This document shows, piece after piece, positions 1-64,000 of a stretch of 64,000 nt of DNA (positions are counted from its first letter, which is position 1; the number at the start of each line of letters is the position of its first letter). The notes under the pieces are model-generated. The model made no database searches, had not been told where the DNA came from, and saw only the letters and a program-made list of their open reading frames with translations. The position numbers were made by a program, and so were the translations under genes. Location of the stretch: the IMG/VR virus record IMGVR_UViG_3300045771_000049, positions 64,001-128,000 of that record; one strand, given 5' to 3'. Origin of the DNA: a virus (Duplodnaviria > Caudoviricetes).

Positions 1-4
1 TAAG

Positions 5-316
5 ATGGACAACCCGATCAAACTATTAACTGCTAACTTTTATATAAATTACGTAACAAAAGCAGCTTTACGTTCTTTAACGGCACTGATAACCGAGTAT
101 GAATTCGACGAATATACCATCATCGGTATGACCATCGATAATGTTCAACTTGGTAATTATGATCGCGATCCCGAATCGCATATCGACCCTCGCTCAGTGC
201 AGGCGATTTCAAACCGAGCTAAAGCCCTTGGCTGCCTACGAGCTTTCAGTGCAAACGCCGGGAAAACTGCTCCGCCAAAACAGGATAAAAAGCTGGTTGA
301 CCCGAAACGGCGATAG
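5..316 (+). CDS. hypothetical protein
   Basis: 103-aa ORF followed by GC-rich hairpins; no recognised motif. Confidence 0.45.
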   Translation: MDNPIKLLTANFYINYVTKAALRSLTALITEYEFDEYTIIGMTIDNVQLGNYDRDPESHIDPRSVQAISNRAKALGCLRAFSANAGKTAPPKQDKKLVDPKRR

Positions 317-384
317 AACCATTCGCGGCTAGACGCCCCGCAGGCGCCTGATGATAGTGAGACGCACGATTAACCCGATCAGTC

Positions 385-461
385 CTGGCGGGCTGTCTAA
401 GGCCCGCCAGGAGCATGACTAACTAGGCAACCCCCAGGCGCTGAGGAGACACGCCTGGGGG
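385..461. terminator. two GC-rich hairpins in a convergent intergenic region
   Basis: CCTGGCGGGC..GCCCGCCAGG (385-412) and CCCCCAGGCG..CGCCTGGGGG (about 431-461); no long U-tract. Confidence 0.4.
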
Positions 462-474
462 CGGTAGCAGAAGG

Positions 475-816
475 TTACCGCCGCGCCGCTGGCGCTTCGT
501 AGGCCTTCTGTACGGTTTGCGCCTTCCTCCACCCGGCCAGGGTCTCTTCTGGCGTATACAACCGGTTGACCGCACAGGTCGTTACCGCGCCGCTGGCGAG
601 GATGGCGTTGCTGAACGCTTGCTGCGCCGTGTGATCAGGGACTTCGTAGATCACCATGGCGCCTTGGTCGATTCCTCCACCGATCCCGAAGAAGTTGATC
701 AATTTGCCGTTGACCGACTCGATCGCCGTGCGCACGGCTTGACTCCGATCGGTGGGATTCTCAATCAACGCCCGCAATGATTCGGTGGAGTATTGAACAC
801 GCATAGAGAATAACAT
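475..816 (-). CDS. GYD-domain protein
   Basis: YSTESLRALIENPTDRSQAVRTAIESVNGKL...MVIYEVPD...LASGA...RLYTPEE matches the GYD family pattern. Confidence 0.75.
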   Translation of the reverse strand: MLFSMRVQYSTESLRALIENPTDRSQAVRTAIESVNGKLINFFGIGGGIDQGAMVIYEVPDHTAQQAFSNAILASGAVTTCAVNRLYTPEETLAGWRKAQTVQKAYEAPAARR

Positions 817-1037
817 TGTGCTGTTTCCTTACTTCCCAATCGCGATAGCGTTTCTATCGCGGACAAAGGAATAGCCAAAGTCAGAGATCGGCGCAAGCCT
901 GATTTTTGCCCTCATCGGCAAAAAATATTTGTGTATAAATGGAACTTTTGCATCGCAAACATTTTTGGTCAAAACCCCTTGCGTACGAAAAGAACTTACC
1001 GGTTGGGCGCGCCAATATATAAATTCACTCAAACAAC

Positions 1038-1340
1038 GTGAGAACTTTCATGCAGATCGAGGAACAGCTAAAGGCAATCGGCCAGACGGCCGGTGGCGAT
1101 GGGCGGGCCGTGTTAACCGTGCATGTCGGCACTTGGGATTTCGCGCTGGGTGACCCGAAGTTCGAGATTTGGGTCAACGATGCGCATGGCGTCTCCGCCA
1201 ACTTCATCAGTCACCGCAGCATCGAAGATGTCATCCAGCAAGCCTGGGTCGCGGTGAACGCACCAAGCACCCGAACCGAAACACAACGGGCGGTTGCGAC
1301 AGGTCAGCACGAGGCCGGATACGACAATATCGGGTACTGA
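1038..1340 (+). CDS. hypothetical phage protein
   Basis: 100-aa ORF with plausible composition. Confidence 0.5.
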   Translation: MRTFMQIEEQLKAIGQTAGGDGRAVLTVHVGTWDFALGDPKFEIWVNDAHGVSANFISHRSIEDVIQQAWVAVNAPSTRTETQRAVATGQHEAGYDNIGY

Positions 1341-1450
1341 GCAGCGAGATCGCAATCTCCCATCACATCATCGGTAGTGCCTATTGACCCTGATGCGGAG
1401 TCTTCCTAGAACACGATAGTATGTGACGGGAGTAGCGATTAGGGGGCAAA

Positions 1451-2347
1451 ATGGGCTTCGTGATGGACGCCGACGCAGTAGCGTCGTTTCGGCGTGATGG
1501 GTTTGTGGCCATCGAGGGATTGGTTCAGGAGCCGGAGATTGCGCGTCTCCGCAGCATGTTAATGGACCTGCATGAGCGCAATGCGGGGTTCGAGGAAGGG
1601 GCGCAATTCGATGCGGCAGCGCCGGATGATGAATCCGAGACCCGGCGGTTTCCGCAAATCTTGAATCCGCACCATTTCGAGCCGCGTCTGCTCGCGACGG
1701 GATATCATCAAGTTGGTTTGCAAATCGCGCGTCAATTGCTCGGGGCGACGGCGCGATTTCGCTGTGCGGTTTCGTTCTTAAAGCCCGCACACATCGGCAG
1801 CGACACGCCCTGGCATCAAGACGAGGCGTTTGATAATCCGACATTCGATCATCAGGAAATCACCATCTGGCTGGCCCTGACCGAGGCGGATATCGCCCAT
1901 AGTTGCATGTCGTTTATTCCTGGGTCGCATCTTTATCCCGTCTTGGAGCATCGGCCGATGGACGGTGATCCACGCCTCCATGCGTTGGAATGTGTGGATA
2001 CCCGGTTTGATCCCACCCAGGCCATTGCCCGCCCTCTTGCGGCGGGTGGCTGCACGATCCACACCCAGCGAACCCTGCACTACGCCGGGCCGAATACGTC
2101 AGCCGATTATCGCTTGGCCTACGCATTGCTATTCGATCTGCCGCCCATCATCAGACGCGAGCAACGCGAATTCCCCTGGCAACAGCAGCAACAAACCGGA
2201 CGCGAAGCCCGTCACCAGCAATGGCGGCGGCGTGGCGGGGTGCTGATCCATTTCTGGCGCCAGCGCCATCGCGTCGGGTTCAAGCGTGGCATCGTGGGAC
2301 TGCAAACCCTGCTGAACCGGGTGATGCGCAAGTTTGGCCGCTCATGA
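1451..2347 (+). CDS. phytanoyl-CoA dioxygenase (PhyH) family Fe(II)/2OG oxygenase
   Basis: FRRDGFV start, TPWHQD (HxD), ITIWLAL, FIPGSH, TLHYAGPN, distal Arg. Confidence 0.9.
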   Translation: MGFVMDADAVASFRRDGFVAIEGLVQEPEIARLRSMLMDLHERNAGFEEGAQFDAAAPDDESETRRFPQILNPHHFEPRLLATGYHQVGLQIARQLLGATARFRCAVSFLKPAHIGSDTPWHQDEAFDNPTFDHQEITIWLALTEADIAHSCMSFIPGSHLYPVLEHRPMDGDPRLHALECVDTRFDPTQAIARPLAAGGCTIHTQRTLHYAGPNTSADYRLAYALLFDLPPIIRREQREFPWQQQQQTGREARHQQWRRRGGVLIHFWRQRHRVGFKRGIVGLQTLLNRVMRKFGRS

Positions 2348-3211
2348 CCGGATGCAATGGGCCAGACGGCGTTTGATAATTTGCGCATATGCCGGACTGA
2401 TCTCGATCAAGGTGGCTTTGCGCCCAAGTTCGGCTGCCACCAATCCAGTGGTGCCAGCGCCCGCGAAGGGGTCCAGCACCTGATCCCCTTCCGCTGATCC
2501 GGCCAGGATACAGCGGCCTGCGAGGTTGGGTGGCATGGTTGCGAAATGCGCGTCCTTGTACGGTTTTGTGGTGATCGTCCAGACGTTCCGGGAATTGCGC
2601 ATCGGGCCGCCATCAATACCCGGTTCCTCGCGGACCAATCCATGCGTGCCGCTACGGTGATCGCCTGCGCCGGGTGCCGCATAGGCGGCTTTCGAGGTGA
2701 GACGGCGCTGCGGCTTCATGATCGCTGGTTCGGCGATCGCCTCGGCGTTATAGCGATAGACCGGCTGCTTGGTGAGCAGAAACACATGCTCATGCACCGA
2801 GGTGGGGCGATCTTTGACCGGCTCTGGCATGGCGTTCGGCTTCTGCCAGATGATATCGGAACGTAACCACCATCCATCGGATTGGAGCGCCAGGGCAACG
2901 CGGGCTGGAAGCATCATCAAATCCTTCGGCTTGGCATTGGTGTGGCGTTTGCTGCGGCCAATCGCGCTATGCCCGTGCAGCGCCTTGACGTGTTTGCCGC
3001 CCGTGCTGCCGCCCCACTTGCCATCATTGGCGTAGGAATCCCCCAGCGTCAGCCAGAGCGTGCCATCATCGCGCAGCACCCGGCGTACCGCACGAAACAC
3101 CGTGACCAGATGAGCGATATAAGCCTCCGGCGTGGGTTCGGTGCCGATTTCGGCGGGCATAAAAAAGTCAAGAAGATGAGATGGAATCAAACTTTTCCGA
3201 AATAAATTCAC
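2342..3211 (-). CDS. C-terminal part of a split beta-class N4/N6 DNA methyltransferase
   Basis: EIGTEPTPEAY..RVLRDDGTLW..GDSY, WQKPNAMPE, HFATMP, VLDPFAGAGTT; lacks SPPY, which is in the upstream ORF; own RBS-like AAAGGAA before GTG. Confidence 0.9.
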   Translation of the reverse strand: MNLFRKSLIPSHLLDFFMPAEIGTEPTPEAYIAHLVTVFRAVRRVLRDDGTLWLTLGDSYANDGKWGGSTGGKHVKALHGHSAIGRSKRHTNAKPKDLMMLPARVALALQSDGWWLRSDIIWQKPNAMPEPVKDRPTSVHEHVFLLTKQPVYRYNAEAIAEPAIMKPQRRLTSKAAYAAPGAGDHRSGTHGLVREEPGIDGGPMRNSRNVWTITTKPYKDAHFATMPPNLAGRCILAGSAEGDQVLDPFAGAGTTGLVAAELGRKATLIEISPAYAQIIKRRLAHCIRS

Positions 3212-3230
3212 AATAAAACATTCCTTTTGT

Positions 3231-4220
3231 TCACGACGGAGCGTGGTCGATCGGCGTAATATGCAACAACGCCAATTCGATCAGAACTGCGGCACGGATA
3301 TCCTCTGGCAGATCATCCCGCAGGCGAACCACATCTGGCAGATATGAGCGCAAATTAAAATAGGGGGGCGAGGTGACGCAAGTCTGGAAGTGATCGGCCG
3401 GTAAGGTTTGCAATACGTCGATACAGTTGCCGACGACCAATTCAACCGTATTGCTGCTGGCAAAATGAATTAGCCGATCAAGCGACTCCGGAGCCCGCGT
3501 TAATGATTCCACTGTAATAATGTCCTGTTGCGAAAGAATTGACACCGCGTCATCCAGATAGGCGGAATTCTGCTGGCCACGCGCGGTGTAAAAATCGATC
3601 AGAAATGCGGCCAATTGCTTGGCGGAAATGCCCGGACTGGTTTGCCGGGGATCGTAGCACAGCAGCAAGAGATTATGCAGTGGCTGCTTGTCTGGTGCCA
3701 ATGCGGGCTGAACATAATCGAACATCACCTGACGCAGGCCCAGCGCATCCAACGCGCGAAGACGCGTCTCGGCGATGATTTGGTCATGATCTGTCAGACA
3801 TTGCGCAGGGTCCTCGGTTTCCGCCAACAATAGCGCGCCAGTCTGTTCATAACTAGCCAGTGAGCGGTTGACTTCGGTCATCAGTCCGGCGGCAATGCCT
3901 TGGCGGCGAGCCTCGGGCCGGACCGCGATATAGCTCAACAGCCAGCAATCGGCAATGTAGTATCGTTCCAGCAGCGCCCCGCCGACGATCTGCTCCCCAT
4001 TGTAGGCGATGATGAGGCCAACGCCCGGACTGCCTTCGGGACGATCGTCTTCCATCAACGGCAGCCAAATATCCGGGGTTTCGGCTTGATCGGTCTTGGG
4101 GAATGCAGCGCGATAGACTTGTTCGTAAAACTCAATGGTTTTGACCCGACGCTGTTCCGGCGTTTCGGCATGTAAATCGAAATAACGAACGGCATCCGAA
4201 ATGGTTTCGATGGGACTCAA
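3231..4220 (-). CDS. GNAT acetyltransferase fused to the N-terminal (SPPY) part of a DNA methyltransferase
   Basis: GNAT motif A LSYIAVRPEARRQGIA; C-terminal VVGNCIDVLQTLPADHFQTCVTSPPYFNLRSY; late promoter (TATTTA on +) at 4249-4254. Confidence 0.8.
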   Translation of the reverse strand: MSPIETISDAVRYFDLHAETPEQRRVKTIEFYEQVYRAAFPKTDQAETPDIWLPLMEDDRPEGSPGVGLIIAYNGEQIVGGALLERYYIADCWLLSYIAVRPEARRQGIAAGLMTEVNRSLASYEQTGALLLAETEDPAQCLTDHDQIIAETRLRALDALGLRQVMFDYVQPALAPDKQPLHNLLLLCYDPRQTSPGISAKQLAAFLIDFYTARGQQNSAYLDDAVSILSQQDIITVESLTRAPESLDRLIHFASSNTVELVVGNCIDVLQTLPADHFQTCVTSPPYFNLRSYLPDVVRLRDDLPEDIRAAVLIELALLHITPIDHAPS

Positions 4221-4315
4221 TCGTCCTTAGGGCGTCTGGTTCACCGTGTATTTAAGCGTCGCCGAACCGTCCGGACGTTCCTAAATAAGGCTATGCGAAT
4301 TGAGGGTTTTCAAAC

Positions 4316-4501
4316 ATGGAGACTTTAGCGATCACCGTCGGCATCATGGCGTTTTTGCTGTGTTGGATTTTTGATTTGGTGGCGATTTTGGCGCCGACGC
4401 TCGGCTTGGCCTTGATTGTGTTAAAACTGGTGGTATTGATCCTCGCCGTGGCCGTGATCATACGCGGCACCGGCAAGTGGATGATCGGTACCCAACGTTG
4501 A
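4316..4501 (+). CDS. small two-TM membrane protein
   Basis: Two hydrophobic stretches; TAAATA at 4282-4287 upstream. Confidence 0.55.
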   Translation: METLAITVGIMAFLLCWIFDLVAILAPTLGLALIVLKLVVLILAVAVIIRGTGKWMIGTQR

Positions 4502-4510
4502 CCCGGACGG

Positions 4511-4516
4511 TAAATA
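4511..4516 (+). promoter_or_regulatory. T4-like late promoter TAAATA (representative of more than 25 copies)
   Basis: Same hexamer, correctly oriented, upstream of structural, effector, prkA and other genes (positions given per feature); matches the core of T4 TATAAATA. Confidence 0.8.
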
Positions 4517-4522
4517 GACGCT

Positions 4523-4888
4523 ATGCGATACCATCAATTGCGCGCGAGTGAGGCGATGACCGAGAGTTCGGGGGATGAACGCAGGTCCATCGTGGACAAC
4601 ACAGAGGACGATTACCGGCTGCCCAACCTGTCGCGGATCGTCCCGCCGGAACATCTGCATCCGGTGGTGAAACTCGCTCTACCCAATGTCACGATCTACC
4701 GCGCAGTTCCTGAGGGCATAACCGAAATCCGCCCTGGTGATTGGGTCGCTCTGGATCGGCATTATGCCGGAACGCACTCCCGTGGCGGAGCGGTGCTCTC
4801 AAAACGGGTGCCTGCTGACGATGTCGCCTGGGCTGGTACCGATAAAAACGAGTATTACTACGTGCCGCGCAAGATCGTTGCGCCATGA
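4523..4888 (+). CDS. leader-bearing ART-like protein (IYRAVP..PGDWV family)
   Basis: TAAATA 4511-4516; leader MRYHQLRASE; VTIYRAVP..IRPGDWVA...YA..H...NEYYY as seen in polyvalent proteins. Confidence 0.6.
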   Translation: MRYHQLRASEAMTESSGDERRSIVDNTEDDYRLPNLSRIVPPEHLHPVVKLALPNVTIYRAVPEGITEIRPGDWVALDRHYAGTHSRGGAVLSKRVPADDVAWAGTDKNEYYYVPRKIVAP

Positions 4889-5044
4889 CCCGATAATCTG
4901 AGTTTGCCCATGACCTTTCACCGTCGATGGTTCATCTGGCTGCACGATTGGACCAATCCGTTACGCCGCTACCTGCGGCGATGGCGGTCACGGTACGGCG
5001 CGGGGGTCTGCGCCGCCATGAGCCACTCTGGTGCGGGTTTTGGC

Positions 5045-5243
5045 ATTGTCGTAGCCCGAAGTCGGACTGATCCTTTGGTCGCATGGTATCACAATATATT
5101 GTTTTTGTAGCCACCCTTTTCGTAGCCACTCAGAAAGTGGCTGCTGTCTTCTTGTCGTAGCCCCGTTTGAGAAGGACTGGGGTGACCACTGACTGATCGC
5201 GATTCGCGCATCATTCTCGTTTTCGTAGCCCTGAGCAGGACTG
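5045..5243 (-). repeat. array A of short hairpin repeats C-AG(T/C)C..GGCT-AC(G/A)AxAA
   Basis: Units start on the minus strand at 5243, 5179, 5143 and 5069, plus a half unit near 5107-5112. Confidence 0.7.
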
Positions 5244-5392
5244 TGGTTGAGCTAAGTCATTTTTAGTAGCGTATGGGATGGTCGCCTTCCCATCGGCTGC
5301 CGGTTTGACAAAGAGCGGAGTATCACTGTAACATTATCATCGATCGGTTTGGGATGCAAAAACAAGTTAACGCGAACCGGTCTAAATACGCC

Positions 5393-5950
5393 GTGCGTTA
5401 TCTTGAATTCATGTCTGAGACCGTGACCGAGCCGGACTTTGGCTTTTCCAATTGGTTTGGGCGTAGCGTCGTCGTTCGTGATGGTCAGCCGCTTGAGGTC
5501 TACCATGGCAGTGCGGCGTCCCATCCGATCCCCTTTAAGATGCGGTCGAAATCGATTAACAGCACGACGCTGGGCGATGTCGCGACCACCCGGCGCGGCG
5601 CCTTCTTCACCGCTAATCCGGCCTTTGCCGCGCAATATGGCACACGGGTTGGCGGTTATTTCTTGTCCCTGCAACACCCGGCCGAGATCACCCGTGATCG
5701 CATGCTGGATTTCGCTGATTCGCTCGATGCCTTCACCGAGCGCGATCTGTGGGTCCTGGCAAAATATCAGACCAAACCCTGGATATTCTTTGATGGTGAG
5801 TTGGGGGAACGGTTTGTGCACTACTTGATCGCGGCAGGCTTCGATGGCGCCACCTTTCATGAGGATGTCGAAAGCCCCGCAGGCGAGTCGATCGAAGGCA
5901 CGACTTTCGTGGCCTTTCATCCGCAGCAGATACGGCATGTTAGTAAGTGA
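5393..5950 (+). CDS. ART-PolyVal-like ADP-ribosyltransferase with leader
   Basis: TAAATA 5383-5388, GTG start MRYLEFMSE; FSNWFGRSVVV.DGQPLEVYHGS, GAFFT, GFDG, FVAFHPQQI. Confidence 0.75.
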   Translation: MRYLEFMSETVTEPDFGFSNWFGRSVVVRDGQPLEVYHGSAASHPIPFKMRSKSINSTTLGDVATTRRGAFFTANPAFAAQYGTRVGGYFLSLQHPAEITRDRMLDFADSLDAFTERDLWVLAKYQTKPWIFFDGELGERFVHYLIAAGFDGATFHEDVESPAGESIEGTTFVAFHPQQIRHVSK

Positions 5951-6407
5951 TCTCACCGAGACGCGAGCGGCGTCGCTCTATCACGGTTGCGGTCTCGGCG
6001 GCGCCTTGCAGATCATCGCGCGGAATACCCTGGAAGACCGCACCCAGCACGAATTAGCCCCCGGCAGCGAGCCGGTCACCGGAACCTCGTTGAGCCGGTC
6101 GCTCCGCGTGGCCTGGGGCTTTGGTGATGTGGTGTTTGAGTTCGATCAGACCCGGCTGCGGCAGCGGTTTCGGCTCATCCCGGTGGATTACTGGCATCGT
6201 GCCTTGGAACCGGACTTGACCGGCGTGGGTCGGCGGCGCGGCAAATATGCCGAAGCGGAAGAATTTCTCATCGGGCCGTTGACCAACGTGATGCGCTATG
6301 TCACGGCCATCCACATGACGCCCCAGCGACTGGCATGGGCGATGAAGTATCATCAGGAGCAATCCCAGCCGCTGCTGACACATCCGTTGCTCAAAGTCAT
6401 AGAGTGA
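5937..6407 (+). CDS. ART-like protein (LYHG..SL(S/T)RS..ExEE family)
   Basis: Leader MLVSDLTE; LYHG, GTSLSRS, VVFEFD, EAEEF; paralogous to 22950 and 60866. Confidence 0.6.
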   Translation: MLVSDLTETRAASLYHGCGLGGALQIIARNTLEDRTQHELAPGSEPVTGTSLSRSLRVAWGFGDVVFEFDQTRLRQRFRLIPVDYWHRALEPDLTGVGRRRGKYAEAEEFLIGPLTNVMRYVTAIHMTPQRLAWAMKYHQEQSQPLLTHPLLKVIE

Positions 6408-6438
6408 ACTACCCCCGCCCTAAAGAGGCGGGGGCTTC
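6404..6438 (+). mobile_element. solo IS200/IS605-type end hairpin
   Basis: GTGAACTACCCCCGCCCTAAAGAGGCGGGGGCTTC resembles IS605/IscB-element terminal hairpins; no tnpA/tnpB in window. Confidence 0.55.
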
Positions 6439-6478
6439 CAAGACCAAATCGTCTGGCGCGTTCTTGATAAATAAGTTC

Positions 6479-7675
6479 ATGCGCTATCGTGAAATCTGCC
6501 GCATTCGGCCGCTGCTCGAAACGTACCGGTTTCTGACTCGTGATGAGCGGGGCAATGACATCTCACCCGATGAACTGATGGACGACGTGGACGAGCCGAA
6601 GATCATCGTGCGGTGGGGGCGTGATCGATATCAGGATGAGTTGATCGCTGTATTCCCGCTCGATGATGGGTATGATGAGCAAAAGCGCTTCCATGTTATT
6701 CTTGACGATCAGAGTGCCACGATCGAACGGGAGAGTTTTCAGTTTGAGGCCGCGCCAATTGTCAAATATCTCTTGAGTCGGTGGCCGCAATACGCGAGCT
6801 TCACATTGCACTCCATGCCCTCTTATTACAGTGAAACGGCCCTCGGGGACGTCGAAACATTGGCTGATCTGGCCAAACATACCAAACGACCTTCGGTCAC
6901 TGATCAGCGAATTTGGTACCATGGCACCTCGTCGGTACATGCGCCGGAAATTCTTCGGCTTGGACTTCGCCCGCAGGATGCCGATAATCGGCAATATCGC
7001 GGCATGCATGGCAGCAAAGAGAACATGGTCTATCTGACGTCCGATATCGACACCGCCGAATTCCATGCGAAGAATTCGGTCAAGCATTTTGGCGGGGCGC
7101 CCACGGTGTTGCGGATCGACATTTCCGGTTTGGAGGCCAATATCCGCACCGATCATGACGTGCGTTTCACGCCTTTGGCGGCGGAGCGTAACGCGCAGAA
7201 TCAGGGTGATCTCAAACGTATCCGGGCGAAACCGGGACAGGCCAGCTACATGGGTCTCAAAACCATTTCGTTTGCCGGACGTATTCCGCCGAGCCGCATT
7301 TCCATTCTGTCCCAGGGCGCGGACACCAAAGCGGCCCCGCGTTTGCAGAAGATTGCGGGCCAGTATGAGTTTCTCAAAGCCCTCGGGGCACTCACCTCGG
7401 GTATTGCCGCCGCCTACATGGATCAGTTTTTTCATATCATCGGCGCCCAGCCGTCCGGTTGGACTGGCACGACCAAACGCTATCCGGACAGCTACCGTGA
7501 GAATGTGCCCTTGCTCATCAATTCGATTCACAATGGACGGCAGGCACCGGCCAGCTACGCGCAATGGATTCGGGGGATGTATCGGCGGACCGGGGCTTGG
7601 CGCACACGCGGCGGCGTTTACACGCAGATCGTCACCTTGATCGCCGATGAGATCAAGCGCCTCAGCACGGTCTGA
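6479..7675 (+). CDS. leader-bearing protein with Tpt1/KptA-like ART domain
   Basis: TAAATA 6468-6473; MRYREICRIRPLLE; WYHGTSS..ILRLGLRP, VYLTSD..A..HA, GGAPTVLRID. Confidence 0.7.
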   Translation: MRYREICRIRPLLETYRFLTRDERGNDISPDELMDDVDEPKIIVRWGRDRYQDELIAVFPLDDGYDEQKRFHVILDDQSATIERESFQFEAAPIVKYLLSRWPQYASFTLHSMPSYYSETALGDVETLADLAKHTKRPSVTDQRIWYHGTSSVHAPEILRLGLRPQDADNRQYRGMHGSKENMVYLTSDIDTAEFHAKNSVKHFGGAPTVLRIDISGLEANIRTDHDVRFTPLAAERNAQNQGDLKRIRAKPGQASYMGLKTISFAGRIPPSRISILSQGADTKAAPRLQKIAGQYEFLKALGALTSGIAAAYMDQFFHIIGAQPSGWTGTTKRYPDSYRENVPLLINSIHNGRQAPASYAQWIRGMYRRTGAWRTRGGVYTQIVTLIADEIKRLSTV

Positions 7676-7685
7676 TGCGGGTTAT

Positions 7686-7826
7686 CAGTCCTTACTAGGG
7701 CTACGAGAAACGAGAACGAGGCGGCGATGATCTTTAAGCGACGACAGTCCTTTGTACGGCTACAATAACGGCGAGACCTTTTTTTATCGATAGTGGCGCG
7801 TACCAGTCCTTGTGGGCTACGAGAAC
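7686..7826 (+). repeat. array B: three hairpin repeats with an exact 59-nt period
   Basis: CAGTCC at 7686, 7745 and 7804, each closing with GGCT followed by ACGAGAAA, ACAATAAC and ACGAGAAC. Confidence 0.75.
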
Positions 7827-7836
7827 CAACCAAAGG

Positions 7837-8874
7837 TTATTCATCTTCTGACAATTTCGCACTGCCTGCTTTATCAGGATCAAAATTCGCATGGGCGGAG
7901 CGTACCTGATTTGCCTGAAAGGCGATCGTAACCGCATGCGATTTTCCGCGATTGCCCGGATTATAGCGGTCGATGTGCCGCAACCCGTCGTATCCGAGTT
8001 CTTCGAGCCAGCGATTCGCTTCAGTTTTGAACTCGATGGTGTCGGTCTCACCACCAAATAGCTGACTTTCCGACTGCCAGTCATGGTAGCCGTCCGTATT
8101 CTGCCAGAGTGTTTTATAAATCTCGCGCCCATAGGCAGAGGCGATCCGTCCGGAGGCCAACATCGTTGCATGGCGCTCAGCTTCTTCGGCCTCCCGTTGT
8201 TCAATCCTGTCAAGACGTTGCTTAATCTCCTTTAGGTCGTATTCAACTGCTTTCTCAACGTCCGTGATGTATTCTTCATCGTTTTCGCCGTCGTCGTAAT
8301 CATCCGGATCGATGTCCGCATGTGAGTCAGCGCCCTCAAGCGTATACAACTGATCTTCGAGTTCCTCAGTCTCGGTCCGTTCCCGATGCTCGTCCTCTAC
8401 GTCGGCCTCATCCGACCAGTTATAGGCTTCCTTTTGGAGATCGTGCCAGAACTCGATATGCTCAGCCCCATCCGGAAAACAATGGTCGAAAATGCGTTTG
8501 ATTTCGGCGAAGGGATAGACCTTATCAAGATCGAAAGGATTCTTAACTTTTAGGAAAACCTTGTATACGGTGGGGGCTGGCTCGTCGTCGGTATCGTTAC
8601 CCCACGACGTGCCGGGCTTCGAATAGCCGCTGGCAGCATCGGTATCTCTGGTCGCATAGGCACCCCGTCCGTAGGCGAGGTTCTCGTCTGGCGTCCGGTC
8701 GAGATCGACTTCGTCGAAATCGCCATTGGGCGTCCCGAAATAATGCGGATCATCCGGATCGAACCCCATCTCGCGCGCACGTGTCATGCGCGCTTCATGT
8801 GAATTATCTCCAGGTGCGGGTGGTCTGTCAGTTAGACCCTCAATCAATGCGATATAGCGCCGGATAATATTCAC
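7837..8874 (-). CDS. ART-PolyVal-like protein with acidic insertion and leader
   Basis: Leader MNIIRRYIALIE; RAREMGFD, YFGT, YGRGAYAT, VYKVFLKVKNPF, GYDG, FQANQVRSAHANFDP; promoter 8901-8906. Confidence 0.7.
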   Translation of the reverse strand: MNIIRRYIALIEGLTDRPPAPGDNSHEARMTRAREMGFDPDDPHYFGTPNGDFDEVDLDRTPDENLAYGRGAYATRDTDAASGYSKPGTSWGNDTDDEPAPTVYKVFLKVKNPFDLDKVYPFAEIKRIFDHCFPDGAEHIEFWHDLQKEAYNWSDEADVEDEHRERTETEELEDQLYTLEGADSHADIDPDDYDDGENDEEYITDVEKAVEYDLKEIKQRLDRIEQREAEEAERHATMLASGRIASAYGREIYKTLWQNTDGYHDWQSESQLFGGETDTIEFKTEANRWLEELGYDGLRHIDRYNPGNRGKSHAVTIAFQANQVRSAHANFDPDKAGSAKLSEDE

Positions 8875-8981
8875 GATTCTACCAACTACCTATGTTCTGA
8901 TATTTAATGAATATTCGAGTTCGTGTACTCCTGGTGGGGCAACTCACAGCGCGTGCGCTCAGGTTTGCCCTAAATAGCGGC

Positions 8982-9521
8982 ATGCGCTATCGTGAACTGA
9001 TGATCGAGACGACTATCCCCGGTGTGCCACCCAGCGGCAAATTCATTGCCTATCACGGCACCGGGGCGAAGATCACCCAGTTCTTTCAGCCCTCGCTGGC
9101 CGGGCATTTCTTTACCCAAGACAAGGACTACGCCAAAGGCTACGCGGGTGGCAAAACACCGCTGTCGAAAATCGACAAGCCTAAGAAAACCCGCAACTAT
9201 CTGCTCACGGTCGAGCTAGAGATCAACCACATGTTTGACACGAAACATGATCCTCAGGCCTTGGCGTATTACAACACGCGGTTTGTTCCGCAGATCAATG
9301 AAATTCGCGCCAAATATCATCAACCGCTGGTGCCGATCCTCGATCCTGGGCGGTTTGTCTCATTTGTCAATGCTGACGATTTGTACCGCCACTTCATGCG
9401 TTTCAAGCCCGACTATGACGGGATGCTGGTCGATGAGGGCAGCTTTACGTCTCCGGCCATCGTCCCATTCAACGTCGCGCAGATCAAGATCGTGAAGACC
9501 GAGATCGTCAAGTTTGACTAG
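8982..9521 (+). CDS. ART-PolyVal-like protein with leader
   Basis: TAAATA 8971-8976; MRYRELMIE; AYHGT, GHFFTQDKDYAKGYA, YDG, FNVAQIK. Confidence 0.7.
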   Translation: MRYRELMIETTIPGVPPSGKFIAYHGTGAKITQFFQPSLAGHFFTQDKDYAKGYAGGKTPLSKIDKPKKTRNYLLTVELEINHMFDTKHDPQALAYYNTRFVPQINEIRAKYHQPLVPILDPGRFVSFVNADDLYRHFMRFKPDYDGMLVDEGSFTSPAIVPFNVAQIKIVKTEIVKFD

Positions 9522-9730
9522 GTTATTTCAATCGGCCGATGATCGTGATATCGGAGGCGACTTTGAACACGACGCTCACCGGCTCTCCCTCGGGGTTCAT
9601 GTCATATAAGCGCACGCTCCGAAAGCCCATGCCAAAACATTCGTTCATCACCGCGTTTTGGAACGATCCGCTCATCCGACACGGTCTTCGCACAATCGCA
9701 TCCAGCGCCGGAGATCGGTCTGCATCTGAG

Positions 9731-10489
9731 TCATAGCGCGAAATGCTGACGCAATAGTCGGCTGATCATGGCATCAAGCGCGTCTAATGTGGCACCCTCG
9801 GCATGATCGACGTAGCGTTCATAGGACTTGCTTTTGGTCGCCATGAGATGTCGATTGCCTAAAATCGTGTTCAGCATCGCCGCTCGCATCGTCTCAGGCA
9901 CTTTTCGCAGCACACGAATGAGATCATATGCCACGGTGTGGGCGTAGGCTTCAAGTTCATGCGGTGCCGACAAATACCGATCATCAGTTGCACTACTGAA
10001 GTCGCCGCGTCTGCAGGAACCCGGCGCGTTAAGCTGATCCCGCGTAAATTGCTTTTTAAGCAACTGAACCACATGAACAAACTCATGCCCAACAGCACCA
10101 GCAAACAACTGACATACTTCATCGAAAACCTCATCGCTTTCCGAAGCCGCTGCCAAAACCGGGTACGGTAGATAGATGTTAACCTTTTTGCTCACGATGC
10201 CGGTTTCAGCCCGGACCTCCGAGCCAGCGCGATCGATCTGAATTTTGACCGGAGGGGAACTGAAACTGAAATGGCGTTGCAGCCAACCACCGTATTGCTT
10301 GACCAAATCCGCCATGATGTTCTGCAAATCATTTTGCAACTTGTTGCCGAGTTGCCGGGCACTGCCAAAATCGCCATTGAAATCGGCAAAAACCGCATTG
10401 AAACTTGCCTCTGCGCGATCAAACACGAAGGTGTCAATCGCGCGTTCGTCGGCTTCGACCAGCTTAATCCAATGTGTCAGGGCTTTCAC
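9731..10489 (-). CDS. leader-bearing zincin-like metallopeptidase
   Basis: Leader MKALTHWIKLVE; HEFVH (HExxH) and YLSAPHELEAYA; promoter 10496-10501. Confidence 0.7.
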   Translation of the reverse strand: MKALTHWIKLVEADERAIDTFVFDRAEASFNAVFADFNGDFGSARQLGNKLQNDLQNIMADLVKQYGGWLQRHFSFSSPPVKIQIDRAGSEVRAETGIVSKKVNIYLPYPVLAAASESDEVFDEVCQLFAGAVGHEFVHVVQLLKKQFTRDQLNAPGSCRRGDFSSATDDRYLSAPHELEAYAHTVAYDLIRVLRKVPETMRAAMLNTILGNRHLMATKSKSYERYVDHAEGATLDALDAMISRLLRQHFAL

Positions 10490-10516
10490 TTGAGATATTT
10501 ATCCGAGACGGATCGA

Positions 10517-10861
10517 TTACGCCACCCAGCCGTAGGTCCAGTGATCGTCCTCTTGGGCGTCACAGGGCTGCCCCAGATGGCAATCGTCCATTGGAGCGCC
10601 ACATAGTAGGCAGAACCGGCCTGCGGCGTCCCAGGTATGGCCGTGCGGGTTTGCGGGCATGAGTGGCGCCGGGGTGTTCGGCTGGCCTACTCGTTGGCAG
10701 CTATCTAGGTCATCATCGCCACCGACGACGAGCAGACAATGCTGCTCGTTGACGCAAGCAAACGCGAAGTTCGGCGGATCGGGCCGCCCGATGAAGGCAG
10801 CAGGCCGATCCTCAAGGCCGTGCCTGTTTAATATCGATCGCACCAGTTCTTTAGTGGTCAT
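10517..10861 (-). CDS. hypothetical Cys/His-rich protein
   Basis: ORF coupled to the upstream gene; CxxC motif. Confidence 0.45.
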   Translation of the reverse strand: MTTKELVRSILNRHGLEDRPAAFIGRPDPPNFAFACVNEQHCLLVVGGDDDLDSCQRVGQPNTPAPLMPANPHGHTWDAAGRFCLLCGAPMDDCHLGQPCDAQEDDHWTYGWVA

Positions 10862-11109
10862 CAGCGGCTCTCCTCTGGCACAAGCCACGCATCCCGCGCC
10901 CCGATTGCATCGGTCAGATCGCTGGTCACGGCATAACGCTGGGCGCCTGCAAACTCCGGATCAGACGAGAGATTGTCGATCGGGACGGCTTTGCCATGCA
11001 CGAAGGCGAAGATCGGAGTGCCCCGACTATCGCAATAGAACTCCGTCACCGTGATTTCTGCGCCGGGATAGATGAACAACCTGATCTTTTGACCTGCACG
11101 AAATCCCAT
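10861..11109 (-). CDS. hypothetical protein
   Basis: GGAGG RBS before MGFRAGQK. Confidence 0.5.
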   Translation of the reverse strand: MGFRAGQKIRLFIYPGAEITVTEFYCDSRGTPIFAFVHGKAVPIDNLSSDPEFAGAQRYAVTSDLTDAIGARDAWLVPEESR

Positions 11110-11119
11110 ACCATCCTCC

Positions 11120-11569
11120 TTAACGATAAGCCGGTACGACACTGATGCTGTTGAATGGTGAGCCGTTGATCAGTTTGGTGCTCACCACGGTATAAACCAG
11201 AACATTCTTTTCTGTATCGACGGCTCGGTGTATCTGAAAGGTTTTGAAGAAAATCGAGCCAGAGCGGCTGGCTATGACTTCTGATTTGGGCATATCGGCC
11301 GGGATGGTTATCGGTCCGGTGGCCCGGCACGCCACGGAAAACCGGCTGGGGTCTTCGGCAAAGCCCAAGCCGCCGGTGAGACCACCCGTCGTCGCGCGGG
11401 ACAGATAGCATGATACGTTGGCCACCCGACTATCATCGAAGCGCTCGACGATGACTTTGTCATCCGGGCCGAGCCAGCGGAAATTGGTGTTGATCTGATC
11501 GATCTCGGTTTGGGCGATGGCGGATGTGCTGACACATAGCGCCAAGGCGATCCACGATAACCGGTGCAT
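11120..11569 (-). CDS. creA: CreA family protein
   Basis: Signal peptide; IVERFDD.RVANVSCYLSRATTGGL.G.LGFAEDPSRFSVACR, SIFFK, NGSPFNSISVVP. Confidence 0.9.
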   Translation of the reverse strand: MHRLSWIALALCVSTSAIAQTEIDQINTNFRWLGPDDKVIVERFDDSRVANVSCYLSRATTGGLTGGLGFAEDPSRFSVACRATGPITIPADMPKSEVIASRSGSIFFKTFQIHRAVDTEKNVLVYTVVSTKLINGSPFNSISVVPAYR

Positions 11570-11622
11570 CTTGAGGGTCCTTCGGTCTGGGTAGCCGTTT
11601 CTGTATTTCATCGTCGGCCGCA

Positions 11623-12375
11623 TTAGGCAATGTCGGTCTCATCGATCATGTTACTGGCCGGATAGAACGTCCCGGCATTACCGATCGCGGATTTGATCTG
11701 GGTTGACGCAAAGACCGCGTAGATATCAGCGGCCTTGCCACTGCCCTCCTGACGATCTTTCACATTCCGCACGATCAAGCCATCATAGCCCTTCTGTTTG
11801 GCCAAAGCCATAAGATCGTTGGTTGTCCAAACATCATCTTCATAATAAATGTCGCGCCAACTGTCGCCCTTCGCATTCACCCGCAGCGGTTTGATCATCC
11901 GCAGATAGGCCATGATCACGTTGCCACCCTCGGCAAAGCTCTTGACATCCTGAATGGCGTGTTGCCTGAAAAACGCACAGGCCGCGTCGAAGTCGTTATC
12001 CGTCATCAGGAGCTTGTGATATTGTTTTTGCTCGACCTCGGTGGCAAAGCCCCAATCCTCGGTCTGTTGTCCGGCATAGCTTTGCGCCATGTCGGTGGAA
12101 TTGGTGAAAATGAACGTGCCCGTAGGCACGCCGGTCTGGGTGTTCGAATTCGACATCGCTGGATCGAAGAAGCGAAAATCCGATTTGGTGCCATGATAGA
12201 CCACCAGCGGTTGGCCACTGCGATTGACCACCCGGCTCCGGCCAAACCACTGCCAAAACGCTTGGGTTGCGGTGGGGGTCTGGGCGATCGGACGTCCCAA
12301 ACTGTTGGTTGGCGGAGTCGTCGGTGCTGTCCGCTTGGCTTCGACCAGTTGCGACCAGTGGCGTAAGGTGTTCAT
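11623..12375 (-). CDS. ART-PolyVal-like ADP-ribosyltransferase with leader
   Basis: Leader MNTLRHWSQLVE; FWQWFGRSRVVNRSGQPLVVYHGT, FIFT..AQSYA, GYDGLIVRNV.D, QIKSAIGNAGTF. Confidence 0.8.
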   Translation of the reverse strand: MNTLRHWSQLVEAKRTAPTTPPTNSLGRPIAQTPTATQAFWQWFGRSRVVNRSGQPLVVYHGTKSDFRFFDPAMSNSNTQTGVPTGTFIFTNSTDMAQSYAGQQTEDWGFATEVEQKQYHKLLMTDNDFDAACAFFRQHAIQDVKSFAEGGNVIMAYLRMIKPLRVNAKGDSWRDIYYEDDVWTTNDLMALAKQKGYDGLIVRNVKDRQEGSGKAADIYAVFASTQIKSAIGNAGTFYPASNMIDETDIA

Positions 12376-12388
12376 GCGCTAGTTTCCT

Positions 12389-12538
12389 TTAAGGCGTCGC
12401 GCACGTCCCATTCGCCTTGTAGCCGGTCTGCGGACGCTTCGTAGCGGCCCGCAGACCGGCTAAGTCACACTGGCTGCCGAGTTTCGCCGGATAGCGATAT
12501 CCGTCCACCTGCTTTATCCACTGTCGAATATCGTGCAT
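12389..12538 (-). pseudogene. leader-only remnant ORF containing a long hairpin
   Basis: Promoter 12544-12549; MHDIRQWIKQVDG then about 36 non-informative residues that include the 12420-12462 inverted repeat. Confidence 0.5.
12419..12462. repeat. GTAG-footed, REP-like inverted repeat
   Basis: (G)TAGCCGGTCTGCGG ... CCGCAGACCGGCTA with 14-bp perfect arms. Confidence 0.65.
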
Positions 12539-12556
12539 GGTGATATTTAATGCACA

Positions 12557-12709
12557 TTAGTTGCTCTCACGTTTCTTGCGGTTCTCGATCAAATACTCCC
12601 GCATGGTTTTGGTCCGTTCCCGGAGTTCGTCGTCGCTCAACCCTTCCATGGATTTCGCTAGAGCTTTAATCCAGGCCAAACGCGCCTGATTGTTCGGATC
12701 ATCCGACAT
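12557..12709 (-). CDS. small hypothetical protein
   Basis: Helical, charged 50-aa ORF. Confidence 0.4.
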   Translation of the reverse strand: MSDDPNNQARLAWIKALAKSMEGLSDDELRERTKTMREYLIENRKKRESN

Positions 12710-12723
12710 GGTCATCGATCCCG

Positions 12724-12957
12724 CTAACGATAGTTGGTATTCCATTGGCCTTGACGCTGTTGATCCTGTCGCTGCTGATGTTTGTTCAGTTCATGCCCCC
12801 CGATACAGCCAGCAATGGCGCCCAGGATGCCGTGATGGGCGAGATGACCGGCCGCGCCCCCGGCAATTCCCCCACTGATGCAACCGATCGCCTGGGCGGG
12901 CCTAATCTGATTCAGCGCGAACACGCCGACCAGAGCGACGATGATGAGACAACGCAT
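12724..12957 (-). CDS. small secreted Gly/His-rich protein
   Basis: Signal peptide then GCISGGIAGGAAGHLAHHGILGAIAGCIGGHE, a common proteobacterial family. Confidence 0.7.
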   Translation of the reverse strand: MRCLIIVALVGVFALNQIRPAQAIGCISGGIAGGAAGHLAHHGILGAIAGCIGGHELNKHQQRQDQQRQGQWNTNYR

Positions 12958-12972
12958 GCGTAACCCTCCATA

Positions 12973-13350
12973 TCACCGACTGAGTTTGTGAAATTCCATG
13001 GTATCCCCGGACGCGGTCAAATCCAGCACCTGCCCGTCCGCAGACAGTTTATAGGTATCATGCTCCACGGTCGGCGCGCCATGGGCCACTGTGACATGCG
13101 ACTGGCTCGGCGTGAACACCAGGGTGCCACTGGTCGCGCTGGCAACCGTCTGCCGATAATAGCCCGCCATCTCGGCGATGGTTTCTTTGTTTTTGGTCGT
13201 CTCGCTGTTCCATTGACCATCCGGTTCAACGTTCATTTCGATAGTCACACCATCATTCAGATCGGCGATCCAATATCCGGCCACGCTGGCATCGGCCAAG
13301 GCCAGCGTTGGCCACGCCAGCAGTAGACCGCCGACAATAAACAGTTTCAT
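12973..13350 (-). CDS. secreted beta-rich protein
   Basis: AAGGAG RBS; signal peptide MKLFIVGGLLLAWPTLALA; VAGYW. Confidence 0.65.
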   Translation of the reverse strand: MKLFIVGGLLLAWPTLALADASVAGYWIADLNDGVTIEMNVEPDGQWNSETTKNKETIAEMAGYYRQTVASATSGTLVFTPSQSHVTVAHGAPTVEHDTYKLSADGQVLDLTASGDTMEFHKLSR

Positions 13351-13540
13351 TCGATTCTCCTTGGAAGTGTGAACCACGCGATGTTCCCTCATTGGTAGGC
13401 AACCGTCAACTCCTGCCGCAAATCTCACAGGCGCCATCAACCAGCGCCCAGAACTGTCAGTTTCAGCCTCGCCCACGGTCCCGACGGTTGACGCTGTGGT
13501 CTATAGGTTTTATTGTTGGTCTCGTCACCAGGAGAGCAAA

Positions 13541-13864
13541 ATGCAGGCGCCATGGCGGGTCAGTGATCTCATCCATGAAATGGACATCAAAGGATTTCTC
13601 ATCATGTGGCGGGGCAATCGACCAATATTGATGCGGCTCGCAGGGACCAACGATTTATTCCTGCCGGTGTTTTCGACCGAAGAAAAACTGCAAGCCATGG
13701 ACATGCCATTTGATAGTGTCAGACGCATCGATGACATGGCGGGTTTTCTCGGCAGTTTGCCATTTCGCACGCTGGATGGCTGTCGTCTGCGGATCATTGT
13801 TGATCCCTATCAGACGGCGCGCGGGACCACGCGGTTCCGCGAGATATGGCGACCCATTCATTAA
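13541..13864 (+). CDS. hypothetical protein (weakly SseB-like)
   Basis: GGAG RBS; FLPVFSTEEKL. Confidence 0.45.
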   Translation: MQAPWRVSDLIHEMDIKGFLIMWRGNRPILMRLAGTNDLFLPVFSTEEKLQAMDMPFDSVRRIDDMAGFLGSLPFRTLDGCRLRIIVDPYQTARGTTRFREIWRPIH

Positions 13865-13958
13865 GCCATTTAACACTCATTCGGTGGTCGGTGGCCAGTG
13901 CCGAGACCGGCCACCTTGATAAGCCAGACCACCACCCACACTTAACGTGCTGCTGAGT

Positions 13959-14558
13959 TTAGCCGACGAATTTCAGTAGACGGGAGTACCAAGGTTTACG
14001 ATCGGGCATACCGGCAATGGCAATAATCCTGCCATGATCCCAAATCCCCAAACATTCGTCATGGATGGTCCCGTCGAGATCACAGTAGGTGACATTGAGA
14101 ATAGGATCGTCGTAGAAATATTCAACGGTAAATTTGGCGTCCCAGATGTTGCGGTGTACCGTGGCGGCGACTTTGATGATCTCGGCCGGAGCGGCTGTTT
14201 GATCCGGCGTGGTCATCAATTGGGTCACCGAATTTGATAGCTGTCGTTTGATCACCCTGAAATTGGGTTCGTATTGCAGATCGCCAAACGGCAGTTCGTT
14301 CTGTTCCCGTGGGAACCAGTCGTTACCCATTGCCCGACTCGCTAGTTGCCGCTTGGTCCAGAAGGCATGGCCTTCCGCAATAAGTTGCGCCTGATAGGGA
14401 CCGATCGCCGCATAGCGTTCAAGCACAAGACTTTTGTGCTCTTGAACGATCTGGTGCGGCACGGGCTGGATACCGATCGCTGCCAAGGTGTTGGGGATCA
14501 GGGCTGGGACATCGAGATGGTTTTGACCAGGGGGGTTATCGAATGGCATATGGTTCAC
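13959..14558 (-). CDS. hypothetical phage protein
   Basis: 199-aa ORF with DDPIL..CLGIWD tail. Confidence 0.55.
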   Translation of the reverse strand: MNHMPFDNPPGQNHLDVPALIPNTLAAIGIQPVPHQIVQEHKSLVLERYAAIGPYQAQLIAEGHAFWTKRQLASRAMGNDWFPREQNELPFGDLQYEPNFRVIKRQLSNSVTQLMTTPDQTAAPAEIIKVAATVHRNIWDAKFTVEYFYDDPILNVTYCDLDGTIHDECLGIWDHGRIIAIAGMPDRKPWYSRLLKFVG

Positions 14559-14621
14559 CTTTCACATAACTGGTTAGGCATGACCATGGTCTGTCTAATT
14601 CGATGTTCTGTCAATGGCTTT

Positions 14622-14975
14622 TTAAATTGTTAATGACTTTTTGAAAATCGGTTCGATCGTAGTGAAGGAGGCTTGTTTTCTGGTACGCGGGATGATGATG
14701 TCTTTGGTTTTCAAAAACCGCCCACGATCTCCGGAGTTCAGAAAGCCGATCAGAACATGGCTGATGTCGGAGGCATCAACCTGGACCAGAAACACCGCAA
14801 TGTTGCCGACTTTTTCCAGGTAGCGTTTCATCGGTTCGGTTTTGGTGCTGAAATGCGCGTAAGGCACGTACACAAACTGCGAGTAACATTCGAAGGGCAG
14901 ATGCACGCCAACGCTGCCGAGAACGCGGCAATGCTGTTTCGCTTGATCGATATTCCAAAGGCTTAATTCTGTCAT
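14622..14975 (-). CDS. hypothetical protein
   Basis: AAGGA RBS; 117 aa. Confidence 0.5.
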   Translation of the reverse strand: MTELSLWNIDQAKQHCRVLGSVGVHLPFECYSQFVYVPYAHFSTKTEPMKRYLEKVGNIAVFLVQVDASDISHVLIGFLNSGDRGRFLKTKDIIIPRTRKQASFTTIEPIFKKSLTI

Positions 14976-15181
14976 GCTGCGTCCTTAGCAAGGATTCGAC
15001 AGGGGTCAGATCAAGTTGGGGATCGTTTGGCTCGGCGGCTAAAATGAAGCTTGCTCATTTTCCCGCCAATCCGCAGGACCGGCCTCCACCAGTGGTATCC
15101 ACTGCCGAAGATTATATATCATCACCTATTTACAAACCGCACAGAAACATGTTATCTCTGAGTTAGGAAGGGACCCCTGCT

Positions 15182-15409
15182 ATGTGCTACCCATCGTGCC
15201 TGCATTTCGTCGGATTCAGAGATGATGCTTATCTCCGGGCGGTCAGGCTGTTCGGTCGCCCCGACATGGTGCATCGGTTCTGGGACAAACGTGCGGTCGG
15301 GGACGTGGCGCCGGGTGATACTGTGGTATTCGCGCGCGACAAGGACTGGCAACGTTATCTCACCGGACAGCCAACACCGTTTTCATTCAATGACTCCGAG
15401 GAATTTTGA
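15182..15409 (+). CDS. small phage protein
   Basis: LHFVGFRDD..RAVRLFG.PD.VHRFWD.RA..DVAPGDTVVFA. Confidence 0.6.
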   Translation: MCYPSCLHFVGFRDDAYLRAVRLFGRPDMVHRFWDKRAVGDVAPGDTVVFARDKDWQRYLTGQPTPFSFNDSEEF

Positions 15410-15518
15410 CCTTCGTTGCGATGCGTGAGTTCGCGCATGGATGGATTTCCTGATATAGAAAACTGGCGCTAGTCGATGAGCGGCGCCTAAATATCACACG
15501 CAGTGAAGGAAAAGACAG

Positions 15519-15890
15519 ATGAGTTTTTTGAGTGGCATTGTCGGCAATCTGATGGGGCAGACCGAAGGCGGTGCATCGCCCGTGCATGACGTGTTGGCGG
15601 GCTTGGTTGGTGGCGGCCAGCAGGGCGACATTTCGGCGAACCAAGGCGGCCTGACCGGATTGATCGAAAACTTCCAGCAGGCCGGTCTGGGCGACATGAT
15701 TCAATCATGGATCGGCAACGGGCCGAACCAGTCGGTGCTTCCGGAGCAAATCCGAAGTGCCATGGGCAACGAATGGGTGCAGCGCATGGCGAGCGCTTCG
15801 GGTCTGGTGCCGGAAGACCTCCTCAATCATCTCAGTCAGCATCTGCCCAATGCGGTCGATGCGATGACGCCGGATAGCCGTATCGATTAA
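15519..15890 (+). CDS. YidB (DUF937) family protein
   Basis: GGLTGLIENFQQAGLGDMIQSWIGNGPNQ..LSQHLPNAVDAMTP; TAAATA 15488-15493. Confidence 0.9.
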   Translation: MSFLSGIVGNLMGQTEGGASPVHDVLAGLVGGGQQGDISANQGGLTGLIENFQQAGLGDMIQSWIGNGPNQSVLPEQIRSAMGNEWVQRMASASGLVPEDLLNHLSQHLPNAVDAMTPDSRID

Positions 15891-16912
15891 TGCTGTCCGT
15901 GGTAGATCACCACATTGGTATCGCCCATAAGATGGCGGTTGACCGACATCGATTGAACGAAGACTTTGTAATTGCCTAGCGCACGCGGCGAGACGGTGAT
16001 CTGACCGGAGTCCGGGAAGCCCAGCATCTGCCGGGCGACCCGGCCGGTATAGAATTTCGCGGTCGTCTTGTCCTGAATGATGATGTGTTTGCGTTCCTGC
16101 ACCTTCTCGGTCTTGGTGAGTTGATAATACGCTGATCCCTGGCTGTAGCTGCCATTGCGAGTGGTGACGAATTCCCTGATCTCGATGCGATTTTGTTCGA
16201 TCGGCACGTAGAGTTGCAGGATCAGGCCGGAAATGTCCTCCAGATTCGCTTTCACCTCTTGCGTGCTGAGTTGCGACAAATCGGCATAAAACCGGGTGGT
16301 GCTGGTTTCACCCTTGCTGCGGGCGGCGTAAAAGCGGTTAAACGCGGTCGAGGTTGCCGCACTGGCCACCTCGACGCCGCGATCGGTTTGTTCCCATTCC
16401 AAGATGTTGCCAGGGTGGATGCCATGCCGGATCAGGGTCTTTGCGTCGCCCTTCGGCACCCGGAAGACGAAGGTCCAGCGATCGGTGTTTTGCAATTGCT
16501 TGATCTTCTCAGTCAGGCGCGCGGCCGTCCAGCGGCCGGATCGATTTTCCTGCCCGTCCGTGATCACCATCACCAGAAAGGAGACCTCCAGATCATCGGC
16601 ATCCGGCACGGCGGCCATCATTTCGATCAATTCGCCAATCGAATCAAACAACGGGGTGCCGTACCCATCTGCGACGTATTGGGCCTCCGGGATCGCGCGC
16701 AGAACCTGCACATTGGAATTGACCGTCTCGCGGATCACGGCGGCCTTTGTACCCACGCCACATTTCACCACGTTGACGATGGTATCAATCGCATTTTCGC
16801 GGGCGGCGATCTGAATGGTGGCGATGTTGTTGTTGTAATCCCGGCAGGCGGGACGGGCGATATGGGCCATCGACTGGCTGTGGTCGCGAGAAATTCCGAC
16901 ATATTGCTTCAT
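15887..16912 (-). CDS. vWA-domain protein
   Basis: MIDAS DHSQSM, GTPLFDSIG, VMVITDGQENRS; promoter 16962-16967. Confidence 0.85.
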   Translation of the reverse strand: MKQYVGISRDHSQSMAHIARPACRDYNNNIATIQIAARENAIDTIVNVVKCGVGTKAAVIRETVNSNVQVLRAIPEAQYVADGYGTPLFDSIGELIEMMAAVPDADDLEVSFLVMVITDGQENRSGRWTAARLTEKIKQLQNTDRWTFVFRVPKGDAKTLIRHGIHPGNILEWEQTDRGVEVASAATSTAFNRFYAARSKGETSTTRFYADLSQLSTQEVKANLEDISGLILQLYVPIEQNRIEIREFVTTRNGSYSQGSAYYQLTKTEKVQERKHIIIQDKTTAKFYTGRVARQMLGFPDSGQITVSPRALGNYKVFVQSMSVNRHLMGDTNVVIYHGQH

Positions 16913-17046
16913 GATATTTGCCTATGATAATTGCCAATACAGTATTCGCATACTGTAGTGCTATTTATCCAGAAAATTCAGCAGTAATGCGGAAATATTC
17001 GACTTGAAGAACTGATGTAAGCGAGGGAACCGCAGTTCGTTCGAGG

Positions 17047-17481
17047 CTATCGAAGGCGCAGATGACGGGGATCGAAGACGATCAGGGTGCCAACTTCACC
17101 CAGCAGAGCGTCGGGAAACTCGGCATCCGGCCGGGTAATTTCGATGCCATCGTAGCCCGCTGCTTGCAGTTCAGCGCGAAACGCCGCGACAGTCTCCGGA
17201 CTGCTTCGGCGCGGAAACCGGTCATAATATTGATTGATGGGTAATTTGAAATAACGCCCGTGCCGCAGCATCAGCGCCATGACGTGCTTGTCTTTGCTGA
17301 ACGCCGGGTAATTGGCAGCATGCTGCGCATCGCGGCTGACAAAATGACCGAGCAGCGCCGTGGGATGACTGCTGCTGTCGCCGCGATGCGCATCGTCAAA
17401 TGTCGTGAAATGGCGATCGGTGCCATGATAGACTGGATGTTCGCCTTCTACCAAACGCATCCATTGACGCAGATTAGACAA
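17047..17481 (-). CDS. minimal ART-PolyVal-like protein with leader
   Basis: Leader MSNLRQWMRLVE directly before VYHGT; LGHFVS..AANY; AGYDGI; IVFDP; promoter 17510-17515. Confidence 0.75.
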   Translation of the reverse strand: MSNLRQWMRLVEGEHPVYHGTDRHFTTFDDAHRGDSSSHPTALLGHFVSRDAQHAANYPAFSKDKHVMALMLRHGRYFKLPINQYYDRFPRRSSPETVAAFRAELQAAGYDGIEITRPDAEFPDALLGEVGTLIVFDPRHLRLR

Positions 17482-17512
17482 ATCGCACCCACTTTATGCC
17501 AGATTGCCTTAT

Positions 17513-17728
17513 TTAACTCCCTGACGGGGGTCCGTGTCCAGCGCCTTCCCACCGACCGAGCACGATCTTGAGTTTGGCCAGCATGTCCTCACGCGGCATA
17601 GTGCCGATGTAGTTGAGACCGGTCTCCTCGGGCATGAAAACCAGCAAGGCGATATCTTCCTTCGGATAATATCCCTGGACGGCCTTGATGGCTGCCCGCA
17701 TGCGTAGATCATTTTGAATTTCGTTCAT
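17513..17728 (-). CDS. hypothetical protein
   Basis: GGAGG RBS; NYIGTMPREDML. Confidence 0.55.
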   Translation of the reverse strand: MNEIQNDLRMRAAIKAVQGYYPKEDIALLVFMPEETGLNYIGTMPREDMLAKLKIVLGRWEGAGHGPPSGS

Positions 17729-17921
17729 TGTTTCCCTCCTGCACCGAGCAATCATAGCAGATGATCGGATCAGCAGTCTCACGGTGGAACGACATGTGGG
17801 TCGGTTGCGCGCACACCGTGCAGTTCACCGGCTGGCGCAAGATGCCGAAAATGAGGTCGAAGTACTGGGCGTCTTCGTCAGGGTGATAAAACGCACCACA
17901 CGTATAGGCTTCTGTGATCAT
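17709..17921 (-). CDS. small Zn-finger protein
   Basis: CTVC...CYDC; GGAG RBS. Confidence 0.5.
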   Translation of the reverse strand: MITEAYTCGAFYHPDEDAQYFDLIFGILRQPVNCTVCAQPTHMSFHRETADPIICYDCSVQEGNNERNSK

Positions 17922-17946
17922 TGTAGCTCCCCCTCGACAAGTTAAC

Positions 17947-18573
17947 TTATTCCGATCCAACCCAGCCCGGCAAATAATCAGCCGTTTGCCCCCTCGCAAG
18001 TTTCACCGCGTCAGCCAAGGCGTCGGCAAAATTGTCTGCGATGGCGGCCTTCTTGACGTGACGGCGCAAAAAATCCGCCCAGAGAAACTCGGAATAATTT
18101 GAGATATCCTTGGCGAAGCCGCCCGCCCGTCGCAGCGATCCGGCGAGCGATCGATACGGATCATCAGTCAGCTTATCAATCGTCTTAGGGATGTCGGCAA
18201 ATTTGACCCGCTCGCCATCATCGTCATAGGGATGGCACCATCTGTTGAGGTCGAGAACAGTCCAGAACGACGCCTTTTCGACCCGGCGCAAATCGGCGAC
18301 CTGATTGGTCAGGACCATTTCGACCCCTTCATCCACCAAGGCGCGCGCCAGATGATGACGGTCCACCATATACATGCGATCTTTGCGCGCCAGGACGATG
18401 GGAATCACGTGACGGGCAAGAAACTCCGGCCCGTCATGTTCGATACGTTTACGCCACAGTTTGCGTTTCTGTTCAACTTCGTGATAGCCAACCGTCATCT
18501 GCGTCGGCCTCAGGTCGGTGAGTTTGACAGGATGTAATGCAGGAACGATCACGGGCACTGGTTTACTCCTCAA
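17947..18573 (-). CDS. ParB-like nuclease family (ParBc_2) protein
   Basis: LRPTQMTVG, MVDRHHLARAL, DDPYRSLAG, YSEFLWADFLR, LPGW. Confidence 0.88.
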   Translation of the reverse strand: MRSKPVPVIVPALHPVKLTDLRPTQMTVGYHEVEQKRKLWRKRIEHDGPEFLARHVIPIVLARKDRMYMVDRHHLARALVDEGVEMVLTNQVADLRRVEKASFWTVLDLNRWCHPYDDDGERVKFADIPKTIDKLTDDPYRSLAGSLRRAGGFAKDISNYSEFLWADFLRRHVKKAAIADNFADALADAVKLARGQTADYLPGWVGSE

Positions 18574-18951
18574 TCGGTTCGCAGCGCATCATAACTTGAT
18601 CATCCAGTTTGGCAAAGTCCTTTTATGCCTCCCATCACCGCCCGCGCTTGCGGGCAATGATCTCGGTATCCACCCCGGAGAACAGGTCGATGATCTCCAC
18701 CAGTTCATGCGCGTTGTGCAGGAACTCGATCTCATTCTTGATTTCCACCCAAGCCTTGGTGATAAACACCAAGACAAGCTGACGTTGAGCGTCGGTCAAT
18801 GTCTTATCCACCATCATGCAAACTCCATTTTGTTCGACACCGCTATAAGGCCGCCCAGGAGGCTGCCCAGTGGCCTGTGGCGATGGCGGCAGGGCCACTA
18901 GCCAAAACAGCACGCACGCCGCCTAGCATGGCTTAGAAGCCCGTAGCGTGG

Positions 18952-19272
18952 CTATTTGAACGCACACCCCTCGACTTCGCCGGTTTGGTATTGATTGCAG
19001 ATCATGGTTTTCCTTTGCACCCCGATCGCCTGCCGCACCAGATTGGGCGTCCGGAGCGTGGCGGTCTTGTTTTGACAATCGAGTGTGAGACTGACGTGTT
19101 CGTCGTGGTCGATGCTGACATCCTGGATCGTACACGTCACCCCGGAGGCGATGATGGTGTGAGCGGCCGATGAGGTCATGAGCATGTTGGCCAGCACCGC
19201 GAGAACCAGCAGGGCGGCGAGCGCCGCATAATGCAGCACCAGCCTTGCGCTATCAAAGGGTATCAACTTCAT
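18952..19272 (-). CDS. membrane-anchored hypothetical protein
   Basis: N-terminal TM; four Cys. Confidence 0.5.
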   Translation of the reverse strand: MKLIPFDSARLVLHYAALAALLVLAVLANMLMTSSAAHTIIASGVTCTIQDVSIDHDEHVSLTLDCQNKTATLRTPNLVRQAIGVQRKTMICNQYQTGEVEGCAFK

Positions 19273-19762
19273 GTGCCGCCTCCACAAACTTGATTATGGG
19301 ACACAACCGCGCTTTGAGCGCGCCGTAATAGTCGCCGATCACCCGCCAAAATCCCGGCCGGGTTGGATCGACCGGTTTGGCTGGATGCGTCAGAAGGTAG
19401 GATTGCCGCCAGTGGCCGAGAGCGTTCAGGAGCAGGATCAGCCCGAAGAGCAAACTGCCGATGCCACCGAGCGTCAGGATCGCCTGGATCACCAACTGGG
19501 TGACATTGATGAAGCTGAACAAAATGAGCGGCAACACAAATACCACATAAAGCACATAGCCAAACACCGAGAGCGTCACCAGAAAAATCAGATTGCCCCA
19601 TACCAAGATGCGGAAGAAGTGGCACAAATCTGTGCCACGGGCATATTTTGTCAGGCGGGAACTCTCAAACGCCAGCGCGCGCTGGGTCGAACAAAAGCGA
19701 TCGATCACCCGACAGCACCAAAAGAACCATCGGACATACCACAGTTGGGAATGTAAGTTCAT
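19253..19762 (-). CDS. phage membrane protein
   Basis: DLCHFFR, 2-3 TMs, C-terminal YYGALKARLCPIIKF; start placed at MNLHSQ. Confidence 0.6.
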   Translation of the reverse strand: MNLHSQLWYVRWFFWCCRVIDRFCSTQRALAFESSRLTKYARGTDLCHFFRILVWGNLIFLVTLSVFGYVLYVVFVLPLILFSFINVTQLVIQAILTLGGIGSLLFGLILLLNALGHWRQSYLLTHPAKPVDPTRPGFWRVIGDYYGALKARLCPIIKFVEAAHEVDTL

Positions 19763-20089
19763 TGTCCCTCTCGATTTCCTGGTTTGAGCAGTGTCCCATA
19801 GTCGGTCCGGGCTGACTATCCAAAATAATTTTTGGTTAACCAAACAAACCTGTTGACAAACCCGTATAACGTGGTATTTTCGTTGCCAGTGAATGAGGTT
19901 GGTGTGATGAGCAAGCGCGAACAGGCAGGAGATGGCGGCGTTGCGGGAGGCTTTGGCGATCGCAACGTATTGGTCACCCGACCATAAACTGTCCGGCCTC
20001 GCAAGCGGGAAGTCGAGTTCAAAGCCAAAACCCAACTGGCTAGCCTGATCGCCACCAAAGACTTTCAACGCAATCTGGAGATCAAACCG

Positions 20090-20278
20090 ATGGCTAACAT
20101 GGCAGTTGTGACTTATCTTTCGCCCAAAGGTCGGAAGATGTCGCGTGATGTAGTAGATCACAGCTTCGCGGGCATATTGACGTACGCGCGCAAAGTGGCG
20201 CAGCGGCCTGGGGTGCGGAATGTCAAACTTTGGAGCCAGGGTGGAAAATTGCTCGCATCGCCCCGCGCCGTGCGCTAA
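20090..20278 (+). CDS. small basic hypothetical protein
   Basis: GGAG RBS; downstream of TTGACA at 19853. Confidence 0.5.
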   Translation: MANMAVVTYLSPKGRKMSRDVVDHSFAGILTYARKVAQRPGVRNVKLWSQGGKLLASPRAVR

Positions 20279-20311
20279 GTTGGCCGGATGTAATCACCAT
20301 GAGGCAAACCA

Positions 20312-20686
20312 ATGTGTTTGGTGGAGGGTGAAGATAACCCGCCGAAATTCTTCCGCGAACTGACCCCACTCGCCCACAAACAACACCAGTGCGGCGAGTG
20401 CGGCCGGGTCATCCAACCCGGCGAACGATATATCAGGGCGTCCGGCAAATGGGATGACCGGACCTCAACTCACAAGATTTGTGCCCATTGCCGGATCGCC
20501 GCCGAATGGCTCAACGAAGCCTGTGGCGGCTATCTGTTTGGCGCCGTGCATGAGGATTTTGCCGAGCATGCCACAGGTTCATTTTCCATGCTGCGTATCG
20601 TTGTCGGGTCCCGCCGCAGGTGGCGCAGCTTTGCCGATCCTGCTATACTCATGCCGATACCCGCTGAACCGGCATTGACGCCATAG
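20312..20686 (+). CDS. Zn-ribbon phage protein
   Basis: HQCGECGRVIQPGERY...KICAHC. Confidence 0.65.
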   Translation: MCLVEGEDNPPKFFRELTPLAHKQHQCGECGRVIQPGERYIRASGKWDDRTSTHKICAHCRIAAEWLNEACGGYLFGAVHEDFAEHATGSFSMLRIVVGSRRRWRSFADPAILMPIPAEPALTP

Positions 20687-20704
20687 TCCAATCGAGGGAA
20701 ACCG

Positions 20705-20830
20705 ATGGAACGCTACGAATTGGAAGAAAAGCTTGAGCAGATCATCGCAGCAAGCGGGGTATCAACCGAGGAAATCATCGAGACCTTGGAACGGATGCTG
20801 GAACGCTATAACGAAGACCTGGAGAGCTAG
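20705..20830 (+). CDS. small acidic protein, absent from the ORF track
   Basis: GAGG RBS; MERYELEEKLEQIIAASGVSTEEIIETLERMLERYNEDLES. Confidence 0.5.
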   Translation: MERYELEEKLEQIIAASGVSTEEIIETLERMLERYNEDLES

Positions 20831-21084
20831 ACATCTCGCTGCGACCGTTACACGGTGCAGAACGAAGGGAGTTGTCCGTTGACAACTGCAACAATCGATC
20901 GGCTTATCTATTTTCTGGAAGACACCGCCAATACTTTAGATCAAATGGCGCGCGACAGTCTGACCGGCGGCTGGTCCACCCATCAGGTGGATGCCCATCG
21001 GCGCTTGGCAGATGCCTGTCGCCGTCAAGCCGCCGAGGCCAAGTTTGGCAGATTGGGAGAGAACCCCTAACCAAAGGATTGAGC

Positions 21085-21360
21085 ATGCCTGACCGCAACC
21101 GGAGCGGGACGACGATGGAGATCAACGTTCCGCTCGTGAAACTCGTCGTGTCTACACACAGCTATACCGGAAGCGATCCGCAGACCCAACCAGGGGTGCA
21201 TATTCATGTCGATACCACCCCTGAGTCAGTTCTCTGCACCGGCGAAGATGGTGTGGCGTTTTATCGCTTCCCCATGGGCGTGATCCCGCGCGATCAAGTC
21301 CGCAGACTGCGCAATCTGCTGACCGAATTTCTGCTGGATTTTCCGGAGGAAGAAGTCTGA
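21085..21360 (+). CDS. hypothetical protein
   Basis: AAGGA RBS; 91 aa. Confidence 0.45.
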   Translation: MPDRNRSGTTMEINVPLVKLVVSTHSYTGSDPQTQPGVHIHVDTTPESVLCTGEDGVAFYRFPMGVIPRDQVRRLRNLLTEFLLDFPEEEV

Positions 21361-21490
21361 CTGAATGCCCCTGTAGTGGCCACTGCGTCGCTCGGATAGG
21401 CGCATAACTGGATATTGCTGGTCCGACTCCAGCCAGGGGCATGCGCAGCCGGGAGTTGCTGGGGCGTGAAGTTCATGCTAGCGAGCGAGC

Positions 21491-22859
21491 ATGAAACATT
21501 CAGTCCGGCCCATCATCGCGGGTATGGTTTTATTCTGTATCCCGGCCTTTCTCAATCGCTCCCCGCTGCTGTTTAGTGATAGCCGATCGTACTATATCGG
21601 CGGCAAAATGGTCCTCGATCGAGCCCTCAGCGTGGTGCAGAGGCTGCTCGGACGGACAACCCTATCGACCGAGGTGGTGGTCACCCACGCCAAAGCCGTG
21701 CGATCGATTTTCTATTCGCTGCTGTCCTACTTATTGGCCAGCAATATGACGTTATGGGCGATCATTCTGGTTCAGGCGGCGCTCGCGGCCTGGGTTATCG
21801 TCGCCACCAATGCCACATTCTGCCGCCCCGCCCGTTCGCTTCCCCTGCTGGTGTTTCTGACCGTGTTTAGCTCTCTGCCATGGGCGGTCTCGATGTTCAT
21901 GCCAGACATCTTCACCCCGTTAACCGTGCTCTCCTTGCTGTGTCTGCTGCTCGGGTGGGATGCTCTGAGTCCGACTCTGCGCAAGGGGTTGCTCGTGATG
22001 TTTCCGGCCAGCCTCGTCATGCATCTGACCAATCTGCCGATCGCCCTCGGGGTGACAGTGATGGCAGCGGCAATGCACTGGCGCTCGCTATGGGTCGAAA
22101 AGGCGCGGTGGCTCTCGGTCATCGCTGCGCTCTGTGTGGCAGTTCTGGCCATGCTGAGCGTCAGTGTCGTAGGCTTCAACAAATGGACCCAGGCCGCAAA
22201 ACCCGCCCTTCCTGCTGGCGCGGTCGATCGCGGATGGTCCGGCTAAACTGTATTTGCTGGAGCATTGCCCGCAAATCAAGCTGGTGATGTGCCAGTATCT
22301 GGATCGCCTCAACACGGACGCCGATGATTTCATTTGGAGCAGCAACGGGGTGTTTTCCAATGTCTCGCCAGAGGAACAGGATGCCATCCGCGCCGAGAAC
22401 GGGCCGATCGTGATCGCCGCCGCGCTCGAATATCCCTGGCTGCAAATCGAAGCCACCACATTCGATATCATCGATCAGTTGTTGTATTTCGATCTGCACG
22501 ATAGTCGGTTCCCCAATTCAGCCCAGATTACCCGCACCGAGATGACCAGTTCGATCGGACTGACCTATCCCGATTGGGTGTTCGCTTTGTCAGTGCTCGA
22601 TTACATCGTGGTGGCAGGGTCCTGTTTGACCCTGGCATGGCTCTGGGGAACCGGCGAACTCAGCCCGCAGATGAAGCAACTGATCAGTCTGATCATCCTG
22701 GCGGTGCTGCTAAATTCGTTTACCGGCGCCATCTCGCAACCCTCGGCGCGGTATGGCGCGCGGATCATTTGGCTGCTGCCGATGGTCGCATGGTTGGCGG
22801 CCGTCCGGGGAACTAGATTGCAGTTACAGAATGAGTTTCGCTTTGAGAACACCGGCTGA
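21491..22859 (+). pseudogene. polytopic membrane protein (possible GT-C-like glycosyltransferase), frameshifted near 22190
   Basis: PLLFSDSRSYY, MPDIF and MHLTNL in frame 1; PPFLLARSIADGPAKLYLLEHCP continues in the 22254 frame upstream of its annotated start; RYGARIIWL near the end. Confidence 0.7.
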
Positions 22860-22949
22860 TCGCGCTGCCGTCATGCTCGGGTTTAGCTGCGCGGTAGTTC
22901 ACGTGGACAATGCCGAGCATCCGTTCGGCCGGATGATAAATAGGTGGGT

Positions 22950-23498
22950 ATGCGCTACCATGAAATCATCACCAATTCTGTCACCGAAGCATTGGATCAT
23001 TCCCAGCGATTATTGTTTCACGGCACCACGTTCCTTCGCGCATCTGAGGTGATTGCTGATGACCAGCTAGATGCTCGAACCACCGACAATGCACGCGGCT
23101 TAGGTCATGGAACTAAGGGGGTCAGTTTAACGCGCTCGTACCAGTTTGCTACAAATTTCCGCTTGGCTCGTCGATCGGTGGTGTTTGTGCTCGATGGCCG
23201 TCATCTCGTTACGCAACCAGTGGCCTATTGGTCAGCCGAGGAGCGGCGCAAGAATGGTCGAGCAGATGAAATGGAGGAATACCATATCGGCCCAATCGCC
23301 CCTCTGTCGCGTTATTTGATCAGTATCAACAGCGTTGCATCATTCGATATGTGGTACAAGCAAGTTACTGATACCCCTGACAACCCGTATGAACCGGCAG
23401 AGAAAACCAATCTGGTGCGTCAGGCGATCGAACGAGGGTTTCCGATGGCCAAGAAGCTTTGGAACCGCTGGAAGCCGGTTCAAGGCGTCGCATCATGA
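22950..23498 (+). CDS. ART-like protein (LFHGT..GVSLTRS..EMEE) with leader
   Basis: TAAATA 22937-22942; MRYHEIITNSVTE; motifs as named. Confidence 0.65.
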   Translation: MRYHEIITNSVTEALDHSQRLLFHGTTFLRASEVIADDQLDARTTDNARGLGHGTKGVSLTRSYQFATNFRLARRSVVFVLDGRHLVTQPVAYWSAEERRKNGRADEMEEYHIGPIAPLSRYLISINSVASFDMWYKQVTDTPDNPYEPAEKTNLVRQAIERGFPMAKKLWNRWKPVQGVAS

Positions 23499-23878
23499 CC
23501 AACGACTCTCGCACCTGCTGGGCTGGTGGCGGCCGGAGCCATTGAGGTCGATCGGCGCGGCATCGCGGCTGTGATCGAGCGCCAACGCCCGGTCTGGATC
23601 GCCGAATATGAGGCCGCCCGTGAACGCGGCCAGGAGCGCCCCTGATGGCCCGACCGGATGACCGACCCTGTGATAGACAAACTGCCGCTTGACGTGCTTA
23701 ATAGAATCAGGATACATATACCGCCATGTTCACAACCTCACCCATGATTGCGCTCCGCAAGACGGCCAAAGCCGATGGGATTGTCGTGCGCGTCGTCCGA
23801 ATGCGACATCGTCATGTCGTCTAGGGATTGATGGCTGGTAGCGAATGCTGCCCGGCCCACCGATTCTAGATTGGTTAT

Positions 23879-23953
23879 GGGCGCGTAGTTCAGGGGTAGA
23901 ACGCCTGTTTTACAAGCAGGATGCCGGTGGTTCGAAACCATCCGCGCCTACCA
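23879..23953 (+). tRNA. tRNA-Val(UAC)
   Basis: Cloverleaf; anticodon arm CCTGT-TTTACAA-GCAGG; GGTTCGAAA T-loop; encoded CCA. Confidence 0.92.
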
Positions 23954-24030
23954 ATCCCCGAAATGTGGTTTCTTGTGAATAACAGGGCAGTGGTGAAGTT
24001 GTCGGCGACCGCACCTGACCAACTTTAAAT

Positions 24031-24102
24031 GGCGGGACTTCTCGGGAAGGGACGCGTTTCATAAGCGCATCTAGACCGGTTCGATGCCGGTACCCGCCAC
24101 CA
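24031..24102 (+). tRNA. tRNA with CAU anticodon (Met or Ile2), atypical D-arm
   Basis: GGCGGG/CCCGCC acceptor; loop TTCATAA; ACCGG-TTCGATG-CCGGT; CCA end. Confidence 0.7.
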
Positions 24103-24166
24103 TCCCTCAGAACAACCGGCTTGTTGGCGCGATAGATAGCGGCTCAACAAGCAAGGTTAGTCGTCC

Positions 24167-24466
24167 ATGAGTGATGTTCCCAACTATACCCATTATCTTC
24201 GTCTTGCCTTCACCGGATACTGGACCGACAGTTGTCCCTCGGCCGAGAAGTTCTACGTTTTGGGCAAAGCCCTCAACGTTACTCTGACCGATGTCTACGA
24301 ACTAGAGTCTGAAGTGCTTGGCATGATGACAGAATGGTACGGCGACCGCATCACCGAGGTCACCTATATCGGCCATATCAATGTCAGGTTGTCCGACACT
24401 GATGTGATCGACGAGGGTTGGTATGTGTTTGACCCAGAATCCATCCAGCCGCTGCCGGTGGGCTGA
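24167..24466 (+). CDS. hypothetical protein
   Basis: 99-aa acidic ORF inside the tRNA cluster. Confidence 0.55.
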   Translation: MSDVPNYTHYLRLAFTGYWTDSCPSAEKFYVLGKALNVTLTDVYELESEVLGMMTEWYGDRITEVTYIGHINVRLSDTDVIDEGWYVFDPESIQPLPVG

Positions 24467-24468
24467 GC

Positions 24469-24637
24469 GTGGCGAAGAAAAACCACAGTTCAGATTAAGC
24501 TGATCTCGACCGCTGATACCGGATACTTCTACGTCACTACCAAGAACTCTCGCAGCAAAGCGAACAAATTGGTGCTGCGCAAGTATGACCCGGTGGTCCG
24601 TAGACATGTCGATTTCAAGGAAACCAAAATCAAATGA
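24469..24637 (+). pseudogene. rpmG: 50S ribosomal protein L33 (Zn-free type) with a one-base insertion near codon 5
   Basis: GTG GCG AAG AAA then, in the +1 frame, [51 protein letters not shown]-stop. Confidence 0.9.
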
Positions 24638-24654
24638 TGAACGTGAACTAAAGC

Positions 24655-24740
24655 TGGTGGGGGCTGAGGGGGTCGAACCCTCACTTCCTAACGGAAACCT
24701 GATCTTAAATCAAGCGCGTATGCCTTTTCGCCAAACCCCC
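24655..24740 (-). tRNA. tRNA-Leu(UAA)
   Basis: Anticodon arm CTTGA-TTTAAGA-TCAGG; long variable arm; CCA. Confidence 0.9.
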
Positions 24741-24760
24741 TTTGAGGCTTCCAGATTGGA

Positions 24761-24848
24761 TGGTGTGGGCGAGAGGAATTGAACCTCCACGATCCTCTCG
24801 GACCAACAGGGTTTGAGCCTGTCGCGGCTGCCGTTACGCCACGCCCAC
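24761..24848 (-). tRNA. tRNA-Leu(CAA)
   Basis: Anticodon arm ACAGG-CTCAAAC-CCTGT; long variable arm; CCA. Confidence 0.9.
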
Positions 24849-24958
24849 ACAAAGAAAAACCCCCTTACCGATCTGGCAAGGGGGTTCGCCCGTCGCGTGG
24901 GATCGGTGATGGGGGTCAGGTTAAGCGTAAGGTGCGATGCGGGTGCATAATTCCGCTA

Positions 24959-26080
24959 TTATGTAGCAAACGCCACCAAATCATCCGCTGGAGTAGCCAG
25001 ATGCCCAAGTCGCTCGCGAGCAATATTAGCATAAACAGGGTTCAATTCGATCAGCGTCGCTCGTCTGTTCAATTCACCAGCAACCAAGCCGGTCGTTCCG
25101 GCGCCCCCAAACGGATCAAGCACCAACTCTCCTTCGGGACATCCAGCAAGAATGCAGCGCCGGGCTAATTCTGGTGGCATCGTGGCAAAATGTGCGCCGT
25201 GAAATGGCTTTGGGGCAATAGTCCAGACATTCCGACCGTTGCGTGTTACGTTGTTCAGAAATTCTCGGGTATATCCACCTAAAACCTGCTTTGCCTCGGC
25301 AGCAAGCTTCATCACTTCGGACGTGTTGTGCCCAAATCCGTCTTGCGTGATTTGAGACTTACCCACATCGGTAATCCCGCAGGCGCGTAGTGCAGCAAGA
25401 TGGGCTGATGTTAAACCGCCGCGCTCAGCCAATTCCAACGCCCGTCGCATTTGCGGCCGATCAATCACGGCAGATGGTTCAGCCAACGAATCGGCATCGT
25501 AATAATAGTGCGGACGTTTGGATAATAAATAGACCTTTTCGTGGGCACTGGTAGGCCGATCACGTACGGCTTCCGGCATTTGGCTGGTTTTATGCCATAT
25601 GATTTCGCTTCGTAAAAACCAGCCATCGGATTGAAGCCCAATCGCTACACGTGACGGAATCATCATCAGGTCTTTAGGCTTATAGCCGCTCGGTACGGTT
25701 TTTTCGCGTCGCTTACCTGTGACGTTGTCGATATACGCCTGTCCAGTCGAGTGAAATGCATCACTATGCGATGTGCCCTGCTTGCCGTGATGGGTCGCCG
25801 CATAACTGTCGCCCAGATTGAGCCAGACCGTGCCATCGTCACGCAACACGCGCCGCACCTCGCGAAACACGTCCACCAGTCTTGCCACGTAGGCGTCAGG
25901 TGTCTGTTCCATGCCGATCTGACCGTCAACTTGGTAGTCGCGCAGGCCAAAATACGGCGGCGAGGTCACACAGGTCTGAAAATGGAACTTAGGTAGTGTT
26001 TGCAATATTCCCATGCAGTCTCCGATATGGAGATGGATACTTTGAGAGTTCTGAAATTGTATAAGGTCATCTAATGGCAT
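24959..26080 (-). CDS. beta-class DNA methyltransferase (SPPY, probably N4-cytosine)
   Basis: TSPPYFGLRDY, GDSY, HFATMP, VLDPFGGAGTT. Confidence 0.92.
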   Translation of the reverse strand: MPLDDLIQFQNSQSIHLHIGDCMGILQTLPKFHFQTCVTSPPYFGLRDYQVDGQIGMEQTPDAYVARLVDVFREVRRVLRDDGTVWLNLGDSYAATHHGKQGTSHSDAFHSTGQAYIDNVTGKRREKTVPSGYKPKDLMMIPSRVAIGLQSDGWFLRSEIIWHKTSQMPEAVRDRPTSAHEKVYLLSKRPHYYYDADSLAEPSAVIDRPQMRRALELAERGGLTSAHLAALRACGITDVGKSQITQDGFGHNTSEVMKLAAEAKQVLGGYTREFLNNVTRNGRNVWTIAPKPFHGAHFATMPPELARRCILAGCPEGELVLDPFGGAGTTGLVAGELNRRATLIELNPVYANIARERLGHLATPADDLVAFAT

Positions 26081-26215
26081 TCAACTACTATAAAGGCTCT
26101 CTATTCTGTAAGACTATTTATTAATGACTGAATGGGCGGTTTGGTGGCGTTTGCTACATAATACCGCATAATTCTATATATCATCCTCAATCAGGTCTTG
26201 GAAGCCGCGACCTCT

Positions 26216-26611
26216 TCACGGTGTGAGAATTGCGGTGCTTCGCGCCGAGGTGATCACCCCGGCTGTGACCAAGGCGGCCATCCAGGTCGTTACGATCGGA
26301 CCGCTAATCAAATTGACCATGCCGACCACCGCGCCAAAGGTCATCGCCTGGGCGATGCTGGCGTTGGTAGTGGCGTAAGTTTCGATGGCGGATTGTTCAG
26401 CCGGTGTGAAGCGTGCCCAAAAATTAGCGATGGGAATGACCGTGGGCGGCGGAGGTGTCGGCATCGGATCAGGCGTATTCGGCACTGCCAGCCATGTTTG
26501 ATAATCCAGCCAATCCTGCGACGTGATCGGGGCCGGATTGTCGTAGATGTAAACATTGTCCGACGTGCGCAGCACGACAATCGAGATAGCCGTTAATTGA
26601 TAGAGCGCCAT
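26216..26611 (-). CDS. tail-fibre-associated protein
   Basis: Directly follows the fibre gene; DWLDYQTWLAVPNTPDP, FWARFTPAEQ. Confidence 0.6.
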   Translation of the reverse strand: MALYQLTAISIVVLRTSDNVYIYDNPAPITSQDWLDYQTWLAVPNTPDPMPTPPPPTVIPIANFWARFTPAEQSAIETYATTNASIAQAMTFGAVVGMVNLISGPIVTTWMAALVTAGVITSARSTAILTP

Positions 26612-26614
26612 GTG

Positions 26615-29116
26615 CTAGATTCCCAATGTCTGTTCGATCGACCGCAACCGCGCATCGATTTCTTTGAAAGCGTTCAGTGCAGCGAAGATCAGCGGTTTTT
26701 CATCAAAGCTAAGCTGTCCCGGCAACCGTGTCCGTTTGATATCTTCCGGCTTGTGCCCGTGGGAGATAGGATCGTCCGTGAAACGAACACATTCCGGCAC
26801 GAACGGTTGGGCCTGTTGTGCGGTGACACCGTGCCAAACCTTGTCATCCTTGGTGGTGCCACCCAGGCCGTTATATTCAAAGCTGACTGGCTCTAATTGA
26901 ATGATGTCGGCCAAGCCGCGTGTGTAAGGGCGCACGTTGCGTTTGGTTCGCTCATCCGAAATATTTGACGCAGACATCGTGCCGTAGACGACGAAATGCC
27001 CGCCAATGGCCTCGGAGAAATACAACGCCTGAACGGCCGGACTGGTAACAAAAAAGGCATAATTGCCGTTGCCCGCAACCCATTGATGCAACCAGTAAGT
27101 CTCATAGTTCATACTGCGATTGCCGTAACTATCAATGCCGAGAAAGAAATTGTTGGCTGCGGCATTGGAATAGAGTATCCCGTTCGCATATAGCTGGGTG
27201 CCAATAGTTGCAGTGGTGCCGACGTTGACGCTCTCGCCGACGGACATCTGGAGCGGAGTGCTCCATCCGGTCGTAGTACTCTCGGCTTGCAAGGTCAGAT
27301 TGGTTGCACCATAGCCCATGTAGCCCATACGGGTTCCGCCCGCATTGAAGAACCCGAAGTACCCCGTATCGACAGTGTTACCGGGGGTAGCCTGGAGGCT
27401 TCCCACGCTCGCTGCGGTGACGTTCACATTGGCGAATGTATAGGCTCCGCCCGTTTGGACAAAACTCTGCGGGTAAATCGTCGAAGCGATAAAGCCAACA
27501 TCGGTGGCATCAACGGTTACTTTGGCGCCAGTACCAGCCGTTGACCATCCGAGATACACCTTATCGGTGGTCTGTCCCGTGCCACCCCCTTGCTGGACCG
27601 GCGTGAAGCCCAAGGACGCCTGACGCGAGGTATCCACCGGATGCACATGATCGGCGGCGGCAAACGTGGTGCCCGAACCCACGGCAGCGGTGCTGTTGAT
27701 CAAGGGCAGGGCGGGGCTGATCTGGCCGAGAACAAAAGCTGTGGTGGCGATCTGCGAACTGGAATTGTTGATGGCGGGAGTGGGCGCAATGGCGGTGCCG
27801 GACAGTGCAATACCGTTATTTGCGGTAATCAAGCCAGTTGCCCGGTTGATCAAAAGAACTGGTGTGTAGAGAAACGTCCCAGCGTCATTGAAGGCATATA
27901 ATTCTAAGTTTGATCCGGCATTACTACCAGTTTCTGCTGTTGCATCCGCGAACAGACACCAGCGATTGAGACCGGCTGATTGCCACCAGACTTGGCGATT
28001 GTTACCAGTCGCCGCATCGAGAACCAGACTCACCGAGGCGGCAGTACTGCTGCCAATCGTGATGGTTCCAGCGGCCAGTAATGCGGCGATTTGGGTTGTG
28101 GTCAGGGCCGTGAAAGACAGTGCCGTGATGGTGAGATAGACCAGTGCTGTCCCGCTCAGGCTCAGCGCTGTTCCGCCGAGCGAGGAGGATGACACAGTGC
28201 GGCTCAGCGTTTCGGCGCCAGACGTATAGACACCTGTCCCGACCTCCCAAGCATTGGCGGTGTCTTGGATGGCATAATACACCGTGGCGCCCGAGGTCAA
28301 AGCCCCAGCCGTGACCGCTGCGGCAAAGCTCCGAAAACCCGCGCTTGCCGCACCAAGCGCAATCGTTCCGGTGCCGGTTGTTGCTGTTGCGACTGATACT
28401 CTATCTGCGAACTGAATTACAGGGGTCGGCAACGAATTCGAAAATGGTGCGGTTGGCGGTGTGAATGCGCCTGCATAACGGGCCACGCCGACCGTAATAC
28501 GCACTTCATCGATATAGCCGGGGAATGTGCCGTTGTTTGGATGGGTAATGCCATAGGTAGTATTGCCGATTACACCGCCTTGATTACTTGAATAAAATGC
28601 GCCGACGATAACTTGCGAGCAGAGGACTGCACCATTGACATAGACCCGAAGGGTGTTGGTTGCGTCGCGATCCGTCGCCACATGATACCAAGCGTTCAAC
28701 GATGGCGTATAGGCGCCGCTTGGTCCGGCGCCGTCATAACCACCCGTTGAATATGAGAAACCTATCGACCCGGCGAACCAGCCGAATAGCCAGCCATACT
28801 GACCGCCAACATCCCATTGGCTGATAATGGTATCAACACCGGAACCAGTGAATGAGGTGAAGTTGACCCACGCTTCAACAGTAAACTGACCAGCACCAAG
28901 ATAAGCATTTGATGCTAGTGATCCAAACTGAACACCCGTGCTGACAGCTAAACATCCTGTACCAAACTTAGGACTTGCGGTACTGATCGAATCCGTCCCG
29001 CTGTCTGGGGCGAACATCACCAAATTATTTGGAGAACTGTCGATAAAGGTCGTTGATCCGTTTGTGCCATCAAAATGGGCAAGCAGACTCACATTTGAAA
29101 AATAGGGATCACCCAT
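26615..29116 (-). CDS. tail fibre with N-terminal LamG domain and C-terminal peptidase S74 chaperone
   Basis: DPYFSNVSLLAHFDG..FTVEAW..GYIDEVRIT; IATTAFV; GFTPVQQGGG; SDERTKRNV; promoter 29149-29154. Confidence 0.88.
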   Translation of the reverse strand: MGDPYFSNVSLLAHFDGTNGSTTFIDSSPNNLVMFAPDSGTDSISTASPKFGTGCLAVSTGVQFGSLASNAYLGAGQFTVEAWVNFTSFTGSGVDTIISQWDVGGQYGWLFGWFAGSIGFSYSTGGYDGAGPSGAYTPSLNAWYHVATDRDATNTLRVYVNGAVLCSQVIVGAFYSSNQGGVIGNTTYGITHPNNGTFPGYIDEVRITVGVARYAGAFTPPTAPFSNSLPTPVIQFADRVSVATATTGTGTIALGAASAGFRSFAAAVTAGALTSGATVYYAIQDTANAWEVGTGVYTSGAETLSRTVSSSSLGGTALSLSGTALVYLTITALSFTALTTTQIAALLAAGTITIGSSTAASVSLVLDAATGNNRQVWWQSAGLNRWCLFADATAETGSNAGSNLELYAFNDAGTFLYTPVLLINRATGLITANNGIALSGTAIAPTPAINNSSSQIATTAFVLGQISPALPLINSTAAVGSGTTFAAADHVHPVDTSRQASLGFTPVQQGGGTGQTTDKVYLGWSTAGTGAKVTVDATDVGFIASTIYPQSFVQTGGAYTFANVNVTAASVGSLQATPGNTVDTGYFGFFNAGGTRMGYMGYGATNLTLQAESTTTGWSTPLQMSVGESVNVGTTATIGTQLYANGILYSNAAANNFFLGIDSYGNRSMNYETYWLHQWVAGNGNYAFFVTSPAVQALYFSEAIGGHFVVYGTMSASNISDERTKRNVRPYTRGLADIIQLEPVSFEYNGLGGTTKDDKVWHGVTAQQAQPFVPECVRFTDDPISHGHKPEDIKRTRLPGQLSFDEKPLIFAALNAFKEIDARLRSIEQTLGI

Positions 29117-29167
29117 TATATTCTCGTTTACTTCCCGAAGCTATTGAATATTTAGCCCATAGATAGT

Positions 29168-30985
29168 TCACCGAAGGTGTTGATCAATCAATGCCTGTTC
29201 GATACGTTCCAATCGGGCGTTGATTTCTTTGAATGCATTGACCGAAGCAAAAATCAACGGCTTTGCATGAAAACTCAATTGGCCGGGCAACCGGCTCGGC
29301 GTAAACGGTTTCGCCGGATCGGGGCGCGGATCATGAGTCAGCGCCACGCATTCAGGGACGAAGGGTTGCGCCTGTTGGGCGGTCACGCCATGAAACACCC
29401 TGCCATCTCGGGTGGTGCCGCCCAGGCCGTTATATTGAAAACTGACCGGCTTTAGCTGGATAAGGTCAGCCAAACCACGGGTGTAGGATTGCACATTTTC
29501 TTTGGTCCGAGCATCCGACACGTTCGCGGCTGTGACCGTTCCAGTCACCGTGAAATTGCCCGAACCATCGCAGTAGTATAACGGAGTACCCGCATTATTT
29601 GCGTAAATGTAATAGCCATCGCTCGCGCGCCAATAGTGCTTCCAGCCACTGGTGCTATAGTTCATAACCCGATTGCCTGAACCATCAATGTTCAGATAAA
29701 ACGCATTGGCTGAACCACAGGCATAGGTCGCGCCACCGGACACGACATTGCCCCCGACGACACAATCGGTTCCAACACTGAGGGTCGTGCCGCAAGCGAA
29801 ATTGAGATTGGTCGCCCAGCCGATGGTGCCGTTTTCGACTGCCAGATTGAGAACGCCAGTAGCGGCACCAAAGCCCGCATACCCCTGCTGGGTTCCGGCC
29901 GGATTGTAAAACGCCGCGTAGCCGGTGTTTGATGCCGAACCTGGAACCAGTAGAATCGACCCCACACTGGTCGAAGTGACATTGACACTGGCAAAGTTGA
30001 CAGAGGTGCTGCTTTGGGCGTAATTTTGTGGATAGACGGTCGTAATCAGGTTCCCAAGGTCGGTCGAATTGACGGTTATTTTCACCCCGGTCAGTGCCGA
30101 ATTCCATCCCATATAGACTTTGTCAGCGGTCGTCTGCCCGGTTCCGCCCCCTTGCTGGACGGGCGTAAAGCCGATTACTGCCTGCCGCGAAGTGTCACTG
30201 GGATGGCCATGATCGCTCCGGGCGAAGGTTGAGCCAATGCCACTCGTGGCCGTGCCATTGATCAATGGTAGCGTCGTGCTGGCCTGACCCATAACATAGG
30301 CCGTGGAGGCGATCAGGGTGCTGGAATCGTTTAAGGCGGCGGTCGGCGTCGAGGTCGTACCGATGATCGCGATTCCATTGTTGACCGAGACTAGACCGGT
30401 TGAACGGGTGATCGTCAAGGGCGTGTAAAGCGCGGTTCCTGTGTCGCTCTGATTGCTGATGGACAAATCCGATCCAGCATTGCCGCCGGTTTCCGCAGTG
30501 TTGGTGGCATAAATCGCCCACCGATTGAGACCGGTTGTTTGCCAGTAAATGGCTCGCGTTGTTGCGGATGCTGCATCGAGTACGAGTGCGCTTGTGGCTG
30601 AAGTGTTGCTGCCGATAATAGCAACAGGCGCACTCAGCGCTGCTACCGTCAATGTCGTCAACAGGGCGGGGAGCAAGTTTGCTGTTGCTGTGAGATAGAT
30701 CGAGGCCGATCCTGTCAAGGTCAGCGCCGTAGTCCCGCCAAGTGAGGATGCTGACACAATGCGGGTCAGTGTCTCGGCCCCGAACGTATAGACCCCACTG
30801 CCAACTTCCCAGGCATTGCCGCTATCTTCGATGGTGTAATAGACGATAGCGCCACTGGCCAGATCACCGGCAGCTAGGGCCAGGGCAAAACTGCGGAAAC
30901 CCGGAACCGCCATACCAAGAGTGATCGTGCCGGTGCCGGTTGTTGCAGTTGATACTCGCACCCTATCGACGAATTGGATTGCCAC
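29168..30985 (-). CDS. tail fibre with C-terminal peptidase S74 chaperone
   Basis: DRVRVSTATTGTGTITLG, GFTPVQQGGG, SDARTKENV; promoter 31012-31017. Confidence 0.88.
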   Translation of the reverse strand: MAIQFVDRVRVSTATTGTGTITLGMAVPGFRSFALALAAGDLASGAIVYYTIEDSGNAWEVGSGVYTFGAETLTRIVSASSLGGTTALTLTGSASIYLTATANLLPALLTTLTVAALSAPVAIIGSNTSATSALVLDAASATTRAIYWQTTGLNRWAIYATNTAETGGNAGSDLSISNQSDTGTALYTPLTITRSTGLVSVNNGIAIIGTTSTPTAALNDSSTLIASTAYVMGQASTTLPLINGTATSGIGSTFARSDHGHPSDTSRQAVIGFTPVQQGGGTGQTTADKVYMGWNSALTGVKITVNSTDLGNLITTVYPQNYAQSSTSVNFASVNVTSTSVGSILLVPGSASNTGYAAFYNPAGTQQGYAGFGAATGVLNLAVENGTIGWATNLNFACGTTLSVGTDCVVGGNVVSGGATYACGSANAFYLNIDGSGNRVMNYSTSGWKHYWRASDGYYIYANNAGTPLYYCDGSGNFTVTGTVTAANVSDARTKENVQSYTRGLADLIQLKPVSFQYNGLGGTTRDGRVFHGVTAQQAQPFVPECVALTHDPRPDPAKPFTPSRLPGQLSFHAKPLIFASVNAFKEINARLERIEQALIDQHLR

Positions 30986-31073
30986 TTTTGGTTGTTCCTC
31001 GAACTATCGCATATTTAGCAGCGCGGTAGTTCACAATCCGTCCTGACCGTTGTATCGAGCGTGGGTCTCACCG

Positions 31074-34043
31074 TCACTTGAACGGTTCTGGTTTGGCGTT
31101 CTTCGCCGCGTCGGCCGCGATTTGATTGGCCTGGATTTGCAGTTCGACCAAAGCGCCGAGCTTGTCTTCAAGGCTTTGCTGCGCCGGGGTGGGAGTTTGA
31201 CCGGTCGATAAATGGTCCCAGACAGTGTCATCATTCTTTGCCAAATCGGGATTGGCGGCGCGCACTTGATTGCGGGCGCGAATCTCATCGGCTTCTTTCT
31301 TCTGACGGCGCTGGTGCTCGAATTTGGAGATGCGTTTGCCTTCATCATGATGCGCAGCGTCGCCAAAATAGACTTCACCGACATCGGCTGATGGGGTGAG
31401 GCCAGCGGCCACGACAGGCGTTGGGTCTTCAACCGGCATGGTTGGAGTGGTCGGCCCAGCCGCTTCGAGAGCCGCCAAGCGATGGGCTTCCTCCGCCATC
31501 TTCATATGGCTGATCGAGACTTCGCCGGTCTTCCGATTGACTGATGCACCGACCGGCAACTGATCATCACGCAGGGCGCGATAGCGATCTGCTTCTTCGG
31601 CATCAGCGTCGAGCTTGGCTTTTTCTTGTGCCACTTGTCGGTCCAGCGACGACATTGCGTGATCGGGCGGGAGTTGTTGATGCACGCTTCCACCGCGCCC
31701 ACCCGGCGCATGCTTTTTGGGAGCCACTACTCCAGGTTCTTCGGCGGGCGCGGTCGCAGCGGGCGGTGTGCCTCCGGGCGGCTTGTTTCGGTCGGCCTGT
31801 TTGTTGATTTCCTCAGTGGCTTTTTGCAACGCTTCGGCCGCTTCTTTTTCATGCAACGCGGCAGCATCTTTTGACTGTTCTTCGTAGCCTCGGCCCAACC
31901 CGATTTTACTGAGGGCGTTGTCGATAAACGAGGCGCCCCAAATGTGCTCATCTCGCCATGTGCCAAACTTGGCGTCAGGATCGAGCTTGTTGCCCAGTGC
32001 GTGGATGCCATAGGTCAGCGCCACCCCGGCTGCGATGATCGCCAGAGGCACCGCCGCAGCAATCGAGGCGAAGCCGACACTTAGTAGTTCCAAAATCGCG
32101 GGCATTAAGGCACTGCCGATCATGGTTGCCATCAAGGGTGCGGCGATATCGGCAATCGTCTTGACAGTTTCGTTTTGAGAAACGCTCTCCGGCAACATGT
32201 TCAGTGTTTTGTCTTTGAGAAATTCACCTGCGATGATGCTGCCGACAATGGTCGCGGTCTGCCCGACTGCGCCCATCGGCTTGCGACCGGGCTTGGACCC
32301 GCCGCCGTGCAGATCATCCAGCCGGGGACCGGGTCCGGCGTCCAGGCCGCCAATCGCCTTTATGACGGCGGTTTTGAACAGAGTGAGGGTGCCGGTCAGC
32401 AGTTTTAGGGTTGTCCGAAAAAACACCAGACCGGCGACTACACCAGCGGTGGCGATCGCCTTGCGGCTCTCATCCCCTTCTTGGTCATCACCGCCGCCGA
32501 TCCCAAGGAATTTGAGCGCGGCTTGAATTCTATCGCGTACCCATTCCACAGCGGTGGCCAATCCGCTTAGTCCGGTTTCCAACTTCGGCCCCAGAACTTC
32601 AACAGTATTGAGAAATTTGTTCAAGTCTTCGCCGATCGCGGGCAAGTTATCGACAAAGCTGTTCAGTAGTTTTTGTGCCATTTCGCCAAGGCGCGCACCA
32701 AATGGCACCAACGTGTCGCGAATTTTATTCAGGCTGCTTTCAAACTGTTCGGCTCTTCTGAGACCATCCGATCCTTCTGGAATCCCAAGGAAACTATGGT
32801 AGAAGCCTTGCCGAAATTTACCGAGTGTATCACTCAGGAAATTCGGCAGCATGGTCATTGCTTTGGTGATGCCTTCCATGCCGCTCTTACGGGCGTCTTC
32901 TAATCGTTTGATCATGCCTTCTTTAGTTTCGCCGCGTAAAGCGTTGGCGAACGCTAGGGCCTGCTTGGCTCCTGCATCGCCAGCATTGGCCAGATTCTGT
33001 AGCGTGTTGTATCGTTCAAGAATGCGATCCCGCATTTCCAGTTCGGTGCTGATTTGATTCGCTTCATCCGCAGCAGTGCGTTCGCCGCCCTGTTTGACGC
33101 GATCGACCATGTTATTCATGAGACCCGCGACATTGCCGAGGCCGACACTGATGAGGCTCTTTCCCGCCTCACTCCACTGTGCGTTGCCGCCCGCCAGGGT
33201 TTCACTGAAGAATTTGGTAAGGTATGGCGCTGCATCTCCGGCCGCCCCGGCGAACGTCACGACCATCTTGCGATAGATTTCGTTTTGATCGGCGCCCATG
33301 GTGCCAAGTCGCCCGGCCGTCATCGGATCACGAATCGCGCCATTCAGCAATTTCATGATCTCGTCACGACTTTTGCCAGTGGCCTGGGATAGTTCGTTGA
33401 CATCCTTGATCATCACGCCAGCGGCGTCGGTGCGCTGTTTGTCGGTCATCCGGCTCCATTGGCCGCTCTCGCGCAGACTTTCGGCAAAATCACCCGAGGC
33501 CGTATTGACCTCATTCAGCGTCATGCCATACATGCCCATGCCAGAAAGATTGTCCCGCACGCCCTTTTGGAATTTTCCGAACGCTGCAACACCGGCCAGT
33601 TGGCTATCGCCCATTTGCGAGATCAAAATGCTGTTGTGGGTGACCTCTTTGGCAAAGTCCTCCAGCGAAAGACCACTGGCCCCGGCGATCTCCTGCATTT
33701 TGAACATGGAGCCGCCGAAATTCACCCCGACCGCTGTCATCTGGCTATAGGTGCGACTGGTGCTGCGCAGGTTCTCGATCAAGGCGGTGACCGCACCGCC
33801 CAATGCCCCATAGCCCAGCATCCGTGTGAACGAACTGACCACGTCGTCGGCGCTGCCATGCATGAGGCGCAGCGAACCGGTCAATCTGTTGAGCGTACTA
33901 TCGAACGCTTCCGAAGCCTTGCTGGCAATCCCTTTGGAGCCTGCACCACTGTTGAACGATTGGGTTGGGGATTTGCCAGTCAAATACTGGGTATTCCTGC
34001 CAATCATTTCTAAAAGCCGAATTGTGTCCGGATCGTCCGCCAT
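31074..34043 (-). CDS. tape-measure-like / baseplate hub protein
   Basis: About 990 aa, helical and Ala/Gly-rich with hydrophobic segments; divergent from the gp26-like gene; promoter 34068-34073. Confidence 0.65.
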   Translation of the reverse strand: MADDPDTIRLLEMIGRNTQYLTGKSPTQSFNSGAGSKGIASKASEAFDSTLNRLTGSLRLMHGSADDVVSSFTRMLGYGALGGAVTALIENLRSTSRTYSQMTAVGVNFGGSMFKMQEIAGASGLSLEDFAKEVTHNSILISQMGDSQLAGVAAFGKFQKGVRDNLSGMGMYGMTLNEVNTASGDFAESLRESGQWSRMTDKQRTDAAGVMIKDVNELSQATGKSRDEIMKLLNGAIRDPMTAGRLGTMGADQNEIYRKMVVTFAGAAGDAAPYLTKFFSETLAGGNAQWSEAGKSLISVGLGNVAGLMNNMVDRVKQGGERTAADEANQISTELEMRDRILERYNTLQNLANAGDAGAKQALAFANALRGETKEGMIKRLEDARKSGMEGITKAMTMLPNFLSDTLGKFRQGFYHSFLGIPEGSDGLRRAEQFESSLNKIRDTLVPFGARLGEMAQKLLNSFVDNLPAIGEDLNKFLNTVEVLGPKLETGLSGLATAVEWVRDRIQAALKFLGIGGGDDQEGDESRKAIATAGVVAGLVFFRTTLKLLTGTLTLFKTAVIKAIGGLDAGPGPRLDDLHGGGSKPGRKPMGAVGQTATIVGSIIAGEFLKDKTLNMLPESVSQNETVKTIADIAAPLMATMIGSALMPAILELLSVGFASIAAAVPLAIIAAGVALTYGIHALGNKLDPDAKFGTWRDEHIWGASFIDNALSKIGLGRGYEEQSKDAAALHEKEAAEALQKATEEINKQADRNKPPGGTPPAATAPAEEPGVVAPKKHAPGGRGGSVHQQLPPDHAMSSLDRQVAQEKAKLDADAEEADRYRALRDDQLPVGASVNRKTGEVSISHMKMAEEAHRLAALEAAGPTTPTMPVEDPTPVVAAGLTPSADVGEVYFGDAAHHDEGKRISKFEHQRRQKKEADEIRARNQVRAANPDLAKNDDTVWDHLSTGQTPTPAQQSLEDKLGALVELQIQANQIAADAAKNAKPEPFK

Positions 34044-34147
34044 AAATTTATCACCTACTACCCTCAATATTTAGAGGGCCATCATTAACTAAGCGGTTTA
34101 ATTTTAGGTGCTAAATATTTACATCATTATCCCGGAATTTAAACCAC

Positions 34148-35029
34148 ATGCCGAGTCATCCGTCGAAGCGTCCGTTACCTATGCCTGATGAGTTTGAGGA
34201 ACCCAAGCCCAGCAATCCGCTGGCGCGTTATTTTCGTTTGCCCGGCGTGCAGGTCCGCCTGCCGACCAATGGTGCCTTCATGCCGCCCGATTCGATCGAA
34301 TTCACTATGAATAACGAGGTGCCGGTGTATCCGTTACGCGCGGCTGATGAGATGCTGTTAAAAACGCCGGACGCGCTGATGAGCGGGTTTGCCATCGAAA
34401 GTCTGTTACGCAGTTGTGTGCCTGCGATCACGGCGCCCCAGGAGGTTAGCACGCCGGATTTGGATGTGCTGCTGATGGCGATCCGGGCGGCCTCGACCGG
34501 CGAAACGATCACCTTGCAGCCGGTATGTCCGATGTGTAAAGCGGAAAATGAGCTTCATTGGAGCCTTGGGTATACATTCTCGACGATCCAACTGATCGAG
34601 CCGGAGAACCCAGTGCGGCTGGCGGATGATGTGGTGGTGTTTCTGCGCCCGCATAACCTGCGCAACGCCACGCGCATGGGCAATATTTCGTTCGAGGAAG
34701 CCCGCAAGGTGCAGGCCGTCGAGGATGCCCCCACAGCGGAGCGATCGGCGCAGATCAGTGCGAGCATGCGGCGGTTGAGCGATCTCAGCACTGAGACCTT
34801 GGCCGACTGTGTGATCAAGGTCGTGGTGCGCGAAGGCACGGTGACCAGTCGCCCGTCAATCGATGAATTCATCGCCAACATTCCCAACGCTTGGACCCGA
34901 CAGATGCAGGCCAAACTGGACGAAATGAATAAGAAGGGCATCGACAAACACTACCCGGTCACCTGTGCCAATTGCGGGCATGAATGGCAGGGTGAAATTG
35001 AGTTCAATCCAGCAACTTTTTTCGTTTGA
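34148..35029 (+). CDS. T4 gp26-like baseplate hub subunit
   Basis: NPLARYFR, LPTNG, DEMLLKTPDALMSG, DLDVLLMAIRAAS, two CxxC, FNPATFF; TAAATA 34112-34117. Confidence 0.85.
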   Translation: MPSHPSKRPLPMPDEFEEPKPSNPLARYFRLPGVQVRLPTNGAFMPPDSIEFTMNNEVPVYPLRAADEMLLKTPDALMSGFAIESLLRSCVPAITAPQEVSTPDLDVLLMAIRAASTGETITLQPVCPMCKAENELHWSLGYTFSTIQLIEPENPVRLADDVVVFLRPHNLRNATRMGNISFEEARKVQAVEDAPTAERSAQISASMRRLSDLSTETLADCVIKVVVREGTVTSRPSIDEFIANIPNAWTRQMQAKLDEMNKKGIDKHYPVTCANCGHEWQGEIEFNPATFFV

Positions 35030-35256
35030 GACTCCTCGGTCTGACCGACGCCGAGGAGATCGGGGCCTTCCTGTCGGAGATGAAGCAGGACGCAAAGCAA
35101 TTGCGCCAACTGATCGTCCGCATATGCTGGCACATGCGCGGCAGCGTATCGCGAGAAGAAGGCTGGACGTTATCTCACGAAGAACGCCGCGATATATTGG
35201 AACTGATCGACGAAAACCGCGAGACTACCGAAAAGACCGGTCTCCCGCTGATGTGA
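35026..35256 (+). CDS. gp51-like baseplate hub assembly protein
   Basis: Overlaps the gp26-like stop; CWHMRGSVSREE..LSHEER. Confidence 0.65.
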   Translation: MRLLGLTDAEEIGAFLSEMKQDAKQLRQLIVRICWHMRGSVSREEGWTLSHEERRDILELIDENRETTEKTGLPLM

Positions 35257-35284
35257 CGCCGTTGCGCGCCACGATAAATAGAAG

Positions 35285-35983
35285 ATGGATATAACTTTTG
35301 ACCAACTTCAATTTCATCAACCGATTATTGATCACGCTGATGCTCTCGATTGGTTGTCTGATCGAGCGCAAGCAAAAGCCTCGGTCATAGTACTCGATCC
35401 GCCATATGCCATTGGCTCGCCAGTTCGCGGACGAGAGGATGGCGCGGCTGGAAGCGTCTCAGGACCGTTTTCGTTTATGTCGCGGGTCATGGCTCTCAGC
35501 GTCGCGGCGCTCAAGCCGGGTGGCATCTGCATGATGTTCGCCGATTGGCGCCGGATGCCTGATATGCTCTACATCGCCACGACTGTCGGGCTGCGCCCCT
35601 CAGTGTGCCTTGCGTGGGTGCGGAAGCGGCCTGGGACTGGTGGCATCTTCCGGTCAGCCTGGGACCCCATCCAAATCTGTGCGCGAGGTGTTCCAGATGC
35701 GGTAGATCGAGCAGCCGTGCGAAATGTCGTCGAGACCTTCGACAACGAAACCGTGATTGAGGCAGATAGCTCGACGCGTCGCAGTCATCCCTACGAAAAG
35801 CCGCCACAACTCTTCCGGCATGTTTTTCCGCGCGTTTGCGTGGCTGGTGATCTGGTGCTCGACCCATTTGCCGGAAGCGGCGTTTCGGGTCGTGTGGCGC
35901 AGGAGCTTGATTTGCGCTGGGAAGGCTGTGACATCGATCCTGCTTTCGCCACACGCACAACCAACTCGGAGCAAATCGCCTAG
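35285..35983 (+). CDS. DNA adenine methyltransferase (beta class, DPPY)
   Basis: LDPPY, HPYEKP, VLDPFAGSG; TAAATA 35275-35280. Confidence 0.88.
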   Translation: MDITFDQLQFHQPIIDHADALDWLSDRAQAKASVIVLDPPYAIGSPVRGREDGAAGSVSGPFSFMSRVMALSVAALKPGGICMMFADWRRMPDMLYIATTVGLRPSVCLAWVRKRPGTGGIFRSAWDPIQICARGVPDAVDRAAVRNVVETFDNETVIEADSSTRRSHPYEKPPQLFRHVFPRVCVAGDLVLDPFAGSGVSGRVAQELDLRWEGCDIDPAFATRTTNSEQIA

Positions 35984-36511
35984 TTACCGGGCGGCGAATG
36001 CGGCGGGGTCGAATTGGATGATCGGCATCTGGGTAGACATCGGGCGAACCGCTCCGGTTGGCGCCGGGCGCATCGCCGGGGTCGCGATCAGCGCGTGATA
36101 GGTCGGCACCGGCGCCAGGACGATCGTGCTGGCTGGCGCGGACGTATCAACGGATGCGTCGGCGATAGCCGCATCCATGCCATCCGGCCTCGGGACCACG
36201 TGAAACAGCATCGAAAGGGCAATGGCCCCGGCGTAGATCATCAGGCTCAGTTTGTGGTCCTCTTTGAACATCGCCCAACCGGCGCAATAGACCACCATAA
36301 TGAAGAGTGTCGCGGTCGAATACAGACTAACCGCCCAGGAGTCGTGACCGAGAAACGGCAAACCGATGAACACGATGATGGTGACATACCACCATTTCAG
36401 TGCGGCCGAACCGATCAAGGAGATCAGAATGAAGAGGAATTTAAAGAGATGTTCACCGACAACACCGACCAGAACGCCGATGATACCGCCCTTGATGATA
36501 TTAGCATTCAT
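35984..36511 (-). CDS. membrane protein
   Basis: About 4 TMs; sigma70-like promoter upstream. Confidence 0.6.
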   Translation of the reverse strand: MNANIIKGGIIGVLVGVVGEHLFKFLFILISLIGSAALKWWYVTIIVFIGLPFLGHDSWAVSLYSTATLFIMVVYCAGWAMFKEDHKLSLMIYAGAIALSMLFHVVPRPDGMDAAIADASVDTSAPASTIVLAPVPTYHALIATPAMRPAPTGAVRPMSTQMPIIQFDPAAFAAR

Positions 36512-36535
36512 GACACATTCCTTTTCGACAGGGTG

Positions 36536-36563
36536 ATAATACCGCGAAATGCAGGATTGTCAA
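36536..36563 (-). promoter_or_regulatory. sigma70-like early promoter
   Basis: TTGACA-16 nt-TATTAT on the minus strand. Confidence 0.5.
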
Positions 36564-36610
36564 CAGAAAAGTGATCGTGCTATTGTATGCTGGGCCGTAT
36601 ATAGCGCGGT

Positions 36611-36973
36611 ATGGTTTGGTTGCAGTTACCGTTTTTCGACGGACACCGGCAACGGGTTGAAACGTCTGGTCCCCGACACGACGAAACTGTGTGGACTGAA
36701 TGGGCAAACCAGCTTTCACCCGGCACATTTCTGGTGTGGCTTGCCGGACAAATCTCGGATGATCTGATGGCGCATAAATGTCCAACCGAGTCGGTTGGCG
36801 GATTGATTCGCTCGGTTGATGCGGCGATCGGTCCAAGTCAATATCAGGCCGAACGTTATCTGCATAAACACGCCGGTTGGTTGGTCTTCGCGCCACACAT
36901 GAAGCGTGTAATCGGCATCTTCCGTCATTTGATTAGATTGAACTTACATTGGTGCGAAGACTTGACGCACTAA
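36611..36973 (+). CDS. hypothetical protein
   Basis: 120-aa ORF. Confidence 0.45.
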   Translation: MVWLQLPFFDGHRQRVETSGPRHDETVWTEWANQLSPGTFLVWLAGQISDDLMAHKCPTESVGGLIRSVDAAIGPSQYQAERYLHKHAGWLVFAPHMKRVIGIFRHLIRLNLHWCEDLTH

Positions 36974-37034
36974 TACCGATCGACTATGCAGACCAAACTT
37001 CCAAAGATCGGTTGCACACCCTGGTAGCAAACGT

Positions 37035-37973
37035 TCATGGCGCCGGTTGCAGTTCTTCTCGGGTATAGTTGTACATCTCGCCGCCTTTCTTCCATTTGAC
37101 GGAAAACCAGCCGCCCGGCTCGGTCGGTGCCCGAGTAATAATGCCGATCATGCCGGGCGGTGGGATAAAATGAACGGGGTAGCGTCCAATCGTAGGATGC
37201 GGCTCTTCGTCACCGCGATAGACTCCACGCCAGCCGGTTCCAGCCAATCGCCCAGCGGTCATGAAGTCGGCTGGTTTGAGATCATCGACATAAAGCGAAT
37301 TCGATCCCCGGAAGCGTTGCTTCAGCACCTGGGTATGGGTCACCTTGGCACCGACTTGCAGTCCGGTCGCTCGCTTCGGGTCCACCACGCGGATCAGACT
37401 GGTGTCGTAGATGCAGACCTGATCGCCATCGAGCAGCTTACGGATGCCTTTGCCGAGAAACCACACGGCATCGGCGCGCGCACTCAGGGTCTTGGTGAGG
37501 TTGTTGGTGGCTTCGAGCCAAGCTTTGTAATTGCGGGCGCGGGTGTCGTCACTGGTCATATTGTAGCCATTGGCGCGCCACCACTTCATCATCGTATTGG
37601 GCGCCCCGAAGTTGATCTCTTCGACGTTGGTCGAGGCCAGATAGAACGCCCGTCGTCCCTTCGTCGTATTGCCTGCGTAAGCCTTGGCGATCGCTTTGAC
37701 GGTGGTGAAATAGGCGCCGAACCCCAGGTGATGAACCGGCGCGGCGATGCCGGTCTGACCATAGGGTTCGAAACTGTAACCATTGCTGGTACTATTGGTG
37801 TCGGATGGGATGGACCGGTCTGTGTCGAAGCCCGTGGCGATGATAGCGGACAGATCGGTTTGGGTGCCATGATACATCGGACCAAACATTTTTTGATCAA
37901 CTGCTTCCTGTGGCGAAATCACTTCCACGGCGGCCTCAAACAGCGGGTTTGGGAAAAGTTCACGAGTGTGCAT
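37035..37973 (-). CDS. ART-PolyVal-like protein with leader
   Basis: Promoter 37978-37983; MHTRELFPNPLFE; MYHGT, LGFGAYFTT..IAKAYA, DQVCIYD. Confidence 0.7.
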   Translation of the reverse strand: MHTRELFPNPLFEAAVEVISPQEAVDQKMFGPMYHGTQTDLSAIIATGFDTDRSIPSDTNSTSNGYSFEPYGQTGIAAPVHHLGFGAYFTTVKAIAKAYAGNTTKGRRAFYLASTNVEEINFGAPNTMMKWWRANGYNMTSDDTRARNYKAWLEATNNLTKTLSARADAVWFLGKGIRKLLDGDQVCIYDTSLIRVVDPKRATGLQVGAKVTHTQVLKQRFRGSNSLYVDDLKPADFMTAGRLAGTGWRGVYRGDEEPHPTIGRYPVHFIPPPGMIGIITRAPTEPGGWFSVKWKKGGEMYNYTREELQPAP

Positions 37974-38100
37974 GGTTTATTTAATCAGAATGGGCTTGAC
38001 ATGGCATGGCTTATATTGTTCCCTGGTTCCGGGCGATGCTCGTATCGCCTACCTTGAATCAAAACTGCTGAGTGGCATAACACCCCCAACGTAGTGTCAC

Positions 38101-38955
38101 TCAGACTTTTTCTTCCGGCCGATCGCCTTCCCAACCATGCTCAGCCTGAAATCCGGCAGCGTGATGGTGGCCACCACCGCCATACCGGGCGGCAATTTCC
38201 GACACATCGATCCCGACCGAGCGTAAACTGAATACGCGCCCGTCCGCACGATCATAATAGGCGGCTGCGAATGGGGCATTCTGAGCCAGTTGATTGGCGC
38301 CCTCCGAGGCCATTGTCACAGGCAGATTGGCGACCGGCACATGCATCCCACCGATCACCATGCTCCGGGTTGTCAGAGTCAGCATCTCCTTCACGTCTTT
38401 CTGAAGCTTACGTTCGATGGCCACGCCTTCGGCAATCATTTTGGTTTTTACGTGCGGCCGTGCGCATTGTCTAGCCAGTCGGTCCCAGGTCTCAAAATCA
38501 TACTCATAACTGCACATCACAGCCACAATAGCGCGGGTATCCGGTCGGGTAAACTGCCAGAGATCATAGTCCTGAACATGGAGCAGCAGGTCTGGTACCG
38601 GTGCGTCCGGATGGCAATACTGCCACGCTATGACGGCGCCAGACCGGTTCATATCGAATAGACCGCCAATGCTGCCATCGGCCAGCAACGGCGCCAGATC
38701 GGCCTCGGCGGACTTGTGATGGTCCAGAACGGTGACGCTGGCCGCCGCCTCGATCACTGAGCGCATCACCTCATTCTTGTAGCTAAAATCAACGAACCAA
38801 ACGTGTTCGTCGGCGACAGTAGGCGGGACGACCCCGTGAATGCCGGGAAGATATTTGATGCTGTCGCCGTATTTCCGCCAGACCGCCCAGGCGGCGGAAA
38901 ACCCATCGGCACACGGACTGTGGTAGATGCAAAGCGTCGGAGCATGAGGAGACAT
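38101..38955 (-). CDS. DHH/DHHA1 phosphoesterase
   Basis: YHSPCADG, VDFS, LDHHKSA, QDYDLW, FSLRS, YGGGGH..AAGF. Confidence 0.9.
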   Translation of the reverse strand: MSPHAPTLCIYHSPCADGFSAAWAVWRKYGDSIKYLPGIHGVVPPTVADEHVWFVDFSYKNEVMRSVIEAAASVTVLDHHKSAEADLAPLLADGSIGGLFDMNRSGAVIAWQYCHPDAPVPDLLLHVQDYDLWQFTRPDTRAIVAVMCSYEYDFETWDRLARQCARPHVKTKMIAEGVAIERKLQKDVKEMLTLTTRSMVIGGMHVPVANLPVTMASEGANQLAQNAPFAAAYYDRADGRVFSLRSVGIDVSEIAARYGGGGHHHAAGFQAEHGWEGDRPEEKV

Positions 38956-39360
38956 GGAAATATAACTTTCAAACTACTAACAACGGGAATTTATCTTTAC
39001 ACGCAGTTCTTGTTTCAAACAGTTGTGCATTGCAGTGTATCTTTAACGCTGATATCTTGCTCAGTATAACATTGGAGGTAGCAACTATGCCGTTTGATGG
39101 AAATGCAGAAGACTGGTCTGAAGAACCACACCACGAGCCAGTCCGGCGCTTCGGCCAGTCCCGACTGTGGGGTGGGAGAGTGGTGCTGTATAGTCTGACC
39201 ATCGCCGTGGTCAGAGCCCTCAGCATCCTTTTCGTTTCTTCTCTGTATTTTAGGCAATGGTGCCTGGGTCCGCAGCGTGAAACCGTAACGCTTTAGCAAT
39301 CTCGAAGTAACATCGCGCATATCGATCATACGGCCGATATGCGCGATGTCGTATGCAGGG

Positions 39361-39660
39361 TTATCCTTTTTCCGATGATTGGTGCGGTCGTTGATCGGGA
39401 TCATTTTCGGCGCACCACTTACACCATTGGGAATGGGTATCAATGGGGATGCCGTAGACCGGCACCCGAATTGGTCCGAACATATCGCTGCCAACTTCCT
39501 TGGAACCGATTTTGATAATCAGCCCAGCCTTCAAGAGCGCCTTAATCGTGTTTAGTCTCTGCGGCGGGTCCTGTCCAATCGCAATCGCTTCGAAGACTTC
39601 TACGGCGCTTTTGGAGCGGCCCGCACAGGGATGTCTGACCGTCCTCCTTTGACGAACCAT
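39361..39660 (-). CDS. hypothetical protein
   Basis: AAGGAG RBS; 99 aa. Confidence 0.55.
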   Translation of the reverse strand: MVRQRRTVRHPCAGRSKSAVEVFEAIAIGQDPPQRLNTIKALLKAGLIIKIGSKEVGSDMFGPIRVPVYGIPIDTHSQWCKWCAENDPDQRPHQSSEKG

Positions 39661-39734
39661 CGTGGTTCTCCTTGGTATTTTGCCATGGTATGCTTACGCA
39701 GTTCCTCGGCACCTGACAAGATCAAAATAGGCAG

Positions 39735-39956
39735 TCACGACAGACGCAAGCGATTGCGCAAGCGCATAATCTCGCGTTGATCCCCCGCCCGTGCCTTCGC
39801 CACAGCAAGCGCAATTTCGGCCACCAGGGCTTGCATGTTGCTTTGGTCCGGCGGGCGCCCGAACCACCAAGATGCGACGTTTTCGGCGATCAACTCATCA
39901 GCGGGTGTGGGGACGATATTGACTTCAAGCGGCTTCACTTTGCGCAAGCGCGGCAT
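39735..39956 (-). CDS. hypothetical protein
   Basis: GAGGAG RBS; 73 aa. Confidence 0.5.
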   Translation of the reverse strand: MPRLRKVKPLEVNIVPTPADELIAENVASWWFGRPPDQSNMQALVAEIALAVAKARAGDQREIMRLRNRLRLS

Positions 39957-40142
39957 GATAGCTCCTCTGTGCGGACATGGTTCTGTTTCGAATGGGGCGC
40001 CTTCGCTAAATCGTAATAGCTGCTGGACGCTCAGGCTTCGGTCTGCTAACCATCAGCCAGGAGAACAGATTTTGACGGACCATTTAGCGTTGCATGACGA
40101 TTGGGATGAACCATCCGTCCCCGCTGGCCTACGGGCGCGTCG

Positions 40143-40634
40143 ATGCGCGACCTGATCAATATCGTCGAGAACGCCGAACGATCATTGCCCCTGGCCATCG
40201 GCTGGGATTTCGACAACACCTTGATCGATGCGCCGACTTCGCCCGTGCTGCACGCGTTCATTGTCGAGCATCCCGAGATACGCCATTGCATCGTCACCTT
40301 TCGCACGCATGGCATGCGCGCTGCCATCTGGGAGGATTTGGAACGTTATCCCACAGCCCCCGCACCCGGCATGTTCGAGGCTGTGTTCAGCATCTCAGAT
40401 GAGGCATGGATGGCAAACGAGGTCGCCCTGCACCAGCGCCGCCGTGGCAAGTTGACCGGCCCCTGGACACCGGCTGAAATGTATTATCGTTCCTGGAAAG
40501 CTTTGACCTGCCTGAAGCACGGATTGTCTGTGTTGGTAGATGATGATCTCGCGACGTGCCAGGAAGGGTGTGATAAACACGCGATCAAATTGGTGCATCC
40601 CGACGCCTTTGTACATCCACACCCATTTGGCTAA
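40143..40634 (+). CDS. HAD-like phosphatase with leader
   Basis: Leader MRDLINIVE; motif I WDFDNT; IVTFR; WK..VLVDD. Confidence 0.7.
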   Translation: MRDLINIVENAERSLPLAIGWDFDNTLIDAPTSPVLHAFIVEHPEIRHCIVTFRTHGMRAAIWEDLERYPTAPAPGMFEAVFSISDEAWMANEVALHQRRRGKLTGPWTPAEMYYRSWKALTCLKHGLSVLVDDDLATCQEGCDKHAIKLVHPDAFVHPHPFG

Positions 40635-41024
40635 TCAGTGTACTTTCTGCCGTAGGTATTGCTCCCAGGTATGAAAGTCGTCCCAAAACTCGGCCATGCT
40701 GTGTTCGCGCAGAATGATCGGATGGCCCTGCTGGCGCGCTTGACAAGCCTTTATCAATTCGAGCGATTCGGGCATCAGCCGGGCGAAATCAACTTTACGT
40801 CTCGCCAACGCTTCGCCCACCCAAACCAGAAACCGGCAGGCTTCTGGAATGTCGAACAATTCAAGATCAGTATCGTCGTAGCCGCCCACATAGAGCGCGA
40901 TGCCCAAGTTGGGTCCGCTATTTTCCAGCAAGACCGCGACTTCGCGCGCGCTGCGCTCAGCCTGCGCTCGATCCAGGCGGCCTTTCCGTCCCAGCACATG
41001 CTGATGCAGAATGAATTTTTTCAT
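40635..41024 (-). CDS. hypothetical protein
   Basis: GAGG RBS; GYDD..ELFDIPE. Confidence 0.5.
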   Translation of the reverse strand: MKKFILHQHVLGRKGRLDRAQAERSAREVAVLLENSGPNLGIALYVGGYDDTDLELFDIPEACRFLVWVGEALARRKVDFARLMPESLELIKACQARQQGHPIILREHSMAEFWDDFHTWEQYLRQKVH

Positions 41025-41025
41025 G

Positions 41026-41718
41026 TCAGTCCCTCTGGTTTGGGAGATCGATGGCGATGTTATGGTCGGCGGCAAATTCGAAATAACCAACTCTTCGCAG
41101 CACTTCTGGTCGATGGTTCAGTTGCGCTTTTGACAGGACTCGTGTCCAGGTGTCCTCATGTGCGGAAGTGGAAAAATTCTCCGCCCGATATACATGCGCG
41201 TGACGCAACCAATAATGCACCACGCTGGGCAACGTCGCGCCCTGACGCAGAATAGCCGAAAAATCCATCGGCTCTGGTGCGACAAAGGCGCCGATCTCGA
41301 TCCGTCGCAGTCGCCACCGCTGCTCGCGGCGATCGCAGATCAAGGACAGATAGCGACTATCGGGCAATACTTTGGCCTTAACGACCCGCGATACGTAACG
41401 GCGATTGCGCTTTCGACTGAACAACGTGTCATCGTCGGGTTTGATCGGGCGTGTTTTGACCACCGTGGTTTGACCGATCACCCGGTCCATGTTCACCACC
41501 ACGCCGAGATGGTCGCGAAGCTCGCGCGCTTCGGACAGATCGGCGCGCTGCCATGCTTCGCTGACCAGTCCTTGCAGCCCGTCGGGCACATTGGATGTCG
41601 CATCGAGAAGCAAATCAGGTTTACTGATGGCGGGAACTTTCCTGCTATGATCAGACTCCAGCATTTGACAGACTCCGAATTTGCAATCGGACGCTAGCAG
41701 AATTTCTCCATTGTGCAA
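41026..41718 (-). CDS. hypothetical protein
   Basis: 230-aa ORF; APEP..YW..HA. Confidence 0.5.
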   Translation of the reverse strand: MHNGEILLASDCKFGVCQMLESDHSRKVPAISKPDLLLDATSNVPDGLQGLVSEAWQRADLSEARELRDHLGVVVNMDRVIGQTTVVKTRPIKPDDDTLFSRKRNRRYVSRVVKAKVLPDSRYLSLICDRREQRWRLRRIEIGAFVAPEPMDFSAILRQGATLPSVVHYWLRHAHVYRAENFSTSAHEDTWTRVLSKAQLNHRPEVLRRVGYFEFAADHNIAIDLPNQRD

Positions 41719-41903
41719 GATGAAATTTTACATCGTGTCGATAGCAGAGCTATAAGCCAGCCACAGACGGTGACGCCGTCCGTGGGCTAATCACGCAGAA
41801 TTCCAGCAGAATCGCTCTACGCCCCGTCCAGGACCGCTGACGAGGCCATAAAGATAAAAGCGCCCGCCTCGATCAAAACGTGCAAGCAACACGATGGGAT
41901 CAG

Positions 41904-43265
41904 TCACTGCCGTGGCAGTCCCGGCGGGATTTGCACGGATGGAGCGTAGAAATTGCGGGTTGCATCAAACGGCGTCGAAGCGGTACGGTTGGAATTCACG
42001 AAGGCGATGATGCCGACGGTCGCGGCAACGACCACAGCGGCGATTGAGAGCAGCGTGGTGGTAGACGCTTGGCTATGACGATCCGCCCCTTGCATGCGGT
42101 CCATGCGCGAGGCGAGGTCGCTGATTTTATCAGTCGTGCTGTTGATCATCGTCACAACCTCGGTGCGCTGGATCATATTACTGGACAGATCGTTTAGCGA
42201 TTGGCGGAACTCGTTGACCGTATTATGCATGGCGAAGCCACCGGCAATGTAGGTTTTGGTGGAGGTGGATAGCTGGGCGATAACTCCGTTGCCGACCAGA
42301 TCAACAGATTTAACAAAGGTCTCGCGATGATTACCGTTGATCGGGCGACCGTCCCAAACGCCATCAGATTTAACCAACAATCTCGGTGGCCGAATTGAAC
42401 CTGATTCCCAGGATGTATCGATTGTCCATAGCTCAGCAGGCCGCATCACCTGATCGTCGATCTGTAAATCACTGGTTTGAACCCAGCGCCACTCGGCTCT
42501 TGATGTGGAAAGTTTAGGCAACACCAACCAAGGATGATGCCCATTGCAACGCACGGAGCCATGGCAGGTAGCAACCTCGAACAGCTTATCTTCCGCTAAG
42601 CTGTTTGCGGTCACAAAGGATTTTCGCAACCGACGACCACGACGCGTCACACTTTCTTCATCGAAACCGATCAGAACGTCGCCAACAACAAGTTCACCGG
42701 CGGGTCGCCACACCAGATCGGCGCATAAAACAGGGGTGCTGGCTTCCACACAATCGAAGCGTTTTTCGACGGCTTGTTCGGCTTTCCGCACCGCTTCGTT
42801 CGAAGCGGTCAGGGCGATGCTTAGTGAATCGGTGGCCGCCTTGGAAATCTGCTCGTTGAATTCCTTGGCCAGTCTGAACCGATCATCCACCGACCGAAAG
42901 CCATTCGTCATCACCTCTCGAAGGACTTGATTGGCCAGCAGCGAAGATTCATTTCCAGCCTTCGCCATTGTCTCGGTCGCGATTTTATTGTAATCAAAGC
43001 GCTCTCTGATAAACGCTGTGGTGAGGTCTTGACGTTCCTGGAGCCGCCGATCGATCTCATCGATGATGGCCCGTCTCGCCTCGTCGATTTGGCCCATCCG
43101 TCGTTCCAGCGTATCAACACGCTCATGGAACGAATGCAGATCATGCGCTTTTAATTCCTTGAGGGCTTCCAAACGTGTGTCGAGATAGACTCGCAAGGAA
43201 TTCACCGTCCAGGTTGCGTCGATTGTAGCACTGGTATCGTTCAGCGCCGGATTGGGCTCGATCAT
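41904..43265 (-). CDS. coiled-coil protein with C-terminal TM, containing a mini-intein
   Basis: Exteins ..KAEQAVEKRFD / TVNEFRQSL..; TM LLSIAAVVVAATVGIIAFV. Confidence 0.8.
   Translation of the reverse strand: MIEPNPALNDTSATIDATWTVNSLRVYLDTRLEALKELKAHDLHSFHERVDTLERRMGQIDEARRAIIDEIDRRLQERQDLTTAFIRERFDYNKIATETMAKAGNESSLLANQVLREVMTNGFRSVDDRFRLAKEFNEQISKAATDSLSIALTASNEAVRKAEQAVEKRFDCVEASTPVLCADLVWRPAGELVVGDVLIGFDEESVTRRGRRLRKSFVTANSLAEDKLFEVATCHGSVRCNGHHPWLVLPKLSTSRAEWRWVQTSDLQIDDQVMRPAELWTIDTSWESGSIRPPRLLVKSDGVWDGRPINGNHRETFVKSVDLVGNGVIAQLSTSTKTYIAGGFAMHNTVNEFRQSLNDLSSNMIQRTEVVTMINSTTDKISDLASRMDRMQGADRHSQASTTTLLSIAAVVVAATVGIIAFVNSNRTASTPFDATRNFYAPSVQIPPGLPRQ
42222..42752 (-). mobile_element. 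mini-intein (177 aa)
   Basis: Starts CVEASTPVLCAD; block B CNGHHPW; ends YIAGGFAMHN followed by Thr. Confidence 0.88.
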
Positions 43266-43276
43266 TTCGATTCAGC

Positions 43277-44194
43277 CTAAACGTTATCGTCTGGCATGAC
43301 GATCCCCCGGCGCTTGGTGCGGCTAACCGCGCTCTTGTGTAACGCCCGCGCGCCGGGCGTGCCGGAGGCCATGAGGGCGTTCCAGCCCTGGGTGGTGGGA
43401 TTGACCGGGAAGACGCCGATATAGCCGCCCAGCAGCAACTCAAACGGTTTACGGATCAGATTACAATGATCAAACTGGGTCGAATTCGGTGTACGGAACC
43501 CCTCGAACCATGCAGGATAGACGAAATCAGACACCAGGATGCCGTTAATCTCATAGCCGAACGAGTCGTCTTCGCAGGCATCAGCCACTTCGGTGGCGTA
43601 AAGTGTACCGGTGGTGTCAGTGAGTTGATTAAACACAGTATTATTACAGTAGGGATCGACTAATAATTCCATGAGTTCGTGCGACACGGTAACCGTCCAA
43701 GACAAACCGTAATGAATATCGTCCTTGGCGAACACCCGGCCGAGTGGTGTGCCGGTGGCGGTGATATCGTGGTAACCGAGGGCGCCTGCTTGATCGCTGG
43801 TGTCCATGATCGCGATCACCCAGGCATCGGAGGCGGGGACGGCATTCGTCGGCACTGCAACAAGGCTGGCGGCGATTTTCCAGACCGGCGTAAAGTCGCG
43901 ATCGAGTTGAATTTGCAGCACCGCGACCAGGGCCGCGATTTGTGCATCGGTTACCATGGTGCTGTGATTGATAAACGCCACGGTCGGCCCAGTGATCCGG
44001 GTCTTGGTCGAAAGTGTGTTGACTGGGAGTGCGGCCACGATGGCAGCGGGTGCGGTCACCACTGGTGCACTGACAGTTGGTGACGTTATTACCTGGGCAA
44101 AAGGGTTCACTGGCGCGCCGGTCGGCAGGCCGGTAAGACAGTCCACGAATTTGTCGAACATCGATTTTAAGGATGACATGAAAGCCCCTGACAT
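43277..44194 (-). CDS. putative Zn metallopeptidase
   Basis: GALGYH, SHELMELLVDP, EVADAC, VSDFV.P.WF; promoter 44205-44210. Confidence 0.65.
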   Translation of the reverse strand: MSGAFMSSLKSMFDKFVDCLTGLPTGAPVNPFAQVITSPTVSAPVVTAPAAIVAALPVNTLSTKTRITGPTVAFINHSTMVTDAQIAALVAVLQIQLDRDFTPVWKIAASLVAVPTNAVPASDAWVIAIMDTSDQAGALGYHDITATGTPLGRVFAKDDIHYGLSWTVTVSHELMELLVDPYCNNTVFNQLTDTTGTLYATEVADACEDDSFGYEINGILVSDFVYPAWFEGFRTPNSTQFDHCNLIRKPFELLLGGYIGVFPVNPTTQGWNALMASGTPGARALHKSAVSRTKRRGIVMPDDNV

Positions 44195-44260
44195 TGGTGT
44201 CCGGTATTTAGGCCGACCAAAATCACCGGGCTGAGTTCATCGCCGCCTCTAAATACTTTG

Positions 44261-44563
44261 ATGAGCAGCCATTTTCTCTATGTTATCGCACCCAAGGCCG
44301 GGATTGCGCCGTGCAAGATCGGCATCAGCAAGGACCCGGATCGCCGCGTCAAGCAACTCCAGACCGGATTTCCTGAGCGGCTGATGGTGCATTACCGCGA
44401 GCCGGTCCCGCCAGACCGCGCCCGTTTTTATGAGCGCCAGCTTCTGCGTGAGATGAATCACCTGCGAACCCATGGGGAATGGCTGGACCTTTCGGTGGAG
44501 ACCGCGATCCAGATCATGCAATGGGTGCTGATCCATTATGCCGATGCTCCGGTTCCAGTGTGA
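44261..44563 (+). CDS. GIY-YIG (T5orf172/MUG113-like) nuclease
   Basis: FLYVI..KIGISKDPDRRVKQLQTG..E..GEW; TAAATA 44250-44255. Confidence 0.85.
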   Translation: MSSHFLYVIAPKAGIAPCKIGISKDPDRRVKQLQTGFPERLMVHYREPVPPDRARFYERQLLREMNHLRTHGEWLDLSVETAIQIMQWVLIHYADAPVPV

Positions 44564-44598
44564 TGGACCGAAAGGTAATGATGGTTTAGACTTGCTGG

Positions 44599-44886
44599 TT
44601 GAGGAGGCCAACCAGTATGTTCTGGACGCTAACCTGGAGTTGCTTTATGCCTCTTGTATTAGGTGCTGCCGTGCGAATCTACGCGGATGACGATAGTTTC
44701 GATGAAGGGGCGGTATGCCAAATTTCTGACTGTTACATCGACGTCGAATTTTATGATTGGCAGCAACGCTGGCCGACCGGCGCGTTGCGGCAGCTTCTCA
44801 CATGGCCCGATCAGCGCCAAGTGTTGTGCCCATCTACCGATGGCGAGGTGATCCGGACTTTTTTGAGTCATCGGCGGATCGGATAG
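44599..44886 (+). CDS. hypothetical protein
   Basis: Short ORF; start uncertain. Confidence 0.4.
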   Translation: MRRPTSMFWTLTWSCFMPLVLGAAVRIYADDDSFDEGAVCQISDCYIDVEFYDWQQRWPTGALRQLLTWPDQRQVLCPSTDGEVIRTFLSHRRIG

Positions 44887-44903
44887 AGTGCTTTACGATA
44901 AGT

Positions 44904-44948
44904 GCGGCAGAAAGCCCCGAGGTCTTTAGCCTCGGGGATGAATGCCGC
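44904..44948 (-). mobile_element. solo IS200/IS605-type end hairpin
   Basis: Minus strand GCGGCATTCATCCCCGAGGCTAAAGACCTCGGGGCTTTCTGCCGC; same CCCC..CTAAAG..GGGGCTT core as 6404. Confidence 0.6.
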
Positions 44949-45075
44949 TTATTGAAACATATTGCACTCAAATAATAACTCGTGCTAATCTTGGAATTCG
45001 CGGCACGGGAGGATTATGAACACACAGTGATCGCGATTGGTGCCATTCGAAATCGAACGCCGCGTTAAGCGGCAA

Positions 45076-45396
45076 TCAACTCCACGATAAGCGAAACAGG
45101 CATGCGTCAGAATTATCGAAAAATTCGATCATCAGCCCGGCGAATACGAAGTCACGGGTTTGGATCGCTTCGAGGCTGTAGCGTCCGAACACCTGATAGC
45201 CGAATTGGTTGTTGCCGTCTTCGTGCAACCAATTGCGGATCGCCAAAATTGGCAGCGTGGAATGTAACGGCAGAAATACGTCCAGTGGTGATTCATGCCG
45301 GATGAAGCCATGAACATTGAAATCCAAGGCGGCGCGCGGCTCAACGAGGCCGCGATGCGCCAGCCGCCAGTTGATCGGTACATCATGCGTCAACAT
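45076..45396 (-). CDS. hypothetical protein
   Basis: Ends F.D..DA.LFRLSW, a pattern seen in small jumbo-phage ORFs. Confidence 0.5.
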   Translation of the reverse strand: MLTHDVPINWRLAHRGLVEPRAALDFNVHGFIRHESPLDVFLPLHSTLPILAIRNWLHEDGNNQFGYQVFGRYSLEAIQTRDFVFAGLMIEFFDNSDACLFRLSWS

Positions 45397-45411
45397 GACC
45401 GGGCGCTTTTG

Positions 45412-46143
45412 TTAGAAGGCGAGCAACAACGCTCGGGTATCGTGGTCTGAGTGCACCAGCAGATTATCCCCGAGCATAGCGGCGTGCCAGTTTTCACCAA
45501 GAATGCGAGCGATGCGATTGGTTTTTGCAATGCTGCGGAGGGTCATTTGCAGCGGTCCGCCATGTTCAGCCAGCAGTTTGCGCCCACGGCCAAAGCCGAG
45601 AATTTGTAAAACAAGTTTCTCTCCATTGCCTTCGATCAGCAGGATATCGCCATCAACCTCGGCACGCCGTAAGCCGGTGGTGCCCAGAAATTCCATAATA
45701 TCCCGCTGCTGTCCGGTCTGTTTTAACTGTTTCAGCATCTTGGTCAAGCGATCTTCTGAAAACGGCACCAGACTTTTGAACTTACGAACCCGCATGGCCC
45801 ATTCATCGATACTTGCCAATGCAATCATTTCATGCAGCATCGCAGCAACATTCTCGGCGAGGCGATCATTGTTCATAAATTCGACGAAGACCATGAAATA
45901 CCCGTGCTGATCGGGCGCGGGTGACACCTCAGTGCCGAGCAACGGCAGGGCGGATTTCTGCACGAAACGATTGAGATCATTCGCGGCATTTTCATCCTGC
46001 ACGTAAAACCCGATGACAATGGCCTGCGATTTGTCGATCCGGGATTCATATTCGTCCACCGAAATCATTGGCAGTACCAAATCAGCCAGATCACCCTCGC
46101 GTAGCCCCTCTCTGAGAGGGGCTTTTGTCTTCGTCATCGTCAT
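45412..46143 (-). CDS. conserved large-myovirus protein
   Basis: EGLREGDL.DLV.P.ISVDEY..IVIGFYV..A.DL.RF; promoter 46161-46166. Confidence 0.65.
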   Translation of the reverse strand: MTMTKTKAPLREGLREGDLADLVLPMISVDEYESRIDKSQAIVIGFYVQDENAANDLNRFVQKSALPLLGTEVSPAPDQHGYFMVFVEFMNNDRLAENVAAMLHEMIALASIDEWAMRVRKFKSLVPFSEDRLTKMLKQLKQTGQQRDIMEFLGTTGLRRAEVDGDILLIEGNGEKLVLQILGFGRGRKLLAEHGGPLQMTLRSIAKTNRIARILGENWHAAMLGDNLLVHSDHDTRALLLAF

Positions 46144-46183
46144 CGCGTTCTCCTGAGGGTTATTTAGGAACGGACATGACAAT

Positions 46184-46720
46184 TTAGCGGGGTGGGGGCT
46201 TGGCGTTGGGGTCCTCTGGGGGCGCCCCCGGTGCCGCTGGTGGCATATCCTCGGGCGACGGTTCATCCGGGTTTTGTTCATCGCTCTTATACTGCGATTC
46301 GTTGTCCAGACCAGAGTCCTTAGCAGTGGTCACATCATCTGGGTTGACCTCGTCGGCGTAGATTTTCAGATCGTTCTCCTGATCCTGATCCAGCAGGCGA
46401 CGCGGTATCGAGATGGTGATGAGCCAATCAGATTGTTTTGCAGTTTCGCCGCCCTTCCCGTCTTGCCGTTTCTCGCGATTATACTCGACCTCGACCCCGT
46501 GCTTTAACAGGCGAAGAGCGGCACGCGGATCGGGCATTTTGTTATACGGATACCGCAGCGAAAAGGTGGTCCAGTAACGCCGCACCACCGGCCCATCGAC
46601 CACCTCGCCGGTGAGCCAGTTGGCGAACGAATACACATCCAACCCGTCGAGAACGTTTTCCATGGAAATGAGTATGTCGAGCAAATGATCCGAATCGGCA
46701 ATTAGTTCAAGGTCAATCAT
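46184..46720 (-). CDS. conserved large-myovirus protein
   Basis: LD.LDVY.F.NW..GEVVDGP.V.RYW, MPDP; promoter 46726-46731. Confidence 0.65.
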   Translation of the reverse strand: MIDLELIADSDHLLDILISMENVLDGLDVYSFANWLTGEVVDGPVVRRYWTTFSLRYPYNKMPDPRAALRLLKHGVEVEYNREKRQDGKGGETAKQSDWLITISIPRRLLDQDQENDLKIYADEVNPDDVTTAKDSGLDNESQYKSDEQNPDEPSPEDMPPAAPGAPPEDPNAKPPPR

Positions 46721-46743
46721 AATCATATTTAGTCATTTGCGTG

Positions 46744-47280
46744 TCAGGCTGCTGGAAGTAACGGCATCAGGCTCGCGGTTGGCACAAAAAACGCCGGAGG
46801 GCGTCCGCCATAACTCTCTAGCCAGCCGGGCATTTTCGCATCGCGCCCCTCAATATAACCATGGACCACGAGAACAGGTGGATCGAGATCGAAATTCGCG
46901 GTGACATGGACAAAAAACTCATTGTCTTTGTCATTGGGGCGCACCAAGAGGTCATATGCGACCTTGGATCGGGTGCGGACCTGGACGCAATCCAAGATGT
47001 CGGGCGCTTTAAATGTGTTTACCGATCCGCTCCAGGGTACCCCTAGGATATGGGCGACCGCCGCTTCGCCCAGTGCGCCGAGAAAATGAATCCGAAACCC
47101 ATTGCCACGGAACCCATGTTTATCCGGCCGGTGGGCCAGCACAGCCTCGTCCTGTCGCCGATGGGCGATGTGACGGACCAGTTCCAATTCCGCATGTTCG
47201 ATCACCCCTCGAACCGCGCCATCGGGTGTTGTGAAATCAATCGCCGTGGCGTGATCGAGCGGGCTTAAATTGTCTGTCAT
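46744..47280 (-). CDS. hypothetical protein, possible PD-(D/E)XK fold
   Basis: GALGEAAVA..PD....QVRTR. Confidence 0.5.
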   Translation of the reverse strand: MTDNLSPLDHATAIDFTTPDGAVRGVIEHAELELVRHIAHRRQDEAVLAHRPDKHGFRGNGFRIHFLGALGEAAVAHILGVPWSGSVNTFKAPDILDCVQVRTRSKVAYDLLVRPNDKDNEFFVHVTANFDLDPPVLVVHGYIEGRDAKMPGWLESYGGRPPAFFVPTASLMPLLPAA

Positions 47281-47342
47281 TGGACACCTAACATTGAATA
47301 CACCGACGATTTAGCCGACCAAACGGGAGGCTAAATCGTTTA

Positions 47343-47831
47343 ATGGACAACCTTGAAAATGAGCTTATCCCGCCGCAAGAGCGATCCTTGGCGCGGGACC
47401 ATGTAATGCTGAATATCGCCCATGAGATCGCCCGATTGGGCACTTGTAAGCGGCGACAAGTTGGTGCGGTTGCGGTCGATCGCTATCACCGGGTCATGGC
47501 GATCGCCCATAACGGGCTGCCGAAGGATTACCCGCACTGTGCCGACTTCGCTTGTGGAGGCGCCTTCTACCCGAGCGGCACCCATCTAGAAGCTTGCGAA
47601 GCGATCCACGCAGAAGCCAATCTGCTGACGTTTGTGGCCGATATCATGCGAATTGACACGGTCTACCTGACCCATTCCCCGTGCCGTACCTGTATCAAGT
47701 CGCTGGCCAACACCAGTTGTCGGCGGCTAGTGTTTGCGGCCGAGTATCCGCATCCCGAGGCGCAGGAATATTGGTTGCGGATACCCGGCCGCTCGTGGGA
47801 ACTGTTTAGCCGTCAATCACCTCAAAGATAA
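47343..47831 (+). CDS. dCMP deaminase
   Basis: CKRRQVGA, NG.P, HAEAN, SPCRTC. Confidence 0.92.
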   Translation: MDNLENELIPPQERSLARDHVMLNIAHEIARLGTCKRRQVGAVAVDRYHRVMAIAHNGLPKDYPHCADFACGGAFYPSGTHLEACEAIHAEANLLTFVADIMRIDTVYLTHSPCRTCIKSLANTSCRRLVFAAEYPHPEAQEYWLRIPGRSWELFSRQSPQR

Positions 47832-48507
47832 TCGCCTCGGCAGCCTCGTCGGACAGGGGTTCGACGTGCGGGGGACGCTCGCCAGGACGGGGCTGGTCCT
47901 GCAACACCCGCGCCACGTCGGCCACGGTCACCACACGGCCGGACAGCCATGGTCCCGATAAGACCGCCTTCTGCGGGAATAAGCGATGCTGGATGGCTCT
48001 GATATCGTCGGTCAGAGCCATCGCGCGCGGGATGATCTGGTGCAGGTCCCATTCACTGAGCACCGGCAGATTGGCCTTGATCTGTTCGATCGCCCGTTTG
48101 GTTTGTAGATAACGCTTATGCGACAGAGCGGCCTGCTCGTACGCGATCAGGTGCAGATATTCCGTGGCATCGTCAGGTTTGGAGGACAAGTGCGACAAGT
48201 GCTCCAGCCCGATCCATCGACGATCCATCGCCACCAGCTTGAAATAGGGCTGGTCAGGCCGAAAGCCAGCACTGTTGATCGCATCCATAAAGCGGCCACC
48301 AAAAGTGGTGGGTGCAATATCCCCCACATGAACGTTGCGATTACGCGTCATGACGATCGTATCGCCGCGTCCTTCATAGCTGGTTGACTTTAGATAAATC
48401 ATATTGTTTTCAATCTTCACGCGAAGATTTTTGCCATCGCGCTGAAAGAAATTGCGCATTGCTGAATCACTGATATTGAGGCGCGCGATCGGATCGCTGG
48501 ATTTCAT
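47806..48507 (-). CDS. hypothetical early protein
   Basis: TTGACA-16 nt-TATAAA at about 48530-48557; GGAGG RBS before MKSSDP. Confidence 0.5.
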   Translation of the reverse strand: MKSSDPIARLNISDSAMRNFFQRDGKNLRVKIENNMIYLKSTSYEGRGDTIVMTRNRNVHVGDIAPTTFGGRFMDAINSAGFRPDQPYFKLVAMDRRWIGLEHLSHLSSKPDDATEYLHLIAYEQAALSHKRYLQTKRAIEQIKANLPVLSEWDLHQIIPRAMALTDDIRAIQHRLFPQKAVLSGPWLSGRVVTVADVARVLQDQPRPGERPPHVEPLSDEAAEAIIFEVIDG

Positions 48508-48649
48508 TGCAAGGTACCTCCGACCATGATTTATACCAGGACGAAGGCGGCTGTCAACGTTCAGCAGGCACTCCACGACAGCCGTTCCACGGGACAAAAC
48601 ATCACAAATCAGATAGTCGTAGACGCGCTTGGAAGAGGGGCGTTCACAG

Positions 48650-49255
48650 CTATGACATTACCACGCGTATTGTGTAAACCAGTTGGATGCGACGGTTGAG
48701 GGATTTTTGTACCGGATGAAAAATGACATGGCTGAGCAGGAAGCCCGTGCTGAGCGAGCTATTCGGATCGAGTGTACTGAGGCCGAGTTCATCAAAAATA
48801 TAGGTGCCGTTTGCGAGACTGGCGTCATCGAAGGCGGCTTGTCCACTCGGTTCATTGTAGTCGAGCAGACAGGACACCACGACATCTGAATAAGTCAGAT
48901 TTGCGGTGTGATTGACCTGGATGTTGTCATCGTTCGGGTCGGTTACGGCCGGTGAATTGTCGTCGATGTATTTCTGATAGGTCTGGTTGTATAATGTGGC
49001 AGTGAGACCAGTGACATTGGGTGGCAGATAGGCAATGGCGCCGATACTGCTGGTTGAGGAGGCGCCATTGCCGAACACGATCTGCACAAGATGGCCGGTT
49101 GGCGTGGTACGATCCCCCAGCGCCAAGGCCAAAGCATAGCTCATCGCCTCGGGATTGATCGCATTGGCTTTGTCCACAAGCACTTCGCCGGTGTCCGGAT
49201 CGGAAATCATCACGTGACCGGTGAGGTGTAAGCTGATGGTATCAGGTGCTTGCAT
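48650..49255 (-). CDS. conserved virion/baseplate-like protein
   Basis: GHV.I.DP.TGEVLVDK.NAI, IFDELGL, HVIFHPVQKSLNR. Confidence 0.7.
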   Translation of the reverse strand: MQAPDTISLHLTGHVMISDPDTGEVLVDKANAINPEAMSYALALALGDRTTPTGHLVQIVFGNGASSTSSIGAIAYLPPNVTGLTATLYNQTYQKYIDDNSPAVTDPNDDNIQVNHTANLTYSDVVVSCLLDYNEPSGQAAFDDASLANGTYIFDELGLSTLDPNSSLSTGFLLSHVIFHPVQKSLNRRIQLVYTIRVVMS

Positions 49256-49385
49256 CGCGATCCTCCTGCGGCATTGGCGGCGGAAGGTTGTCCCGCCGCC
49301 GCAGCAGAATCTCGTTCGTATCGGGATCGCGAATGCAGATGTGGCCGATCATAATAATCGTGCCGGTATCCAAGGTCGGTTCCAA
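49242..49385 (-). CDS. micro-protein resembling the N-terminus of the downstream gene
   Basis: DTGTIIMIGHICIRDPDTNEILLRRRD; promoter 49413-49418; TTG start. Confidence 0.55.
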   Translation of the reverse strand: MEPTLDTGTIIMIGHICIRDPDTNEILLRRRDNLPPPMPQEDRDAST

Positions 49386-49450
49386 AGCAGTGCCCTTAAA
49401 CTGAATCGATATTATTTATGGCACCGCGTAAACGCCGTCCTTTAGCCGTG

Positions 49451-49774
49451 TTACCGATGGCCCGGCAGCACCAGACTGCTGGTCATTTGGACATAGTTGG
49501 TGGTGACGTTGGCGCCGGTTTTGACCGGGCGAATGCTGAGGCTGCCGAGGGCAAAGGTTAGCGCGGCTTCCGGTTCGATCGATCCCATGACGGGGAAAAA
49601 CGACAACCCGACTTGGCCGTTTTCGACCGGCTGGATCAAGACGGCAATTGGTTTGGCGAGGGTCACGGTTTCGCCGCTTAGGGCGTGCATTCGTCCGACC
49701 ACTTCCTCGCCGCTCGCCAGCTTGATGGTGACGACATCGCCGACACTCGGCGCGGTATTTTTCTCAATCAGCAT
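49451..49774 (-). CDS. Sm-like fold phage protein
   Basis: GDVVTIKLASGEEVVGR..L.KP..Y.QMTS.LVLP; AAGGA RBS. Confidence 0.65.
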   Translation of the reverse strand: MLIEKNTAPSVGDVVTIKLASGEEVVGRMHALSGETVTLAKPIAVLIQPVENGQVGLSFFPVMGSIEPEAALTFALGSLSIRPVKTGANVTTNYVQMTSSLVLPGHR

Positions 49775-49802
49775 GTTCAAATCCTTCTTAGTTGTTTTGT
49801 GC

Positions 49803-52214
49803 TTAGACCAAAATGGCCGCTTCGCCGCCTTGCAGCGCCACCCCATGGCCCCACAGCGTCTTGACGTGGTTGGCCATCGCCGCAGCGTTGTCGAGATTGC
49901 GCCCGCGATAGGGCGTGTAAGTGAGGGTCAGAATGCGAGTTTCAGGATCGACGGTGCTGACCTCGATCTGGGGCACCGTGTTGTGGCGTTCGTACTGATC
50001 GGCCAGACTGTCACGCACTTTCTGATAACCCGCATCGTCGTGGATCGCGGCGACCTTATATTCCGGTTTGCCGTTATCATCGTGGATTTGGAACAGTTTC
50101 AGGGCGCGTATCACTTCCGGTGACAGAAATTGCCGGATCATGCTCTCATCCCGGTAGTTGGCCCAGATGTCGCGAATGACCGCCATCTCATCCTGGACCC
50201 CGGCGATCTCGGGAAACCACCGACGATCCTCATCGGTTGGTTCGTGACAGATACGCTCCACGTCCTTCATGATCGCAAAGCCCAGGGCGTAAGGATTGAT
50301 GCCGGTATAGCGGTGATCATTGAAGTTCGGTTGCATCACGACATTGGTATGGGATTGCAGGAATTCCAGCATCGCGCCATCGGTCATATGACCGAGTTCA
50401 TGCAACCGGGTCATGATCCGGTAGTGCACATAAGTGGCGCACCCTTCGTTCCCGCACTTGGTTGCGCCTTGAGGGTAGAAGTATTGCGCGATTTTACGCA
50501 CGATGCGGATGGTCTCACGCTGCCATTCCTTCAAATCCGGGGCGAACTTCTCGCAGAACCAGAGGATGTTTTCCTCGGGCTGGGCAGGAAATTTCTTCAC
50601 CTTAGCTTCCGGGTCTTTCTTCGCCTTGATCAACGAATCAAATAGTTCACTGATATGAGCCACGTCATAGTCGTTTTTCTCGGCCTGTCGTTTGCGTTCA
50701 TTCACCAAGGAAAGTTTGCGCGGCTTGCGATACGGATTGACCCCATAATTCATCAACGCGTGACAAGAATTAAGAAATGTTTCAACGACCTCACGACCTT
50801 CGCGAGCCTCGCACTGGTTGATATAGTCGCGCGCGAAGATCAGATAGTCCAAGATCGACGAGGCGTCGGTCCATTCCTTGAACAGGTAATTGTTACGAAA
50901 GAAGTGGGAATGGCCTTGGCAATTTCCCGTGACAGAGATTTTGTTATTGCGGCGCATGACAAACATGCCGCTTGGGACGGTGAAGCAGTAGGCTAGGCCG
51001 TCTGGACTGGGAATGCGCGCGAATGGCTGCGGTGGTAAGCGTCCATCTTTGCTGATTCCAATGAGTGGTCGTTCAGACTTGGTTACATTTACACAGCGAG
51101 TACCGGCTGATATATGGCCGTGACATCCAGTTGCAGCCCACACGTACTGGACAAACTCCACATCCTGTTTGAATTCTGAAGTAAAATTGAAATTTGGACT
51201 GGCGACCGAACCGTCCCAGTAGCAAACCTCCTCACCAATCAGTTTTAGTTGACGATATGAGGCGGTATACCACTCAGCAGTAAACCGCTTATCGATCATC
51301 GGATAACGGAAGAGTACAGAATGTCTTCCCTCATAGGTCGGTTTGCTAGTGTAAGCGATGCCGAGTTTATCCAAAAGCATTTTTAAGCGCGCGATCTTTC
51401 GTTCTTTCTTCAGATGGAATCTCATGATGTAGTCGGGTTTGACGTCGAAGTGCGTCTTATCGACATTTGGATTGATCATTGAACCGTCTGCTTTGATCGC
51501 GATATGCAGGCAGATTTCGTCATCACTCAATGGTAATTCGTTTTCGATATCGATATGAAATCCGGTGATGAATCGATTGCACATGCCGCGTGTTTTATTC
51601 CGGTGTTGTTGGTATAATTCGGCACCCGTGGTCGTACGGAGCTTGTTATAATGATCCACCAGGATCACCGTGTGGTCCTCGGTGATTGCCTGATCGATTT
51701 TTTCACTCTCAATATGGATGAAGTCAGTCTGCGGACGCTTGATGTAAGCTTCTGGCTCAACAAAATTCACGCGCCCATCTTCGTGATACTGGGCGACCTT
51801 ACCTGCCTGATAGGCATCGATTCTTTGCCAGCCGGTTGGCGAAAGATATTCAGTATCACCGGAAACACAGGCGTGACTCAGCACAAGGCTTTGCATAGTC
51901 TGCGTGTTTTCCTCCATCAGATAAGCGATGCAGGGGTCGGAGTTGATCACGATCTCATAGGCCAAGCCCTGATAACCATGCTTGTACAATTCCCAGTCAC
52001 GCGAGAAGTGTTTACCGAACGACCAATGCCGGTAGAAAATCGGCATCCCATTTCCAGCATAGGCGTCAACCATCTGTTCGGCGGTGATGATCTCGATCTG
52101 GGCGGGGTACGGCGTCAGGCCGAGTTCCTGGGTGCCGATCCGTTCGATTTCTTTGTACACCCGATTGATGATTTCAAACGACCATTCCGAAGCCGTCCAG
52201 AGATATTCGGCCAT
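49803..52214 (-). CDS. ycgB: SpoVR/YcgB family protein with intein
   Basis: IEIITAEQM, GMP.FY.HWSFGK, GLAYEIVINSDPCIAYLMEEN, NEGCATYVHY, NPYALGF, YRDES.I.QFLS. Confidence 0.93.
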   Translation of the reverse strand: MAEYLWTASEWSFEIINRVYKEIERIGTQELGLTPYPAQIEIITAEQMVDAYAGNGMPIFYRHWSFGKHFSRDWELYKHGYQGLAYEIVINSDPCIAYLMEENTQTMQSLVLSHACVSGDTEYLSPTGWQRIDAYQAGKVAQYHEDGRVNFVEPEAYIKRPQTDFIHIESEKIDQAITEDHTVILVDHYNKLRTTTGAELYQQHRNKTRGMCNRFITGFHIDIENELPLSDDEICLHIAIKADGSMINPNVDKTHFDVKPDYIMRFHLKKERKIARLKMLLDKLGIAYTSKPTYEGRHSVLFRYPMIDKRFTAEWYTASYRQLKLIGEEVCYWDGSVASPNFNFTSEFKQDVEFVQYVWAATGCHGHISAGTRCVNVTKSERPLIGISKDGRLPPQPFARIPSPDGLAYCFTVPSGMFVMRRNNKISVTGNCQGHSHFFRNNYLFKEWTDASSILDYLIFARDYINQCEAREGREVVETFLNSCHALMNYGVNPYRKPRKLSLVNERKRQAEKNDYDVAHISELFDSLIKAKKDPEAKVKKFPAQPEENILWFCEKFAPDLKEWQRETIRIVRKIAQYFYPQGATKCGNEGCATYVHYRIMTRLHELGHMTDGAMLEFLQSHTNVVMQPNFNDHRYTGINPYALGFAIMKDVERICHEPTDEDRRWFPEIAGVQDEMAVIRDIWANYRDESMIRQFLSPEVIRALKLFQIHDDNGKPEYKVAAIHDDAGYQKVRDSLADQYERHNTVPQIEVSTVDPETRILTLTYTPYRGRNLDNAAAMANHVKTLWGHGVALQGGEAAILV
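50922..51869 (-). mobile_element. intein in SpoVR (316 aa)
   Basis: LSHA|CVSGDTEYL..ITEDH..YCFTVPSG..VTGN|CQGH; degenerate endonuclease region. Confidence 0.9.
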
Positions 52215-52223
52215 GTTACAGTC

Positions 52224-53504
52224 CTATACGTTGACGCTTTGTTTTTGAAACAGCGAGCGAAAGACTTCAATGACATTGTCCGGTGAAGACAACCGTCGGG
52301 CCGCGACCTTCGGCGTGAGGGCGGCAATTTCAGCGAACATCTTCCAGACTTCCGAGTCACGCTGCACCAACCCGTTCGGATAACCGCTGCTATCGCGACC
52401 GACCTCGACATAGGTCACATATTGGAACCACGGCAGCATGGCGGACAATTTCTCCCGCGCTTCGGTATTGTCGCTGGACGAATTATCGCCATCCGAGCAC
52501 TGCGCCATATACAGGTTCCAACTATTCACATCATAGCGTGAGATGATAATCTTGCGGGCTTCTTCGTATGCTACGGACACGACGGTGCCACCGGTATCGG
52601 TCGCGTGAAAGAATGTATCTTGGTCAACCTCGGCCGCAACATGGGTGTGCCGGATGAAGACGATATCCACATGCTTGTATTGACGGGTGAGGAACAACCA
52701 GAGCAACAGATAGAACCGTTTGGACAATTCCTTCATAAACTCGGTCACCGACCCTGACACATCCATGATCGCGATCATCACTGCCTGGGTGATCGGCGTC
52801 GGCCGCTTCTCAAAGTTCACATAGCGCAGATCGGATTTCTCTAAAAAGCTGATCGCGTCAGCGCTGTGTTGCAAGGCGGCGATTTCTATATTGATTTCGC
52901 GCTTGCGGTCTTCGTCGTCGGTTTCTTGCAATTCGCCGATGAGTTCTTCGATCAGCGCGAGTTTGGGGAATTTCAACGCGATGCGCCGACCGAGGCCCTG
53001 GATCATGGTGCGTTCCAGCGCGAGGTTGCTGGTCGAGCCAACCGTGGTGAAGCCAGCCCGGTGGCGAGTGAACGAGATGGTCTGCTTATTGGAGCGCTTG
53101 ATCATGTCTGGCAGGCAGAGGTCTTCGAGGATGGCATCGACGTATTCCTGGTAGCTGATGCTGAACCGGAAGTCGTCATTCCCCTCGCCGTCCCGCGCGC
53201 CGTCTGAGCCACTGCCGCCGCCAGCGGGTGGCCGGGGGATGTTATCCCCGACCACGTAGTCTTGGTTACCCGGCAGCACGTAGTCCCACATACCTTTGCC
53301 TTTGGCGTAGTGGAATTGGGGTTCCTCGATCCCGTCTTTGGAGACGGTCACCTCGGTATCGGACTTGTCCTGGATGTTGCGGCCATTGAGTTGTTTCCGC
53401 GCCGCTGTGCGGATCGATCCTCTCACGCGCTCGACGAAGCGTTGCCGGTTTGTCAGACTTTTCCCACTGGGGTTCAGGCGTCGATCAATAATGCCGAATG
53501 TCAT
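52224..53504 (-). CDS. yeaH: YeaH/YhbH (DUF444) vWA-like protein
   Basis: IIDRR..KS..NRQRF, LPGN.DY..GD, MDVSGS, FIRH, GGTVVS, SDGDN. Confidence 0.93.
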   Translation of the reverse strand: MTFGIIDRRLNPSGKSLTNRQRFVERVRGSIRTAARKQLNGRNIQDKSDTEVTVSKDGIEEPQFHYAKGKGMWDYVLPGNQDYVVGDNIPRPPAGGGSGSDGARDGEGNDDFRFSISYQEYVDAILEDLCLPDMIKRSNKQTISFTRHRAGFTTVGSTSNLALERTMIQGLGRRIALKFPKLALIEELIGELQETDDEDRKREINIEIAALQHSADAISFLEKSDLRYVNFEKRPTPITQAVMIAIMDVSGSVTEFMKELSKRFYLLLWLFLTRQYKHVDIVFIRHTHVAAEVDQDTFFHATDTGGTVVSVAYEEARKIIISRYDVNSWNLYMAQCSDGDNSSSDNTEAREKLSAMLPWFQYVTYVEVGRDSSGYPNGLVQRDSEVWKMFAEIAALTPKVAARRLSSPDNVIEVFRSLFQKQSVNV

Positions 53505-53522
53505 GACAGGTGTCCTTAAAAA

Positions 53523-56500
53523 TTACCCAGACTTCTGCACTCGCATATAATACTCAACGACACGCCGAACTTGTCGGGGCGTGTAACCTTTCTGGCTCAT
53601 GCGATCAACAAAGTCATTGTGTTTATCTTGATCGTCTTTGTTCGACTTAGTACCGAAACTGACGATCGGCAGCAGTTCAGCCACGTTCGAGAACATCTTC
53701 TTCTCGATCACCTTGCGCAGTTTTTCGTAGGACGTCCACTTGATGATTTTGCCGTTGGCCCGCTGGCGCAACACAAACTTGACGCATTCCTGCCGAAAAT
53801 CCTTCGGATTGGCGATGCCAGCCGGTTTTTCGGTCTTCTCCAACTCGCCGTTCAGATATTCGCGGTTGAACATTGTGCCAGTGTCGGCGTCCTTATAATC
53901 GATATCGTCCATCCAGTGGTCTGCATAGACTATATACCGATCGAACAAGGTTTGCCCGAATTCGTCATAGGCTTCCAGGTAGGCCATCTGGATTTCGTTG
54001 CCGATGAACTCGACGTAGCGCGGCGCCAATTCCGATTTGATATAGTCGAGATACATTTTCTCGGCGTCGTTGGGGAACTGTTCGCGGATCAACGCCCGTT
54101 CCAACATGAACAAGAGATGCACCGGATCGGCCGACACTTCGTCGGTGTCGTGGTTGAACGTCGCGGATAAGACCTTGAACGCGAACCGGGTTGACGTGCC
54201 GGTCATCCCCTCATCAACGCCCGCCGCTTCGCGGTATTCCATCACCGGCTTGGCGCGCGGATCGGTCTCCTTGATGTTTTGCCCGTCATAGACACACAGT
54301 TTCGCCCACTGGGTGGAATTCTCATGCTTCGCCAGCCGCGTAAGGACCGAGAATTCGGCCAGCATCTGCAAGGTCGCCGGGGCACACGGGGCATTCTTCA
54401 AGTCAGACGACTGAAGCATCTTCTCATAGATCAGGCGCTCATCGGTGGCGCGCAGGCAATACGGCACCTTGATCACACAAATCCGATCGATGAAGGCTTC
54501 ATTATTAGAGTTTGCCTTAAAGTTCTGCCATTCGCTCTGATTCGAATGCGCCACGACGATACCGTTGAACGGGATGGCGGAAATGGCTTCAGTTCCCATA
54601 TAATTGCCTTCCTGCGTCGCCGTCAGCAACGGATGTAGCATTTTTATCGGAGCTTTAAACATTTCAACGAACTCAAGCATGCCTTGGTTGCCCCGGCACA
54701 GACCACCTGAAAACGAATAGGAATCAGGATCATCCTGTGAGAACTTTTCCAGCTTGCGGATGTCAGTCTTGCCGACCAGGGACGAAATATCCTGATTGTT
54801 CTCGTCGCCCGGCTCGGTCTTGACGATGCCGATCTGTTCGAGCTTCGACGGCATCACCCGCGCCACCCGGAACTTGGTGATATCGCCACCCGCCTGCTTG
54901 AACCGTTTGATCGCCCATGGACTGAGAATCATATTCAAGTAACGCTTGTCGATGCCATAATCGGCCATCAGTGCATGATACCTGGGCGCATTGAACAGAC
55001 CGAGCGGCGTTTCCAGCACGGGCGACATTCCATCACCTGCACACAATACGTAGATCGGAAACTTGGTCATCAACTCGCCGACGCGGATCGCCAGACTCGA
55101 ATTATGACTAACAATGCCGTTCGCGACGTAATTATGCGTTCCGGCAACTTCAATATCATACATCGGCTCATCACAGTCGAGGTCAACGATATCGTCTATC
55201 TTGTCCCAGTAAATATCACCTTCGGCAAGTTCTCGCAACGATTCAGCGTTTTTGAAGAACTCAATGGCATATCGGACAAAGCCCCTGCGGGACCCGATGT
55301 TATTGTCGAGTTGAGTGCGCAAGTTTTCCTTGAGTCTGGACGTACCGTCTTTTTTTGATGCTAGTAGAGTGTTTGTGGCCTCGATCACTAAGTTCTTCGG
55401 CAAAATATCCCAACCACCCGAGTGCTTTCGTTGATCGATGACACTGACAAACACTTCGTCACATGCCTTTTCTTTTCCATAAATACCAATTCTGGAAAGA
55501 AACGTCATGATATGATACCGATCATATATTGCAACAGTATAGGCTCTCCGTTTCTTCACCCCGTTCAAAATCGGCACGTAGGAGGAGATGCGTGCAGCGA
55601 TACCAAATTTGCTTAGCAGCGAGCAGACTTGTCGAGCCATGATCTCAGACACACTGGTATAGCCGATTTCGTTATTAGTTCCGCAAGAAGCCCATCCATC
55701 AGTGGCGTATAATCTAGATAAAAATAACGCGACTTGATCTTCTTCCAATTGGAACACGTAGTCAGGAATGAATTTTGTGTGACTTAGCGTACCGTTTAGG
55801 TTCAATTCCTCAAAACGATGGCGGATCGCCATTTCACCTTCGCGTTCATTGATCCGGTAATAGTCGATCAGACCTGTTGCTGCTTCGATCTGCGGTTTGA
55901 CGACACAGCCCAGTTCCGCAACTGCGCCTTGAAAATCAGCTACCACCGCTTCGTTGAAATTGGTGAACGTTATATTTCCAGATGCCGGTATATGCCCGTC
56001 ACCCAGGATATAAGCTAGTACTTTTAGAAACGCTTCGTCGTCGCGTTTGGTACCGAACGGCAATGTCATTGCCGTAGCAATCAAATCCCCCGGTCGCAAA
56101 GCGTCAATTTGTTTCCAGCCATGGTTGGTGAATAAACGATGCGTTGGGGCTCCGCACACCTCCAAACCACGCGATGTAGTGACTTTCCAAACAGGCTTTT
56201 CATCTAGGATGAAAGTGTTGTTGACCTGCTCCGCACAGGTCCGATGTGTAGTTGCATCAGTCGAAACCACACAGTCACCGACCTGAACAGTTTCGATGGT
56301 TCTCCATGACCCATCAGCCATGGCGATCAAGGTCCCGGCACGGTGACATTTCGCGGTGCCGACCGGCCCCAGTAGATAGAGGATTTGCTTGCGTTCCTCC
56401 AAGCCCTGCGCGGCGTGCTTGAAGTATCCCACGATCCGCTCAATCGTGTCCTCCATGCCGTAGAAGTCCTCGAAGGCTGGATAGACTCGCACGGTGCGAT

Positions 56501-56711
56501 TGGCGAAGATGCGCGACAGCCGAGGATCGGCCGAGGTATCAAGCTTGACGGGATCACCAATGGCCGCAACCATGCGTTCGGCGGGTGTGGCATAGGCCAT
56601 CGAATCGGTGCGACAGAGGTCCAAATAGTCCTGGATACTCATGTACGTGGTTTCGGTAATTTGAAAGTCGTTTTTGAGAAGGGCTACGATGTCCATTTGC
56701 TGTCCTGACAA
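53523..56711 (-). CDS. prkA: PrkA/YeaG AAA+ kinase with intein
   Basis: FYGME, GLEERKQILYLLGPVG, KTEPGDENNQDISSLVG, EFVEMFKAPIKMLHPLLTATQEG; promoter 56721-56726. Confidence 0.95.
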   Translation of the reverse strand: MSGQQMDIVALLKNDFQITETTYMSIQDYLDLCRTDSMAYATPAERMVAAIGDPVKLDTSADPRLSRIFANRTVRVYPAFEDFYGMEDTIERIVGYFKHAAQGLEERKQILYLLGPVGTAKCHRAGTLIAMADGSWRTIETVQVGDCVVSTDATTHRTCAEQVNNTFILDEKPVWKVTTSRGLEVCGAPTHRLFTNHGWKQIDALRPGDLIATAMTLPFGTKRDDEAFLKVLAYILGDGHIPASGNITFTNFNEAVVADFQGAVAELGCVVKPQIEAATGLIDYYRINEREGEMAIRHRFEELNLNGTLSHTKFIPDYVFQLEEDQVALFLSRLYATDGWASCGTNNEIGYTSVSEIMARQVCSLLSKFGIAARISSYVPILNGVKKRRAYTVAIYDRYHIMTFLSRIGIYGKEKACDEVFVSVIDQRKHSGGWDILPKNLVIEATNTLLASKKDGTSRLKENLRTQLDNNIGSRRGFVRYAIEFFKNAESLRELAEGDIYWDKIDDIVDLDCDEPMYDIEVAGTHNYVANGIVSHNSSLAIRVGELMTKFPIYVLCAGDGMSPVLETPLGLFNAPRYHALMADYGIDKRYLNMILSPWAIKRFKQAGGDITKFRVARVMPSKLEQIGIVKTEPGDENNQDISSLVGKTDIRKLEKFSQDDPDSYSFSGGLCRGNQGMLEFVEMFKAPIKMLHPLLTATQEGNYMGTEAISAIPFNGIVVAHSNQSEWQNFKANSNNEAFIDRICVIKVPYCLRATDERLIYEKMLQSSDLKNAPCAPATLQMLAEFSVLTRLAKHENSTQWAKLCVYDGQNIKETDPRAKPVMEYREAAGVDEGMTGTSTRFAFKVLSATFNHDTDEVSADPVHLLFMLERALIREQFPNDAEKMYLDYIKSELAPRYVEFIGNEIQMAYLEAYDEFGQTLFDRYIVYADHWMDDIDYKDADTGTMFNREYLNGELEKTEKPAGIANPKDFRQECVKFVLRQRANGKIIKWTSYEKLRKVIEKKMFSNVAELLPIVSFGTKSNKDDQDKHNDFVDRMSQKGYTPRQVRRVVEYYMRVQKSG
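55101..56348 (-). mobile_element. LAGLIDADG intein in the PrkA P-loop (416 aa)
   Basis: GPVGTAK|CHRAGT..LAYILGDG..LYATDG..YDIEV..NGIVSHN|SSLA. Confidence 0.93.
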
Positions 56712-57337
56712 TGGTACAAGTATTTAGTCCGGTTATATTGCCGGAATCACGCCATCAGTGCATTTTGAAGCTGACTGACTATTACTTTCTCACCACTTTG
56801 GAGCACGAGGGACTTTGAGTGGTGTCAGACGCCTGTCACAACAAATGTATGACGGAGTTTGCGTCGGTGAAAACATACTGCGATATTCTGCTGCCGCAAT
56901 GCAAGCGAAATTGTGATCTTTGTTTTTCTACTTCGCCAAGTTCAAAAGCAGGCTGGTTGTTGCGTTGCCATTTCCGCTTCAGGTCTCGGCCGGGACGCCA
57001 TGCAAAGGCGTTCTCCGATGGTTGCGAAGCTCAGTGATGATCTGCTAGTCTATACTGCGCTAAACAAGGAGGTTGAATATGTTTCGCAATCCGAGACAAA
57101 GCAAGACGGCCTTGGCTGAGCTAGCGGCCGAACGTCGGATGATCATGCCGGGCGTTGCTCGCCGTGCAAACGGAAACTCGCGAGCATCAGCCGAATTTTA
57201 ATTGGCTTGCCGATGCGCTGCCTGCCGACCAGGAGGCGTGAATCGTATGGCGGGGAGGGCTTGGAGGCCTCGCCGCCTTCTGGCATATCGTGATATCAAA
57301 TCATTTTGCGGTTTGTCAGACGCTAAGGAGAACGAAC

Positions 57338-57703
57338 ATGATTACGACTGACCAATTACTCGCTGCGGGTTATCGGGCGTTGCGCGACACTTATGCTGAG
57401 CAACGGCTGGGGAGTTGGTATCGTATGTCCTATGTGAAACACATCACCGATCGCGTGGGGACCCGTTATATCATTTTCATTTCTCATGGGCTCATCCCAG
57501 CGCACAACGGGTCTCCGGCGCGGCCGTTTTTTTCCACCGATCATCAATTTGCACGCAAGGGGGTGATCTTCAATGTCGAGGTGGTCAGCGGGGCGGACAG
57601 CGTCGAGGAGATCGAGACGTTTTTCGAAACGGTCTGGTCAACGCTGCGGGCTGATTATTACCAGGGCGGCCCGGATCAACAGCGCCATTTTCCGCAACAG
57701 TAG
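57338..57703 (+). CDS. hypothetical protein
   Basis: AAGGAG RBS; followed by a terminator. Confidence 0.6.
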   Translation: MITTDQLLAAGYRALRDTYAEQRLGSWYRMSYVKHITDRVGTRYIIFISHGLIPAHNGSPARPFFSTDHQFARKGVIFNVEVVSGADSVEEIETFFETVWSTLRADYYQGGPDQQRHFPQQ

Positions 57704-57720
57704 GACCCGCGATGAGGAGC

Positions 57721-57749
57721 GGGCGGAGGTTGACCCTCCGCCCTTTTTT
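57721..57749 (+). terminator. Rho-independent terminator
   Basis: GGGCGGAGG-ttgac-CCTCCGCCC-TTTTTT. Confidence 0.8.
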
Positions 57750-57956
57750 CCCGGTCGCTTACTTCCGAGGCGGCTCCCGGTCACTTACTCCCGAGGCGGC
57801 GGATGTACGCGGAACGCAGTTCAGTGTCAACGCCTTCTTTTTTTGAACGGTGGCAGTTGACCCGCTTGACAAACCGACCGGTCTCCAACAGACTGTTTGT
57901 CCAGCCAAGATAATGGCTACGATAACAAGAAGCGATTGGTCCAGGTATGACATGGA

Positions 57957-58439
57957 TTAAGGCGAACGTGCATCACACGTTCGCTTTTTTTTGGCGCGAT
58001 CAGCGAGTTTAAGTTGTCGGGCCGCTTTTCGTGCCAGATTCTGCTGGAAAGCCTGCTCGTCTTGGACGATCTGACGCAGCAGTTGATTGACCGTGTTGGT
58101 CAACATCACCTCCGGGCTGATAATGTAATTGACGGCCCCAGGGTAGGTTCCTTTGGGGTAGGGATGATTGCTGATCCGGATTTCGAAACTCTGATTATGC
58201 GGGGATCGGTAGTAGCGACTTTCGGCGCGGCCGTCCCATTTTGCCTTGCTGGTGCGGCGGCGCACCCATTTGCGACAGCGCAATTTCCGGGTCAAGACTT
58301 CGATGGTGGCACGTCCGGCCTCGACGGCGATGTCCCGACCCTTGGCTTCGGCCACGCGGGCGCGAAATGGTTTTGCCCACTCGCAGGCAATCGGCAGTGC
58401 CAGCACTTGTTTTGAACTATACCAATCAAACTTTTGCAT
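57957..58439 (-). CDS. basic hypothetical protein
   Basis: AGGAG RBS; ESRYY..IRISNH. Confidence 0.5.
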   Translation of the reverse strand: MQKFDWYSSKQVLALPIACEWAKPFRARVAEAKGRDIAVEAGRATIEVLTRKLRCRKWVRRRTSKAKWDGRAESRYYRSPHNQSFEIRISNHPYPKGTYPGAVNYIISPEVMLTNTVNQLLRQIVQDEQAFQQNLARKAARQLKLADRAKKKRTCDARSP

Positions 58440-58729
58440 GGGTTCTCCTGTTACTGAGAGTAGATGAGACTTGCATTGGTGTTTACTGCGGGATAAATGT
58501 GCGGACCCCAATGGAGCTTCAAAATGTCGAGTAAAGGTCACGCTGATAATGCGATTTTGCGCGAGACGCCACAGTTCAAAGAGAAATTGGCCGCGAAAAA
58601 GCGTAAGCGTCGGCAAGCTGTATATACCAACCGTCGTGCCAATCAACACGGTAAAATCCGAGGCAAAAGCTGATGGCACCCCTCGCCGACCTCAATGTCC
58701 GCAGACTCTGCATGATCCTCGAAGTTGCC

Positions 58730-58987
58730 ATGTCCAATCTGCTCGACAGCAGCGAGGCTCCGGTCCCCAGACCGGCGATCGAAACGTGGCTGATGAACTA
58801 TCTGGACGCGCTCCCCTTACGTATCTGGCTGACAGAGCCGCCGCCTTGGGCACTGCTGACCGATGATCGGTTCTTCATAAACTTCGATGGTTGCTATATG
58901 ATCACATTGACGGTCAACCAGTCAGTCAGCCACCGCGCGCTGGACTATTTCGCGATCACGCGGGAAATATATCAAGAACTGTCGTAA
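58730..58987 (+). CDS. hypothetical protein
   Basis: 85-aa ORF. Confidence 0.4.
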   Translation: MSNLLDSSEAPVPRPAIETWLMNYLDALPLRIWLTEPPPWALLTDDRFFINFDGCYMITLTVNQSVSHRALDYFAITREIYQELS

Positions 58988-59210
58988 TCATCCACGGCCC
59001 CGCCACGCCTGCCACTGGTAGCGAGACTGCTGAGAGGCGATAGCCCGTTTGAACCGCTCAGGGGGGCATCCCAGGCCAATGGCGGGGCCTGTCTGAAGCC
59101 ATGTTGATCCTGACGCGAGTCCAGCTTGCGATGTGCGTGATGCGGGGCTGCACCCGTGGCAGCGCGGGCACTCAGTGTTCCACATCGCCAGAGAAGTGGG
59201 ATGATGGCGA

Positions 59211-60545
59211 TCAATCCTGCTTACGGCTGTGGTAGAGCCACAACATCTTGTACAACTGGTCTGCGTTCAAATCGGCGATCAGATCGCGCAGTTTCTGCGA
59301 CGGCTCATTCGGATGGTGGATACGGGCGAGTGCCAGCATCGCGGCTTGGGCCTTCGGTCGAGAATAGGTAGCTTTGAGCTTGGCGATACCGGCCGCCTCC
59401 GTGCCGGGGACGCCCGCAACGGCACGGTCACCATGGACCGTCTCATCCCAGGGCTGCAAATAATTCGGATCACCCTTGGTATCCACCACCTGCACCTGAG
59501 TGATAAAACTCTTTGCGTTGGTGATTTTGTTCGTTTTACTGGTAACGACCCATTCCCATTCGTAGTTGTCGCCCAGTGTGCCGTATTCATCGTCATCATC
59601 ATGTGGTGTGACGGTGTGGGATGCGGCCAGTTTGTGCCCATCTAACGTGAGGACCACGCCCCATCGGCCGCCCTGGGATGACATTCTGGCAAACCGAATC
59701 GCGACACTTTCATCTTCGGTGGTACTAAACCCGAGATTGCCTTGATCGTAGCTGTCGATGTCGAAGGTGTTGCTGGCGCGCATGTCCAGATACTGTTGGA
59801 GACCCGTGCCGTGATACAGCGTCTCGGGCACGCCGTTATGGCCGTGTCGCAAGGTCTCGCCCAGAATGTCAGTATGTGAGTTCACTCTGCCGTCGAGCAG
59901 CTTATCGCTAGACGTTTTTGATGGATCGAAGCTGGCGTGTCGGGTGCGGATATTGTTTGGATGAAACACCACGTAGCTGTCGCCTTTGCCTTCGACACGA
60001 TTGCCATAAACCAAACCGTCATAGCCTTGTCGCTCGGCGCTGGCTTGGATCGCGCGCCAAAAATCTGCGGCACTGGCTGTGAACTTGGCTTGTTGTTCGC
60101 TCTTAGACTTGTTCAGAGCGCCCCATTCACCACCCGCTGCGCGTCGCAATCGATCTGTTTGTTTCGCCAAGTCGAAAATACGATCATGATCCTCGTTATT
60201 CGGATCAAAACCTTTAGTGTTCAAACACCAAATCTTGGCGCGGTTCATATAGGTCGTTCGCAACGTAGAAAACATATCATAGACACGCAGGGGGTTATGC
60301 AGACGCAGTTTGACGGGAATAATATTTGCGCCCGGCTGATACTCCGCATTGTCAGGCGAACGAAATATTGGTCTTATGACTTTATCAGCCTGTTGAAGAG
60401 TCCCGAAATGCATCCCGATATCGCCAGTTCGGCGCGGATCGAACGCGTCAAAAGCAGCGGTCGTGCCGTGGTAGGCATCGATGTTGAAGCCTCGATCATC
60501 GGCGTCTTCCACCAGCCGTATCCATCGTCTCAGGGCATTTTCCAT
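59211..60545 (-). CDS. tandem two-ART-domain protein with leader
   Basis: Promoter 60550-60555; MENALRRWIRLVE; domain 1 AYHGT..GMHFG..GYDGLVY.N..EG; domain 2 LYHGT..GFSTT..A.RFA..YEWE. Confidence 0.75.
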   Translation of the reverse strand: MENALRRWIRLVEDADDRGFNIDAYHGTTAAFDAFDPRRTGDIGMHFGTLQQADKVIRPIFRSPDNAEYQPGANIIPVKLRLHNPLRVYDMFSTLRTTYMNRAKIWCLNTKGFDPNNEDHDRIFDLAKQTDRLRRAAGGEWGALNKSKSEQQAKFTASAADFWRAIQASAERQGYDGLVYGNRVEGKGDSYVVFHPNNIRTRHASFDPSKTSSDKLLDGRVNSHTDILGETLRHGHNGVPETLYHGTGLQQYLDMRASNTFDIDSYDQGNLGFSTTEDESVAIRFARMSSQGGRWGVVLTLDGHKLAASHTVTPHDDDDEYGTLGDNYEWEWVVTSKTNKITNAKSFITQVQVVDTKGDPNYLQPWDETVHGDRAVAGVPGTEAAGIAKLKATYSRPKAQAAMLALARIHHPNEPSQKLRDLIADLNADQLYKMLWLYHSRKQD

Positions 60546-60771
60546 GTGATATTTATGGCATACGCCTGACTAGGTGCTAACCCATTAACATTCACCCGTC
60601 AATCCTGCGACTGACGGGTGATGCCGGATGGACGCCCACAGAACCGTCTCCTACACGCCCACATCGCCAATCACTGTAGGCAGTTGGTTATTGGTCGTGT
60701 AATCGTAGTCTGACTACGATGGGCGGGCTTTGTCCAAACCTTTTCGCTCACTATTGCGATAGATAGCGATT

Positions 60772-60876
60772 ATGCGCTACGCTGAACTTCTCATGGAAAC
60801 CACGGTCCGGCTCACCGATCTGTACGATGAGCGAGACAAGTATATTGATCTCGCGGAGTATTCCGATGACGCATAG
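60772..60876 (+). pseudogene. leader-only micro-ORF
   Basis: MRYAELLMETTVRLTDLY.. (34 aa); promoter variant TAGATA at 60760-60765. Confidence 0.5.
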
Positions 60877-61399
60877 TCTTCGGCGTTGGATGAGGTTGAT
60901 CGAAGGCGATGCCACGGGATTGCTGTTTCATTCTACGACCGTCGATGCCGCGCTCAGGATCATCGCCAGTGGCACGATCAGGGGCACGCCGACCCATGTG
61001 GGCCATGAGTCGGGGGTCAGTCTGACGCGCAGCTTCAATTTCGCGCAATACTGGCGCGACGGCATCATGTTTGTGTTGGATACTGACAAGCTGAAATCCG
61101 AAAATCATCTGGTGCCGATCCAGTGGCGTCCGCATCACGGTGAGGCTAATCCAGGCGACGAGCAGGAGACCTTCGCCTATGGTTCGATCGCACTGGCCGA
61201 CACGTTGGTCAGCATCAATATCGGTAACCCATTTAAGATCGAGCCGTCGAAATGGGAGACACCCGAACGAGTGGCGCAATGGAAAACCAAGCTGGCCCCG
61301 CTGCTGACACATCCGAAACTAAACGCGTGGCAGCCAGTGGTTTCAGTTCCGAAGCCGAGGCGCAGGCGGACACTGCCATCAAAAGGAGCTTCGTTATGA
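60866..61399 (+). CDS. ART-like protein (LFHST..GVSLTRS..EQE) with leader
   Basis: GGAG RBS; MTHSLRRWMRLIE; paralog of 5937 and 22950. Confidence 0.65.
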   Translation: MTHSLRRWMRLIEGDATGLLFHSTTVDAALRIIASGTIRGTPTHVGHESGVSLTRSFNFAQYWRDGIMFVLDTDKLKSENHLVPIQWRPHHGEANPGDEQETFAYGSIALADTLVSINIGNPFKIEPSKWETPERVAQWKTKLAPLLTHPKLNAWQPVVSVPKPRRRRTLPSKGASL

Positions 61400-61617
61400 T
61401 TCAGCAATTCGATTATCTGCCCGGTCCGTGCCTACGATCCAGCCATTGCTGCAAGACGACTGCCTGCCGATTTGGCGAGTGGGACGCCGCCAAACATCAA
61501 TGTCGATTCCTCGAAGTGAGCGAATCGAGGCGCTGCCTTAATCGTACGGTGCCGCACTCAATCCCGCTTTTGGTCGCGGCTGTTGTCACCAGAACTCGCT
61601 GTTTCAGCGGATGCTGA
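61396..61617 (+). pseudogene. Cys-cluster protein, apparently frameshifted
   Basis: CLRSSHCC..C..CRFL; NPAFGRGCC lies in another frame. Confidence 0.4.
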
Positions 61618-61651
61618 AATGACTACTTCGGGTGAACTAAATATCGCTCTC

Positions 61652-61702
61652 ATGCGCTATCATCTAATGATGTTCGAGATCAGCACCGATCTGCTCGATT
61701 AG
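61652..61702 (+). pseudogene. leader-only micro-ORF
   Basis: TAAATA 61638-61643; MRYHLMMFEISTDLLD-stop. Confidence 0.5.
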
Positions 61703-61761
61703 GTTACGATCGAAACGAAGTCATGTGGGTATCTGCACACTCAAGTTTGTCGGAACCATGT

Positions 61762-62283
61762 TCATCGTCTTGACCACAGAACGGATGACCACGCTCCGAT
61801 ATCCACGCTGGCAAAGGGTGTCGCCGCGAACAAGTCCACCTGGAACTGGGACGACTGACTGATGGGATCGATGAGCGCGTCGGATGCGACTGGATCAGGG
61901 GTATCATCACCAAAGTCATGGTATAAGCGATCGAACAAAATGTGCTGCTGGTATGCCTGGGTCAGACCATCATCGCCGCCGCGAATGTAGAGCGGCAGAG
62001 GAACCGTGCCGATAAATTCATTGTCGTTCATCGGCAGAAGCCAGCCGGTTTGCTGGACGAACATGTAGGTATCGGCCAGCCGGGCGCGCAACCGCGTCAT
62101 GATCATACGCGGCACGTAGCGGCCGAATGGGACGAAAAGGTGAATTTGCATATTCGATGTGACCATGGACCATGCTGATGAGCCTGGGGTCGCCGAATGA
62201 TAAATCGGATCGAAGCTGATCGTCATGGTTTCTCGGGTCTCGGCGGCCAAATTTGCCACGCTGCTGATGACGATCATGTGCAC
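61762..62283 (-). CDS. late-promoter hypothetical (possible virion) protein
   Basis: Promoter within the 62286-62319 palindrome. Confidence 0.55.
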   Translation of the reverse strand: MHMIVISSVANLAAETRETMTISFDPIYHSATPGSSAWSMVTSNMQIHLFVPFGRYVPRMIMTRLRARLADTYMFVQQTGWLLPMNDNEFIGTVPLPLYIRGGDDGLTQAYQQHILFDRLYHDFGDDTPDPVASDALIDPISQSSQFQVDLFAATPFASVDIGAWSSVLWSRR

Positions 62284-62285
62284 TA

Positions 62286-62319
62286 TCCGCTAAATATCAG
62301 AGTTCTGATATTTAGCGGA
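62286..62319. promoter_or_regulatory. perfect 16-bp inverted repeat containing two opposed TAAATA motifs
   Basis: TCCGCTAAATATCAGA-gt-TCTGATATTTAGCGGA. Confidence 0.7.
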
Positions 62320-62365
62320 AGCCAACGGGTCTTTACGGCGTAGAAGTCGTCTGCGCCGTCATGGT

Positions 62366-63145
62366 TCACCAATGCATCGCTTCGAGCGCCATCACCACCT
62401 TTTGCACATCCGCTGCATAGAACCCGGCATGACTGAGGCAGCCGATCTCGACGATGCCAATGTCATCGCCTGCGACGTAAGTATCCAACACGAACGCCCT
62501 GGCGGGTTGCCACAGGGCGGCCATGCGACCGGCGAAATCGACAATGTAGGGATCGACGATATCGCTCTGGTTCGCTTGCCCGTTCAGCTTATAGTGACTG
62601 CTCGAAATGACGGCCTGATCGACAATAAAATGGCGATGCTCCTGGCCTGTCGATCGAACCGGGCCGTAGAGAATTCTGGTTTCCGCCAAGGTTCCCTGGC
62701 GGTGGAGGATATCCGCTTGCCAGACCCGAAAATCGGCGCGGGTGGAAACGCGTCCGGTAAAGCTCTTGTCGTCGAGCGATGGTCGGATGAAGAATTTGTC
62801 AAGCTCGGGATCAGCCTCGGCGATGGTGGTGAAGGTGATATCTTGATTGAGCAGGTAATCCCGTAAATGTGGGTGCCAGACTTCGTAGGAGAAGGCATGG
62901 TTCAACAGGCTGCCGGGTGTCCAGCCGCGCTGCATTGCGATGTGTGAGAGCATGATAGACCCATTTGTGATGATCGGTCCCGCGTGAGTCACTTCAGGGA
63001 TGAGTTCGTATGTGCCGCTCACCCGCACAATTTGATGCGGGATAGCAAATCGCCGCAAAGTTTCGAGCAAGGCCAGTCGTTCGTTTTGTTGGAACAGGTC
63101 TTCTTGGACGACCCAAAACATCTCGCTATCTGCCTCCGCCATCAT
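62366..63145 (-). CDS. ATP-grasp protein (R2K/DUF4343-like)
   Basis: FFIRP..DDKSFTG, EHRHFIVD, AFVLD, IVEIG..AGFY. Confidence 0.8.
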   Translation of the reverse strand: MMAEADSEMFWVVQEDLFQQNERLALLETLRRFAIPHQIVRVSGTYELIPEVTHAGPIITNGSIMLSHIAMQRGWTPGSLLNHAFSYEVWHPHLRDYLLNQDITFTTIAEADPELDKFFIRPSLDDKSFTGRVSTRADFRVWQADILHRQGTLAETRILYGPVRSTGQEHRHFIVDQAVISSSHYKLNGQANQSDIVDPYIVDFAGRMAALWQPARAFVLDTYVAGDDIGIVEIGCLSHAGFYAADVQKVVMALEAMHW

Positions 63146-63471
63146 TTGTGTTCACGTTTGTTGCGCTTTAGTCTGCGCCGATCCGGGCGCGGTCGCCGGT
63201 CAAGGCTGCGCACCACCTCGGCCATGATATACATCTGCTCCTTGAATACCGGATGGGCCGAAAAACATGCCTCCTGTTCTCCGGCGCGCGGTTTGCGTAA
63301 CCTCAGATCAAATTCATACACCAGAAATTGGGAACAGCCGATACAGACCGTCCAATCACCCGGCTCTGGACCCCGGTTATCGGTGATGTTGGACGCCACA
63401 TCAAGCAGCTTGTCGCAGTAGGGACAGCGACTTTTTGGCATCCGAAATTCATCGTCGCGGAGCTTCGGCAT
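63142..63471 (-). CDS. Zn-finger hypothetical protein
   Basis: CPYC..PEPGD..VCIGC. Confidence 0.6.
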   Translation of the reverse strand: MPKLRDDEFRMPKSRCPYCDKLLDVASNITDNRGPEPGDWTVCIGCSQFLVYEFDLRLRKPRAGEQEACFSAHPVFKEQMYIMAEVVRSLDRRPRPDRRRLKRNKREHK

Positions 63472-63514
63472 CGGTACCTAACACATTCATGGCCAATTAA
63501 ACCGCATTTGCAGA

Positions 63515-63875
63515 GTGTGCAAGGTGTGCTTTTCGGCCAAAGTCTCTAAGGGCTGTAATGGTCGTCTCAGGATAACTGCCACTGTTCACAATGTCTCCCA
63601 ATCAAACCCCCCATTCCTCCTGGTTGTGGGGGCAAAACCATTACTTACTACTCACCCGGTTCGAACGTCACAGTCTGTGCTGGAGGAACGTCCTCGGTCA
63701 CCCGATTCAGAAGGCCAGCTTACCGTTCCACGCCGCCGTAGCTTCCATATCCCTGCGGCTCTACGCCCGTTTCAACAGCAGCATCCACGGGACCACTTGA
63801 TTCGGCTCGCGACACCGTTTCCGCCGCTCGACACTCTTTAAAGGATGAGATTCTACCCCCACCTTCCTTGCAGGC
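63515..63875 (-). ncRNA. candidate large structured RNA
   Basis: Long-range 14-bp and 9-bp helices with G-U pairs on the minus strand, terminal 7-bp closure, no convincing ORF. Confidence 0.45.
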
Positions 63876-64000
63876 CGCTGTATGACCGATCAGCGCGCCG
63901 CGAGTCAACGATAATTTCCTATTGACGTTGTTTGAGTGCATGTCTTATACATATCGCTATGAGCAACACACCCACCACGACCCGGCGCGACGAACGCGAT

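Follow-up and report, generated by a model that had tools for sequence, protein, structure and literature searches.

Two short, interchangeable N-terminal tags mark dozens of unrelated small enzymes, many of them ADP-ribosyltransferases (ARTs), in an uncultured huge soil phage of the T4 superfamily, and through these tags the probable set of injected anti-host proteins of this giant phage becomes readable from sequence. The tags, here called leaders, are probably T4-type capsid targeting sequences that a clade of huge phages in the T4 superfamily employs. The principle has a published precedent in T4, in which a capsid targeting sequence serves for loading and ARTs are packaged (PMC9026906, PMC3012670, PMC9503650). 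The source contig (152 kb) contains only part of the phage genome, and the window (the whole stretch of DNA analysed, 64 kb) is part of that contig.

Leaders of 8–14 residues were identified at 38 ORF starts in the contig, 19 of which are inside the window (Table 1). Class 1 leaders read M-R-Y-x-E-Φ-Φ-x-E (Φ, hydrophobic residue) and class 2 leaders (M-x-N-x)-L-R-x-W-Φ-x-L-V-E; common to both is a terminal Φ-x-E, followed mostly by Ala, Thr or Gly (29 of 36 leaders). Searching the contig in six frames with the strict class 1 pattern resulted in 15 matches, 14 of them at ORF starts, and 0–2 matches in shuffled sequence; the class 2 pattern resulted in 14 matches, all at ORF starts, and none in shuffled sequence. 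Degenerate leaders also exist (MLVSDLTE and MRDLINIVE), and one leader ends in Asp. All 17 leader-tagged starts listed in the original prediction were found, with some corrections: the start codons at 5393, 8874 and 10489 are GTG and that at 17481 is TTG, the starts at 60772 and 61652 belong to leader-only orphan ORFs (34 and 16 aa), and that at 12538 belongs to a 49-aa ORF with a leader terminating in Asp rather than the claimed Glu. The list had overlooked orphan leaders at 9725 and 15122 on the minus strand as well as the class 2 ORF that starts 206 nt ahead of the window and ends at 316.

Table 1. Leader-bearing ORFs of the window. Minus-strand ORFs start at the higher coordinate; "next" is the residue after the leader, and distances of TAAATA are upstream of the start codon.
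Position	Strand	Leader	Next	Body	Remarks
1..316	+	class 2, MNGIRKWLRLVE	A	173 aa	C-terminal part; start 206 nt before window
4523..4888	+	class 1, MRYHQLRASE	A	121 aa	TAAATA at 6 nt; body resembles C-terminal part of genome ORF 22054
5393..5950	+	class 1, VRYLEFMSE (GTG start)	T	ART-PolyVal, 185 aa	PF18760, 8.6e-12; TAAATA at 4 nt
5937..6407	+	short, MLVSDLTE	T	second ART-like family, 156 aa	overlaps 3' end of 5393 gene; no TAAATA of its own
6479..7675	+	class 1 long, MRYREICRIRPLLE	T	398 aa	IWYHGT motif at residue 147, ART similarity below significance; TAAATA at 5 nt
7837..8874	-	class 2 variant, VNIIRRYIALIE (GTG start)	G	ART-PolyVal, 345 aa	3.6e-10; TAAATA at 26 nt
8982..9521	+	class 1, MRYRELMIE	T	ART-PolyVal, 179 aa	TAAATA at 5 nt
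9672..9725	-	class 2 orphan, MQTDLRRWMRLCE	D		stop after 17 codons
9731..10489	-	class 2, VKALTHWIKLVE (GTG start)	A	252 aa	HEFVH motif at 135; TAAATA at 6 nt
11623..12375	-	class 2, MNTLRHWSQLVE	A	ART-PolyVal, 250 aa	9.9e-24; behind 49-aa leader ORF
12389..12538	-	class 2-like, ending in Asp, MHDIRQWIKQVD		49 aa	TAAATA at 5 nt
15039..15122	-	class 2 orphan, MIYNLRQWIPLVE	A	27 aa	TAAATA at 4 nt
17047..17481	-	class 2, LSNLRQWMRLVE (TTG start)	G	ART-PolyVal, 144 aa	5e-9
22950..23498	+	class 1 long, MRYHEIITNSVTE	A	second family, 182 aa	LLFHGTT..GVSLTRS..DEMEE; TAAATA at 7 nt
37035..37973	-	class 1 variant, MHTRELFPNPLFE	A	312 aa	MYHGTQ motif; TAAATA at 4 nt
40143..40634	+	variant, MRDLINIVE	N	HAD-like, 163 aa	WDFDNTL, VDDD
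59211..60545	-	class 2, MENALRRWIRLVE	D	ART-PolyVal, 444 aa	1e-11; second YHGT at residue 244; TAAATA at 4 nt
60772..60876	+	class 1 orphan, MRYAELLME	T	34 aa	behind TAGATA plus 6 nt; overlaps start of 60866 gene
60866..61399	+	class 2, MTHSLRRWMRLIE	G	second family, 177 aa	
61652..61702	+	class 1 orphan, MRYHLMMFE	I	16 aa	TAAATA at 8 nt

Of the leader-tagged ORFs in the 152-kb contig, at least 38 in all, thirteen encode ART-PolyVal ADP-ribosyltransferases of the H-Y-D type, and the other cargo includes a second ART-like family, a SprT-like metallopeptidase and a HAD-like protein. Within the window, six ORFs (5393, 7837–8874, 8982, 11623–12375, 17047–17481 and 59211–60545) matched ART-PolyVal (PF18760) at E ≤ 2e-5, five of them exceeding the Pfam cut-off, and in five more (5937, 6479, 22950, 37973 and 60866) the indications are limited to YHGT-type motifs or weak leads from fold comparison; the twelve ART-like domains once counted here were thus overstated, with six significant for ART-PolyVal and about five leads. 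The supposed HExxH peptidase (9731–10489) does have the motif, as a bare motif with no family match, and the supposed HAD phosphatase (40143) contains DxDxT and DDD motifs and had no Pfam match. In AlphaFold2 models of the 8982 and 22950 ORFs, the leader is a low-confidence appendage ahead of strand 1 (pLDDT < 50 for residues 1–17 of 8982, the domain of which begins at residue 20, and for the leader of 22950), disordered and outside the predicted ART fold; residues 3–8 are helical in the first model, and the leader is unstructured in the second. Among PDB structures, a cyanophage pre-ejectosome protein matched the modelled 8982 ART best; diphtheria toxin and PARPs also matched it, and the 22950 model matched DarT, KptA and toxin ARTs weakly (Z 2.2–3.5).

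Clustering the bodies from the contig resulted in one 11-member ART cluster, in which both leader classes occur, and numerous unrelated singletons. Orthologues of the 8982 ORF (54–70% identity) carry a class 1 leader in some cases and a class 2 leader in others, the second ART-like family likewise carries either class, and the HAD-like body (40143) has an 82% homologue that keeps the leader and 43–46% homologues that lack it. The leader is therefore a movable module: it occurs on unrelated bodies, changes from one class to the other among orthologues, and is absent from distant HAD-like homologues. The IMG/VR database was searched for the class 1 cassette (TAAATA, 4–6 nt, MRYxEΦΦxE), which resulted in 84 matches against about 0.3 expected by chance, the longest contig involved measuring 561 kb; the class 2 cassette gave 10 against about 0.07 expected, bringing both together to about 90 genes with fewer than one expected by chance. 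Only 3 of the 84 class 1 matches have ART-like cargo. Descent of every leader gene from one ancestor with the N-terminus retained would account for the eleven bodies in a single ART-PolyVal cluster, and is exceedingly improbable: it is contradicted by these ART-poor cargoes, by orthologous bodies that bear different leader classes, and by more than 15 mutually dissimilar bodies, including the SprT-like and HAD-like ones.

Most leaders do, as had been proposed, sit behind TAAATA. The motif was located 4–8 nt upstream of 24 of the 38 leader starts in the contig (10 of the 24 in the window) and 25–51 nt upstream of five further starts; none was found within 60 nt upstream of the remaining nine, most of which immediately follow another leader ORF. 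TAAATA also lies 20–35 nt upstream of portal, head and tail genes. As the late TATA box of T4 spans -13 to -6 (PMC2988020), a spacing of 4–8 nt implies leaderless late mRNAs with the ATG at the predicted start site, whereas the T4 ip genes carry a Shine-Dalgarno sequence. Such an arrangement, in which a Shine-Dalgarno sequence would not fit, invites the reading that the first codons are conserved as RNA or DNA, either as the initially transcribed region of the late promoter or as a signal for leaderless translation, with the peptide incidental. This is very unlikely: the leaders use synonymous codons freely (CGT/CGA/CGC/CGG/AGA, TAT/TAC, GAA/GAG and six Leu codons), their peptides belong to two unrelated classes, and some leaders without adjacent TAAATA have a Shine-Dalgarno sequence (12375, 60866 and Phosso). 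The synonymous variation at Arg, Leu, Tyr and Glu suggests instead that leader conservation reflects selection on the protein.

The N-terminus of T4 ipII and ipIII is MKTYQEFIAE, in which targeting depends on residues 4 and 7 and processing on residues 8 and 10 (PMC9026906). Class 1 leaders retain Y4, F7, I8 and E10 with unchanged spacing. The phage encodes a gp21-type prohead protease (Peptidase_S77 at 7.5e-31; 33% identity to T4 gp21) with its catalytic His and Ser motifs kept (GELDHP and GVSSRG), and a gp23-type capsid protein (8.8e-92; 76% identity to the counterpart in Sinorhizobium phage Phosso). At residue 53, the capsid protein reads ELRLME/AAT where T4 gp23 has FLTE/AEI at residue 65, such that an L-M-E/A site stands in the place of L-T-E/A. 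A recurrent cassette gene in IMG/VR encodes a conserved 66-aa protein between the portal and S77 protease genes and is homologous to an 80-aa ORF behind the portal gene of Phosso, which also has proteins with MRASELFEF and DLRKFMNILNE between its protease and scaffold genes. Neither leader motif was found in PA5oct, a relative with published virion data, and these data are therefore not transferable. Each test run on the sequence (protease, capsid site, residue match, modularity and head-module gene) favoured a capsid-targeting label of the T4 type, as originally predicted. A short leader with conserved aromatic, hydrophobic and Arg residues, helical in one of two models, could also be an amphipathic signal unrelated to the capsid, such as a chaperone or adaptor tag, a lifetime-limiting degron, or a helix for membrane or nucleoid localization. 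We consider this unlikely, as it leaves unexplained the invariant terminal Φ-x-E plus small residue, the positional match to the mapped T4 residues, and the presence of the leader on genes within the head module of relatives.

If the leaders do direct proteins to the capsid, transcription from a minimal late promoter (TAAATA 4–8 nt before the ATG) would yield a leaderless late mRNA, which we assume the host translates. The first 8–14 residues would form a short amphipathic segment (aromatic-x-x-Φ-Φ) that docks the protein onto the scaffolding core during prohead assembly, and the gp21-type S77 protease would cut after the terminal Φ-x-E, freeing the enzyme inside the head. At the next infection, the enzyme would exit with the DNA and act ahead of any phage gene expression; we infer that its targets might lie in host defences or gene expression. 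With this label on 38 or more genes of the contig, dozens of different cargo proteins would be loaded, and the copy number of each would therefore be low. It is also conceivable that the leader docks to the prohead core and is cut, and that the cargo serves head assembly or the producing cell, for example as a cleavage-activated zymogen. The T4 core proteins gp67 and gp68 have N-terminal Φ-x-E sites and are not effectors (PMC9026906), and among MRY-leader genes in relatives, the small head-module gene is the best conserved. This possibility is nonetheless improbable, because the bodies (ARTs, SprT-like peptidase and others) match the domain repertoire known from polyvalent injected proteins (PMC5512222) and turn over fast, unlike conserved structural parts, and an enzyme made late would be of little use in a cell near lysis unless carried forward.

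The proposed delivery of the cargo by capsid targeting resembles several known systems. Like the T4 capsid targeting sequence, the leaders occupy about 10 residues at the N-terminus, with the pattern aromatic-x-x-Φ-Φ-x-E and cleavage (here predicted) after Glu; they likewise occur on otherwise unrelated, fast-evolving cargo, in phages with a gp21-family protease and a gp23-type capsid, and in both systems the label is proposed to be a general head-loading device. The system described here differs in that its leaders fall into two interchangeable classes, of which one centres on Trp, and occur on 38 or more genes in 152 kb, compared with 3–4 per T4 genome; its predicted cargo consists of enzymes rather than small basic proteins. 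T4 Alt is an ART made late in infection whose short N-terminal propeptide is cleaved by the prohead protease, as predicted here; it is packaged into the head, injected and modifies host proteins. Alt belongs to the R-S-E (Alt/VIP2) clade, whereas the ARTs here are of the H-Y-D ART-PolyVal type (PMC5512222), small and single-domain, with about 13 paralogues per 152 kb. The polyvalent proteins of phages and conjugative elements (Iyer et al. 2017) share ART-PolyVal, a zincin/SprT-like peptidase and possibly GNAT with this repertoire, and likewise a predicted role as effectors co-delivered with DNA, but they fuse domains into one giant polypeptide, whereas here every domain is encoded separately, by a gene that has a promoter and an address leader of its own. 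In the giant phages phiKZ and SPN3US, many proteins likewise enter the head and are cleaved after Glu (here predicted), their ejection proteins being processed after S/A/G-x-E by a gp21-related protease; these phages differ in lineage, cleavage motif and long propeptides, and no shared short portable leader has been described for them. The PeSL cassettes in hyperplastic regions of T4-type phages (Arbiol et al. 2010, PMC2839356) similarly place a short repeated regulatory element, which could drive modular shuffling, beside accessory genes, but combine early promoters with terminator stem-loops and no peptide, where the cassettes described here join a late promoter to a coding leader.

All of the leader ORF starts cited in the original prediction are present in the sequence, and a search of the contig (152,147 bp, G+C 54.7%, a single contig with the window at bases 64001-128000) identified 38 leader-bearing ORF starts, 19 of these in the window. 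The leaders were assigned to two classes. Class 1 has the form M-R-Y-x-E-Φ-Φ-x-E (Φ, hydrophobic residue), with some members lengthened to 13-14 residues, and class 2 the form M-x-N-x-L-R-x-W-Φ-x-L-(V/I)-E. The strict class 1 pattern matched the six-frame translation of the contig 15 times, 14 of these at ORF starts, versus 0-2 matches in shuffled sequence; the class 2 pattern gave 14 matches in the contig, all at ORF starts, and none in shuffled sequence. A short N-terminal segment ending in Φ-x-E at residue 8-14 was found in 36 of the 38 leaders, and of those 36, 29 continue from the first Φ-x-E with Ala (15), Thr (8), or Gly (6). The contig also has six orphan leaders, all but one of them inside the window, in which promoter and leader run into an early stop (see table). 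In three cases a leader-only short ORF lies directly upstream of a gene with its own leader, class 1 preceding class 2 in two of them; such ORFs may have been left behind when a leader or its cargo was replaced.

The T4 record gives the N-terminus of ipII and ipIII as MKTYQEFIAE/A (slashes mark the actual or presumed processing point). For IPIII, the first 10 residues are reported to be enough for packaging; targeting depends on residues 4 and 7 and processing on residues 8 and 10, and Asp at position 10 blocks processing while leaving targeting unaffected (PMC9026906, a review of Black's work). Class 1 residues Tyr3, Φ6, Φ7, and Glu9 correspond to IPIII Y4, F7, I8, and E10 at equal spacing, the N-terminus being shorter by one residue, so that the predicted resemblance to T4 holds at all four targeting and processing positions. 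In class 2, which is one residue shorter, Trp is followed by hydrophobic positions at +3 and +4 and by Glu at +5. The N-terminal site of T4 gp67, L-I-E/A, is likewise hydrophobic-x-Glu. On balance, the leaders are probably a T4-type capsid-targeting and processing label. That they instead represent a different cellular address or a degron is an alternative weakened next to this correspondence.

The machinery for such a label is encoded on the same contig: a gp23-type major capsid protein with a propeptide site (PF07068, 8.8e-92) and a prohead protease of the gp21 type (Peptidase_S77, 7.5e-31), their genes separated by that of a long coiled-coil scaffold. Identity between the protease and T4 gp21 is 33%, and the GELxHP and GVSSRG motifs are conserved. 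The capsid protein has ELRLME/AAT at residue 53; its T4 gp23 counterpart is FLTE/AEI at residue 65, the known maturation site of that protein. The capsid protein shares 76% identity with that of Sinorhizobium phage Phosso (469 kb) and 63% with its counterparts in Agrobacterium phage Atu_ph07 and Pseudomonas phage PA5oct. These identities, with the capsid, protease, scaffold, and portal genes, mark the contig as part of the genome of an uncultured huge phage in the T4 superfamily. A blastn search of a phage collection with 7.5 kb of the window returned no match. The portal gene at the contig start (L001:539-3619, minus strand) consists of two blocks matching the Phosso portal, with an insert of ~1.3 kb, the size of an intein, between them. 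In this contig, no gp67-like gene was found 3' of the portal gene; its place is taken by an array of repeats, ~66 bp in period, that looks like a CRISPR array (L001:1-500). The protease-scaffold-capsid operon is flanked by two paralogous ~600-aa genes (L005:11402-13219, minus strand, and L005:16862-18565, plus strand) that match DUF7487 and REase_MTES_1575 and resemble homing endonucleases.

The leader is conserved at the peptide level and is a modular unit. Its codons vary synonymously at almost every position, with five Arg, six Leu, both Tyr, and both Glu codons in use. RNA-level conservation of the leader was rejected because of this variation, and the proposal that the leader is an RNA-level signal is correspondingly weakened. 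When the bodies were compared without their first 15 residues, they fell into one 11-member ART-PolyVal cluster, one cluster of three, one pair, and ~18 singletons, and both leader classes are represented in the 11-member cluster. Inheritance of the leader by simple paralogy is weakened as an explanation in this setting. The 179-aa ADP-ribosyltransferase (ART) encoded at window 8982-9521 has fourteen metagenomic orthologues, 54-70% identical across the domain, and these begin with either class 1 leaders (MRYHEIMTE, MRYAEIM, MRYSEL) or class 2 leaders (IRRWIRLVEG, LREWMMLCE, IRKWMRLIE), joined to the body just before strand 1. The same swap of leader class occurs among homologues of a second family of ART-like bodies (ORFs 5937, 22950, and 60866). 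For the HAD-like ORF 40143, the leader is kept in an 82% identical homologue and absent from homologues at 43-46%. In AlphaFold2 models of the 8982 ART and the second family, pLDDT is <50 over the first 16-17 residues, which are placed outside the domain. Because of this placement, and because non-ART bodies also carry the leader, the possibility that it forms the first helix of the ART fold was rejected.

The hexamer TAAATA, the presumed minimal late promoter, occurs 84 times in the contig versus ~41 expected. It lies 20-35 nt upstream of the portal, tail-fibre-like, and baseplate genes and ~90 nt upstream of the protease gene, and for 24 of the 38 leader starts it is found 4-8 nt before the start, with no Shine-Dalgarno sequence. 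The T4 late TATA box spans -13 to -6 (PMC2988020); a 5-nt spacer therefore puts the A of ATG at +1. Leader genes behind an adjacent TAAATA would thus be transcribed as leaderless late mRNAs, unlike the T4 ip genes, which have a normal ribosome-binding site. A divergent pair of IS200/IS605-like genes, TnpA (132 aa) and TnpB (~416 aa), at L003:2415-4106 has both starts 3-5 nt after TAAATA, like the leader genes, yet lacks a leader. TAAATA also precedes the gene for an ice-binding-like domain protein of 3937 aa (PF11999, 3.7e-49; L003:4667-16480, minus strand), the 3' end of which adjoins a leader-tagged ART gene (MRLMELIG).

The cargo was examined with the ART-PolyVal model PF18760 of the Tox-ART-HYD2 clade (Pfam gathering score 31.2 bits). 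Matches were found for six window ORFs and seven ORFs elsewhere in the contig; ART-like payloads are thus present in the window, while the twelve originally claimed there were not reached by profile matches. ORF 8982, at 25.9 bits, is under the cut-off, and PF18760 is carried by its orthologues. The PF18760 active site is H-Y-D, the three residues lying in strands 1, 2, and 5, respectively (PMC5512222). Among the 11 paralogues, YHG is nearly invariant and Y-D-G nearly or fully so, and 15 orthologues of the 8982 ART all share H25, Y50/Y54, and D146, with strands assigned from the AlphaFold2 model. That model (pLDDT 81.8) has as its best match a cyanophage A4 pre-ejectosome chain (E 7e-4), followed by diphtheria toxin, tankyrases, and PARPs (TM-scores 0.3-0.44), which points to the ART fold predicted for this payload. 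There is no Alt/VIP2-type Pfam match; T4 Alt/VIP2 ARTs have an R-S-E active site, whereas the motifs here are H-Y-D. A tblastn search of phages with the 444-aa class 2 ART (59211-60545) gave a sole, weak match, to the ART domain in Tenacibaculum phage pT24. This protein has a second YHGT at residue 244, which may be a second, diverged ART domain, and also a weak RES-domain match.

Locations of orphan leaders, paired leader ORFs, head genes, and PF18760 matches
Feature	Location	Region	Detail
Orphan leader starts	9725(-), 12538(-), 15122(-), 60772, 61652	window	stop after 16-49 codons
Orphan leader start	21933	genome	stop after 16-49 codons
Short leader ORF/leader gene	60772/60866	window	
Short leader ORF/leader gene	12538/12375	window	
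Short leader ORF/leader gene	L002:1933/2054		
S77 prohead protease gene	L005:13408-14037	outside window	Peptidase_S77
gp23-type capsid gene	L005:15314-16528	outside window	PF07068
ORF	5393	window	PF18760, 46.4 bits
ORF	7837-8874	window	PF18760, 41.2 bits
ORF	11623-12375	window	PF18760, 85.1 bits
ORF	17047-17481	window	PF18760, 37.5 bits
ORF	59211-60545 (-)	window	PF18760, 46.2 bits

The second family has no Pfam match, and a Foldseek search of the PDB with its model gave nothing significant (E>=1.5). Among the top 18 VIA-align matches, 11 belong to the ART superfamily (KptA, DarT, NarE, PltA, CteC, LT), at Z-scores of only 2.2-3.5, and a protein atlas gave one DarT/PARP lead, at 0.91. When the second family and ORFs 6479 and 37973 were aligned by hhalign to the 11-paralogue ART alignment, probabilities were <3%, a result that says little because that alignment is poor (640 columns). 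The HAD-like 40143 was compared with HAD phosphatase motif I (DxDxT) and the acidic motif IV: WDFDNTL and VDDD are invariant in 4 homologues, and there is no Pfam match at E<=0.1. The HExxH ORF gave only unnamed viral clusters and weak LPD23 and SprT leads in the protein atlas. Other cargo in the contig includes an SprT-like peptidase (1.5e-11) and a possible GNAT. The cargo domains are the same as those of polyvalent injected proteins, but occur here one per gene. A reading in which the cargo is packaged but not injected is also weakened, and the evidence against the four alternatives differs in degree from one to the next.

Leaders were then sought in other phages. Phosso has few leader genes, but at highly informative positions, including an 80-aa MRYNEF ORF 3' of the portal gene and MRASELFEF and DLRKFMNILNE ORFs between the protease and scaffold genes; pattern scans gave three class 1 matches in Phosso and one in Atu_ph07. 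The scan of PA5oct found neither leader class, so the published PA5oct virion proteome is not usable here. IMG/VR was scanned for the class 1 cassette, defined as TAAATA, 4-6 nt, and codons for MRYxEΦΦxE, which gave 84 matches in 78 stretches versus ~0.3 expected by chance, on contigs of up to 561 kb with G+C of 31-57%. One recurrent match, in head modules like that of Phosso, is a 66-aa gene flanked by the portal and S77 protease genes, and only 3 of the 84 matches have ART-like cargo. The class 2 cassette, MRxW(I/M)xLVE, matched 10 times in IMG/VR, in some cases in tandem runs, on contigs of 415-500 kb and on smaller ones, and a 547-kb NCBI contig has five to six leader genes inside 20 kb. 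The label therefore belongs to a clade of huge phages, and the ART expansion is confined to this lineage. A tandem cassette array is present in another huge phage, a 499,572-bp IMG/VR contig, where four consecutive TAAATA-preceded genes with differing bodies (L124:6243-8300) start with MRTLIDLVE, MRNWINLVE, MRNWINLVE, and MRNWINLITE.

Capsid targeting is already published for T4 (PMC3012670, PMC9026906), and head-packaged ARTs have been widely proposed (PMC9503650). In the literature searched on capsid targeting sequences in cyanophages, jumbo phages, and ART-PolyVal proteins, no description of this leader was found. New here are a second leader class, exchange between the two classes, a promoter cassette of predicted leaderless design, how widely the label is used, and ART-PolyVal as solo cargo. 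As a tentative model, for which we put the chances at somewhat below even, a clade of huge phages (genomes to ~560 kb) would use a compact mobile cassette in which a late promoter is followed by an ATG placed at the transcription start and by an address label of 9-13 codons. Labels and cargo would be freely exchanged by recombination at these cassettes, giving a set of dozens, perhaps even a hundred, different enzymes, each packaged in few copies and injected, the leaderless design setting the dose. If so, sequence alone would be enough to list the proteins that uncultured giant phages inject. Phage-injected proteins act before any phage gene is expressed and are therefore prime candidates for counter-defence and host takeover; to our knowledge, they are at present found only via virion proteomics of cultured phages. 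A clade-wide label that can be read from sequence would flag candidate injected effectors directly in metagenomes, among them ~13 ADP-ribosyltransferases in this phage, for whose family we know of no characterised target. The label would also carry the T4 capsid-targeting principle far beyond T-even phages and supply natural short tags to load foreign proteins into large capsids, and the promoter-at-ATG arrangement predicts a class of leaderless late phage mRNAs.

Other genes were observed in the window. Among its tail and baseplate genes are two that encode DNA methyltransferases and one for a DHH phosphoesterase (24959-26080, minus strand; 35285-35983, plus strand; 38101-38955, minus strand). 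A phage-borne PrkA/DUF444 (YeaH)/SpoVR operon is present at 49803-56711 (minus strand). Its PrkA (1062 aa) has an intein with a LAGLIDADG endonuclease inside the AAA domain, and the Pfam match of SpoVR (803 aa) is split in two stretches, so this protein may also hold an insert.

Follow-up and report, generated by a model that had tools for sequence, protein, structure and literature searches.

The stretch of DNA analysed here (the window, 64,000 nt) spans bases 64001-128000 of a 152,147-bp IMG/VR virus record with a CheckV completeness of 36%, and belongs to a T4-like phage with an intein-bearing, Gp20-type portal. Direct reading of positions 7200-8300 revealed three hairpin units starting at 7686, 7745 and 7804 at a period of 59 nt, exactly as described in an earlier note on this DNA, including a U-G pair in the stem, a variable loop and approximately 35 unique nt. 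Units are ordered as a hairpin (AGUC..GGCU), a tail (AC(G/A)A-N-AA-N) and 35 unique nt, and the resulting array fills the gap between two convergent genes, the second of which encodes a paralog of the ART-PolyVal family of ADP-ribosyltransferases:

6335-7675, + strand: co-oriented gene upstream of the array, 446 aa, without a Pfam family; its stop lies 11 nt before the array
7687-7702, + strand: hairpin of unit 1, AGUCCU uacu AGGGCU, 6 bp with one U-G, retained in MFE and centroid folds
7703-7710, + strand: tail of unit 1, ACGAGAAA, a putative 8-nt 5' tag, repeated by the following 7 nt (CGAGAAC)
7711-7745, + strand: 35-nt unique segment 1, which would act as guide in RNA 1; without a match elsewhere
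7746-7761, + strand: hairpin of unit 2, AGUC cuuuguac GGCU, 4 bp only
7762-7769, + strand: tail of unit 2, ACAATAAC / ACAAUAAC
7770-7804, + strand: 35-nt unique segment 2, which would act as guide in RNA 2
7805-7818, + strand: hairpin of unit 3, AGUCC uugu GGGCU, 5 bp with one U-G
7819-7826, + strand: tail of unit 3, ACGAGAAC, the same tail as that of the regular CRISPR repeat in the contig
7837-8874, - strand: ART-PolyVal paralog, 345 aa, convergent with the array (E 3.6e-10), with a stop codon 11 nt past unit 3

Unit 2 is the weakest of the three, with pairs 5 and 6 of its stem broken and a variant tail; given its 4-bp stem and atypical tail, it may be poorly processed. The third stem pair is a U-G on the + strand; read from the opposite strand, these bases would form an A-C mismatch. 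The pattern AGTCCN{3,9}GGCTAC occurs five times in the window against 0.05 expected, at least five matches being reached in 0 of 100 shuffled sequences, and two of the five matches form a second cluster on the minus strand at 5045-5245. Within the window array, about 20 of 25 positions are common to the units and the loops differ, so that the units are not the near-identical repeats of 23-47 nt that would define a CRISPR array; its two spacer-like segments, as is generic for CRISPR, are unique and similar in length (35 nt), neither of them recurring within 0.3 Mb of related DNA. Because the loops differ between units, Tandem Repeats Finder was blind to the array. An Rfam gathering scan and ARAGORN returned nothing at the array locus, and blastn searches of INPHARED with the locus, the regular array and 5 kb of context gave no match. 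Furthermore, the fold of the whole region was not more stable than that of shuffled sequences (z 0.34), only the small hairpins being of consequence.

Since the array starts 11 nt past the stop of the 446-aa gene, it is probably co-transcribed with that gene, and no promoter-like site was found between the two. Relatives of the 446-aa protein were absent from IMG/VR, and PHROGs and Atlas searches with the neighbouring genes yielded nothing useful, the only leads being weak ART-like ones for the 446-aa protein. On the other side, sequence past the tail of unit 3 enters the 3' end of the ART gene in antisense orientation. This ART protein has a 60% identical relative in another phage (G006), and belongs to an expansion of eight strong ART-PolyVal paralogs, with several weaker ones, in 152 kb. 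Paralogs and a sister array are distributed as follows:

5045-5245, - strand: sister array of four full units and one half unit, antisense to both of its neighbours
5333-5360, - strand: sigma-70-like promoter candidate TTTGCA-16-GATAAT reading into the sister array, a consensus match only
5354-5950, + strand: ART-PolyVal ADP-ribosyltransferase paralog, 198 aa (E 1e-11), 109 nt from the sister array
8907-9521, + strand: ART-PolyVal paralog, below the Pfam cut-off, with a strong match to the paralog profile
Window 11623-12375 and 59211-60545; L007:5564-6409 and L007:8957-9697; genome 44092-44667 and 60978-61577: further ART-PolyVal paralogs

The first unit of the sister array is an inverted copy of unit 1, with approximately 38 nt in common, including an additional ACGAGAA(C/T)GA(G/T)GCG past the tail. 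The two arrays thus bracket a cassette comprising the 198-aa ART gene, orf187 and orf446.

A scan of the whole contig identified 17 dispersed units at seven loci, numbered along the genome or the window:

Genome 7402/7460: two units
Genome 10558/10612: two units
Genome 19074-19191: unit locus
Genome 29510: solitary unit
Window 5054-5228: unit locus
Window 7701-7817: the three-unit array
Window 57917: solitary unit, AGCCA agauaa UGGCU ACGAUAAC, at 57900-57926, + strand, just downstream of a co-oriented gene and between convergent genes

All dispersed units fit C-AG(U/C)C...GGCU-AC(G/A)A-N-AA-N, and 12 positions are invariant in an alignment of 16 units. At five of the seven loci the units immediately follow a co-oriented gene, and three of the five, 7686-7826 among them, are placed between convergent genes; both solitary units are found at gene ends. 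Also, six of the seven loci lie within 1.5 kb of an ART-PolyVal gene (p ~0.006 by a rough binomial estimate), and in a related phage fragment (L047) an ART-PolyVal gene at 2380-3138 (E 7e-24) likewise lies between unit arrays. The recurrence of ART-PolyVal genes beside the units in these two contigs constitutes a lead.

The contig begins with a regular CRISPR array (genome 1-420, L007:1-420, minus strand, continued at L043:1-520), which immediately follows the T4-type portal gene and a hairpin resembling a terminator. It consists of at least five identical 36-nt direct repeats, GTCCGGCACAGCCTTCGTTTGTAAGGCTACGAGAAC, separated by unique 30-nt spacers at a period of 66 nt, the first repeat carrying a 6-nt deletion. 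The contig ends inside this array, which the metagenome contigs L042 and L043 extend to about 11 repeats, adding a duplicated spacer, a spacer truncated to 10 nt, and two variant terminal repeats with a common 12-nt extension ahead of them. The last 28 nt of the regular repeat are the dispersed-unit element itself, C-AGCCUU-cguuugu-AAGGCU-ACGAGAAC, and the unit at genome 7402 still retains the 5' GTCCGG of the regular repeat. No cas genes were found on either side of the regular array, including 13 kb beyond it in L043, and the exact 36-nt repeat had no match in IMG/VR. The portal gene itself (L007:539-3571, 1010 aa) carries an intein and a Gly/Pro/Ala-rich terminal tail. A unit found at L045:5600-5640 and L046:4110-4150 carries the regular-repeat loop in reverse complement (acaaacg rather than cgtttgt) on an otherwise identical palindromic stem, which suggests a local inversion of the hairpin.

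Comparison of units revealed that the hairpin has been selected as RNA on the named strand. Among 12 gap-free units, the 6-bp stem is paired in 97.2% of cells against 87.5% in shuffled controls, with a covariation score of 0.376 against 0.178, neither value being reached in 500 shuffles; shifting the partner by one column reduced pairing to 43-57%. Pair 5 occurs as CG, AU or GC and pair 6 as UG, CG, UA or GC. In a set of 60 unique units drawn from seven sources, the stem continues past AGYC/GGCU in 48, compared with 23.5 for chimeric controls. Pair 3 is a U-G in most dispersed units and a C-G in the regular repeat, the former being an A-C on the opposite strand. It is these covarying stems, together with the need for U-G pairs, that place selection on the RNA of the named strand. 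Positions 5 and 8 of the tail vary freely among units.

Conservation of the hairpin and its handle extends beyond the contig, a lack of which in related phages would have counted against the earlier note: a two-unit pattern scan of IMG/VR identified the family in at least five other viral contigs (G001-G005). G003 (L047; 26 kb, 7% complete) contains 36 copies of GGCTACRANAA, compared with none of a control pattern, and includes a single 1.6-kb run with 23 motif copies and unique 35-nt segments; G005 is a near-copy of G003. In G002 (22 kb, CheckV 44%) the repeats differ from the regular repeat by 3 nt over hairpin and tail and share its loop, cgtttgt, while G004 (45 kb, CheckV 58%) carries seven units. 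An 840-aa phage protein adjoining the unit arrays of L047 (L047:4376-6898) bears shoulder and repeat domains of the major-vault-protein type. The remaining contig, G001 (IMG/VR 3300029907_000025; 34 kb, 8% complete), possesses an array of about seven units and a complete type IV-A cas gene set, assigned with PADLOC and Pfam:

L054:9885-10622, - strand: Csf3 (E 1.3e-13)
L054:10687-11364: Csf1 (E 9e-5, a weak match)
L054:11318-11911: Cas6e-like RNase (Pfam PF08798, CasE/Cse3, 3.9e-19; PADLOC Cas6 5e-21; PDB CasE matches)
L054:11856-13139: Csf2 (E 1.7e-14)
L054:13108-15306: CasDinG (E 5.4e-47; best PDB match 8s35_M)

The coordinate set 8s35_M is cited in the cryo-EM study of types IV-A1 and IV-A3 (PMC11519345). 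The Cas6e-like protein possesses a C-terminal glycine-rich GIGNAKAFGFGFL motif and an invariant His after YPQ, and the unit array of G001 (19311-19599), the sole repeat family in its 34 kb, lies 4 kb downstream of the cas genes on the same strand. Close relatives of these cas genes in IMG/VR were confined to G001, and among 5.8 billion proteins the Cas6e-like protein had only two other relatives. One of these is encoded on a Logan contig (SRR29078259_48741; L057) with the same five cas genes in the same order, eight units in two arrays (five at one end and three about 4 kb away) and one more unit immediately after csf3. Hence both cas-bearing contigs found carry the hairpin-unit family. The Logan contig also encodes, at L069:4759-8635 and L057:13181-13558, NAMPT/NAPRTase, an NMNAT-NUDIX protein, IF3, ClpX and a ribosomal L7/L12 homolog, the gene for the last lying directly 3' of casDinG.

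The csf1, csf2, csf3, cas6 and dinG set that defines a type IV-A locus is present in these two contigs and absent from the window's own contig and L043. The absence of cas genes from the window, as claimed previously, holds and extends to the whole 152-kb contig and its 13-kb continuation L043, i.e. 165 kb of phage DNA. Neither Cas6 (PF01881, PF10040), Cas6e, Csy4, RAMP (PF03787) nor Cas1 models matched in the 152-kb contig, and HMMs built from the five type IV-A proteins returned nothing at E<=1 among six-frame ORFs of the contig, L043, L045, L047 and L051. PADLOC over all 128 ORFs of the contig produced a list swamped by methyltransferase models and uninformative on cas, and NCBIfam over the same ORFs identified TnpB only. 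This TnpB was considered as a type V-U effector and set aside, as it is part of an ordinary IS200/IS605 element that has end hairpins of its own and lies 25 kb away from the nearest unit. That element (genome 42415-44106, L009:2415-4106) encodes a TnpA of 132 aa and a TnpB of 423 aa (NCBIfam E 1.4e-92), and its matching end hairpins, CCGCGACC-tctttag-GGTCGCGG, are unrelated to the units. Cas6, Cas6b, Csy4 and RAMP families were absent from the family-bearing fragments, and Cas1 (PF01867) from all six IMG/VR fragments, each a partial genome. Only one weak ORF match was found between the contig and G001, and what links this phage to the cas-bearing contigs is the RNA motif. G006 was also rejected as a bridge of kinship to G001, having only three ORFs in common with the contig and no units.

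Searches of the unique segments against phages, which the earlier note had proposed, identified no protospacer in the contig, 0.3 Mb of related phage DNA, INPHARED or IMG/VR, including a search of IMG/VR with segment 2 in which every sixth base was left free. No segment match longer than 13-15 nt occurred in the contig and the 0.3 Mb of related DNA. Among one genome each of 185,579 prokaryote species, no arrays ending in ...GCTACGAGAAC were found, only that end being sought. In the same genomes, a two-copy tail pattern matched only repeats that were coding or due to chance, plus a single, unrelated array from Ignavibacteria in which the motif lies mid-repeat; in IMG/VR it matched unrelated coding tandem repeats only.

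Taken together, the hairpin units most likely encode small guide or decoy RNAs. With neither identical repeats nor adjacent cas genes, the window locus on its own departs in two respects from a type IV-A CRISPR locus, and we would class the array as a degenerate mini-array within a repeat family linked to type IV-A. On balance, we lean towards a degenerate, non-adaptive mini-array of type IV-A kind, which would yield guide RNAs of 57-59 nt for DNA silencing. In type IV-A systems, Cas6 cleaves pre-crRNA at the base of the hairpin and remains bound to the hairpin at the 3' end, a 5' tag of 7-8 nt is bound by Cas5, Cas7 subunits are arranged along the guide, and CasDinG provides nuclease-free transcriptional interference, with no Cas1 expected (PMC11519345). 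The order of hairpin and 8-nt tail, and the covariation of the stem, appear to fit this repeat layout. The earlier note had recognized the layout of a Cas6 substrate and proposed processed small RNAs, a proposal that gains from the regular array with the same hairpin and ACGAGAAC, and from the occurrence of the family beside cas genes in two phage contigs.

Under this mini-array reading, the array would be transcribed as the 3' end of an operon ending with gene 6335-7675, and a Cas6e-like endoribonuclease would cut at the 3' base of each hairpin, after 7702, 7761 and 7818. The predicted products are RNAs of 59 nt (7703-7761) and 57 nt (7762-7818), together with a tagged RNA running antisense into the ART gene; in each complete RNA, an 8-nt 5' tag would precede the 35-nt guide, and Cas6 would stay bound to the hairpin at the 3' end. 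Assembly with Csf proteins would then lead to CasDinG-dependent silencing, rather than cutting, of matching host or competitor DNA. The cas genes may reside in the unsampled ~60% of the phage genome, or be supplied in trans. With no adaptation module (Cas1-Cas2), we infer that repeats would never be recopied, so that only the parts read by proteins, the lower stem (AGYC/GGCU) and the tail (AC-R-A-N-AA-N), would be conserved while drift affects everything else. Solitary and half units, being unable to yield complete guides, count against a guide-array function, as do the lack of cas genes in the 165 kb of phage DNA and the failure to find protospacers in the sequences searched.

[quoted passage not shown] Unlike type IV-A, the present repeats are heterogeneous, with only the lower stem and tail kept; at least seven loci lie far from any cas gene in a contig without cas genes; the regular repeat is 36 nt; and the repeats are borne by a large T4-like phage instead of a plasmid. 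The claim of a type III-like handle was not supported. Although the 8-nt tag of S. epidermidis type III-A crRNA, ACGAGAAC, is the same string as that in unit 3 and the regular repeat, and occurs in papers on staphylococcal III-A systems, no Cas10/Csm, RAMP or Cas6-family genes were found here and tag positions 5 and 8 vary. Given that the cas genes linked to the family belong to type IV-A and include a Cas6e-like RNase, and that the tail varies, the identity looks coincidental. Precedents exist for type IV systems carried by some phages, as well as for viral mini-arrays and solitary repeats (PMC11656645); new here is a degenerate, dispersed and structurally conserved form, with a T4-like carrier and an ART neighbourhood.

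The earlier note had offered a mini-array, crRNA mimics and decoy antitoxin repeats as options, the first two of which we retain. Decoy antitoxin repeats found no support, as tandem units of identical sequence are absent and a scan of flanking genes matched no nuclease family; compared with ToxI-like RNA, units are separated by unique 35-nt segments and the neighbours are ART-PolyVal and unassigned genes. Mimics of the Racr or Cracr/crlRNA type, the main rival reading, would copy the CRISPR repeat of a host or rival and soak up Cas6/Csf, or redirect them onto cas or toxin promoters, thereby disarming that system. We regard this as unlikely, though it would accommodate a contig without cas genes, the existence of solitary and half units, and the spread of the family to apparently much smaller phages (G002 and G004, by CheckV), which fits a shared host system. 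Precedents include solitary repeats acting as Racrs (PMC10651486; PMC11656645) and short, cas-less, virus-borne arrays or single repeats yielding crRNA-like RNAs that use Cas proteins encoded elsewhere (PMC11656645; PMC10651486). In described viral mini-arrays, however, repeats are identical to those of the host and spacers are directed against related viruses (PMC11656645), whereas the present repeats differ from one another and no targets were found. Arrays of repeat-like units have also been documented on viruses for types I and V-A (10.1101/2024.10.29.618823). These Cracr arrays comprise stacked, imperfect, Cas6-processed units, as seen here in their stacking and imperfection, with two to three spacers of 21-24 nt matching cas or toxin promoters in types I-B/C/E/F and V-A (10.1101/2024.10.29.618823). 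By contrast, our segments are 35 nt long, relatives possess more than 20 units (the L047 array, with at least 23 units, exceeds described Cracr arrays), and no partial promoter match was found in the contig and related DNA. Nor were arrays ending in ...GCTACGAGAAC, the only end sought, present in the 185,579 prokaryote species genomes. Two phage contigs carry their own type IV-A operon beside such arrays; phage-borne cas operons and very long arrays make mimicry unlikely as the only role.

It is improbable, in our estimation, that the units serve only as Cas6-type RNA processing or stability elements without a guide role, i.e. as cut sites in transcripts, protein-capped mRNA 3' ends, or separators of neighbouring messages. 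Such elements would suit the placement of five of the seven loci directly downstream of co-oriented genes, three of them between convergent genes, as well as the unit immediately after csf3 in L057 and the solitary units at gene ends. They would leave unexplained the multi-unit arrays at a CRISPR-like period, the 1.6-kb L047 array with its 23 motif copies and the regular 36/30 array, and they sit poorly with a sister array (5045-5245) that runs antisense to the genes on either side, with a promoter-like site of its own.

Repeats acting at the DNA level in the shuffling of accessory gene cassettes are less probable still. Elements of comparable type are the promoter-early stem-loop cassettes of T4-type phages, and REP elements, composed of GTAG plus a palindrome. 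The carrier phage is indeed T4-like, the reverse complement of a unit reads as GTAG plus a palindrome, the contig encodes an IS200/IS605 TnpA, the inverted arrays bracket the ART-orf187-orf446 cassette with first units that are inverted copies, and six of the seven loci lie within 1.5 kb of the expanded ART-PolyVal paralogs. Against this, the U-G would be an A-C on the other strand, so that only one strand folds, and promoter hexamers are absent from the units. Furthermore, units within a cluster are direct repeats at CRISPR spacing rather than inverted pairs as in REP/BIME, the sole Y1 transposase belongs to the IS200/IS605 element with unrelated end hairpins, and the family is linked to cas genes elsewhere. 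Least probable of all, and only barely credible, are decaying relics of former CRISPR arrays with no present function: divergence of loops, of the 5' part of the repeat and of tail positions 5 and 8, half units, duplicated and truncated spacers in the main array and a failure to find targets would be expected of relics, but compensatory stem changes and 12 invariant positions across unlinked loci and different phages would not be expected under neutral decay.

Returning to the mini-array reading, a bolder extension, which we hold to be doubtful, is that of a hard-wired, non-adaptive type IV-A 'guide regulon': dozens of scattered, individually evolving crRNA genes, preferentially beside ART genes, each conserved only in the parts read by Cas6e and Csf, through which, in the course of infection, CasDinG would silence chosen genes of the host or a rival. 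Most type IV-A systems known are plasmid-borne and act in inter-plasmid conflict and gene silencing; a regulon of this kind, if real, would constitute a programmable device for host takeover rather than an immune system. The family also illustrates how arrays might look after long evolution without an adaptation module, with free loops and spacers and dispersed arrays, pairs and singletons. It offers a natural mutational map of the RNA features needed by a Cas6e-like/Csf complex, represents a class of loci that standard CRISPR finders miss, and makes it possible to test whether a large phage turns CRISPR interference to regulation or counter-defence.

Other features of the contig include a phage-borne prkA-yhbH-spoVR-like gene group at window 49803-56711, in which a LAGLIDADG-containing intein splits PrkA (53523-56711) and YhbH occupies 52224-53504; a SpoVR-family match (E 1e-207) was identified among the 128 ORFs. 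Also identified were a single ORF of 3937 aa at genome 44667-56480 (L009:4667-16480) and, at window 23879-24848, a tRNA cluster on both strands comprising Val-TAC, Met-CAT, Leu-TAA and Leu-CAA.
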